From NCBI RefSeq assembly GCF_051061225.1, contig NZ_JBPFEB010000129.1, positions 87,294-119,293 of the forward strand: 32,000 bases of DNA. Reading direction: 5' to 3'. Below the pieces are notes generated by a model, which did no database searches, was not told the origin of the DNA, and worked only from the letters and a program-made list of their open reading frames with translations. This stretch comes from Methylocystis sp. (lineage in GTDB: Bacteria > Pseudomonadota > Alphaproteobacteria > Rhizobiales > Beijerinckiaceae). Positions 1-32,000 of this stretch are shown here, piece by piece (the stretch's first letter is position 1; each line of letters opens with the position of its first letter). The translations under genes were made by a program, and so were the position numbers.

Positions 1-588
1 GGCTCGATGCAGCTCTATCCCGAGCCCTTCGCCCTGCCGGCTCTGATCGACGAATGCTGCGACATGGTGCAACTGAAGGCCGATCAGGGCGGCGTCAGGC
101 TGCTGCGCGAATACCGTCGCGACATCGCGGAGCTTGTCGCCGACAGGCGCGCCTGCAAGCAGATCCTGCTCAACCTTCTGTCGAACGCCGTCAAATTCAC
201 GCCGGCGGGCGGCAGGGTGTGGGTGCGCGTCGCGCCCGAGGGCAATCTTCTGGCCGTCACCGTCGCCGACACCGGCATCGGCATCGCGCCGACTGATCTG
301 GCGCGGCTCGGCGATCCCTTCTTCCAGGCGAGCGCCACCCATGATCGCGCCTATGAGGGCACGGGGCTGGGTCTTTCCGTCGTGCGCGGGCTGGTGGGTC
401 TGCATGGCGGCGCCATCTCCGTGGAAAGCGCGATCCGCAAGGGCGTCGCCGTCACCATTCGCCTGCCGCTCGACTGCCGGGGCTTCGCCCCCGGCGCGCC
501 GGCGAAAATTGAAGCCATCCCCCGCCATGACGCGGTCATCGGCGCGGACATCCGCAACGACGAAGACGTGGTGAAGAAAATTGCGTGA
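1..588 (+). CDS. Sensor histidine kinase, C-terminal fragment (HATPase_c catalytic domain); the 5' part lies upstream of the window
   Basis: Reading frame is open from base 1. Translation shows N-box LLNLLSNAVKFTP, G1 box VADTGIGI, F-box DPFFQA and G2 box GTGLGLSVVRGLV. No H-box is seen, so the dimerisation domain is upstream. Confidence 0.85.
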   Translation, partial: GSMQLYPEPFALPALIDECCDMVQLKADQGGVRLLREYRRDIAELVADRRACKQILLNLLSNAVKFTPAGGRVWVRVAPEGNLLAVTVADTGIGIAPTDLARLGDPFFQASATHDRAYEGTGLGLSVVRGLVGLHGGAISVESAIRKGVAVTIRLPLDCRGFAPGAPAKIEAIPRHDAVIGADIRNDEDVVKKIA

Positions 589-1387
589 CGTTTCGCTCAG
601 CGCCCAGAAGTTCGACGACTTCCCCGAAGAACGCGCCGCGCCGAAGCGCCGCGCCCCCGGCCCCTCGCCCGCGCGCGCGCCGAAATACGGCGCGCCGCGC
701 AACGCGCCCGTCAAGAAGCGCCGGCTCGGCGCCATGGCGCTGTTCAGCATTGCGGGCCTCGCCCTTGTCGGCGTGCCGTTGAACGCCCTTTACTTCCAGG
801 ATGGCCGCCACCCCGCGCCACTGTTTTCATCGCATGTCCTTGTGCCGGAAAAGCCCGACCCGGCGACGACGCCGATCCCGCCCGCGCGCCCAAGGATCGA
901 AGCCGCGCGGAGCGATGTGGACGGCGCGAAAGCCGAAGCGTCCGCCCACGTCGCCCCCAGGGCGAAGGACACGGTGAAGGCGGACCCGCTGGCGGATATT
1001 CTGAAATCGGAACAGGCGCCGCCCGTCCGGACCGAAAAGGTCGAGCGTGTGGAAAAGCCGCCCGTGAAGGTCGAAAAGAAGCGCGAGGTCGCAAGCCGCG
1101 ACCAGATCGGCTCCCTGCTCGGCGCGGGCGCCGCGAAACCGGCGGCCCCGCCCGCTCCGGCGACCACAGCCACGGCTCCGGCGGCCGGCCCGGATCGCAA
1201 CGTGCTCCTGGCCCAGCGGGCGCTCCAGCGACTGGGCTATGTCGTGAAGCCCGACGGCATGGCGAGCCCGGCCATGAAGAAGACCATCGAGCGTTTCGAG
1301 AAGGACAATGGATTGCCGGTCACCGGCGAGCTGAGCCCCAAAGTGGCAAAAGCGCTTTCGGCCCGGGCCGCGGCGCAGCCTCAGTAG
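581..1387 (+). CDS. Membrane-anchored peptidoglycan-binding domain protein
   Basis: Arg/Pro-rich N-terminus, one hydrophobic span (ALFSIAGLALVGVPLNALYF), a Pro/Ala/Lys-rich linker and a C-terminal PG_binding_1-like segment (LLAQRALQRLGYVVKPDGMASPAMKKTIERFEKDNGLPVTGEL). Start is uncertain: TTG at 581 overlaps the kinase stop, and the first ATG is at 734. Confidence 0.6.
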   Translation: MRDVSLSAQKFDDFPEERAAPKRRAPGPSPARAPKYGAPRNAPVKKRRLGAMALFSIAGLALVGVPLNALYFQDGRHPAPLFSSHVLVPEKPDPATTPIPPARPRIEAARSDVDGAKAEASAHVAPRAKDTVKADPLADILKSEQAPPVRTEKVERVEKPPVKVEKKREVASRDQIGSLLGAGAAKPAAPPAPATTATAPAAGPDRNVLLAQRALQRLGYVVKPDGMASPAMKKTIERFEKDNGLPVTGELSPKVAKALSARAAAQPQ

Positions 1388-1426
1388 CGTTTGGACCCTG
1401 GACGAAATCCGCTCTAAATTAGCCGG

Positions 1427-1768
1427 ATGCGTCTGAGATCCGATATTTTTGCAAGCGCCCTCATTCGCCGGGCTGAAGCGCAGGGGGCGGTCGCCATGCT
1501 GCGCCGGCGCGGCGCCGCGGAGGCTGGCGCCGTGTTCATCAAGCTCGACCGTCTGGACGGCCGCGCCGCCGTCTACGGCCCGGCGCCCCAGAGCGAACAG
1601 CCGCCCGAAGGGGTCGACCGTCTGTTTTCGAAGGTTCACGCCGACGACTGGGTCGATCCCGCCGAGGCGGAAACCCGTCTCAAACGTGAAATCATGTTCG
1701 ATCCGGACATGTGGCTGATCGAGATCGAGGACCGCGAGGGCCGCGTCTTCGTAGATCTCGCCGCCTGA
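1427..1768 (+). CDS. DUF1491-like conserved alphaproteobacterial protein
   Basis: 113-aa ORF with an ATG start. The N-terminus (MRLRSDIFASALIRRAEAQGAVAMLRRRGAAEAGAVFIKLDRLDG) matches my recollection of the DUF1491 family pattern. Not verified by search. Confidence 0.5.
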   Translation: MRLRSDIFASALIRRAEAQGAVAMLRRRGAAEAGAVFIKLDRLDGRAAVYGPAPQSEQPPEGVDRLFSKVHADDWVDPAEAETRLKREIMFDPDMWLIEIEDREGRVFVDLAA

Positions 1769-1795
1769 CCGCCGGCCGCCCGCGTCGCGGGCCTC

Positions 1796-4045
1796 TTACT
1801 CGATGGGCTCGGAGAGTTCGGCGTCTTCGCCGTCTTCCTCCGGGACGGCGCCGCGGCGCGCCGTCTGGGCGGGGCGCGGCGACCAGGGACGGTCCTCGTC
1901 GACCCCGCGCGCCGTCGTCCATTCCACCGCTCCCTCGGGTCGCAGGCGCAGCGAGATGGCGCCGGTCTCCGCCAGTTTCAGGCGGTCGATGACAATCGGC
2001 GCCGCACATCCGCCGGGGGCGCGCAGCGGGGTCACGATGATGGCCGCGCGCGCGCAGTCCTCCAGAAAGGCGCCGCGCGAAAGCACGAGCGACACCGCGC
2101 GTCCGTCGGCCAGCCGGCCCACGCATCCGTCCGCGTCGCAGGCGGCCCCGGTCCGGGCGTCCGCCGCGGCGCGCGCGTCGGCGTCCGCGCGCAGCCATTG
2201 CTCGGCGGCGAAGGCCCCGGGCTTCTTGCCGAGCAGCGTCAATTGCCCCGTTGGCAGGCGAATGGCGGCGGCGTCGCCCGTCGCGGGGATCGCCAGATCG
2301 AAGCCGGGGCCGCTTCCAGCGCCGATCAGACCGACCAGCGCCAGCGGGATCGCCGTCGCGCGCAGCGTCCAGGTGCGCCACAGAACGGCCGAGAGAACCG
2401 CCAGCGCCAGGAACAGAATCGCCCAGGGCGGGAACGCCTTCACATGCAGGCTCGCGCCGGGCGCGCTGGCGATCAGCCCGGCGAGCCAGATGACGAGATC
2501 AATACCCATCTCGAGCCAGCGCCAGACGAAGCCGTCGAGGCCGAAGGGATACAGCGCCGCGCCCAGCAGCGCGCAGGGGACGGCGAAGAATTCGATCACC
2601 GCCAGAGTGAGCGGATTGCCGATCAGCACATAGGGGCTCAGCTCATGGAAATCATAGGCCATGAAGGAGGCCGTGGCCGATGTCGCGCAAAGGGTGGCGA
2701 CCAGCGGCGCGCCGGGCCCGTGCAGCAGGCGGTCCAGCAGCGCCTCGCGCCATTCCTGAAACCGGCTCCGCACGGACGGCGGCCCGCGCGGCGCTTGCGC
2801 GACATGGGCGCCGCGCCATTCATAAACGGCGATGAGCGCGCCGACCGCGGCGAAGGAGAGTTGGAAGCTCGCGCCCAGAATCGCCTCCGGCTCGACCGCC
2901 ACGACGAAGAAAACCGCCAGGGCGAGATTGCGCATCGACAGCGACGGGCGATCGAACAGAACGGCGGCGAGCATGATCAGCGTCATCACCAGCGCGCGTT
3001 CCGTGCCGACCCGCGAGCCCGTGCCGATGTCGTAGAGAACGGCGCCCGCCATGGCGAGCGCCGCCGCCCATTTGCGGATCGGATAATTGAGCGCGAGGGT
3101 CTGCGAGGTTGCGAGGAGACGGCGCAGGCCGACGAAGAAAATCCCCGCGACGAGCGTCATCTGCATCCCGGAGATGGTGACGATGTGGAAGATGCCCGCC
3201 CGCCGGATGAGGTCTTTCGCGCTCTCGGAGAGAAAGTCGCGCTTGCCGGCCACCATGGCGGCGGCGATGGCGCCGGCGTCGTCGCCGATGATCTTGTAGA
3301 CGCGCAGCGCCAGCGCATTGCGCAGGCGATCGACGCCGGCGAAGAAACGCAGCGACGCCGGCGCGGGATCGGGCAGCGGCATGGTCTCGATGCGGCCGAG
3401 CGCGCTGCCGACGCCGCCCAGCCGCGCGAAATAGGCGTCGCGGGCGAAATCATATCCGCCCGGCAGGGCGGCCCGCGCCGGCGGCATCAGCCGCGCCTTG
3501 AGCGCGATGAAATCGCCCGCCGCGAAACTGGGCTCGCCACGCGTGGTGAGGCGGACGCGCGCCGGAACGACGTCGCCCGGCAGACCCTCCGCGCTTGCGA
3601 CGCGCAGCACGAAGCGCGCCCCGGCGCGGCGCAGGTCGATCTCCTCGACGAAGCCCGTCAATTCGCCGACGCCGACCCGCGTCACCACCGGCGCCGCCAC
3701 CCGCGACGTTCGCCACGCCCCCGCCGCGAAGCCGGCGGCGACGAAGGCGGCGGCGACGAGGAGAGCATGGGCGCGGGCGTGGCCGCGGACGAGAACGGCC
3801 AGCGCGACGACAACCGCCAGGGCGCCGACGCAAAGGGCCAGAGGCGGTTCATGATTGGCGGCGAAATAGAGAAGAACGCCGGCTCCAGCCGCGACGGCGC
3901 GCCACAGAAACGGCCGCCGTAGCTCCGTCTCTTCGGCATAGGCCGCTCCCAGCGCGGCCCTCAGCCGCTGAAGGCGCGGCGCGAGCGACAGAGCGCGGGG
4001 GCCGTCGATCAGCTCCTCATGTTCCGCCGCGCGCGCGTCGCTCAT
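1796..4045 (-). CDS. comEC: ComEC/Rec2-family integral membrane protein
   Basis: 749 aa with many hydrophobic helices. The conserved ComEC core motif is present as GIFHIVTISGMQMTLVAG (compare HLLAISGLH). ATG at 4045. Position near lexA is common in alphaproteobacteria. Confidence 0.75.
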   Translation of the reverse strand: MSDARAAEHEELIDGPRALSLAPRLQRLRAALGAAYAEETELRRPFLWRAVAAGAGVLLYFAANHEPPLALCVGALAVVVALAVLVRGHARAHALLVAAAFVAAGFAAGAWRTSRVAAPVVTRVGVGELTGFVEEIDLRRAGARFVLRVASAEGLPGDVVPARVRLTTRGEPSFAAGDFIALKARLMPPARAALPGGYDFARDAYFARLGGVGSALGRIETMPLPDPAPASLRFFAGVDRLRNALALRVYKIIGDDAGAIAAAMVAGKRDFLSESAKDLIRRAGIFHIVTISGMQMTLVAGIFFVGLRRLLATSQTLALNYPIRKWAAALAMAGAVLYDIGTGSRVGTERALVMTLIMLAAVLFDRPSLSMRNLALAVFFVVAVEPEAILGASFQLSFAAVGALIAVYEWRGAHVAQAPRGPPSVRSRFQEWREALLDRLLHGPGAPLVATLCATSATASFMAYDFHELSPYVLIGNPLTLAVIEFFAVPCALLGAALYPFGLDGFVWRWLEMGIDLVIWLAGLIASAPGASLHVKAFPPWAILFLALAVLSAVLWRTWTLRATAIPLALVGLIGAGSGPGFDLAIPATGDAAAIRLPTGQLTLLGKKPGAFAAEQWLRADADARAAADARTGAACDADGCVGRLADGRAVSLVLSRGAFLEDCARAAIIVTPLRAPGGCAAPIVIDRLKLAETGAISLRLRPEGAVEWTTARGVDEDRPWSPRPAQTARRGAVPEEDGEDAELSEPIE

Positions 4046-4126
4046 CCAGGGCCCCGGCCTTCCGCAGTCCGGGCGAGATTAATCCGGACGCGCGGCTGGC
4101 GCCAAAGCTACGTTGCAGCTTTTGGA

Positions 4127-4375
4127 TCAGGCTCGGGCGCGGCCCTTGCGCTTTCCGCCGCCGCGCGGCCGCCCGCCGGGCGCGCGGGAGTCGCAGGTCT
4201 GGAGCGGATCGTCCATGCGGATGTAGCGCACGCCCAGAAAAAACAGGATCTGCGCGCCCCCTGTCGGTGGCTCGCGCATCTCGCGCGAGGACGTCCCGCG
4301 CATCCGGAAGGCAATGACCTCCCCCATGTCGATCCTCTTGGCGTCAGCGTGGCTGATCCAAATTGGATCAGCCAT
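4127..4375 (-). CDS. Hypothetical small protein with a Gly/Arg/Lys-rich basic tail
   Basis: 82-aa ORF with an ATG start and mostly G/C third positions consistent with host coding bias. No recognisable family. Its start codon abuts a perfect 23-bp palindrome. Confidence 0.3.
   Translation of the reverse strand: MADPIWISHADAKRIDMGEVIAFRMRGTSSREMREPPTGGAQILFFLGVRYIRMDDPLQTCDSRAPGGRPRGGGKRKGRARA
4351..4373. promoter_or_regulatory. Perfect 23-bp palindrome (11-1-11), candidate operator
   Basis: GGCTGATCCAA-A-TTGGATCAGCC, checked base by base. It lies in the divergent region between the small ORF/comEC side and the 4475 gene. Confidence 0.45.
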
Positions 4376-4474
4376 CCAGGCGATTAGGCGGCGTCGACGG
4401 TTAATGTTCCGTCAATGACCGCTTGCTAGTGTCAGAGCCCGAGTTGCGTATGCGTTTGAGCGAGCATCCTGCCC

Positions 4475-5491
4475 ATGCAAGCAGATAAGTCCGATCGGCG
4501 GACAGAACAGGGCGCTGTATTGCGCAAGGTCGTCGATCAGTTCCTCGAGCGGCAACTGCACCCGATTGCCGATTACAAGCAGTTTGAACAACTTACCATC
4601 GGCATGATCGATCTTCTGGACGACGCGTCCCTCGCCCGAATCCTCCGCCCGATCTGTCTCCATCCGGAGACGTCCCAGGCGATTTTCGACCGTCTTCTGG
4701 CCAAGGGCGGAGCTTGCGCGGCGCTGGCCATGGAGTTCTCACCGCGCCTCCCGCGCGCCGGACTGATGGCGGCGGCGCGGGGGGGCGACCCTTCCGCGGC
4801 CTGCGCCGTCGCACGGCGCAAGGACCTCGACGGGGAGATTGTCGCCCAACTGCTGCGACGCGGCGAGAGCGAGGTCATGAAGGCGCTGGCCGAAAACCCG
4901 AACGCACAGCGGGATGACGCCTCGCGTCGCGCCATCATCGAAGCAGCGAGGGACGACCTCGCCTTTGCGCGGATGCTGCTCGACCGAGACGATTTCGGCG
5001 CTGCTGACGAAGCTCTGTTTCTCGCCGGCCGGCGCCAGGAGCGCGGGAACATGATCCTCAACGCCTGCCGCCGCGCCCTCGCGGCCGGCGGCGGCCAATC
5101 TGTTCCAGCCGACCCTGAACTCGCCGCACAGCTCGAGGCCGCCGCCATCCGCCGCGACCGGGACGCCATGGCGGCGACTCTCGCGCGGGCGTTCAATTGC
5201 CGGAAGTCTCGCGCCCGGGCGATCGTCGATGACCAATCCGGCGAGGCGATGGCGATGGCGCTCTCGGCGCTGGGCGTTCATCCCGACGCCGCGACCCGGA
5301 TCTTTCTCTGCGCGGACGCGTCCATCTCACATGACACGGCGACCGTGCGCGGTCTTGTCGATCTCACGCGGATCACGCCGCAGGGCGCGGCGACCGAGAT
5401 CATCAGCGCCGTCACCGGGGGCAGGATAGGTGTGCGGGAAAGCCCGCAGCGCCCCGCGCCCCCGCCCCGGCCGGCAACAAAGACAGGCTGA
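4475..5491 (+). CDS. Conserved hypothetical protein, DUF2336-like (alpha-helical repeat)
   Basis: 338-aa ORF with an ATG start and helical, Ala/Arg/Asp-rich repeat character (for example GEIVAQLLRRGESEVMKALAENPNAQ). Family assignment is from memory only. Confidence 0.4.
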   Translation: MQADKSDRRTEQGAVLRKVVDQFLERQLHPIADYKQFEQLTIGMIDLLDDASLARILRPICLHPETSQAIFDRLLAKGGACAALAMEFSPRLPRAGLMAAARGGDPSAACAVARRKDLDGEIVAQLLRRGESEVMKALAENPNAQRDDASRRAIIEAARDDLAFARMLLDRDDFGAADEALFLAGRRQERGNMILNACRRALAAGGGQSVPADPELAAQLEAAAIRRDRDAMAATLARAFNCRKSRARAIVDDQSGEAMAMALSALGVHPDAATRIFLCADASISHDTATVRGLVDLTRITPQGAATEIISAVTGGRIGVRESPQRPAPPPRPATKTG

Positions 5492-5532
5492 TCCGCCGTC
5501 GCCTGGCAGGCCGGCGCCGGCCCGGCTCCCCC

Positions 5533-6243
5533 TCAATATTTCCGCAACAGGCTGACGAGCTTACCCTGAATCCTGACCTTGTCGGGACCGAAGATGCGGG
5601 TTTCATAGGCGGGGTTGGCCGCTTCCAGCGCGATCGAGGCGCCCCGCTTGCGCAGCCGCTTGAGCGTCGCTTCCTCGTCCTCGATCAGCGCGACGACAAT
5701 CTCGCCGGAATCGGCGTGGTCCTGCTTCCTGATGATAACCGTGTCGCCATCGAGAATGCCGGCTTCGATCATCGAATCCCCCCGGACCTCCAGCGCGAAA
5801 TGCTCCCCGCTCGACAGCATGTCCGGCGGCAGATTGATGGTGTGGCTGCGTGTCTGAATGGCGGAAATCGGCGTGCCGGCCGCAATGCGGCCCATGACCG
5901 GAACCGCCACCTGCTGATTGCTCTCCTCCTCGCGCTCGCTGAGGGGACGAACGCGGCCGAGATTGCCCTGGATCACCGAAGGCGCGAATTTGCCGCCCCG
6001 CGCCCCGCCACCGCCGCGCGGCGTCGCGGATTCCGGCAGACGCAACACTTCCAGGGCGCGAGCGCGATTGGGCAAGCGGCGGATGAACCCCCTCTCCTCG
6101 AGCGCGAGGATGAGACGATGAATGCCCGATTTGGAGCGCAGATCGAGCGCGTCCTTCATCTCGTCGAACGACGGGGGAACGCCCGATTCCTTGAGTCTTT
6201 CATGTATGAAGCGCAGCAGATCGCTCTGCTTTTTCGTCAACAT
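5533..6243 (-). CDS. lexA: LexA repressor (SOS regulator, S24 peptidase)
   Basis: [56 protein letters not shown] is a winged-HTH. The C-terminal S24 domain carries [15 protein letters not shown] (Ser) and LKRL (Lys). Start is trimmed to ATG 6243, 16 codons inside the track ORF. An SOS box lies upstream. Confidence 0.92.
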
Positions 6244-6311
6244 CGTCCGCCCCATCCGCACGACCGCGCGCCAGGCTGGCGCCGCAAACAAATCAAGAAC
6301 AACCTTTAACC

Positions 6312-6326
6312 GTTCGCGGTGCGTTC
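6312..6326. promoter_or_regulatory. Alphaproteobacterial SOS box (GTTC-N7-GTTC)
   Basis: GTTCgcggtgcGTTC lies 69-83 nt upstream of the lexA start codon and reads GAAC-N7-GAAC in the lexA direction. It matches the direct-repeat LexA site known for Rhodobacter and Rhizobium. Confidence 0.7.
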
Positions 6327-6636
6327 TGCAAGCGGGCTTTTCTCAAGACGCGCGCGGTGGAGCGGCCTTCTTTGGCAAGCTCAGGTGTATTTTTCATGGA
6401 TTATGCACCGTATTGAACGCACATTCCGCCTTGAGGTCGTGCCATCGCCCGACCTTTACCTGACCGTCCGCGCTGGTTTCGTTGCCAGAGGGAACCTTAA
6501 GCGCGTGGTGTATCGCCAATGGCGTGAATCGCCAAACGGCCGAACGCGCTCTTAAGGGAGCGCGAAACGGCAAGGTTTCGCGAGATATCAGGGAGCGGGT
6601 TGTCGCGGCCGCGTTTTCGGAAGAGCCCCGCGCGAC

Positions 6637-6963
6637 ATGACGGAGACGGTGCTATGGATGGTGGCCGCCGCCGCAGGCGTAAGCCGCCGTGCGCTTGAAA
6701 TAGCGGCGTCGAAGATCGCGGCAGGGAAGGCAAATTCTTGGCGCGGGGCGCCGCTCGTCATCGAGACTCTCAAGGGGCGCGGCGGGAAGTCAGGCGTTCA
6801 ATATCAGGTCCGCGTCGATTCACTTCCAGCCGACCTTCAAAGCCACTTCAATGCGCCGTCGAAACCCCTCCCGGCGCCCATCAAACTGCCCGTAAAGGCC
6901 GCAAAAGTCGCAGCGATCCAAGCCACGTTTGGCGAAGGCGACGGTTCTCCTGCAAAAACTTAG
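6637..6963 (+). pseudogene. Fragment resembling the N-terminal DNA-binding (HTH) domain of Mu-type transposase A
   Basis: 108 aa. The pattern WMVAAAAGVSRRALEIAASK...LKGRGGKSGVQYQVRVDSLPADLQ resembles the GRGG..-EY-..SLP signature of MuA-like N-termini. It is far too short for a transposase (MuA is several-fold longer), and no DDE core follows. Confidence 0.4.
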
Positions 6964-7373
6964 TTACTTATCTAAAAGGAGACTATGTCTTCGTTGGGGT
7001 TCCAAAATATGAGCATTCGGTTCGACTTCCGATTGAAGACGCGGATGGAAATTCTCTTGGCTTCGCGGAAGAGGATGAGGGCTTCGAATATTTTAACGCG
7101 GCGGGTGCGAAAGAGAGCAGCCATCGGAAAGCGCTTCAGCGGCGTGCCATCCGGGACCTCGACAAGTCTGCGCCGGATATCGACGTAACAGCTGAAATTC
7201 TAAGCTTTCCGGCAAGAGCGCCCAAAGCGCTCCTTGCGCCGACTGCCGCGCGCGTCACCGCCTCTGACAAGGAAAGAGCCATTGCGCGCGGCTTAACAGA
7301 GACTCCCGAGGCGGCGCGCAAGCGCGAAGCGAATATGCGTCGACACAACGAACAAAATCAAACCAAGCGATAA
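6738..7373 (+). CDS. Hypothetical phage-remnant ORF (coding status doubtful)
   Basis: The frame stays open for 211 aa and overlaps the previous ORF out of frame. Only the part after about 6964 looks protein-like (acidic then basic, ...KERAIARGLTETPEAARKREANMRRHNEQ). No family recognised. Confidence 0.2.
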   Translation: MARGAARHRDSQGARREVRRSISGPRRFTSSRPSKPLQCAVETPPGAHQTARKGRKSRSDPSHVWRRRRFSCKNLVTYLKGDYVFVGVPKYEHSVRLPIEDADGNSLGFAEEDEGFEYFNAAGAKESSHRKALQRRAIRDLDKSAPDIDVTAEILSFPARAPKALLAPTAARVTASDKERAIARGLTETPEAARKREANMRRHNEQNQTKR

Positions 7374-7416
7374 AGGAATTCATCGAAAAATTCGACGAAA
7401 GAGAGGCTCAGGAAAA

Positions 7417-7722
7417 ATGATGCACGTCAGCCGAACGTCGATCTTTGAGGCAGTCGAAAACACGGTCCATATAGTCGATCGCATGAAGTCGATTGCGGGG
7501 GCGATCATAGGCCCTGCTGCGATCGGCAAGACAACTGCGGTTGAGCATCTAGCAAACACGAAGAAAGGTATCAACTATATCAGAGTATCGGGAGCACAGG
7601 GAAGTTTCAAAGCCGGTTGTGCGCTACTTGCGTCGCATTTGGGCGTTCACTCGAATTTCGACAGCGCTGAGAAAATATGGACGAACTTGGAGGATCACTT
7701 CGAGTACTGGGCCCACGGGTAG
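7417..7722 (+). pseudogene. MuB-like / AAA+ transposition ATPase, truncated copy 1
   Basis: Walker A GPAAIGKTTAV. The N-terminus MHVSRTSIFEAVENTVHIVDRMKSIAG is typical of Mu-like phage B proteins. The ORF stops after 101 aa with no Walker B region. Confidence 0.5.
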
Positions 7723-7756
7723 CTCCCGCGCTTTCGGGCGCACCGCGGGCCTGTCT

Positions 7757-7796
7757 GAAAAAAGCGCGGCGGCTCCCTGTCGAGGGGAAGCCGCCG
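7757..7796 (-). terminator. Rho-independent terminator-like hairpin (minus strand)
   Basis: CGGCGGCT-CCC / GGG-(A bulge)-AGCCGCCG gives an 11-bp stem with a 7-nt loop (7767-7796). On the minus strand it is followed by CGC-TTTTTT (7757-7766). It begins 10 nt after the stop of the 7806-7928 ORF. Confidence 0.5.
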
Positions 7797-7805
7797 GGGG
7801 GCGCA

Positions 7806-7928
7806 TCATATGCCGAAAGAAAATGTGCGGAAGGGGGGCTTCGTCATCTTTTCGTCGTGCGCTTTTGTCGCCGCGTGGTTGAATTCTTTACCTTCTTCCC
7901 CAATGTTGACAGAGGGTCGCTTCGTCAT
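7806..7928 (-). CDS. Hypothetical 40-aa protein (MTKRPSVNIGEEGKEFNHAATKAHDEKMTKPPFRTFSFGI)
   Basis: ATG at 7928 is preceded by AAAGGACAGAAACCC, and the ORF is followed directly by the terminator-like hairpin. No homology recognised. A longer 77-aa version starts at 8039. Confidence 0.2.
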   Translation of the reverse strand: MTKRPSVNIGEEGKEFNHAATKAHDEKMTKPPFRTFSFGI

Positions 7929-8103
7929 GGGTTTCTGTCCTTTGGTGGTCGCGATCTGAATTTCCAAGCGGCCTATCCAGCGCGCTTGATGGTGCTTTAA
8001 CGGAGCTGTTTTTGCCCACCCGCGCCCCACTGAGGACATCCGGGGAGCAAACCGCCGGTTTCACCCCCGTTTTCGGGTCGCGGTGCCACCGCCTCACCCA
8101 CTT

Positions 8104-8140
8104 CCCTGACAACTGTCAGGGGCGGCAAAAGCCGCCTTTT
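8104..8140 (+). terminator. Tandem hairpins plus T-run, terminator-like (plus strand)
   Basis: CCCTGACA-AC-TGTCAGGG (8104-8121) is followed immediately by GGCGGC-AAAA-GCCGCC-TTTT (8121-8140). Confidence 0.4.
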
Positions 8141-8184
8141 CCCGCAATCTCCCACACCTCGTTTCCCGCCAGCGTGTTTGGGCA

Positions 8185-8873
8185 ATGCAGTTACCCGCGA
8201 TTATCGTGAACCGTAAATTCGAGTCGACGATAAGCGTCTCTCGCGAAAAGATCGAAGACGATCAGTATGGCATCTTCGCCCCGGTTTTTCAGCAAATGGG
8301 GCGTATGACTGCCACTCACCCCGACACGCTGATTTTTCCGCTTCTGAAATCCGGCCTTACGGAAAGCTGCTACGATGGGCAGTTTTTCTTCGACACGAAC
8401 CATCCCTCCAAAGACGAAAAGGACCGCGATGTTGTCGTCTCCAATTGCCAGCCCGGCACGGGAGACCCTTGGTTTTTGATCGATGCGTCGCAGCCCTTCA
8501 AGCCGCTCGTCTGGCAAGAGCGCCTCCCCTACGAATCCAGTTCATCGACAGCCCAAACGACCCCAACGTCGTCCTGAAAGATGAATACATCTGCGGGGTG
8601 CGCGGGCGCGCCAATGCCGGATTTGGGCTGTGGCAACTCGCCTACGGCTCAAAGGAGGCGCTCGCCATGGACAACCATGCATTGGCGCGAAAAACCATGC
8701 AGCAGCTCAGGGGCGACCGTGGGCAGTTGCTGGGGATTTCGCCCTCAACTTTGGTTTGCCGCCCAGCCAATGAAACGGCGGCCCGTTCCGTCCTGAAGGC
8801 GCAGACGATTCTGGAAAGCGGAGCGAGCGCGCCCTCCCCGAACGTCTGGTTTGGTACGGCGATTTGCTCGTAA
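8185..8873 (+). pseudogene. Mu-like major head subunit (gpT family), N-terminally truncated and frameshifted
   Basis: Frame A gives NRKFESTISVSREKIEDDQYGIFAPVFQQMGRMTATHPDTLIFPLL...CYDGQFFFDTNHP. Frame B continues IQFIDSPNDPNVVLKDEYICGVRGRANAGFGLWQLAYGS...SNVWFGTA. Both match the gpT pattern. The frame switch is near 8530-8540. Confidence 0.6.
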
Positions 8874-8909
8874 CGCCCTACCTCTGAGCGCCTACATAGA
8901 GAGAGTCCC

Positions 8910-9239
8910 ATGGGTGACGCTGTTCTGAACGAAACCGCTCCAGCGATTGGCGAAGCTCTTGCGATCGCCCTCAACACCCTTGGCGAATGCCACGTTCCCA
9001 TGAAAGTGCCGTTTTCGTTCAAAGGGTGTTCTTATCCCTATGCGTCGCTTCGCGTCCCAACCGGGCGAGACTTTCGCGATTGGAACGCTCTGCCAGAACG
9101 GGCTCGCACAGCGCACGCATGGCTCAAGCTCGTTCTTGCCGCTCCGGTTGAAATTCTCGACGAAATGCACGCCGCCGACTATGTCGAATGCCTCAACGCG
9201 TTGAAAAATCATGCACATCAGCCGAACGTCGATCTTTGA
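8910..9239 (+). CDS. Phage tail assembly chaperone-like protein (tentative)
   Basis: 109 aa. The pattern VPFSFKG...ASLRVPTGRDFRDW...LDEMHAADYVECLNAL resembles gpE/gp41-type tail assembly proteins. Its 3' end runs into the duplicated MuB-like segment, so the C-terminus is chimeric. Confidence 0.35.
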   Translation: MGDAVLNETAPAIGEALAIALNTLGECHVPMKVPFSFKGCSYPYASLRVPTGRDFRDWNALPERARTAHAWLKLVLAAPVEILDEMHAADYVECLNALKNHAHQPNVDL

Positions 9240-9601
9240 AGCGGTTGATGACACGGTCCACATCGTCGATCACATCAAGTCGATTGCTGCGGCGATCAAG
9301 GCCCGGCCGCGATTGGCGAGACAACTGCGGTTGAATATCTGGCAAACAAAATAAGCAAGAGTTTCGGGAGCACAGGGAAGCTTCAAAGCGGGTTGCGCGC
9401 TACTTCCATCGTATTTGGGTAGCCAGCTTCTCAACGAAATGGTGGATGCGCCTGACCGCTTTCGCTCCCAGGTCATTCGTCTGCGGCAATGACGACGTGT
9501 TGAAGCGCAGATGTGTTTCGAAAGGGGCATTCGAGCAAGTCACCAGCCGTCTGGCTAAGCGAAAGTTTTTAATGGCGGCCAAGACGACTTCAAAACCATA
9601 G
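9211..9601 (+). pseudogene. MuB-like / AAA+ transposition ATPase, decayed copy 2
   Basis: The nucleotide paralogue of 7420-7645 starts with MHISRTSIFEAVDDTVHIVDHIKSIAAAI. A 1-nt deletion (ATCAAG versus ATCATAG) breaks the frame before the Walker A box, whose Lys codon is also changed (GGCGAGACA versus GGCAAGACA). Downstream frames still read ...FVCGNDDVLKRR...FEQVTSRLAKRKFL. Confidence 0.45.
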
Positions 9602-10284
9602 CGATTGATCGAGATGTCTGCGGGCTTGAAGCTCATAAAGCTAGTGCTAATTACGGTGGGGCCTTGTTGCCGAATGTTGACGAGCGAACAAGACGTCGAT
9701 GAAAATAGCGTGACGACGAGTTTCTGCGACGTTAGTGTGCAGTCTTGGCCTCTATGTCCTCGATCGCAAACCGAGGCCGCTTGGTAATGCCACGAAGTTG
9801 AGTGAGAACTCGCGGGAGGCGCTGCCGGCGCAGAGCATGCGCCCGACCGTTCAAATAGCAGGCGAGCCGCTTCCCAATAGTGACGTCACACCAACTGGCG
9901 GCGAGGCTTATTCAATCGAGAGGCGCTTTCTCGCGCTCGATCCGCATTGAGGCGACATCGCGCTCTGGCTGTCAGTTTCGATGACGGGCGCGTCATGGTT
10001 GCGGAGCCCTGCGCTCGCGCTGGCCCCGCGCATGCAACTTGCGCGTTCACGAAACCGTCAGGCGCCGCCACTGCGCTATTGAGATTATCACATAGCTATC
10101 TCTCGTCATACGATCCTCGCCGGGAAAGTCATCCGCGCGCTCAACTTCCGGGCGCGCTGCCCCATGCCGCTATGATTTGCGGGGAAAGCGAGCGTCAGAG
10201 CGTTTGCATTCGTCATTAAATTGCATCACACTTGAGCTAGACAATTTGCCGAGATTTTCTAAGACAGTTTGGGAACGAGACGAT

Positions 10285-11898
10285 ATGACCTCCAATGTTG
10301 GTGCGCGTGCGCTCGATGTCCGGCAAGCAAGCGCCGTCGAGGGCTATCTGAGCAAGGTGGCGGCCGCGGTGTCGACGACCGATCGCCCAATCGCAGTTCA
10401 TCGTTCGGAGAACGACCTGCACACGCCTGTCATTGTCGAACGTTCCAACGACGTATCCACTTATTTGAATAGCTCACTATTCGCGCTCCTGCCGCCGATT
10501 TATCCCGAATGGCTCGGCGATCGAAGCTTCAATGAGACCCATGGGGCGCGATTTGCTTACGTCGTGGGCGAAATGGCGCGTGGAATCACATCGGCAAAGA
10601 TGGTGATCGAAGCGGCGAGAGCCGGGTTTGTCGGTTTCTTCGGTAGCGCGGGACTCGAGCCGCCCCAGATCCGCACAGCGCTCGAGGAGATAAAGTGCGC
10701 GCTCGGTCCCGAAGCAACAGGCTGGGGCGCGAATCTCATTCACAATCCCGACCGGCCGGACATGGAGCGCGCGACGGTTGAGTTTTTTCTCGAGCACCGC
10801 GTAAAGCGCGTTTCGGCGTCAGCTTTCATGCGGCTATCGCATGATGTCGCGCACTATTCGATCGCGGGATTGGCGCGTGATTCAAATGGCCGGATCAGCC
10901 GAAGCACGCACGTCTTCGCGAAGGTGTCGCGGCCCGAGGTTGCGAGACAATTCATGTCGCCCGCTCCAAGCGACATGTTGAGGGAGCTTGTCGCGGCCGG
11001 ACGCATCACGTCGGAACAGTCGGAATTGGCACAATCAGCGCCTGTCGCAGAGGACGTCACGGTCGAAGGCGATTCCGGGGGACATACCGACAATCGTCCG
11101 ATTGCTTCGCTCTTTCCCGTCATCGCCAATCTGCGCGACGATCTCGCCGCGCGGCATGGCTACGTCCGCCCAATTCGTCTCGGCTTGGCTGGCGGGCTCG
11201 GCGCGCCATCTGCGATCGCCGCCGCGTTTCAGCAAGGCGCGGCCTATGTCATGACGGGCTCCATCAACCAGAGCGCGATAGAGGCCGGCGTTTCGAGCGC
11301 CGCGCGCGCGCTGTTGGCTCAAGCCGAAATCGCGGATGTCACAATGGCGCCCGCCGCCGATATGTTCGAACTGGGCGTCAAGGTGCAGGTGCTGAAGCGC
11401 GGCACGATGTTCGCGACAAGAGGCCAGAAGCTCTACGAGCTGTACCGTCGTTACGACTCGCTCGAGGCGCTTCCCGACAAGGAACGGCGCTGGCTGGAAA
11501 CCCAGGTGCTTCGAGAGTCGGTCTCGGATGCCTGGGCAAACTGCCGCGACTATCTCAGGCGCGCCCATCCGACGCAGATGGCGCGGGCGGAGCATGACGC
11601 GAAATTGCGTATGGCGCTGGTCTTCCGGCGCTACCTCTTCCTCGGCGCCGAATGGGCGCGCGACGGCGCCGACGACCGCCGCATCGACTATCAAATCTGG
11701 TGCGGCCCGGCGATGGGCGCTTTTAACGACTGGGTGCGGGGGAGCGCGCTCGAGCCTATCGGGAGTCGAACCGTCGCGGCGATTGGGCGCAATCTTCTCG
11801 AAGGCGCCGCGGCGATCACGCGCGCGCATCAATTGCGAATGGCCGGGGTGCATGTTCCGGCCGAGTTCTTCTCGATGCCGCCGAAACACATGGGTTAG
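10285..11898 (+). CDS. pfaD: PfaD-type enoyl reductase (FMN-dependent, NMO-fold trans-acting ER of PUFA/polyketide synthases)
   Basis: 537 aa. Contains FAYVVGEMARGITSAKMVIEAARAGFVGFFGSAGL, VEGDSGGHTDNRP and GLAGGLGAPSAIAAAF..GAAYVMTGSINQ, which are characteristic of PfaD. Start is trimmed to ATG 10285 (GGGAACGAGA upstream). The stop is 8 nt before the next gene. Confidence 0.85.
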   Translation: MTSNVGARALDVRQASAVEGYLSKVAAAVSTTDRPIAVHRSENDLHTPVIVERSNDVSTYLNSSLFALLPPIYPEWLGDRSFNETHGARFAYVVGEMARGITSAKMVIEAARAGFVGFFGSAGLEPPQIRTALEEIKCALGPEATGWGANLIHNPDRPDMERATVEFFLEHRVKRVSASAFMRLSHDVAHYSIAGLARDSNGRISRSTHVFAKVSRPEVARQFMSPAPSDMLRELVAAGRITSEQSELAQSAPVAEDVTVEGDSGGHTDNRPIASLFPVIANLRDDLAARHGYVRPIRLGLAGGLGAPSAIAAAFQQGAAYVMTGSINQSAIEAGVSSAARALLAQAEIADVTMAPAADMFELGVKVQVLKRGTMFATRGQKLYELYRRYDSLEALPDKERRWLETQVLRESVSDAWANCRDYLRRAHPTQMARAEHDAKLRMALVFRRYLFLGAEWARDGADDRRIDYQIWCGPAMGAFNDWVRGSALEPIGSRTVAAIGRNLLEGAAAITRAHQLRMAGVHVPAEFFSMPPKHMG

Positions 11899-11906
11899 GA
11901 CGAGCG

Positions 11907-14900
11907 ATGCGTGATTATCTGGAGCGACCGCCAATCGCAATCGTCGGGGTCGGCGCGATGTTTCCCGGTCGCGGCGGCACCGTGGGTTTCTGGCGCGATC
12001 TGGTCGAGGGGAGAGACGCCATCACCGAAGTTCCTCCGACGCATTGGGCGGTGGAGGATTATTACGACCCCGATCCGAAGGCGCCCGACAAGACCTATTG
12101 TAAGCGCGGCGCCTTCATTCCGGCCTTTCCGTTCGACCCCGTCGAGTTCGGCGTTCCGCCGAATGTCATCGAGGCGACGGACACATTTCAGTTGCTCGCG
12201 CTCCACGTCGCCAAGGAAGTGATCGCCGAGGCTGGCAAGGCGCGCTTTGGCCATATCGACCGCGAGCGCACCAGCGTGGTCCTCGGCGTGGCCGTCGGCT
12301 CCGAACTCATGACGGATATGTCGGCGCGCCTCTTTCGCCCTGTTTGGCTGAAGGCGTTGCGCGAGGCGGGCGTCGGCGAAACCAAGGCGCTCGCGATTTG
12401 CGATCGGATCAGCTCCCATTTCGGCGAATGGCGGGAAAGCACATTTCCTGGCCTGCTCGGCAATGTCGTCGCCGGCCGGATCACCAATCGGCTCGATATT
12501 GGAGGGACAAATTTCACCGCCGACGCCGCCTGCGCCAGTTCGCTCGCCGCCTTGCGTCACGCGGTTCAGGAGCTTTGGCTCGGCGAGTCGGATCTCGTCC
12601 TCACCGGCGGGTCCGACGCGCTGAACAATATTTTCATGTATATGTGCTTTTCAAAGACGCCCGCGATGTCGCCGACGGGTGACTGCCGTCCCTTCTCGGA
12701 AAGCGCCGACGGCACCATTCTCGGCGAGGGCGCGGGCATCTTCGCCCTGCGTCGTCTCGCGGACGCGGAACGCGACGGCGACACCATCTACGCCGTGATC
12801 CGCGGCGTCGGCGCGTCCTCCGACGGGCGCGCCAACAGCGTCTACGCGCCGCGCGCCGAGGGCCAGGCGCTCGCCTTGAAGCGCGCTTATCAACAAGCAG
12901 GATATTCGCCCCGCTCGGTCGAGCTTGTCGAGGCTCACGGAACGGGAACCCGCGCGGGCGACGCGGCTGAGTTCGCGGGCCTTTCCGAAGTCTTCAAGGC
13001 GGCGGACCCTTCGGGCCGCCAGTGGTGCGCCCTCGGCTCGATCAAATCGCAGATCGGCCACACGAAGTCTGCGGCGGGCGCGGCGGGGCTGATGAAGGCG
13101 GTTCTCGCGCTGCATCACAAGGTTTTGCCGCCGACATTGAAAGCCGAGCGCCCAAGCGCCAAGCTCGGCGTCGAGACCTCGCCCTTCTACCTGATCACAC
13201 AGGCCCGGCCATGGATTCATGCGCCGCTCGAGCCGCGCCGGGCTTCCGTCAGCTCCTTCGGTTTCGGGGGGAGCAACTTTCACGTGACGCTCGAGGAGTA
13301 TCACGGACCCGCGCCAAAGCCGGCGAGATTTCGCGCATTCGCCGCCGAACTCGTTCTGCTCTCGGGCGACAGCGCCGCGGCTCTCGTTGAAAGAGCGAGA
13401 TCCCTGGCGCAAAGCACGCAGCGCGACGACAGCCTGGCGCCTGCGGCCGCGAAAAGCTGCGGCGAATTCGACGCGACTGAGCCGCACCGCCTGGCTGTGG
13501 TCGCGTCGTCAGCGGCGGAGCTGCAATCGAGGATCGGCGAGGCTGTCCGCCAGATCGAAAAAGGAGCGGCCTTCGCGACTCCCGACGTCGCCTATGGGAG
13601 CGGCGCGCGCGCGACTGGCGCGATCGCCTTTCTTTTCTCCGGACAAGGCAGCCAATACCCGAATATGGGCGGCAGTCTCGCAATGGCCTTCGACGATGCT
13701 CGCAAGCCGTTTGACGACCTGGCCGGCGCTGCGCTCTTCGACGGCGAGTCGCTTCACGACATCGTCTTTCCAAAGTCAGCCGGTCGCGACGGGGACAGCG
13801 CTCGCCACGCTGCCGCGTTGACCGCAACGGAGAATGCGCAGCCCGCCATCGCCGCCGTCCAACTTGCGCATCTCGCGCTCTTGCGACGTCTTGGCGTCGC
13901 GCCGGACGCCGTCGCCGGGCATAGCTTCGGCGAAGTGATGGCGCTCCACGCGGCAGGCTGTTTCGACGCGCCGGCCGCCGTGCGACTGGCGCGTCAACGG
14001 GGCCTCGCGATGCGAGACGCCGCGCGCGGCGCCGAGGGCGCCATGCTGGCGGTGCAGCTCAATGTGGAGTCGGTTCGCGCCATGCTGGCGAAATCGAACT
14101 CGAAAGCGGTCATCGGAAACGATAACAGCCCCCGACAAGTGATCCTGTCGGGAAGCGTTGTCGACATCGAGATCGCCGCACGGGAGTTCGCCGCCGCGGG
14201 CGTCGACGTCAAGCAGCTTCCTGTCGCGACCGCCTTCCATTCGCCGATCGTCGCCGGCGCGGTCGACTCCATGCGACGCGCAATTGGAGCAATCGCCTTC
14301 GCCCCTCCATCCCTGCCTGTTTACGCCAACGCGACGGCGGCGCGTTATCCAGATCGAAGCGACGCGGCGGCGGAACAGCTCGCCCGCCAAATCGGCGAAG
14401 CCGTGCGGTTTCGGGAACTCGTCGAGACGATGTACCGCGACGGCGTCCGTACGTTCATCGAAATCGGGCCGGGTTCGATCCTGACGGGACTTGTCGGGCA
14501 GATTCTCGCCTCGAAAGAGCACCTCGCGCTTGCCCTCGACAACAAGCGCGCCGATGGCGTCGTGCAATTGCTGCGCTGCCTCGGCAGGCTCGCGGTCGCG
14601 GGCGTTCGCATGGACTTCACACTCTTGACGGAAGGCTGGCGCGGCTTGGCGGAGCCGCCTGTCCCCCCAAAGCACGCGGTTTGGCTTTGCGGCTCCAATC
14701 ACAACAAGCCGCGTCCCACGAAACTTGCGGACGAACTGACTGCGCCGGAGCCGGTCGGCGGCGTCGAGGCCGCCCGCGACCAGGCGCCCGCCCAAGGCGA
14801 TCAAGCCGACATGGCGGCCGCGCCGAGCCCGCTCGCCGCCGACGCGATCATGCCCTTGGAGCCGCTCGCGCGAGGCGCCGCTTCCGAACAGCGAGCGAAC

Positions 14901-17531
14901 CAATCGACGGCGCCCGCGCGCGCGCCCTTTGACCGAGAGGGGCCTTTGAGCGTGCTCCAACCCCAATCCGAGGAGCCTGAAATGACGAGTGAAGAGATGT
15001 TGGCGTTGCGCGCCATGCAGGAGACCGCCGCTTTGGAGCATCGGCGCTTTCTGGAGACGATCTCTCAAGCCCATCTGAGTTTCCTGCAGCTTTGCGACTC
15101 CGCGGTGGCGCAGGCGCGGGAGCTGCGCACCGATCGCAGTGTCACGCTGACAAGCCACAACGACGCGGCCGCATTGCGCATTGCAGGCCCGGCGGACGAC
15201 GCCCCGCGCCGCGCGGCAGGCGCTTCGGCGCCGCCCCTTGCGCTCCAACCACCGGCCGCGTCGGAGCGGCGCGCCGATATGGCGACCCCCGGCGCGCGGG
15301 ACCTCGAGGAGGTGGCGGCGCTCGCCGACACTCCGGTTCCAATCGTCGAACCGACGCCGCCGCTGGCGGCGCCAACGCCCGCCACGGATATGCGCCTCGC
15401 CGAGATCGTTCGCGAGATCGTCGCCGAGAAGACCGGCTATCCCGCCGAGATGCTCGACATCGACATGGAGCTGGAGGCCGAACTCGGCGTCGACTCCATC
15501 AAGCAGGTGGAGATTCTCGCGGCCTTGCGCGAGCGTCTGCCCGCTGTGCCGGAAATCACTCCCGCGCGGCTCGCCGAGTTGCGGAGCCTGCGCCAGATCG
15601 CCGCCGCGCTGGGGGAATCGAGCCCGCAGGATGGCCCGGCGACGGCGCTCGCCGCCACGCCGGTTCCAATTGCCGAACCGACGCCGCCGCTGGCGGCCCC
15701 AACGCCCGCCACGGATATGCGCCTGGCCGAGATCGTTCGCGAGATCGTCGCCGAGAAGACCGGCTATCCCGCCGAGATGCTTGAGTTCGACATGGAGCTG
15801 GAGGCCGAACTCGGCGTCGACTCGATCAAGCAGGTCGAGATCCTCGCGGCCTTGCGCGAGCGTCTGCCGGATATGCCGGAAATCGCCCCCGCGCGGCTCG
15901 CGGAGTTGCGCAGCCTGCGCCAGATCGCCGCCGCGCTGGCGCCCGCCGGGACGCCGAACGGACGCTCAGCGGCGTCGCTTGGGAGCGAAGCGGATAACCT
16001 CGCGCGCAAAAGCGGGGTTTACCGCCAGATCGTTGTGCTCGAGGACCGCGCGGCCAGTGGACGGCCGATGCCCGGCTTCGGCGCCCGCGCGCGCATCGCC
16101 GTGACGGAGGATCATGTCCGGCTGGCCGAGGCCCTGGTGAGCGAGCTCAGCCAGCATGGCTTCGAGGCCGGAGTCGGACTTGCCGCACGCGACGACGCCT
16201 CCATCGTGATTTCCACGGCCGGTCTCGCGGATCACCTCGATCCGGAGTCCGTCCATCTCGCGGCGCTTCGGGCGGCTCGCGCCCTCGCGCCCCGTGTTGA
16301 CGCGGGCGGCGCGGTATTCGTGACCCTGCAGGACACGGGCGGCCGCTTTGCGCGGGATCTGGAGTCAATCGAGCCGGCCTGGCGGAGCGGGTTGACGGGG
16401 CTGGTCAAAACCGCGCGGTTCGAATGGCCGGAGGCGGCGGTCAAGGCGATCGACGTCGAACGCGCCGGACAGTCCAACAAGGATGTGGCGCGGCGCGTCG
16501 TGGACGAACTGTTGCAGGGTGGCCCCGACATCGAGGTCGGTCTGCCGGCCAATGGCCAGCGGCTGGTTCCCGTCGTGAAAACCGCGCCCTTGGGCGAGAT
16601 CGCCGCGCCGCGCCTGCGCGACGGGCTTGTTGTCGTGGCAAGCGGCGGCGGCCGGGGGGTGACCGCGGAATCGATCATCCGTCTCGCCGGCGCCGCCCGG
16701 ATGCGCTTCGCATTGCTGGGCCGCACGGAGCTCGCCGAATGGCCAGCCGACATCGCGCCGGACGCGAAGCCCGCTGACATCCGCGCCATCCTCGCCAGAC
16801 AAGCGGCGGCGAATGGCCAAAAGCCCAGTCCGCGCGAAATTGGCCGAGTGACGGACCGGCTGATCGCCTCGCGCGAGATCAGGGAGACGATGAAGCGCAT
16901 CGAGGCGGCCGGATCCGAGGCGCTCTACAAGTCGGCCGACGTGGGCGACGAGGCCGCCGTCACACGCGCGCTAAACGAGATTCGCGGCGCCTGGGGGTCG
17001 ATCAACGGGCTGGCGCACGGGGCCGGACTCCTCGCCGACAAATTGATCAAGGACAAGACCGACGAGCAGGCTTCGCTGGTGTTTCGCGCCAAGGCGGGCG
17101 GCCTCGCCGCGCTCATCGGCGCGCTGAGGGACGATCCTCTGGAATTCGTCACCTTGTTCTCCTCGATCGCGGCGCGCTACGGCAATCCGGGCCAGGCGGA
17201 TTACGCGATGGCCAATGAAATCCTCAACCGTGTCGCATGGGTCCTGGCGAAGACGCGCCGCGCCTGCCGCGTGACCTCCATCAACTGGGGACCGTGGGAG
17301 GGCGGCATGGCGCACGACCTCATCCGCGCCCAATTTGCCGCGCGCGGCGTGCCGATCGCGCCGGTGAGCGTCGGCGCGGACGGCTTTGTGCGCGAGGTCG
17401 CGGGGGGCGACGGCCACGTCGAAATCGTCTTCGCCGGCCTCCCCGACACCGTCGAACGATCGAACGCGGCCGCACGTCCCGAATCCTATCCGCGCGTCGA
17501 CGCGATCGCATTGGGGAGCGCGAACCGATGA
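11907..17531 (+). CDS. pfaA: PfaA-like multidomain synthase: KS - malonyl-CoA:ACP transacylase - ACP - ACP - KR (no terminal DH)
   Basis: KS: DAACASS (Cys209, nt 12531-12533), EAHGTGT, GSIKSQIGHTKSAAG. MAT: FLFSGQGSQYPNMG, GHSFGE (Ser673, nt 13923-13925). Two ACPs: LGVDSIKQVEIL (Ser1197, Ser1306). KR: VVVASGGGRGVT Rossmann motif and FSSIAARYGNPGQADYAMANE. ATG 11907 has AGGA 6 nt upstream. Confidence 0.9.
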   Translation: MRDYLERPPIAIVGVGAMFPGRGGTVGFWRDLVEGRDAITEVPPTHWAVEDYYDPDPKAPDKTYCKRGAFIPAFPFDPVEFGVPPNVIEATDTFQLLALHVAKEVIAEAGKARFGHIDRERTSVVLGVAVGSELMTDMSARLFRPVWLKALREAGVGETKALAICDRISSHFGEWRESTFPGLLGNVVAGRITNRLDIGGTNFTADAACASSLAALRHAVQELWLGESDLVLTGGSDALNNIFMYMCFSKTPAMSPTGDCRPFSESADGTILGEGAGIFALRRLADAERDGDTIYAVIRGVGASSDGRANSVYAPRAEGQALALKRAYQQAGYSPRSVELVEAHGTGTRAGDAAEFAGLSEVFKAADPSGRQWCALGSIKSQIGHTKSAAGAAGLMKAVLALHHKVLPPTLKAERPSAKLGVETSPFYLITQARPWIHAPLEPRRASVSSFGFGGSNFHVTLEEYHGPAPKPARFRAFAAELVLLSGDSAAALVERARSLAQSTQRDDSLAPAAAKSCGEFDATEPHRLAVVASSAAELQSRIGEAVRQIEKGAAFATPDVAYGSGARATGAIAFLFSGQGSQYPNMGGSLAMAFDDARKPFDDLAGAALFDGESLHDIVFPKSAGRDGDSARHAAALTATENAQPAIAAVQLAHLALLRRLGVAPDAVAGHSFGEVMALHAAGCFDAPAAVRLARQRGLAMRDAARGAEGAMLAVQLNVESVRAMLAKSNSKAVIGNDNSPRQVILSGSVVDIEIAAREFAAAGVDVKQLPVATAFHSPIVAGAVDSMRRAIGAIAFAPPSLPVYANATAARYPDRSDAAAEQLARQIGEAVRFRELVETMYRDGVRTFIEIGPGSILTGLVGQILASKEHLALALDNKRADGVVQLLRCLGRLAVAGVRMDFTLLTEGWRGLAEPPVPPKHAVWLCGSNHNKPRPTKLADELTAPEPVGGVEAARDQAPAQGDQADMAAAPSPLAADAIMPLEPLARGAASEQRANQSTAPARAPFDREGPLSVLQPQSEEPEMTSEEMLALRAMQETAALEHRRFLETISQAHLSFLQLCDSAVAQARELRTDRSVTLTSHNDAAALRIAGPADDAPRRAAGASAPPLALQPPAASERRADMATPGARDLEEVAALADTPVPIVEPTPPLAAPTPATDMRLAEIVREIVAEKTGYPAEMLDIDMELEAELGVDSIKQVEILAALRERLPAVPEITPARLAELRSLRQIAAALGESSPQDGPATALAATPVPIAEPTPPLAAPTPATDMRLAEIVREIVAEKTGYPAEMLEFDMELEAELGVDSIKQVEILAALRERLPDMPEIAPARLAELRSLRQIAAALAPAGTPNGRSAASLGSEADNLARKSGVYRQIVVLEDRAASGRPMPGFGARARIAVTEDHVRLAEALVSELSQHGFEAGVGLAARDDASIVISTAGLADHLDPESVHLAALRAARALAPRVDAGGAVFVTLQDTGGRFARDLESIEPAWRSGLTGLVKTARFEWPEAAVKAIDVERAGQSNKDVARRVVDELLQGGPDIEVGLPANGQRLVPVVKTAPLGEIAAPRLRDGLVVVASGGGRGVTAESIIRLAGAARMRFALLGRTELAEWPADIAPDAKPADIRAILARQAAANGQKPSPREIGRVTDRLIASREIRETMKRIEAAGSEALYKSADVGDEAAVTRALNEIRGAWGSINGLAHGAGLLADKLIKDKTDEQASLVFRAKAGGLAALIGALRDDPLEFVTLFSSIAARYGNPGQADYAMANEILNRVAWVLAKTRRACRVTSINWGPWEGGMAHDLIRAQFAARGVPIAPVSVGADGFVREVAGGDGHVEIVFAGLPDTVERSNAAARPESYPRVDAIALGSANR
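15321..15939 (+). repeat. Tandem 327-bp duplication encoding the two ACP domains and their Pro/Ala linkers
   Basis: 15321-15612 and 15648-15939 align with only scattered mismatches, well above 90% identity by eye. The phosphopantetheine-Ser codons are 327 nt apart. Confidence 0.9.
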
Positions 17532-20500
17532 GCTTCGTTCCAATCGCCATTGTGGGGCGCGGCCTGGTCTTGCCGGGCGCCCTCACGCCGGAAGCGTTCT
17601 GGGCGGCGATCCGCGAGGGACGCGATCTCGTGACCGAACGCCCGGAGGGCGACTGGCCCGATGAACCGGAAGCGTTCCGGCTGAGGCCCGGCGACCCCGA
17701 CGCCGAGGACAAGACCGTGACCTTCCGACTGGGCGCGGTCACCGGCTTCGAATCCATCTTCGACGCGTCGGATTTCGGCTTGCCCGCCGAAACGATCCTC
17801 CAATTGGAGCCGGCGTTTCAATGGCTCCTTCATTCCGCGCGCGAGGCCGTTCGCGAAATACGCAGGCCAAATCTGCGCGGCGTGCGGAGCGCCGTGGTGG
17901 TCGGCAATCTGTCCTACCCCGTCCGCAAGTCGCTCGACCTCGCGCAAGGTTTCTGGCTCGATCCGATCCTTGAGAGGCTCGGCGTCACGCCCCCGCCGCG
18001 ACCGACCGTCTCGCCGCTCAACCGATTCAGCTCGGGGCTGCCCGCGCATATGCTGGCGCGGGCGCTCGGGGCCGAGGGACCGGCGTTCTGTCTCGACGCC
18101 GCCTGCGCGTCCTCGCTCTATGCGCTCAAATATGCTTGCGATTATCTCGCAGACGGAAGCGTCGACGTGGCGCTGGCGACGGCGGTCAACGCCTGCGACA
18201 GCAATTTTCTCCACATTGGCTTCACCGCCTTGCGCGCTCTCAGTCCGACAGGAATGTCGCGACCCTTCAGCCAGCGCGCCGACGGTCTTCTCCCAGCCAA
18301 GGGCGCCGCCGCGATATGCCTGAAGCGCCTCGCGGACGCGGAGCGTGACGGCGACCGCATATTCGGCGTCATTCGAGGCGTCGGTCTGTCCAATGACGGC
18401 TCGCGAACGATTCTCAGCCCTGACAGCGACGGCCAGATTCGCGCGATGACGCGCGCCTATCGCGCCGCCGGCGTCGACCCGAAGTCGGTGAGCCTCGTGG
18501 AATGCCACGCGACCGGCACGCCCGTCGGAGACAAAACCGAGCTGAGGAGCCTCAAGGCCGTCTATGACGGCGTCAAGGACCTGCCGATCGGTTCGTTGAA
18601 GTCCAATCTGGGCCACCTCATCACGGTCGCCGGCCTGGCGGGCGTCGTGAAAGTGACGAGCGGCTTCGCCGCGCAAATCCGTCCCAAGAGCCTCAACGCC
18701 GAGGATCCCATCGCCGGATTCGAGGGAAGCGGGCTGCGCGTGCTGCAAGACGCGGAGCCATGGCCGGAGACGGAGCAGCCCCGGCGCGCGGGATTGAACA
18801 ATTTCGGGTTCGGCGGCAACAACGCGCATGTCGTGCTCGAAGAGTATCGACCGGCGCGCGGTTTCGCATCCGCGCCGCGCGCCGCGCAACGCCTTCCCGC
18901 CGAGCCCGTTGAAATCGCGATATGCGGCTTGGGCGTGGTCGCGGGCGAAACACGCGGTCTCGAAGCGTTCACGCGCCAGCTGCTCGTGGACGAGATCGAC
19001 GGCGCATCGACGCGGGCGGATTTCGCGCAGCTTCAATTGAGGGGGCTGCGTTTCCCGCCGAAGGAGCTTCAGGACGCGCTCGGCCAGCATGCCCTGATCT
19101 TCGAGGCGGCGCAGAGCGCGCTTCGTGGCGTGGCGTCGGTCGCGGATGAGCGCGCCGGCGTCTTCATCGGTATGGGCTGCGACGTGGACGCCGCGCGTTC
19201 GGGAATGAGGTTGCGCGTCAAATCGAGTCTGAAGGCGGCCGGGATCAGCCCGAGCGAACCGCTCGTCGAGAAGATCAAGGAGGCGATCGGCGGCGCCCGA
19301 GGCGCGCAAATTCCCCTCTCCTCCATGCCCAATCTGCCGGCCAATCGCATCAATGCGCAAACCGGCTGGAAGGGCGTTGGCTTCACCGTCTCGGGGGAGG
19401 AATTGTCGGGCCTCGTCGCCGTCGAACTGGCGGCGCGCGCCCTGGCGCAAGATGAACTCGACCTCGCGCTCGCCGGAGCGGTGGACCTTTCCTTCGAGCC
19501 GGTTCATCTCGAAGCCGCCAGACAGGTCCTGCCCCAATCCAGGCGGGCGCCGGGCGACGCCGCGATCGCCCTGGTTCTCAAGCGCCGCGCCGACGCGGAG
19601 CGTTGCGGCGACCCGATTTACGCGACGCTTGTCCTGTCGCCTTCCTCGGACACCCACCCCGCCGAGACCATCGACATCGATGATCAACCGACGCGCGCGT
19701 CCGAACGCTTCGGACATGCGCACGCCGCGTCGGGCCTTGTCGATCTCGTCGCGGAAATCGCGCGGATCAAGGCCAGGACGTGCGTCTCAGGCACAAAACG
19801 CGTTCCCATCCTCGCGCCGGCGGGGCAACCGGCGGCAAGGTTCCGCAGGCGATCCTTTACGGGTCAGAGCCATGAACTGACAATCGTCGAAGCGCCGGCG
19901 GCTCCGTTACAGGGTTCGTTGCCTCAGGCGCCCTGCCTGTTTTTCTCGGCCGCCGATTCGTTTTCGGATTTGAGCCGCCGTCTCGCCCGGCGCGAGCCGG
20001 CGACCGAGGGCTCGGTTCGGATCGCCATTCTGGCGACCGGCCCGGCGCAACTCGCCGAGCGGATCGAGCTCGCGTCGAGGATGCTGGCGTTTGGAAAACG
20101 ACCCGCCGGACCCGGCGTCCATTTCGGCGACGCCGTCAAGGCCGGCGACGTCGCCTTTGTCTATTCCGAGCTGGGCGCCGCCTACAGCGGGGCGTATCGA
20201 CCGCTGCTCGACGCCTTCCCCGAAATCGTCGATCGCAAGATGCGCCACGTGGAAGGCTGCGCGCGCGAGGCTTTCCTCGCCTATGCCGATCCTGATCGTC
20301 CTCTCGATAGCGCATTGGCGAGCGCCCATATCGGCGCCTTTCACGCATTCCTCGCCACCGCTGTCGCCCGGGAGATCCTCGGGCTCGCGCCGCAAGCGGC
20401 CCTGGGGCTCTCGATGGGCGAATCCAATATGCTCGCCGCCATGGGGGCGTGGGAGGAGCCGAGCGGCGTCATGTCGGCGCTCATTCGATCTGGCTTCTAC

Positions 20501-21517
20501 AGCGACGTGGCGGCGAACTATTCAGCCGTCGCCCAGTCCTGGAAGCTCGCCCCAGGCGACGCGATCGACTGGCAGAACTGGTGGGTGCGGGCGCCGATCG
20601 AGGACGCGCGCGCGGCGCTGGACGGTCTCGATCGCGCCTATCTGTTGATCGTGATGTCTCCGGAAAGCTGCGTGATCGGCGGCGACGCGGCCGCCTGCGC
20701 GATCTATGCGCAACGGATCGGCCTCCATCGCATGGTGCTCACCGACAGCAAAGCCGCGCTCCATTGCTCGGCCGCGCAACCGCTCGCGGCGGCCTATCGT
20801 CAGGCCCATCTCAGCAAGCTTCGCAAAATTCCGGGAGTAAGATTTTATTTCAACGCCGTCCAAGGGGCGGTCGATCTGGAGGAGAACGTCGTTGCTGATC
20901 TGCTTGCGCGCCAGGCGGTGGAATGCGTCGATCTGCGGCCGACCGTCCTGCGCGCCTATGCGGACGGGGTCCGCGTGTTTGTCGAAATCGGACCGCGCGC
21001 CGCGATCAGCCAATCCATCTCGGACATCCTCGGCGAGCGGCGGCCGCTTTCGCTGTCGCTTGATCAAAAAGGCGCCAAGCCGCTCGTCGCCTTGACGCGC
21101 GCCGCCGCGAGCCTGTTCGCGGCGGGCGTGAAGATTGACTTGAGGCTTTTGGCTGAACGTCTCGCGACCTTGCGCGGCGACGCCACGGCCAAACCGGCGC
21201 AAGGCGATCAAAAGCTTCGCTTGCCGGTTCACCTGCAAGCGGTGGCGCGTGGTCTGGCCGCAGTGTCGATAGACGACGAGGATGTCCGCCGGACGGAAAC
21301 CGCCAGCGCGCCGTCATCACGACAATTCGCCCCGGAACCGGCGACGGGCGCGCCGCCGCTCTCCTCTGTTTCACAGTTGCTGAACGAGCCCTCGTTCACA
21401 AGCTCGCTGAGAGAGAGCCGCCGCAATCGTCTTGTCCCCTCTTCAAGCCCCGTCCCTCTTCTCCGTCCTCCTTCGGCGATTTTGGGGAGCCGCAAGAGTC
21501 AGGCGAAAGCGCCGTAG
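17528..21517 (+). CDS. KS - chain-length-factor - acyltransferase protein (PfaC N-terminal half fused to a PfaB-type AT)
   Basis: The ATG overlaps the upstream stop (ATGA at 17528-17531). KS: LDAACASSLYAL (Cys193, nt 18104-18106), ECHATGTPVGD, GSLKSNLGHLITVAG. CLF: a second KS-like fold whose active-site Cys position reads FTVSGEELSGL. AT: GLSMGE (Ser962, nt 20411-20413). The last roughly 80 aa are low-complexity. Confidence 0.85.
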   Translation: MSFVPIAIVGRGLVLPGALTPEAFWAAIREGRDLVTERPEGDWPDEPEAFRLRPGDPDAEDKTVTFRLGAVTGFESIFDASDFGLPAETILQLEPAFQWLLHSAREAVREIRRPNLRGVRSAVVVGNLSYPVRKSLDLAQGFWLDPILERLGVTPPPRPTVSPLNRFSSGLPAHMLARALGAEGPAFCLDAACASSLYALKYACDYLADGSVDVALATAVNACDSNFLHIGFTALRALSPTGMSRPFSQRADGLLPAKGAAAICLKRLADAERDGDRIFGVIRGVGLSNDGSRTILSPDSDGQIRAMTRAYRAAGVDPKSVSLVECHATGTPVGDKTELRSLKAVYDGVKDLPIGSLKSNLGHLITVAGLAGVVKVTSGFAAQIRPKSLNAEDPIAGFEGSGLRVLQDAEPWPETEQPRRAGLNNFGFGGNNAHVVLEEYRPARGFASAPRAAQRLPAEPVEIAICGLGVVAGETRGLEAFTRQLLVDEIDGASTRADFAQLQLRGLRFPPKELQDALGQHALIFEAAQSALRGVASVADERAGVFIGMGCDVDAARSGMRLRVKSSLKAAGISPSEPLVEKIKEAIGGARGAQIPLSSMPNLPANRINAQTGWKGVGFTVSGEELSGLVAVELAARALAQDELDLALAGAVDLSFEPVHLEAARQVLPQSRRAPGDAAIALVLKRRADAERCGDPIYATLVLSPSSDTHPAETIDIDDQPTRASERFGHAHAASGLVDLVAEIARIKARTCVSGTKRVPILAPAGQPAARFRRRSFTGQSHELTIVEAPAAPLQGSLPQAPCLFFSAADSFSDLSRRLARREPATEGSVRIAILATGPAQLAERIELASRMLAFGKRPAGPGVHFGDAVKAGDVAFVYSELGAAYSGAYRPLLDAFPEIVDRKMRHVEGCAREAFLAYADPDRPLDSALASAHIGAFHAFLATAVAREILGLAPQAALGLSMGESNMLAAMGAWEEPSGVMSALIRSGFYSDVAANYSAVAQSWKLAPGDAIDWQNWWVRAPIEDARAALDGLDRAYLLIVMSPESCVIGGDAAACAIYAQRIGLHRMVLTDSKAALHCSAAQPLAAAYRQAHLSKLRKIPGVRFYFNAVQGAVDLEENVVADLLARQAVECVDLRPTVLRAYADGVRVFVEIGPRAAISQSISDILGERRPLSLSLDQKGAKPLVALTRAAASLFAAGVKIDLRLLAERLATLRGDATAKPAQGDQKLRLPVHLQAVARGLAAVSIDDEDVRRTETASAPSSRQFAPEPATGAPPLSSVSQLLNEPSFTSSLRESRRNRLVPSSSPVPLLRPPSAILGSRKSQAKAP

Positions 21518-21560
21518 CCTGGGTCGGCGCGGCCTCGCCCATCCTCTCTGGGAGAAACTC

Positions 21561-24500
21561 ATGACCGTTTCGGTGAAACCCAATCCCAATATCGCCGGGA
21601 AGGCCGCCGAGCCCTTCCCCGAACTTTCGCCGACAGGCTTGCAGCTCACGCGAGAGCAATTGGAGTTTGCCGGGCGCGGCCCGCTTTCGGAAGTGTTCGG
21701 CCCGCTCTTCCGGCAACAGGACTCCTATGAGCGGGTGTGCCGTATGCCCTGCCCGCCCTTGCTCCTCGCCGATCGCGTGACCGGACTCGCCGGGCAGCCC
21801 GGCTCCATGGGCCAGGGGGTCATCTGGACGGAGACCGACGTCAAGGCCGACGCCTGGTATCTCCACAATGGCCGGATGCCGCCGGGCGTGACGATTGAGG
21901 CCGGGCAAGCCGACTTGATGCTGATCTCGTGGCTCGGCGTCGATTTCCACAACCGCTCCGAGCGGGTCTACCGCCTCCTCGGCTGCGAATTGACCTTTCA
22001 CACCTCCTACCTGCCGAAGGTCGGCGACACGATCCGATACCAGATCCACATTGACGGCCACGCGCAGATCGGAGGCACGCGGCTTTTCTTCTTCCGCTAC
22101 GACTCGCGCGTCGGCGATCAGCTTCTAAGTTCCGTGCGCAACGGCCAGGCGGGCTTTTTCGCCGACGCGGAGCTCGCGGCCTCGGCCGGCGTCCTGTGGA
22201 CTGCCGAAGACGACCGGCCCAAGGCGGACGCGCAACTCGACGCGCCGCCGCGCCTCACCAAAAAGCGTCGCTTCTCCACCGCCGAGATCGAAGCCTTCGC
22301 CCAGGGCGACGCCTATGCATGCTTCGGCGAAGGTTTCGAGATGGCCGCGCCGCACACGCGCACGCCCACGATCGGCAAGGGGCGCATGCGCCTTTTCGAC
22401 AGAGTCGTCGATTTCGATCCGCATGGCGGTCCCTGGGGTCGCGGCTATTTGCGCGCCGAATATGACGCGCCCGTGGATGCGTGGTTTTACGCCGGCCATT
22501 TCCATAATGATCCGTGCATGCCCGGCACGCTGATGGCCGAGGCGGCCGCGCAAGCGCTCGAATTCTATATGGCCGCGCTCGGATTCACGATCGACAGGGA
22601 TGGCTGGATTTTTGCTCCCGTGGCGGCCGAGGCTTACAAATTCATCTGTCGCGGGCAGGTCACGCCCGACCGCGCACATCTGATCACCTACGAAGTTTTC
22701 ATCGAGGAAATCATAGCCGGCGAGCGGCCGACCATCCACGCCGCCCTGCTGGCGCGCAGCGACGGCCACAAGGTGTTTCTCGCTCGCCGATTTGGCGTCC
22801 GTCTCGTCCCGGACTGGCCGTTGAACGAGCAACGACTGTTGGCGCCCAGCGTCGCGCCCAAAAGGATTGTCTCTCCGACGGGCGACGTGCCGGGCGATTT
22901 CGAGTCGCTGCTCGCGACCGCCACAGGCAAGCCATCCGACGCCTTCGGCGCGCTCTACAGGCCCTTCGACGAGGGACTGCGCGTCGCGCGGCTGCCGAGC
23001 CCGCCCTATCACTTCATGTCGGAAGTTGTTTGCGTGGATTGTCCGCCCGGCCTTCCCACTCCTGGCGGCAAAGTCGTCGTTGAATACCGCCCTCCAGCGG
23101 ACGCCTGGTATTTCCGTGACGGCGGCAATGGGGAGATGCCCTTCGCCGTGCTCATGGAGACCGTGTTGCAGCCTTGCGGCTGGCTTGCGTCTTACATGGG
23201 ATTCTCCAAGGCGTCGGTTTCGTTTCGCAATCTGGACGGAAGCCGCGCCACGATCCATCAGCCGGTGACGGCGCACACTGGCGCGTTGCGCACGACAGTG
23301 ACGTTCGAGCGCTACGCCGCCGCCGGGCCGACAACGATCGTGTTTTTTTCACTCGTCTGCGAGTGCAGCTCCGGCCGGGTCATGACGCTCGAGACCTCCT
23401 TCGGCTATTTTTCGAGCGACGCGCTCGCCAATCAGAAAGGTCTCCCGGTTTCGCCGGCGCATCGCGCGCGTCTCGAGGCGCCAAGCGAGATTTCCGACCA
23501 GCTCGACTCGGCCTCGCAACTCCGTCGCGAAGGGCGCCCGTCACTGCCGGGCGGACGCTTCAACCTCATCGATGGGGTGACGGGATTCTGGCCGCGCGGG
23601 GGAGCCGCAGGGCTCGGCGCCATTCGCGGGCGGCAGAAAATTGATCCGCGCGCCTGGTATTTCAAGGCGCATTTCTTCCAGGACCCCGTACAGCCGGGCT
23701 CGATTGGCCTCGAAAACTTGATCAGCCTGGCCAAGGCCGCCGCCTTGCTGCTGGAACTCGACACGGGCGTCGCCAACCCGGTCTTCGTGGCGCCCGCGCG
23801 TGAGCATGCGTTTCTTTGGAAGTTTCGCGGCCAGGTGCTGCCGACGTCTCGTGAAGTCACGAGCGAAGTCGAGATCCGCAGCGTCACCGTCGATAGCGGC
23901 GTCGTGACGCTGGTGGTTGACGGCGATCTGTGGGTCGATGGCGTACGCATCTATGAATTGCGGGATCTCGCGCTTCAAATTCGATCTGGCGCAAGGAATC
24001 TTGGCGGCCCGACCGGGCGCCGGGAAAAAAGCGTGGATATCGAGGCGCAGCCCTGGCTCTCCGGCCATTGCCCGACTTATGGCGCCCCCGCCTTTCCGCT
24101 TCTCGGCGTCGTTGGCGCGCTGGCGACGACGGCGCGCGCCGGGGGACCACGCAAAAAGCTGACCGCCCTGAGCAATTTGGAACTCTACCGATGGATGCGT
24201 CTCGACCAGGGTCCCATCGCGCTGTGCTTTGAAACGCTGCGCATCGACGGCGACAACCTGTGGACCGACATCCGCCTCGACATGGATGAAGGCGGAGGCC
24301 CGCAGAAACTCCGCGTCGGTCGCGTGATCGAGACCTACGCGGAGGATTATTTGCCAGCCCCGGCGCTCTGGCCGGGCCCCATTGGCGGCGCGCCATTCGA
24401 TCCTTACGAGCAGGGGGGCCTGTTTCACACCGAAGCGTTCATGCGCGCCGAAGGTTTCATCCGGGACAGCACGTGCTCGGCCTATGACGTCGACGTCGAA

Positions 24501-25157
24501 AGCGCGCTTGACGCCGCCCAGGGCGATATCTCCCTTCTCCTCGACAGCACTGCGCATGGCGTGCCTTATGGAACGCTCGCGGTGTGGTTCGCTGTTCCGC
24601 AAAGCGGCGTCTGCAGCCTGCCGCGACGCATCGACACCTTGCAATTTTACGCGAGCCTGCCGGCCTCTGGCCGCTTGCGCGTCGTCACCAGGGCTTTGGA
24701 CATGCAATCCGCGCGCACGCCGCGCTGCGAGATCCAGGTCCAGCACGACGGTCGCGTTCTCTTCCAATATCTGCTCGCCACCGCGCTCTTGCCAGCTTTC
24801 GGCGCCAGCATGGCCGCCGAACATTGGCGCGACTTCCTCCTGCGGGGCCGTTGGGCGCCCGGCGGTCATTGCGCGGAAATCGAAGCAAATCGCACCCGAT
24901 TCTCGATCGAGCGGTTGAAAGCGCTCAACTGGTTCCCCGGAACACTGGAACGTCTCTACGGGGCGTCCGGCGATCCCGGGGCCATCGTCGAGGCGGTCGC
25001 GGTCAAGGACCACTTCGCCCACAAGTTCAAAGTCCATCCGAGCCGCGTCGAGATTGGCGGCCAAACGGTTCGCGTGGCGGATCAGGCGCTCTCATTGCAC
25101 GACCTCGTCGCGCGGCGCTGGATCACCGCGGATATTTTCGAAATCGCGGATCGATAA
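21561..25157 (+). CDS. Multi-hotdog dehydratase: two PfaC-type DH/FabA-like modules plus a C-terminal PKS-type DH-like module
   Basis: ATG 21561 follows GGGAGA. Module 1: AWYLHNGRMPPGVTIEAGQADLMLISWLG, then the FabA motif GHFHNDPCMPGTL (His313). Module 2: AWYFRDGGNGEMPFAVLMETVLQPCGW, then AHFFQDPVQPGSIG (His704). C-terminus: WLSGHCPTYGAPAFP (His836) and LLLDSTAHG (Asp995). Confidence 0.8.
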   Translation: MTVSVKPNPNIAGKAAEPFPELSPTGLQLTREQLEFAGRGPLSEVFGPLFRQQDSYERVCRMPCPPLLLADRVTGLAGQPGSMGQGVIWTETDVKADAWYLHNGRMPPGVTIEAGQADLMLISWLGVDFHNRSERVYRLLGCELTFHTSYLPKVGDTIRYQIHIDGHAQIGGTRLFFFRYDSRVGDQLLSSVRNGQAGFFADAELAASAGVLWTAEDDRPKADAQLDAPPRLTKKRRFSTAEIEAFAQGDAYACFGEGFEMAAPHTRTPTIGKGRMRLFDRVVDFDPHGGPWGRGYLRAEYDAPVDAWFYAGHFHNDPCMPGTLMAEAAAQALEFYMAALGFTIDRDGWIFAPVAAEAYKFICRGQVTPDRAHLITYEVFIEEIIAGERPTIHAALLARSDGHKVFLARRFGVRLVPDWPLNEQRLLAPSVAPKRIVSPTGDVPGDFESLLATATGKPSDAFGALYRPFDEGLRVARLPSPPYHFMSEVVCVDCPPGLPTPGGKVVVEYRPPADAWYFRDGGNGEMPFAVLMETVLQPCGWLASYMGFSKASVSFRNLDGSRATIHQPVTAHTGALRTTVTFERYAAAGPTTIVFFSLVCECSSGRVMTLETSFGYFSSDALANQKGLPVSPAHRARLEAPSEISDQLDSASQLRREGRPSLPGGRFNLIDGVTGFWPRGGAAGLGAIRGRQKIDPRAWYFKAHFFQDPVQPGSIGLENLISLAKAAALLLELDTGVANPVFVAPAREHAFLWKFRGQVLPTSREVTSEVEIRSVTVDSGVVTLVVDGDLWVDGVRIYELRDLALQIRSGARNLGGPTGRREKSVDIEAQPWLSGHCPTYGAPAFPLLGVVGALATTARAGGPRKKLTALSNLELYRWMRLDQGPIALCFETLRIDGDNLWTDIRLDMDEGGGPQKLRVGRVIETYAEDYLPAPALWPGPIGGAPFDPYEQGGLFHTEAFMRAEGFIRDSTCSAYDVDVESALDAAQGDISLLLDSTAHGVPYGTLAVWFAVPQSGVCSLPRRIDTLQFYASLPASGRLRVVTRALDMQSARTPRCEIQVQHDGRVLFQYLLATALLPAFGASMAAEHWRDFLLRGRWAPGGHCAEIEANRTRFSIERLKALNWFPGTLERLYGASGDPGAIVEAVAVKDHFAHKFKVHPSRVEIGGQTVRVADQALSLHDLVARRWITADIFEIADR

Positions 25158-25179
25158 GCCATCCAGAAGGGCGCAAGCG

Positions 25180-26637
25180 ATGATTGAGAACCAGATCGCA
25201 GTCGCGAAGAAGCACCCGGACATCGGGGATCGCATCTGTATCGTCGGCGCCGGCGCCGCAGGCGTTTACATGGCTTATCTGTTGAAGCAGCGAGGATATA
25301 AAAACGTCACGGTGCTCGAAAAGGAAAACAGGATCGGCGGACAATGCCATACGAAGGTTTTTCATGGCGTTCCACATGAGCTTGGCGCCAGCATGGGGAA
25401 CGCGTCGTATGAAGATCTGGTTCGTCTCAATGAAGACCTGAAACTCGACGAATTGGTGCAAAATCCGGACGAACGGAACATCCACGTCTTTCAAGGCGAG
25501 GTCCATCTGCTCGAAGATCTCGTTTTGGGGCTTCACAACCAGGCGGGGTTGACGCAAACTCTGCTCAGACCCTGGAAAAGGCTGCAGTTTTTCCAAAGTT
25601 GTCTGAAATATATCCGGATACATGAAAAAATTTTCGGGACCTCGAAATATGTCTACGGCAGCCGTCCAACCGTCAATGACGTCAACATGACGTTTCACGC
25701 ATTTCTGAAAAAACACCATCTGCTCAATTTGACGAATTTCTTCAGATTTCTGTTCTCCACTCAATACGGCCACCTCGAAACAACTCCAGCTTTGTACGGG
25801 CTCTGGTGGTGCACCCCGAAAATGGTCAGAGCGGTCATAGAACCGATGGGCAGGAAGCGCCCGACATTCCTGTTCAGGCTAAAAAGCGGCTATCAGCCAT
25901 TCTTTGAGAAACTGGCGCTCAAGAGCGAGGCTGACATTCTCCTCGGCTATCAGGTCGACTCCATCGAGCGCAAACAAACGATCCGGGTGAACGGGAAACA
26001 TCAATCCAGGCCCCGAACGCTGGAGTTTGATTTCCTCATCATGGCGTGCTCGGCCAAACAGGCGCTTGCGTGTCTCGATTGCACGGAGGCAGAGAGGGAT
26101 ATCTTCTCGAAGCTGGAATATACCTATCCGGCGATGACTGTTTTCACATCAAAGACCAATACGAGTCTCCTCCAGGGCGCCGGTTGTATCTGGTTCGATA
26201 TGGCGATCCCCGGAGCCTCTCCCCACAAGGGCGTGGTCAATCTCGTCAAGGAGCTTGCCAACTATTACAATATCGAAGCTGTCAATGACCAGAACGTCCC
26301 TGAGAGAGTTTATGTGACGTTCCAACATTCAGAGCGCGGAGAAGGACCGGGGAACGAAGAGGAGCTCAACCGTGCTCTCATAGCGGATCTCGTCCGCAAG
26401 GGTTTTGGAGAGCCCGAAATCCTCTATCAATGTCGTTGGCGCTATTTTCCCGCCTTCCGTCAGGACGCGATAGATGAGGGCTATCCCTGGAAGATCACGG
26501 AAATGCAGGGCGAGAACAACACCTGGCATATCGGAAGCTCTGCTTGCTTCGAGTCGGTCAAGGACGTGATGAACTATAATCAGATGCTCGTCGCCACGTT
26601 GCTTCCCAAAGGCGAATGCGTTGACGGTCAGAGATGA
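25180..26637 (+). CDS. FAD-dependent amine-oxidase-fold protein, polyenoic fatty-acid isomerase (PAI)-like, low-GC copy
   Basis: 485 aa. Dinucleotide-binding RICIVGAGAAGVYMAYLLKQRGYKNVTVLEKENRIGGQCHT. Also FSTQYGHLETTPALYGLWW and a C-terminal WRYFPAFRQDAIDEGYPWKITEMQGENNTWHIGSS. These resemble my recollection of P. acnes PAI (IIGAGPAGL..ILERTDHVGGKCHS; FGYGH..PAAYVL; WYYFPHV...EGMQGRRNTFYAGE). Start is trimmed to ATG 25180. Confidence 0.6.
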   Translation: MIENQIAVAKKHPDIGDRICIVGAGAAGVYMAYLLKQRGYKNVTVLEKENRIGGQCHTKVFHGVPHELGASMGNASYEDLVRLNEDLKLDELVQNPDERNIHVFQGEVHLLEDLVLGLHNQAGLTQTLLRPWKRLQFFQSCLKYIRIHEKIFGTSKYVYGSRPTVNDVNMTFHAFLKKHHLLNLTNFFRFLFSTQYGHLETTPALYGLWWCTPKMVRAVIEPMGRKRPTFLFRLKSGYQPFFEKLALKSEADILLGYQVDSIERKQTIRVNGKHQSRPRTLEFDFLIMACSAKQALACLDCTEAERDIFSKLEYTYPAMTVFTSKTNTSLLQGAGCIWFDMAIPGASPHKGVVNLVKELANYYNIEAVNDQNVPERVYVTFQHSERGEGPGNEEELNRALIADLVRKGFGEPEILYQCRWRYFPAFRQDAIDEGYPWKITEMQGENNTWHIGSSACFESVKDVMNYNQMLVATLLPKGECVDGQR

Positions 26638-26808
26638 CCGCCCCTTAGTTTGACGCGACAGGGCATCCTCGTCCGGGAGGCGAAGCCCTACGCTTCTCTG
26701 GCTTTTATCCGCATGGAAGGCCGCACGTCCCGATCTCTTGAGCATGACAGACCGGAGCGAGCGCTGAGCGCGGAAATAGCAGACCACTGGCGTTGAAAAG
26801 GCAAACAG

Positions 26809-28110
26809 ATGATGGCCGCGAGGATGCAGGGAGACTCCAGAGAATGTGACGTCGTCGTCATTGGCGGCGGCTTCGCGGGGCTGTCAATATCGTTGCTTCT
26901 GAAACAAAGAGGCCTGAAGTCCGTCATCCTCGAAAAGTCGGAGCGCGTCGGCGGCAAGTCGCGGACGCTCAACCTGCATGGCAATGTCATCGAACTTGGA
27001 ACGTGCTTCACCGCGCGTGATTATCGCGATGTCGTTGCGCTCGCAGAGCAATATGGCGTCCGCACCCAGCCGCTGGGTCGCGCCAGCGCAAGCCCGGAGA
27101 GCGTGCTGGGCGCTCTTTACACCAAGCGCATTGCAACGCGTTTTAACAGTTTATCGCGAATGATCGCGATCATGAGCAGCCTTCAACGGTACGCGCGAGA
27201 GCGGCGAAAGGCGCTCGCCCGTTTCGACGCGCGCGTCGCTTCGGAATACGCCGCGCTGGCCATGCCGGCCCTGGACTGGCTGAGACGGCATCGCTGTCAA
27301 GCGCTCGAGCCGGTCTTCCTCGGCGTGGGCGACGTCTATGGATATGGGCCAATGAAGACGATGCCAGCGCTCTACGCCCTGCGTTGGGTGACGCCCGAAA
27401 TGGTCATCACCGCCTTCACCTCGACAGCGAAACGCCTCGACGTCGGATTTGGCGAATTGGCGGAGCGTATCGCGGAGGAGACGGAGATCTGGCGATCTCA
27501 GACGCTCACCCACGCGTCCCGAACTCCAAATGGCGCATGGTCGCTGTCCACGCCAGGCAATTCGTTCAACGCCCGGCATGTGGTTGTTGCTTGCGCGCCC
27601 AAATCCTCCGAGCTCCTCGAGCTGTTCGATCCGACACGGCGTCGAATCATCGAGAACCATGTCGTCTCCACTCCTTATTTCTCAGTGTTGGTGAAGGCGG
27701 CCCATTGGTTTACGAACGCTCGTCGCGCCTTTCTCCGAGCCGGCGACCACAGAGACCAGCTCATGATCGCGCGCAATGATGGGCCGGCTGATGACGGCGG
27801 AAGTTATTACGTTTGCTTTCTCTGCCCCACGATCGCCGACACGTCACATATCGAAGCAATCCTCGATCGCGCCATCGCCCGGGACGGCGGCGTTTTGCGG
27901 GAGATTGTCGAGATTCGGGGCTGGGGCGACTACATGTCCCGTCTCGATGCGGATGCGATCGGTTGCGGGAGCTACGCCACCCTGGAGGATCTTCAGGGAG
28001 CCGAAAATGTCTGGCTATCGAATTCAATCCTCGCGCATGAAAACTGGCGCGATCTCCTTGCCCTGAACAAGAGGATCACGGACGCGATCTGTGCGGCGTC
28101 GCAAGCATAG
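26809..28110 (+). CDS. FAD-dependent amine-oxidase-fold protein, PAI-like, paralogue 2
   Basis: 433 aa. Contains CDVVVIGGGFAGLSISLLLKQRGLKSVILEKSERVGGKSRT, VYGYGPMKTMPALYALRWVTPEMV and LEDLQGAENVWLSNS. It is colinear with the previous protein. The start could also be the internal Met at 26824. Confidence 0.6.
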   Translation: MMAARMQGDSRECDVVVIGGGFAGLSISLLLKQRGLKSVILEKSERVGGKSRTLNLHGNVIELGTCFTARDYRDVVALAEQYGVRTQPLGRASASPESVLGALYTKRIATRFNSLSRMIAIMSSLQRYARERRKALARFDARVASEYAALAMPALDWLRRHRCQALEPVFLGVGDVYGYGPMKTMPALYALRWVTPEMVITAFTSTAKRLDVGFGELAERIAEETEIWRSQTLTHASRTPNGAWSLSTPGNSFNARHVVVACAPKSSELLELFDPTRRRIIENHVVSTPYFSVLVKAAHWFTNARRAFLRAGDHRDQLMIARNDGPADDGGSYYVCFLCPTIADTSHIEAILDRAIARDGGVLREIVEIRGWGDYMSRLDADAIGCGSYATLEDLQGAENVWLSNSILAHENWRDLLALNKRITDAICAASQA

Positions 28111-28177
28111 GCTGTTCAAGAGCACCCCGCATGGGGAAGCTGCGATTCTCGTCCAGCAGGAGCGCCCGGCCGCGGGG

Positions 28178-29353
28178 CTATTTCTTTGCGTTGGCCGCGC
28201 GCTTGATCGAGGACGTGGGGCCGTCGTCGGCGGCCAGCGCGGACATCTCGCGTCGCGGATCGGACGCGAAGGCATGGGCGCCGCCCGCTGTTTCGGCGAT
28301 GCGCGTCTGGGCCGCCGCCTTCGCCGCCGCCATGGTGACGACCGGCGATTTGGCGGCAAGCTGGGTCGCCTTGCCGCCCGCCGGCCGCGCCGCCTTGTCG
28401 GCGATGGCGATTTCTTCCGGCGGCGCCAACGCTTCCGGACGGCTCGCCTCGGCGACCTTCGAGAAGAAGGCCGGATGCATGCCGCCGTCCTGATAGACCA
28501 CGCGCACCGGGCTCACGGTCTGCGACAGTTCGGCGATCTTCTCTTCGTCCTTCGACGCCTTGGCGGAGACGCTGGCGACGATCTCGGGGTCCTGCTTCAG
28601 CGGCGGGCAGGCGGAGATCGGATCGGCCTGGCCGTCGATCGTGGCGTTGAAGACATAGCGCCGGCCGCAATAGGCGACCTGCGGCTCCTCCCTCGTCACC
28701 TCGAAATGGTCGTTGCCTTCCTTGAGGTTCTTCCAGAAGCCAATATTCGGATCGAGACGGTGCTTGGCCAGATTTTCCGCCGTCATGCGGAAGGGGTAGG
28801 ACTGCATCTGGATCGCCTGCTGGCCGCCGTTGAAGGACGAGCGCGCAATGGCGTAAATCTCGGCGATCTGCGCGTCCGTCATGGAGAAACAGCCGGCCGA
28901 CGAACAGGCGCCATGCACCATGATGGTGCCGCCCGTGTGTCCCAGCGCCCGGTCGAGCTGATTGGGATAGCCGACGTTGAACGACAGATAATAGGACGAA
29001 TTGGGGTTCATCTGCGCCGGCGTGATCGAATAGAAGCCCTCCGGCACCTGACGGTCGCCCTCGCGGGTCTTGGGGCCGAGCTGGCCCGACCAGCGGCACA
29101 TGGGGAAGGTCTTGAGGTGCGTATATTTGCCGTCCGCCCCCATCTTCCAGATTTCGAGCTCCGCCTCCTTCTTGTAGGCGCGGATCAGCATCGGCGCTTC
29201 TTTCGTCGTGCCGACTTTCTCCATGAGCGCCACGGTTTCGGGCGGTATGGGCGCGAGCGAGCGATGCGACAGGCCGCTGTCCTGGCAGGCGGCGAGCGAA
29301 AGCGCGGCGAGAGCGGCGGCGGCCAGGGCCGGCTTCAGGACCGAAAATTTCAT
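28178..29353 (-). CDS. YafK-like L,D-transpeptidase-family lipoprotein
   Basis: Start is trimmed to MKFSVLKPALAAAALAALSLAAC, a signal peptide with lipobox. The catalytic region IMVHGACSSAGCFSMTDAQIAEIY matches the YkuD/YafK HG..S.GC motif. The C-terminal Ala/Lys-rich tail is probably disordered. Confidence 0.75.
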   Translation of the reverse strand: MKFSVLKPALAAAALAALSLAACQDSGLSHRSLAPIPPETVALMEKVGTTKEAPMLIRAYKKEAELEIWKMGADGKYTHLKTFPMCRWSGQLGPKTREGDRQVPEGFYSITPAQMNPNSSYYLSFNVGYPNQLDRALGHTGGTIMVHGACSSAGCFSMTDAQIAEIYAIARSSFNGGQQAIQMQSYPFRMTAENLAKHRLDPNIGFWKNLKEGNDHFEVTREEPQVAYCGRRYVFNATIDGQADPISACPPLKQDPEIVASVSAKASKDEEKIAELSQTVSPVRVVYQDGGMHPAFFSKVAEASRPEALAPPEEIAIADKAARPAGGKATQLAAKSPVVTMAAAKAAAQTRIAETAGGAHAFASDPRREMSALAADDGPTSSIKRAANAKK

Positions 29354-29537
29354 GCGCTCAAGCTCCCCTCTCGCCCAGCCCCGTCCGGATCGCAGGTCGC
29401 GCCAGGCGCGCCGCTGCAAGCATCCAGCCGGCTCGGAGCCTCCCAGGCCATCTAGCGGGCTAGACCCGACTTGGGGCAAGAAAGTGTCCAAACCGTCGCC
29501 CGACAAGCGGAAACGGGAGAATTTTACGCTTGTTTCG

Positions 29538-30503
29538 TTAACGCTTCTCGTCCAGCCGACGGCCCATGTTAAGGAATTTTTCGGCTCGGGCGGCGCGAAG
29601 CTGCTCGCGGGAGAGATTGGTCAGGCGCGACAATTCGGTCCAGACCGCGTCGCCGACGGCCGTGATCGCGGCTTCCGGATCACGATGGGCGCCCCCGGCC
29701 GGCTCGGCCACGATCACGTCGATGATGCCGAACTTCAGGAGGTCCTGCGCCGTGATCTTCATGCTGGTGGCCGCGTCCTGCGCCCTGGCCGAATCGCGCC
29801 ACAGGATCGAGGCCGAAGCCTCGGGCGAGGCGACCGTATAGACGGCGTGCTCCAGCATCAGCACCTTGTTGGCGGCGGCGATAGCGATGGCGCCGCCAGA
29901 GCCCCCCTCCCCCACCACGACGGCCACGTTCGGCACGCCGAGCGACAGGGAGGCGTCGGTCGAGCGGGCGATGGCCTCGGCCTGTCCGCGCTCCTCGGCG
30001 TCGATGCCCGGAAAGGCGCCGGCCGTGTCGACCAGCGAAATCACCGGCAGCCCGAAGCGGTCGGCGAGCTCCATGAGGCGCACGGCCTTGCGATAGCCCT
30101 CCGGCCGCGCCATGCCGAAATTGTGATGGAGCCGGCTCGCGGTGTCGGAGCCCTTCTCCTGCCCGATGACGCAGACCGGCTCGCCGCGGAACCGGCCGAA
30201 GCCGCCGACGATCGCCGAGTCCTCGCCGAAGAAGCGATCCCCCGCGAGCGGCGTGAACTCGGTGATGAGCTGCTTCACGTAATCCGAGAAATGCGGCCGC
30301 TGCGAATGCCGGGCGACCTGAATCTTCTGCCAGGGCGTGAGCGTTGCGTAGAGATCGGCGAGCGCCTTGGCGGCCTTGGCTTCGAGCTTGGTCAGCTCCT
30401 CGGAGATGGAGACGCCCTCGCCGCCCTCGGCCAGCGCGCGCAGTTCCTCCACCTTGGTTTCGAGCTCGGCGACAGGCTTTTCGAAATCGAGATAGGAGCG
30501 CAT
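29538..30503 (-). CDS. accA: Acetyl-CoA carboxylase carboxyltransferase subunit alpha
   Basis: 321 aa. MRSYLDFEKPVAELETKVEELR..., TPWQKIQVARHSQRPHFSDY, FGMARPEGYRKAVRLMELADRFGLPVISLVDTAGAFPGIDAEERGQAEAIA. Full-length AccA signature. Confidence 0.93.
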   Translation of the reverse strand: MRSYLDFEKPVAELETKVEELRALAEGGEGVSISEELTKLEAKAAKALADLYATLTPWQKIQVARHSQRPHFSDYVKQLITEFTPLAGDRFFGEDSAIVGGFGRFRGEPVCVIGQEKGSDTASRLHHNFGMARPEGYRKAVRLMELADRFGLPVISLVDTAGAFPGIDAEERGQAEAIARSTDASLSLGVPNVAVVVGEGGSGGAIAIAAANKVLMLEHAVYTVASPEASASILWRDSARAQDAATSMKITAQDLLKFGIIDVIVAEPAGGAHRDPEAAITAVGDAVWTELSRLTNLSREQLRAARAEKFLNMGRRLDEKR

Positions 30504-30644
30504 GGGCGAGGGGATGTCCTGATGATCGACGCGGCCGCAAACTCGCCGCTCGGCGCCGGGAAGTCAAGAAAGGCCGCGCCCCCGGCGTCGCCATTTTGAC
30601 GCCGTTTGGCGGCAAGGTGGATATTCGTGAAAAAGGAAGCCTGC

Positions 30645-31517
30645 GTGAACCCGACCCTGCCCGCCGTCAGCCGCTTCGTGGCCGCCCCCGACGGCCTGCG
30701 TCTGCATTATCTCGATTATCCCCGCCCCGACGCCGCGCGGCTGCCGCTGGTCTGCCTCCCGGGCCTCGCCCGCTCGGCGGACGACTTCTGGCGCGTCGCG
30801 GAAGCCGCGCGGCAGGCGGGGCGGCGCGTGCTCGCGCTCGATTATCGCGGCCGCGGGCGCTCGCAATGGGACGCGGACTGGCGCCGCTACGATCTCGACG
30901 TCGAACAGGCGGATATTCTCGCCACGCTCGCCGATGCGGGCGTGACGGAAGCGGTCTTTCTCGGGACCTCGCGCGGCGGCCTGCATACCATGCGCCTCTC
31001 CAGGGCGCGTCCGGCCCTCGTGCGCGCGGCGATCCTCAACGACATCGGCCCGAAGGTCGAAAAGGACGGCCTGCTGCGCATCAAGAGCTATGTCGGAAAG
31101 CTGCCGCCGCTCTCGCGGCTGAGCGAGGCGGTCGCGCTGATGCGCATGACGGCGGCGCCCCGATTCTCGGGCGTCAGCGCGGAGGAATGGGAGGTCTATG
31201 CGCGCCAGACCTTCGTGGAAAAAGAGGGCCGCGTGGAATTGCGTTACGATCCGGCTCTGAACCACACGCTCGACAGCGTCACGCCGGAGGCGGAGTTCGA
31301 GGACTTCTGGGAGCCTTTCGCGGCGCTGGCGGCAGTTCCGATCCTCGCCATTCGCGGCGAGACGAGCGACATTCTCTCGGTCGACACCCTCGACGAAATG
31401 GCGCGACGGGCGCCTTTGCTCGAGCGCTATACGGTTCCCGGCCAGGGCCACGCGCCGTTGCTGCTCGATCCGCCGACCATCGCGCGGATCATGGAATTTC
31501 TGGGGGCTCAGGGGTGA
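30645..31517 (+). CDS. Alpha/beta-fold hydrolase
   Basis: LHYLDYPRPDAARLPLVCLPGLARSADDF, nucleophile elbow FLGTSRGG, and a C-terminal GQGHAPLL (His). Start is proposed at GTG 30645 (AAGGAAG 7 nt upstream) rather than the TTG at 30606. Confidence 0.75.
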   Translation: MNPTLPAVSRFVAAPDGLRLHYLDYPRPDAARLPLVCLPGLARSADDFWRVAEAARQAGRRVLALDYRGRGRSQWDADWRRYDLDVEQADILATLADAGVTEAVFLGTSRGGLHTMRLSRARPALVRAAILNDIGPKVEKDGLLRIKSYVGKLPPLSRLSEAVALMRMTAAPRFSGVSAEEWEVYARQTFVEKEGRVELRYDPALNHTLDSVTPEAEFEDFWEPFAALAAVPILAIRGETSDILSVDTLDEMARRAPLLERYTVPGQGHAPLLLDPPTIARIMEFLGAQG

Positions 31518-31536
31518 GGCTCACGTAGCGGCCCCG

Positions 31537-31652
31537 CCCCCTCCCCACCCCTCCCCCGCTGCGCGGGAGAGGGAGCAGATTGTAGCCTTCATCGGCGTTG
31601 CGGATCGTGAGCATCCCCTCTCCCGCGCAGCGGGGAAGGGACAGGGAGGGGG
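31537..31652. repeat. REP/MITE-like inverted repeat pair between convergent genes
   Basis: Arm 1 (31537-31575, CCCCCTCCCCACCCCTCCCCCGCTGCGCGGGAGAGGGAG) matches the reverse complement of arm 2 (31615-31652) at about 34 of 38 positions. Each arm also holds a small CCCGC-TGC-GCGGG hairpin. Confidence 0.6.
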
Positions 31653-31677
31653 CAAAGCCGCTACTCGTACCTCTGCC

Positions 31678-32000
31678 CTACGGTGCGTACCCCTGCGCCT
31701 GATTCAACCGCGACACCGCAGCGCCGACAGCGACGGCCGCCGCCGCCTGGGAACGCTGCGCGTCAAGCTGCAACTGTCGCACGCGATAGAAATCCAGCGC
31801 CCCGATTTCGCCCAGCGCGAAGGATTTGCGTGTCAGCGCGAATTGCTCATTGGCGACCGCGAGCCGCTGATCGGCGATCCCGGCCGCGCGTTTCGCCGCG
31901 GCGAGATTGACGCGGGCGGCCTGTATCTCCGCGAGCACCATGCGGACCGCCTTTTCATAATCCGCCTGCGCGCGAGTCATTTCGGCGAGCGCTTCCGCCT
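31678..32000 (-). CDS. TolC/CzcC-family outer-membrane efflux protein, C-terminal fragment (continues beyond the window)
   Basis: The frame is open to base 32000. The coiled-coil-like C-terminus ...AEIQAARVNLAAAKRAAGIADQRLAVANEQFALTRKSFALGEIGALDFYRVRQLQLDAQ is typical of OMF proteins. Confidence 0.55.
   Translation of the reverse strand, partial: AEALAEMTRAQADYEKAVRMVLAEIQAARVNLAAAKRAAGIADQRLAVANEQFALTRKSFALGEIGALDFYRVRQLQLDAQRSQAAAAVAVGAAVSRLNQAQGYAP

Follow-up and report, generated by a model that had tools for sequence, protein, structure and literature searches.

A putative myxobacterial-type PUFA synthase locus in Methylocystis sp. with two neighboring genes encoding relatives of a fatty-acid double-bond isomerase

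The PUFA synthases of myxobacteria are encoded as Pfa1/Pfa2/Pfa3, with the enoyl reductase (ER) first, an AT after the KS-CLF pair, and a PKS-like DH downstream of two FabA-type DHs (PMC6731297). In the AA/DTA type of Minicystis rosea, Pfa3 has the domain order KS2-CLF-AT2-DH2-DH3-DH4-AGPAT (Gemperlein et al. 2019, PMC6731297). A PPTase encoded at a separate locus is normal for the myxobacterial systems (PMC8436480). In the classification of pfa-like clusters by Shulse and Allen (2011), Type L has pfaD at the 5' end and a fused pfaBC with DH2 and AT, and it is found in Sorangium, Plesiocystis, Streptomyces coelicolor and Saccharophagus; separate DH genes and flavoprotein genes are not mentioned for any type in the text of that study (PMC3098273).

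Here we describe a locus of six co-directional genes within a 32,000-nucleotide stretch of DNA from Methylocystis sp. (the window). The genes and the other features discussed below are as follows.

10285..11898, + strand: ER, a Pfa1/PfaD-type enoyl reductase, 537 aa (TIGR02814 pfaD_fam, NMO, FabD_helical_ins)
11907..17531, + strand: Pfa2/PfaA-like KS-MAT-ACP-ACP-KR protein, 1874 aa (TIGR02813, Pfam)
15316..15939, + strand: ACP-encoding tandem repeat with a 327-nt unit, 1.9 copies, 93% identical (Tandem Repeats Finder)
17528..21517, + strand: KS-CLF-AT protein, the N-terminal two thirds of a Pfa3-like protein, 1329 aa (Pfam)
21412..21561, + strand: linker with the reading-frame change that splits the Pfa3-like ORF (homology ends, open frames)
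21561..25157, + strand: DH protein, the C-terminal third of a Pfa3-like protein, 1198 aa (FabA matches, PKS-DH profile)
25180..26637, + strand: FP1, a PAI-like FAD protein, 485 aa (Amino_oxidase and NAD_binding_8 in Pfam, 2b9w match)
26675..26698, + strand: weak hairpin resembling a terminator, with a T-rich tail, located in the gap of 171 nt between FP1 and FP2 (consensus scan)
26809..28110, + strand: FP2, a PAI-like FAD protein, 433 aa (Amino_oxidase and NAD_binding_8 in Pfam, 2b9w match)

A base-by-base check gave spacings of 8 nt, a 4-nt ATGA overlap, 43 nt, 22 nt and 171 nt along the six genes, so that the coordinates and gaps are exactly those of the first-pass annotation, which had proposed a pfa-type secondary-lipid operon. 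That assignment was correct, as the PfaA and PfaD HMMs both score above their cut-offs, and all of the domain calls were upheld by HMMs (Pfam, TIGR/NCBIfam). Judged from its sequence, the set of genes 1-4 appears to be a complete, iterative PUFA synthase of the myxobacterial Pfa1/Pfa2/Pfa3 type, and we infer that its product is a PUFA.

The ER belongs to the PfaD family (TIGR02814 pfaD_fam, 595 bits against a cut-off of 449, aa 73-514) and contains the Pfam domains NMO and FabD_helical_ins. The PfaA-like protein matches TIGR02813 omega_3_PfaA with 1288 bits (cut-off 1010), and Pfam places in it a ketoacyl-synt domain at aa 9-412, an Acyl_transf_1 (MAT) domain at 575-871, two PP-binding domains and a KR domain at 1653-1798. 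The active-site residues read from the translation are Cys209 of KS1, Ser673 of the MAT (GHSFG), and Ser1197 and Ser1306 of the ACPs. As had been noted earlier, the protein stops right after the KR, with its end ~75 aa past the KR match, and no PKS-DH (DH1) was found there with Pfam. The count of two ACPs also holds, but not its reading as a departure from the norm, as two is the commonest number among the relatives (23 of 53 loci). The number could be under-assembled, because an independent Logan contig (L081) begins within the ACP repeat.

The KS-CLF-AT protein contains two ketoacyl-synt domains and an Acyl_transf_1 domain at aa 951-1167 (Pfam); its PfaB_fam score of 83 bits is below the cut-off of 144. 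In an internal alignment Cys193 of KS2 aligns with Glu625 of the CLF, so the CLF is without an active-site Cys. The AT2 motif is GLSMG (Ser962), the PfaB-type Tyr/Leu variant as described (PMC12895367). The fusion of the AT to KS-CLF, which had been listed among the unusual features of the locus, is present as in myxobacteria and is thus a published Pfa3 feature rather than a new one.

Downstream of the AT the Pfa3-like ORF is interrupted. Homology in the KS-CLF-AT frame reaches ~aa 1241-1295, homology to the DH region begins no more than ~14 codons from the ATG at 21561, and both frames are open across 21411-21517. A Shine-Dalgarno-like GGGAGA motif lies 7 nt upstream of this ATG. The same frame break is present in L081, which differs from the window by 1 mismatch in 13196 nt. 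Among the relatives, the Pfa3-like protein is one fused ORF in ~60 of 66. The separate DH protein is the product of a frame change in an interdomain linker of a Pfa3-like ORF. The DH gene is indeed a separate gene, but the thraustochytrid-like design that had been suggested for it does not hold: thraustochytrid subunit C (DH-DH-ER) likewise carries its DH block on its own polypeptide, whereas the DH polypeptide in the window is without an ER and its split reflects a local frame break, not shared subunit ancestry.

In the DH protein, two FabA matches are strong (aa 274-408 and aa 662-800, with 119 and 114 bits) and one is weak (aa 63-171, 22 bits), so that what were three FabA matches resolve into one weak N-terminal hot-dog and two strong FabA domains. 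The protein consists of two FabA-type DH/isomerase units, each with a hot-dog before it, and a C-terminal PKS-type DH; the FabA-type active-site residues are His313 and His704. The C-terminal region, aa 820-1198 (nt 24018-25154), is without a Pfam match. A profile of this region built from 24 sequences (A1) matched PKS DH domains, with CurH (3kg7) first at E 1.6e-10, followed by the DHs of fluvirucin, PksJ, borrelidin, CurK and CurF. This region has the invariant residues His836 and Asp995/His999 as well as a 'FHGPAFQ'-like motif. The C-terminal ~380 aa are thus a PKS-type DH in the position of M. rosea DH4, and because of this domain the DH that is absent after the KR is relocated rather than lost.

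When the locus is compared with the myxobacterial Pfa1-3 systems, and especially with that of M. rosea (AA/DTA), the order ER; KS-MAT-ACPn-KR; KS-CLF-AT-DH(FabA)-DH(FabA)-DH4(PKS-like) is the same. In both, the AT is integrated past the CLF and there is no adjacent PPTase, and the relatives from Polyangiaceae and Nannocystaceae are 39-44% identical across the DH region. The differences are that the window protein corresponding to Pfa2 lacks the PKS-type DH1 after the KR, that Pfa3, a single polypeptide in myxobacteria, is split into two ORFs and lacks the AGPAT, and that the window has two ACPs and two PAI-like flavoprotein genes after the synthase genes. In the scheme of Shulse and Allen (2011) the cluster is most likely Type L, as judged from the published description. 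It shares with Type L the pfaD gene at the 5' end, the joining of the pfaB and pfaC functions, and the spread over Deltaproteobacteria, Actinobacteria and Proteobacteria (PMC3098273). The marine pfaABCDE systems (Shewanella, Photobacterium, Moritella) have the same inventory of KS, MAT, tandem ACP, KR, PKS-DH, KS-CLF, AT, two FabA-DHs and ER, but the gene order and fusion pattern differ, and the window has 2 ACPs rather than 4-6, its PKS-DH on another protein, no separate PfaB for the AT and no adjacent pfaE.

A scan found 336 relatives of the DH protein across Alphaproteobacteria, Myxococcota, Actinobacteria and Gemmatimonadota, and the same gene order is kept in the relatives that were retrieved, which come from many phyla; even the closest genome of the species-representative set is only ~50-58% identical. 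The first-pass annotation called the partitioning of the domains non-canonical, which is right relative to marine pfaABCDE but not as a claim of a new layout, since this is the known myxobacterial Pfa1/Pfa2/Pfa3 order and is seen in many phyla. A characterized cluster with the same gene content, which would have refuted the proposed novelty of the locus, was not found.

No AGPAT (PlsC-type acyltransferase) domain was found: the DH protein stops where its PKS-DH stops, and tblastn with the acyltransferases of relatives as queries gave no match in the window. The 32-kb window also contains no homologue of the PPTases (PfaE-type) encoded beside related clusters and no FeeM-like gene. Prophage debris lies beside the cluster, as had been reported, with a Mu gpT gene upstream that is split over two frames (8185-8873), and the alphaproteobacterial setting proposed for the cluster is plausible. 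The Pfa3 split, the absent AGPAT and this debris could be signs of cluster decay, and it is conceivable, but highly improbable, that the cluster is a decaying remnant that makes nothing. Such a remnant would fit a frame break in a protein that is otherwise mostly one ORF, a window that lacks AGPAT, PPTase and FeeM-like genes, and upstream prophage fragments that are both frameshifted and duplicated. However, the synthase ORFs (~15.6 kb) are uninterrupted apart from the Pfa3 break, and every catalytic residue read from the translations is intact. The break falls in a linker of low conservation, and a Shine-Dalgarno-like motif precedes the new start. Additionally, the AGPAT is missing from the closest alphaproteobacterial relatives as well (L001-L004 and L007), PPTases are commonly encoded elsewhere, and split PKS subunits are often functional.

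The two remaining genes were correctly called flavoproteins in the first-pass annotation, which left them uninterpreted, yet it is these genes that carry the novelty of the locus. The best PDB sequence match of FP1, at E 5e-21 and spanning the full length (aa 17-472 against 7-420), is 2b9w, confirmed to be the P. acnes PUFA isomerase (PAI). PAI turns linoleic acid into 10E,12Z-CLA by abstracting a hydride and adding it back, a step mediated by FAD, and to our knowledge it is the only fatty-acid double-bond isomerase with a solved structure. It is also the top sequence match of FP2, and a profile of the FP2 family matched 2b9w over its full length (positions 1-413, E 2.8e-25), whereas the match of this profile to all other flavin amine oxidases is limited to ~80 N-terminal residues. 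AF2 models of FP1 (pLDDT 82.8) and FP2 (pLDDT 87.4) both gave 2b9w as the top Foldseek match, with E 1e-29 and a TM of 0.84 for FP1 (the runner-up has 1.5e-20) and E 5.5e-26 and a TM of 0.79/0.81 for FP2. FP1, FP2 and PAI have in common an N-terminal GxGxxG FAD motif and a 'GYG...PA.Y.L' segment, and both proteins align with PAI over the full length and have it as their top fold match (TM 0.79-0.84). The identity to PAI is 18-22%, and FP1 and FP2 are distant paralogues of each other (24% identity). FP1 and FP2 are thus specific relatives of PAI in both sequence and fold. PAI is a lone gene whose product acts on exogenous linoleic acid, whereas FP1 and FP2 are two paralogues in an operon for de novo PUFA synthesis.

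Proteins of the same fold also include amine oxidases, desaturases (CrtI) and enzymes of other chemistry. It is thus possible, though unlikely, that the synthase is as described above and that FP1 and FP2 are redox enzymes (CrtI-like desaturases or oxidases) that would introduce further double bonds into the acyl chain or oxidize it, leading to a polyene or an oxidized lipid. Both proteins are in the Amino_oxidase superfamily and have weak N-terminal NCBIfam matches to the CrtI/CrtD, HpnE and protoporphyrinogen oxidase families, and protoporphyrinogen oxidase and a carotenoid desaturase are among the good fold matches. The CrtI-type matches are confined to the N-terminal dinucleotide-binding motif, however, whereas PAI alone is matched over its full length by sequence and is also the best fold match for both proteins. 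Isomerase chemistry is therefore predicted for FP1 and FP2, from sequence and modeled structure, rather than oxidase or desaturase chemistry.

Several observations were made on the wider family. Distant PAI-like domains occur fused to carrier-protein and thioesterase domains, so some PAI-like relatives may act on tethered rather than free acyl chains. Fusions of distant PAI-like domains to catalase-like haem domains are also seen; they point to oxidative lipid chemistry within the wider family and would agree with a redox role. The FP1 family includes eukaryotic algal members, such as a red-algal (Gracilaria) 'amine oxidase'.

The two flavoprotein genes differ in their distribution. There are 8 informative genomic contexts for genes of the FP2 clade, and in 7 of them (the window, L085, L086, the P0044 contig, L089, L090 and L091) the gene adjoins those of a pfa-type synthase. 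The FP2 relatives in the six contexts other than the window are 43-54% identical and lie beside pfaD/pfaA/pfaC or downstream of Pfa3, and the linked contexts span two synthase architectures and a GC content from 0.58 to 0.72. At 50% identity the clade amounts to only ~8 clusters in a set of 1.84 billion representatives, and for a clade of this size it is very unlikely that the adjacency to pfa genes arose by chance. A search of 5.8 billion proteins gave only 38 relatives of FP1. The nearest of these lie in tandem flavoprotein trios, with a patatin lipase and an Aas-like fusion of acyltransferase and acyl-ACP synthetase on the flanks, a setting that points to fatty-acid release and re-esterification, and no pfa genes were found beside FP1 relatives in the contexts examined. 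The GC content of FP1 is 0.52 as compared to 0.63-0.68 in the synthase genes, and its GC3 is 0.65 as compared to 0.72-0.80 in the synthase genes and 0.85-0.88 in flanking housekeeping genes. FP1 is probably a later insertion, and it could be a passenger gene because of its deviant GC and because its relatives are unlinked to pfa genes. Homologues of FP1 and FP2 were found in 0 of the 80 closest synthase loci of species-representative genomes; the pairing of flavoproteins with the synthase is thus rare and not general to the synthase type. No paper on the pairing of a pfa synthase with PAI-like flavoproteins was found in the literature.

The 171-nt gap and the hairpin that precede FP2 make its co-transcription with the upstream genes putative, and the hairpin hints that FP2 may have a separate transcription start, although terminator-like sites in the region are in no excess (17 found, 18.5 expected from shuffles). 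This gap, the composition of FP1, the lack of pfa genes beside its relatives and the absence of such genes from the related loci would also fit flavoproteins that are functionally unrelated neighbors of the cluster. The latter would then supply the membrane with a long-chain PUFA of the ordinary kind or with a secondary lipid akin to it, as the many related clusters presumably do, with FP1 (and perhaps FP2) acquired by horizontal transfer along with the mobile debris. We consider this quite unlikely, since the FP2 clade adjoins pfa-type genes across varied architectures and GC contents, FP1 is separated from the DH gene by just 22 nt, and the neighborhoods of the FP1 relatives are of a lipid-remodeling kind.

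The reading that we favor, tentatively and at a little less than even probability, has the synthase making a PUFA whose double bonds are then conjugated by the PAI-like FP1 and FP2. In this pathway, a PPTase encoded outside the window would activate both ACPs, the MAT would load malonyl, KS1 and KS2/CLF would extend the chain, and the KR would reduce each beta-keto group. The saturated stretches would come from the C-terminal PKS-type DH of the DH protein together with the PfaD-type ER, and the two FabA-type DH/isomerase domains would install methylene-interrupted cis double bonds. The finished chain would be handed off by the PfaB-type AT (GLSMG). As there is no AGPAT, the chain is probably freed as the acid or passed to another carrier, not placed directly on lysophosphatidic acid. 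Once the polyenoic acid is released, FP1 and FP2 would move its double bonds into conjugation, with a hydride abstracted and added back in an FAD-mediated step, and if they act in sequence, in whichever order, a conjugated triene or tetraene could result. Another enzyme is known to convert a PUFA to a conjugated triene, the chemistry that is proposed here for FP1 and FP2, and it is likened to them by its reaction only (PMC7700177). Of the two accessory genes, FP2 would be the ancestral one in this synthase type, and FP1 would have come later from a low-GC donor, entering between the DH gene and FP2.

The cluster had been put forward as a candidate undescribed lipid or polyene pathway, a proposal that stands and that the likeness to PAI and the linkage of FP2 to pfa genes sharpen to conjugated polyenoic fatty acids. 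Together, the synthase and the PAI-like genes point to a route, so far undescribed, by which bacteria would make conjugated polyunsaturated lipids.

The cluster at 10285-28110 joins the genes of a polyunsaturated fatty acid (PUFA) synthase to two flavoprotein genes, FP1 and FP2. Both flavoproteins are homologous to PAI, the P. acnes polyunsaturated fatty acid isomerase (PDB entry 2b9w), and FP2 relatives are linked to PUFA synthase (pfa) genes. The first-pass annotation had described six co-directional genes separated by 8 nt, a 4-nt ATGA overlap, 43, 22, and 171 nt, and the same open reading frames and spacing were recovered:

10285-11898, plus strand: ER (gene 1), identified with the PfaD-family HMM
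11907-17531, plus strand: KS-MAT-ACP2-KR (gene 2), identified with the PfaA HMM and domain matches
17528-21517, plus strand: KS-CLF-AT (gene 3), two KS-like stretches and an acyltransferase
21561-25157, plus strand: DH protein (gene 4), FabA-like domains
25180-26637, plus strand: FP1 (gene 5), flavin amine-oxidase superfamily
26809-28110, plus strand: FP2 (gene 6), flavin amine-oxidase superfamily

Every domain call in that annotation was borne out by HMM searches, and genes 1-4 contain the full domain set of a PUFA synthase. Gene 1 scored 595 bits against the curated PfaD-family cut-off of 449, and gene 2 scored 1288 bits against the PfaA cut-off of 1010 with KS, MAT, two PP-binding, and KR domains inside; the acyltransferase of gene 3 is PfaB-like at 83 bits, which is below the model cut-off of 144. 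The catalytic residues are complete in the translations (KS1 Cys209, MAT GHSFG, ACP serines 1197 and 1306, KS2 Cys193, FabA-type His313 and His704). Glu625 replaces the Cys in the second KS-like domain of gene 3, as expected if this domain acts as the chain-length factor. The AT2 motif of gene 3 is GLSMG, the Tyr/Leu variant that a 2026 structural study described as typical of PfaB-type terminal acyltransferases (PMC12895367). Two ACPs is the commonest count in the related clade (23 of 53 loci). Short-read assemblies typically break or collapse at near-identical repeats, and the ACP count of gene 2 could be under-assembled because the ACP-coding repeat units (15316-15939) share 93% DNA identity and the near-identical Logan contig L081 starts inside the repeat.

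Of the three FabA stretches reported by Pfam in the DH protein, those at aa 274-408 and 662-800 are strong FabA domains, and the one at aa 63-171 (22 bits) is a weak hot-dog near the N-terminus; pairing of a pseudo-hot-dog with a FabA unit is the usual PfaC arrangement. The last 380 residues had no Pfam match, and this C-terminal region was aligned with 23 relatives for a profile search. The alignment contains an invariant His in 'DHCPTY..P', an 'FHGPAFQ' motif, and an invariant Asp/His in 'LLDA..H', and its profile matched the solved PKS DH domains of CurH (E 1.6e-10) and then fluvirucin, PksJ, borrelidin, CurK, and CurF. Marine PfaA carries a PKS-type DH after the KR, and the profile match to PKS dehydratases indicates that this domain has not been lost from the cluster but relocated to the C-terminus of the DH protein. 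The same domain was named DH4 in the AA/DTA-type Pfa3 of Minicystis rosea by Gemperlein et al. (PMC6731297).

A scan of one genome per species returned 336 relatives of the DH protein with a top identity of only ~50%. The best 80 of the 336 include Alphaproteobacteria (Azospirillum, Henriciella, Hyphomonas, Hoeflea, Denitrobaculum, Tepidamorphus) and many Myxococcota as well as Mycobacterium, Mycolicibacter, Kitasatospora, Gemmatimonadota, and more. The order ER, PfaA-like, KS-CLF-AT, DH region is kept in the related loci and is the published order of the myxobacterial subunits Pfa1, Pfa2, and Pfa3; the cluster probably belongs to Type L of Shulse and Allen. The partitioning of the genes had been called non-canonical, and a separate DH protein is indeed real, but it does not hold as a subunit design. 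A stop-to-stop frame check determined that the KS-CLF-AT and DH regions form a single open reading frame in ~60 of 66 loci, often running into a ~340-aa PlsC-type acyltransferase domain (AGPAT). This result refutes a stand-alone DH protein with a separate acyltransferase gene as a widespread layout. In the window a frame change separates these two regions: the upstream frame shows homology to approximately codon 1241-1295, homology in the downstream frame starts within ~14 codons of the ATG at 21561, which is preceded by a GGGAGA motif 7 nt upstream, and both frames are open over 21411-21517. The identical frame break occurs in L081, an independent Logan assembly with 1 mismatch in 13,196 nt, so the split is real in the data. 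It is local and derived, and it falls in a linker of poor conservation. That the cluster is decaying remains a rival explanation, to be weighed with the split on one side and the intact synthase active sites on the other. A thraustochytrid-type subunit design is out, as the DH protein has no ER and the split is local, and so is a zeamine-like polyamine pathway, as aminotransferase, NRPS, and PKS genes are all lacking from the cluster.

Neither the cluster nor its closest alphaproteobacterial relatives have the AGPAT domain. The synthase core is a divergent member of a known, widespread family, and its split Pfa3 and its lack of DH1 and AGPAT are variants of a known theme. In seven Henriciella/Hyphomonadaceae loci (L028, L031, L032, L034, L035, L039, L043) an AGPAT-less Pfa3-like gene is followed by genes for a FeeM-like N-acyl amino acid synthase (GNAT) and a PPTase, which suggests that synthases of this type supply the formation of N-acyl amino acid lipids in those genomes. 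At another locus, L005, a cytochrome P450 gene follows the Pfa3-like gene instead.

The cluster limits, 10285 and 28110, are set by the upstream and downstream flanking genes. The surroundings contain the following:

Upstream flank: histidine-kinase fragment, PG-binding protein, DUF1491, ComEC (minus strand), DUF2336, LexA (minus strand)
7412-7643 and 9203-9419: 5' part of an AAA_22 (MuB-like) gene fragment, present twice in direct orientation, ~230 nt, 86-89% identical, bracketing the gpT fragments
8185-8873: Mu-like gpT head gene in two overlapping frames, 8185-8577 (profile 67-185) and 8445-8873 (profile 177-273)
Downstream flank, opposite strand: L,D-transpeptidase, accA

The upstream flank genes are followed by ~4 kb of low-GC, poorly coding DNA with Mu-like debris. 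Its gpT gene is a frameshifted pseudogene that lacks the N-terminus, and the AAA_22 copies could be what is left of two Mu-like prophage insertions or could stem from an internal duplication. The ~1 kb 5' of the ER gene (9264-10284) has no open reading frame of at least 100 aa and no Rfam match; it may be the promoter/regulatory region of the operon or further prophage debris. A sigma-70-like site lies upstream of the ER gene at 9677-9706, and the sites found in the promoter/terminator scan were not above those in shuffles. tRNA and Rfam scans of the window gave no tRNA genes and no Rfam matches, and no PPTase, PlsC-type acyltransferase, thioesterase, or regulator is encoded within the 32 kb.

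Both flavoproteins resemble PAI over their whole length. The best match of FP1 among all PDB sequences is 2b9w (E 5e-21, whole length), which is also the best PDB match of FP2 (E 5e-12). A profile of the FP2 family aligns with 2b9w end to end (E 2.8e-25), and all matches of other flavin amine oxidases to this profile are confined to the ~80-residue dinucleotide-binding part. The AlphaFold models agree: 2b9w is the top Foldseek match of FP1 (pLDDT 82.8; E 1e-29, TM 0.84; next match 1.5e-20) and of FP2 (pLDDT 87.4; E 5.5e-26, TM 0.79/0.81; next match 9e-23, TM 0.70). FP1 and FP2 are distant paralogues of each other (24% identity, E 8e-20). That they are oxidases or desaturases remains a rival explanation; they belong to the flavin amine-oxidase superfamily, while the sequence and structure comparisons both place PAI first. 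The third homologue search, run with the FP1 family alignment, yielded no new relatives, and none of its matches was named as a fatty-acid isomerase. Distant full-length PAI-like domains were also observed inside large fusion proteins (P0138, P0169, P0178, P0186, P0188, P0111, P0115, P0144) with the pattern catalase-like haem domain, PAI-like flavoprotein, PP-binding carrier, and thioesterase or BD-FAE hydrolase. This pattern suggests carrier-tethered, oxylipin-like chemistry, of which we know of no description.

Both flavoprotein families are very rare. Among 5.8 billion proteins, a word-indexed search retrieved 38 FP1 relatives and 12 FP2 relatives, and in an exhaustive HMMER scan of 1.84 billion representatives only ~8 clusters exceeded 280 bits with the FP2 profile before a sharp drop. 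A metagenome scan with a 10-sequence FP2 alignment gave no match, and a second metagenome scan for FP2 relatives gave one locus, L090. The contexts of the FP2 relatives are as follows (P, protein match; L, locus):

P0045 / L085: 47% identity to FP2; divergent from a pfaD-like ER gene, then pfaA- and pfaC-like genes
P0046 / L086: 43% identity; divergent from a pfaD-like ER gene, then pfaA-/pfaC-like genes
P0044 contig: 47% identity; divergent from a pfaD-like ER gene
P0042 / L089: 54% identity; directly 3', same strand, of a Pfa3-type ORF ending in DH4-AGPAT
L090: 54% identity; directly 3', same strand, of a Pfa3-type ORF ending in DH4-AGPAT
P0040 / L091: 53% identity; directly 3', same strand, of a Pfa3-type ORF ending in DH4-AGPAT
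L087, 10001-12689: two tandem copies, ~35-36% and 32% identity; no pfa genes within 10 kb
L088: 55% identity; cut by the contig end, uninformative

Seven of the eight informative FP2-clade contexts, the window included, are linked to pfa genes, although several of these contigs derive from metagenomes that resemble each other, and the lineages may not be fully independent. The seven linked contexts cover two synthase architectures and a locus GC of 0.58-0.72. None of 80 related synthase loci in representative genomes has an FP homologue, and the pairing is specific but uncommon. L087 shows that paired PAI-like genes also occur without a synthase; its tandem genes adjoin nitrile-hydratase-alpha-like small ORFs and a ParDE toxin-antitoxin pair.

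That the flavoproteins are unrelated passengers remains a further rival explanation, for FP1 in particular; the recurrent pfa linkage of the FP2 clade bears against it, and the composition of FP1 bears in its favor. FP1 has a GC of 0.52 and a GC3 of 0.65, compared with 0.63-0.68 and 0.72-0.80 for the synthase genes; GC3 is 0.71 in FP2 and 0.85-0.88 in the flanking housekeeping genes. FP1 looks like a later arrival, and the whole cluster may have been acquired horizontally with FP1 as the latest layer. An FP2-like gene directly follows Pfa3 in L089, L090, and L091, and in the window FP1 separates FP2 from the DH gene. This is most simply explained by FP2 being the older partner, with FP1 inserted between the two genes. 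The nearest relatives of FP1 (47-49% identity) are on contigs with a GC of 0.31-0.34 (L082 8376-12984 and L083 4688-9317), where the middle one of three tandem amine-oxidase-like genes (~540, 471, and 515 aa) is the FP1 relative. These trios have no pfa genes within 10 kb and are flanked by genes for a cNMP-regulated patatin lipase, an acyltransferase/AMP-binding (Aas-like) fusion, another FAD protein, and a 3-beta-HSD/epimerase-like reductase. This neighborhood suggests fatty-acid release, modification, and re-esterification. It is a candidate for a cluster that remodels or isomerises phospholipid fatty acids. Further FP1 relatives come from eukaryotes: a sea anemone, transcriptomes of diatoms and dinoflagellates, and the red alga Gracilaria.

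The synthase would be expected to make a long-chain, methylene-interrupted polyenoic acyl chain, the length and double-bond number of which cannot be read from the sequence. Since AGPAT and thioesterase are absent, the PfaB-type acyltransferase would likely off-load the chain; whether such domains carry out transfer or hydrolysis is still debated (PMC12895367). FP1 and FP2 would then shift double bonds of the chain into conjugation, for which the models are PAI, which conjugates the double bonds of linoleate, and the red-algal polyenoic fatty acid isomerase, which conjugates AA and EPA. PAI reportedly acts on free fatty acids with no net redox input (Liavonchanka 2006). The homology of FP1 and FP2 to PAI and the linkage of the FP2 clade to pfa genes are established; isomerase chemistry is what we infer for the two proteins. 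Tentatively, and as less likely than not, the operon would encode a bacterial pathway dedicated to making conjugated polyenoic fatty acids, in which a PUFA synthase is followed by two sequential PAI-like isomerases and the FP2 clade is dedicated to the synthase. Co-transcription of FP2 with the synthase genes is an assumption in such operon readings. Through this pathway a skipped cis-polyene would become a lipid with a conjugated triene or tetraene, which might serve in UV absorption, as an antioxidant, or in signalling.

Interest in PUFA synthases comes from nutrition and from their use as a model of programmed iterative polyketide chemistry. To our knowledge, their tailoring has so far been mainly off-loading (AGPAT, Ole, NRPS/PKS hybrids), and making conjugated linoleic, EPA-, or DHA-type acids currently depends on the single characterised PAI. 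A literature search gave no description of pfa genes paired with PAI-like, 'amine oxidase', or isomerase/conjugated-lipid genes; the closest statement is that a pfa-like operon in Nostoc PCC 7524 acquired two FAD oxidoreductases of unknown role (PMC13291983). The present comparison shows the synthase clade to be a platform with interchangeable downstream partners, including AGPAT, the FeeM-like N-acyl-amino-acid synthase, P450, and PAI-like enzymes. A family of flavin isomerases associated with PUFA synthases would be a new kind of post-assembly modification and would give the first gene-level account of bacterial conjugated PUFA from de novo synthesis. It would also offer new enzymes for making conjugated acids of the linoleic, EPA, or DHA type, which matter for nutrition and pharmacology. 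If the conjugated-fatty-acid pathway is true, the FP2 clade would represent tailoring isomerases dedicated to the synthase, a family not recognised before and present in several uncultured lineages, and bacteria would have a counterpart of the route that red algae run through polyenoic fatty acid isomerase.

Follow-up and report, generated by a model that had tools for sequence, protein, structure and literature searches.

[quoted passage not shown] B is the last gene of the unit. The features, in window positions, are as follows.

10177..11898, + strand: PfaD-type enoyl reductase gene (TIGR02814 pfaD_fam, Pfam FabD_helical_ins)
11907..17531, + strand: PfaA-like subunit, KS, AT, two ACPs and KR (TIGR02813, Pfam)
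17528..21517, + strand: KS-CLF-AT subunit (Pfam ketoacyl-synt twice, Ketoacyl-synt_C, Acyl_transf_1)
21561..25157, + strand: dehydratase/isomerase subunit with tandem FabA-type DH domains (Pfam FabA twice)
25180..26637, + strand: flavoprotein A, 485 aa, PAI-like FAD enzyme of the "A" subfamily (2b9w match, AF2 model)
26638..26808, + strand: spacer between A and B, 171 nt, with a weak terminator-like hairpin at 26675–26698 (consensus scan)
26809..28110, + strand: flavoprotein B, 433 aa, PAI-like FAD enzyme, member of the "B" subfamily linked to pfa (2b9w match)
28178–29506, opposite strand to B: YkuD L,D-transpeptidase gene, the next gene after B

The synthase operon and its two terminal genes

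A preliminary description of this DNA had placed a pfa-type operon ahead of the flavoprotein genes, and the family models bear this out. The PfaD protein (whose reading frame opens with TTG at 10177, the likelier start being the ATG at 10285) scores 595 bits against the NCBIfam model TIGR02814 pfaD_fam (cutoff 449) and also matches Pfam FabD_helical_ins; the PfaA-like subunit scores 1288 bits against the NCBIfam model TIGR02813 omega_3_PfaA (cutoff 1010), and the KS-CLF-AT and FabA proteins come after. By Pfam, the PfaA-like subunit consists of KS, AT, two PP-binding and KR domains, and the domain search saw no PKS-type DH domain in its C-terminal part. Its two GVDSI ACP sites (residues 1194 and 1303) both fall within a 327-bp tandem duplication (15316–15939). 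The KS-CLF-AT subunit (1329 aa in a gene call on an identical public contig) is, by its domain content, the putative counterpart of the N-terminal half of PfaC together with a PfaB-like AT, its match to the pfaB_fam model being weak (83 bits, below the cutoff of 144). The dehydratase subunit has two Pfam FabA domains (E=3e-74) and three stretches matched by NCBIfam FabA models, with 336 relatives among named genomes at a top identity of only 50%; to judge from its sequence, its FabA-type domains are of the kind that installs cis, methylene-interrupted double bonds.

Together these matches show that the operon encodes the enzymes of a PUFA-type synthase that works iteratively. PfaD, PfaA, KS-CLF and tandem FabA-type DH are shared with the canonical pfaABCDE omega-3 synthases (Shewanella, Photobacterium, Moritella) and with the "secondary lipid" clusters (PMC3098273). 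The present operon differs from canonical pfaABCDE in that pfaD comes first, PfaC is split into KS-CLF-AT and DH proteins, and there are two ACPs only, short of the canonical EPA/DHA hallmark of at least four in tandem. No PPTase gene (pfaE) was found among the window ORFs examined (a part of all ORFs), and no thioesterase gene is encoded within the window. Given the two ACPs and no PPTase among those ORFs, we take the operon to be a pfa-like "secondary lipid" variant and not of the canonical omega-3 type. A methylene-interrupted polyene product is thus an assumption, since there are two ACPs and no PKS-type DH in PfaA, as is release of the chain as free acid, since neither a thioesterase nor a PPTase was found in the window.

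Gene A opens with an ATG on the strand of the dehydratase gene, 22 nt past its stop, with a Shine-Dalgarno-like stretch (GAAGGG) ~10 nt 5' of it. The two same-strand reading frames first proposed at these positions are recovered by an independent gene call on the identical public contig (L003), which gives products of 485 and 432 aa. A is intact and 100% conserved in a second sample; its GC (0.521) and GC3 (0.646) are the lowest of the cluster genes, the neighbouring pfa and host genes lying at GC 0.65–0.70. In the spacer between A and B the hairpin is followed by TGGCTTTTAT. A promoter/terminator consensus scan returned a number of sites not above shuffled expectation; gene B may or may not be served by a promoter of its own. 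Both products match Pfam PF01593 Amino_oxidase (A 66.2 bits, B 68.0 bits, cutoff 19.8) and prove to be cytoplasmic-looking FAD proteins.

Resemblance of A and B to PAI over their full length

With A as the query, 2b9w is the top PDB match in phmmer (A residues 17–472 against PAI 7–420, E=5e-21). B reaches 2b9w with E=5e-12 as a single sequence, and positions 4–415 of its family profile match PAI 3–418 with E=3e-23. PAI is the only full-length PDB sequence match of A and of the B-family profile, the others taking in just ~50–100 N-terminal residues, that is, the FAD stretch. PMC2885616 (citing Liavonchanka 2006) states that domains 2 and 3 of PAI have no structural homologues; a likeness that runs along the whole of A and B therefore points to PAI specifically. 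The two proteins share only 18–23% identity with PAI, which we count against an isomerase reading, and A has ~60 residues more than PAI.

All of the motifs on which the preliminary description had based its comparison with PAI are present in A and B, and they fall column for column with those of PAI. The GxGxxG element reads IVGAGAAG in A, VIGGGFAG in B and IIGAGPAG in PAI, and the E-K-x4-GG-(Q/K)-(C/S) element that follows reads LEKENRIGGQC in A and LEKSERVGGKS in B, aligned with LERTDHVGGKC in PAI. Further along, YGH...PALYGLWW in A and YGYGP...PALYALRW in B share their columns with FGYGHFDNVPAAYVLKY in PAI, and the C-terminal MQGENNTW of A and LQGAENVW of B do so with MQGRRNTF. Outside the Rossmann region, GYG, PAxYxL, YF and QGxxN(T/V)(W/F) are common to PAI and to both families.

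At the mouth of the PAI channel Arg88 and Phe193 form what we take to be a carboxylate gate, and this is not clearly kept in A or B. Within the A family a semi-conserved Arg falls in the Arg87/88 column of PAI (in an approximate alignment, one column off Arg88), the B family is without a gate Arg (Arg91 of B not being kept within its family), and the Phe193 region aligns poorly. Both families have an invariant Tyr that is absent from PAI (Y144 in A, Y128 in B), which in the B family is preceded by Arg (R127-Y128 in B).

The AF2 models of A (pLDDT 86, pTM 0.90) and B (pLDDT 93, pTM 0.91) each return 2b9w as the top Foldseek match (A: E=9.4e-29, TM 0.76/0.86; B: E=1.3e-26, TM 0.80/0.81), with E-values 5–7 orders of magnitude better than the next matches. 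The models show that it is the whole predicted three-domain fold of A and B, beyond the FAD domain, that is PAI-like. The expectation that PAI would be the top PDB match with full-length coverage thus held for both proteins, in sequence and in predicted fold. CpaO (PDB 9KP8), an FAD-dependent oxidase from the alpha-cyclopiazonic acid pathway and structurally closest to PAI itself, ranks second for A (E=1.4e-21) and 13th for B (E=3.4e-20), in both cases weaker than 2B9W by ~6–7 orders of magnitude in E-value; it departs from a PAI-type reading of A and B in its covalent FAD, its net oxidation and its differing substrate domains. Because the next-nearest fold of A is that of a net oxidase, a PAI-like fold alone leaves the chemistry unfixed.

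Phytoene desaturases, protoporphyrinogen oxidases and amine oxidases, which the preliminary description had raised as possible best homologues, are ruled out as such, their matches being far weaker and, by sequence, confined to the N-terminal FAD stretch. Among the NCBIfam models, PPOX, CrtI, CrtD and HpnE reach at best 25–51 bits (cutoffs 98–640) and cover the first 50–170 residues only.

Two families with different histories

A and B are 24% identical over their full length (BLASTP, E=8e-20), and they form separate subfamilies, each roughly as far from PAI as from the other. The two had been called paralogous, which stands insofar as they are distant homologues and fails insofar as they belong to different subfamilies and are no pair from local duplication; their different GC, neighbourhoods and relatives speak against duplication in situ. 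A profile–profile comparison of A1 with A2 was excluded from the evidence, since A2 includes the B family and is not independent.

The closest homologues of A (47–49% identity) are found in low-GC contigs. The nearest of these relatives lie between two other flavoprotein genes, with genes for a patatin lipase and an Aas-type acyltransferase/acyl-ACP synthetase nearby, neighbours that point to a context of free-fatty-acid remodelling. The flanking flavoproteins at the locus of the closest homologue (L001) were rejected as PAI-like, one having generic N-terminal matches only and the other a weak CrtI match. The neighbourhoods of more distant A-family members (P0005, P0007, P0013) share no recurrent link to lipids other than a plsX/fabH or SAM methyltransferase gene close by. 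The wider A-type family comprises ~1,100 cluster representatives at E<=1e-30, is essentially without annotation, and includes algal and cnidarian proteins, red-algal members among them (for example the Gracilaria "amine oxidase" P0029). Its low GC, and the different setting, one of lipid remodelling, in which its close relatives are found, make A look like a later addition to the operon.

The B family amounts to about ten sequences among 5.8 billion proteins. B-family genes adjoin pfa genes in four independent lineages (the window included), in two arrangements and with two synthase architectures; those next to pfa (L004, L005, L087, L089 and the P0047 contig) encode products 43–54% identical to B. 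In one arrangement the B-family gene lies directly 3' of the dehydratase-containing subunit (L087/L089), in the other it is divergent from pfaD (L004, L005, P0047 contig). When 185,579 species genomes were scanned, the B-family alignment found no relative, such genes being either absent there or too diverged for the scan patterns, and the corresponding metagenome scan added one locus only, L087. In named genomes, the 80 loci with the most similar dehydratases have no A-, B- or PAI-like gene by tblastn, and their tails hold a P450 gene, a gene for an MFS transporter, or nothing that could be recognised. The synthase must therefore work without such a gene, and the coupling is no general feature of this synthase type. 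Through the recurring adjacency of B-family and pfa genes, the functional tie to the synthase is stronger than a reader of the sequence alone could know.

Candidate reactions and a putative conjugated-polyene pathway

A and B are most likely dedicated tailoring enzymes for the polyunsaturated product of the synthase. Our best guess at the reaction, from homology at about 20% identity, is isomerisation to conjugated dienes or trienes, and the operon product may be conjugated polyene lipids. We regard two propositions, taken jointly, as evenly balanced between right and wrong: that A and B, at some distance from each other, both fall on the PAI branch of flavin amine oxidases, and that they tailor by isomerisation. 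In favour we weigh the full-length matches and models, the shared motifs, the synteny of the B family, the closeness of A to the dehydratase gene, the free-fatty-acid setting of its relatives and the semi-conserved Arg of the A family; against, the low identity to PAI, the gate residues lost in the B family, the oxidase ranked second for A, the assumed polyene and free acid, and the related synthases that have no such gene.

Three other readings bear on this. Red-algal "fatty acid oxidases" have been described biochemically that form conjugated tetraenes with release of H2O2. The presence of red-algal and other algal homologues within the A family accordingly favours net oxidation, in which A and/or B would keep a PAI-like fold and either remove two hydrogens to make a new double bond that extends conjugation or carry out another flavin oxidase reaction, the flavin being re-oxidised by O2 or a quinone. 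The PF01593 superfamily consists overwhelmingly of oxidases and desaturases, the second-ranked structure for A is a net oxidase (CpaO), and B does not keep the presumed carboxylate-gate residues of PAI; set against this, both proteins clearly resemble PAI more closely than they do any oxidase over domains 2 and 3, and the desaturase and PPOX models stay far under their cutoffs, so that we think net oxidation rather unlikely. The flavoproteins might instead work on the chain while it grows on the ACP, or on an esterified lipid, or catalyse another redox-neutral or reductive step, for example turning cis bonds into trans or reducing a conjugated bond, in either case without conjugating a released free acid. 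The lack of a thioesterase gene in the window is consistent with this, as is the missing Arg at the gate column in B, and the invariant Tyr of the two families (with its preceding Arg in B) could bind some other head group. Free acids are the only substrates known for PAI-type enzymes, however (free linoleate is the acid converted; PMC2885616), and the patatin and Aas genes near the closest relatives of A likewise point to free fatty acids; we consider this reading quite improbable.

It would be a far greater surprise if the co-location meant nothing, either because A and B are amine oxidases, protoporphyrinogen oxidases or carotenoid desaturases of the usual kind that lie behind the operon by chance, or because A is a non-functional horizontal passenger. 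Pfam does assign them to the generic Amino_oxidase family only, A has an anomalous GC and a terminator-like hairpin 3' of it, and distant A-family members sit in unrelated neighbourhoods. Against this, the matches to the PPOX, CrtI, CrtD and HpnE models are poor and partial, A is intact, fully conserved in the second sample and close behind the dehydratase gene, and the synteny of the B family with pfa extends over four lineages; for B, chance co-location is already largely refuted.

In the isomerisation model, a Methylocystis-like alphaproteobacterium would have recruited A and B to a "secondary lipid" operon that resembles those of PUFA synthases. The polyunsaturated acyl chain would be released first; each enzyme would then hold it in a hydrophobic channel lying above the flavin, whose N5 would take a hydride from a bis-allylic CH2 and give it back two carbons away, bringing a double bond into conjugation with zero net redox change. 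If A and B differ in regiospecificity, the outcome would be a conjugated triene or tetraene, or else two separate dienes. B would be the ancestral, dedicated partner of such synthases and A a later horizontal gain; the donor would be a low-GC one, in which the relatives of A appear to use fatty acids freed from phospholipids. In its fullest form, which we put forward tentatively as possible if short of probable, the locus would encode a self-contained bacterial conjugated-polyene pathway: an anaerobic-type PUFA synthase would make a skipped polyene, two regiospecific PAI-like isomerases would turn it into a conjugated triene or tetraene lipid, and B would represent an unrecognised family co-evolving with pfa-like synthases.

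PAI itself is, like A and B, a monomer-sized FAD protein with the same three-domain fold throughout and the same GxGxxG, E, GGK, GYG, PAxYxL and QG motifs; unlike them it is a stand-alone enzyme of exogenous C18 linoleate, whereas A and B sit in a de novo synthase operon. A eukaryotic enzyme that acts on long-chain PUFA, reportedly a flavoprotein, provides a second comparison. Its reaction (PMC7700177) is of the type predicted here, the likeness to A and B drawn here being one of reaction, and it differs from them in having no link to a synthase operon. The pfa-like operon of Nostoc sp. PCC 7524 has gained two FAD-dependent oxidoreductases, noted there as uncharacterised (bioRxiv 10.1101/2025.10.24.682833); we liken it to the present one by description only, and it differs in being an NRPS hybrid cluster. 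The words oxidoreductase, oxidase and FAD are all absent from the text of Shulse & Allen 2011 (PMC3098273). The preliminary description did not know the combination of PAI-like enzymes with PUFA synthases as a characterised one, and no paper linking the two was found in the literature searched.

No product is known for most of the pfa-like "secondary lipid" clusters, and a conserved accessory enzyme with recognisable chemistry provides, for one group of them, a testable prediction, namely a UV-active conjugated lipid. If true, this would extend the PAI-type flavin isomerases from one stand-alone enzyme of dietary linoleate to biosynthetic tailoring, and would provide new catalysts for conjugated fatty acids, possibly with other chain-length and positional specificity. 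The wider A-type family might, in turn, hold the long-sought genes for the formation of marine conjugated PUFA.

Organization of the gene series and its genomic setting

Most of the window is GC-rich (0.65–0.72) and holds one long series of genes, all on the same strand, that ends in the flavoproteins A and B.

Features of the gene series and its flanks
1–6291 and 28178–31517: flanking housekeeping genes (histidine kinase fragment, DUF1491, comEC, DUF2336, lexA, YkuD transpeptidase, accA, alpha/beta hydrolase)
5533–6291: lexA
10177/10285–11898, + strand: PfaD-family enoyl reductase (TIGR02814, 595 bits, cutoff 449)
11907–17531, + strand: PfaA-family KS-AT-ACP-ACP-KR protein (TIGR02813, 1288 bits, cutoff 1010)
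17528–21517, + strand: KS-CLF-AT protein (Pfam domain content)
21561–25157, + strand: tandem FabA-type dehydratase/isomerase protein (FabA-type domains)
25180–26637, + strand: flavoprotein A (485 aa ORF)
26809–28110, + strand: flavoprotein B (433 aa ORF)

The A gene starts 22 nt past the dehydratase stop and is preceded by a ribosome-binding-like stretch (GAAGGG); B is the end of the unit, since the next gene (YkuD L,D-transpeptidase) lies on the opposite strand. The same genes, with identical gene calls and 100% protein identity, occur on contig L003 (Logan run SRR33307857). A GC-rich hairpin with a T-rich tail (26675–26698) sits 38 nt past the A stop, within the 171-nt gap between A and B; such hairpins are no more numerous than expected from shuffled sequence. 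Within the PfaA-like protein, a 327-bp tandem duplication (15316–15939; 1.9 copies, 93% identical) encodes both ACP domains plus Pro/Ala-rich linkers, giving two ACPs where canonical PUFA synthases have four or more. A domain scan found no PKS-type DH on this protein, and neither a thioesterase nor a PPTase gene was found among the window ORFs examined.

Judging by AccA (accA, 29538–30503, downstream of the cluster), which is 90% identical to that of Methylocystis sp. JR02, the host is a Methylocystis-like methanotroph; almost all named AccA matches are Methylocystis or Methylocystaceae. The whole 6.3–28.1 kb segment looks like an acquired island, because GC3 of the synthase genes (0.72–0.80) lies below that of the flanking host genes (0.77–0.88). 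Between lexA and pfaD, a 3.9-kb stretch of GC 0.57 (6292–10176) contains small unassignable ORFs and a Mu-like major head gene (gpT, PF10124/phrog_371) frameshifted into two ORFs (8185–8577 and 8445–8873), and looks like a decayed prophage at one edge of the island that includes the pfa cluster.

Relationship of A and B to the P. acnes isomerase

Pfam and NCBIfam place A and B no more closely than in the flavin amine-oxidase superfamily. Protoporphyrinogen oxidase, CrtI/CrtD and HpnE identities were rejected (25–51 bits against cutoffs of 98–640, over the first 50–170 residues only). Among all PDB sequences, the top match of A is 2B9W (E = 5e-21, A 17–472 against 7–420), deposited as a “putative aminooxidase” and in fact the P. 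acnes polyunsaturated fatty-acid isomerase (PAI); the runner-up (E = 1.6e-5) is limited to the first ~60 residues. B as a single sequence also matches 2B9W best (E = 5e-12), and a profile of ten B-family sequences extends this to full length (E = 3e-23, positions 4–415/3–418), its other PDB matches nearly all ending within ~90 residues and none passing ~275. The PAI likeness claimed in the preliminary description is thus borne out over the full length of both proteins (A alone, B by family profile), with no protoporphyrinogen oxidase, desaturase or amine oxidase closer; the motifs it quoted are all present, each aligning with its PAI counterpart, at an overall identity to PAI of only ~20%.

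Confident AlphaFold2 models built from a 38-sequence alignment (A, pLDDT 86.4, pTM 0.90; B, pLDDT 93.0, pTM 0.91) agree with this. Foldseek against the PDB places 2B9W first for A (E = 9.4e-29, TM 0.76/0.86), followed by CpaO, the FAD oxidase of alpha-cyclopiazonic acid biosynthesis (1.4e-21), and first for B (E = 1.3e-26, TM 0.80/0.81; runner-up 6.9e-22). In a 2007 paper (PMC2885616), which refers to the structure report, PAI domains 2 and 3 are described as without structural homologues, and the full-length similarity of A and B to PAI is therefore specific.

Aligned from end to end, A and B are 24% identical (E = 8e-20), and the distance between them is about the same as that of either from PAI; they also differ in composition (A, GC 0.521, GC3 0.646; B, GC 0.604, GC3 0.710). 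Their earlier designation as paralogs holds as far as whole-length homology goes; they are members of different subfamilies and did not arise by tandem duplication.

Distribution of the B and A families

Members of the B family are very scarce. Screening 5.8 billion proteins by word index yielded ten true relatives, nine besides B itself (36–55% identity to B); a scan of 185,579 species genomes detected none, and JGI metagenomes supplied one more (contig L087). On L087 and L089, the B homologue lies directly downstream of a fused KS-CLF-AT-DH-DH protein on the same strand; on L004, L005 and the contig of P0047 it is divergent from pfaD, heading a pfaD-pfaA-pfaC operon. With near-identical lineages merged (L087/L089, ~90% nucleotide identity; proteins P0046/47/48, 79–88% identical), linkage of B to pfa genes occurs in four independent lineages (window included), in two arrangements and with two synthase architectures. 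The locus of a distant member, P0050, is interrupted by a contig end, and around the tandem pair of P0051 (36% identical to B) the 15 kb seen is devoid of pfa genes. Contig L006 carries two adjacent B-like genes (10001–12689; 35% and 32% identical to B) next to nitrile-hydratase-like fragments and a ParDE toxin–antitoxin pair; the 15 kb of available sequence lacks pfa genes, and these two genes are possibly a pfa-independent branch of the family.

The window dehydratase has 336 relatives in named genomes (best match only 50% identity), from Hyphomicrobiales, Denitrobaculum, Hoeflea, Azospirillum, Hyphomonas, myxobacteria, Mycolicibacter and Gemmatimonadota. Operon tails differ among these loci, and for the 80 that were retrieved, no gene resembling A, B or PAI lies within 10 kb. 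With its pfa linkage in four lineages and the lack of any PAI-like gene near the synthase in these 80 loci, B is thus a rare, specifically linked pfa accessory and not a core synthase component.

An indexed search gave 41 relatives of A, and an exhaustive search of 1.84 billion cluster representatives with a combined A+B profile gave 1,119 matches at E ≤ 1e-30; the best 150 of these are nearly all A-like, a few being closer to PAI (~30% identity). The two closest A relatives (47–49% identity) lie on low-GC contigs (0.31 and 0.34), each with a non-PAI-like flavoprotein gene on either side. A cNMP-regulated patatin phospholipase is nearby, as is an Aas-type acyltransferase/acyl-ACP-synthetase fusion; this neighborhood suggests that fatty acids are released, modified and re-esterified. 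Neighborhoods of distant members are uninformative. The low GC of A and its low-GC-contig relatives suggest that A reached the operon horizontally, from a donor of low GC, with an insertion point between the dehydratase gene and B.

The cluster conserved on these low-GC metagenome contigs (L001 6347–15671, L002 2674–14622) comprises a cNMP-binding patatin lipase, three consecutive flavoproteins (the middle one the closest A relative, the outer two generic and CrtI-like), an NAD-dependent epimerase/3-beta-HSD-like protein and an Aas-type acyltransferase/AMP-binding fusion, and appears to be an uncharacterized fatty-acid remodeling module. Full-length A-type homologues (26–30% identity) also occur in a sea anemone, a bolidophyte, a dinoflagellate and a red alga, and in marine protist transcriptomes (P0011, P0015, P0020, P0024, P0025, P0027, P0029). 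Conjugated PUFA formation is known biochemically in these organisms, with few of the genes responsible identified.

Candidate chemistry of the two flavoproteins

The domain set is that of an iterative PUFA-type synthase, accompanied by two FAD proteins whose sequence and predicted structure show the PAI fold. The FabA-type domains would yield a methylene-interrupted cis polyene, to be released as the free acid; A and B would each hold this acid above the flavin, taking a hydride from a bis-allylic carbon and re-delivering it so as to move a double bond into conjugation. Hydride abstraction from the bis-allylic carbon followed by re-delivery is reportedly the PAI mechanism proposed by Liavonchanka et al. 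in 2006 and 2009.

We regard isomerization of the polyene to conjugated systems, the role put forward in the preliminary description, as about evenly balanced between true and false. Its weak points include the low identity to PAI, the two ACPs and missing PKS-type DH of the PfaA protein, and the absence of a thioesterase or PPTase among the ORFs examined. Arg88 and Phe193, which we take to be the PAI gate residues, are not clearly conserved: in the alignment the A family has a semi-conserved Arg one column from Arg88, Arg91 of B is not conserved in its family, and the Phe193 region aligns poorly. Both families share an invariant Tyr absent from PAI, preceded in the B family by a conserved Arg. 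CpaO also weighs here, since it has a PAI-like fold yet is a net oxidase, so such folds can be net oxidases; that A and B are oxidase or desaturase variants is accordingly the leading alternative, if rather improbable beside the specific full-length match to PAI. Another lipid chemistry or substrate form is more doubtful again, and chance co-location with the operon, set against the recurrent linkage of B, is very improbable.

Full-text searches of a literature library turned up no publication that connects PAI-like enzymes with PUFA synthases. The survey of pfa-like clusters by Shulse & Allen (PMC3098273) does not mention an oxidase or FAD accessory, and a 2025 preprint (bioRxiv 10.1101/2025.10.24.682833) notes, without characterization, a pfa-like operon of Nostoc that includes two FAD-dependent oxidoreductases. 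The enzyme fold and synthase type are known; what is new is their conserved combination and two unannotated subfamilies. The pairing of A and B with a pfa-type synthase is a testable lead and no categorical surprise.
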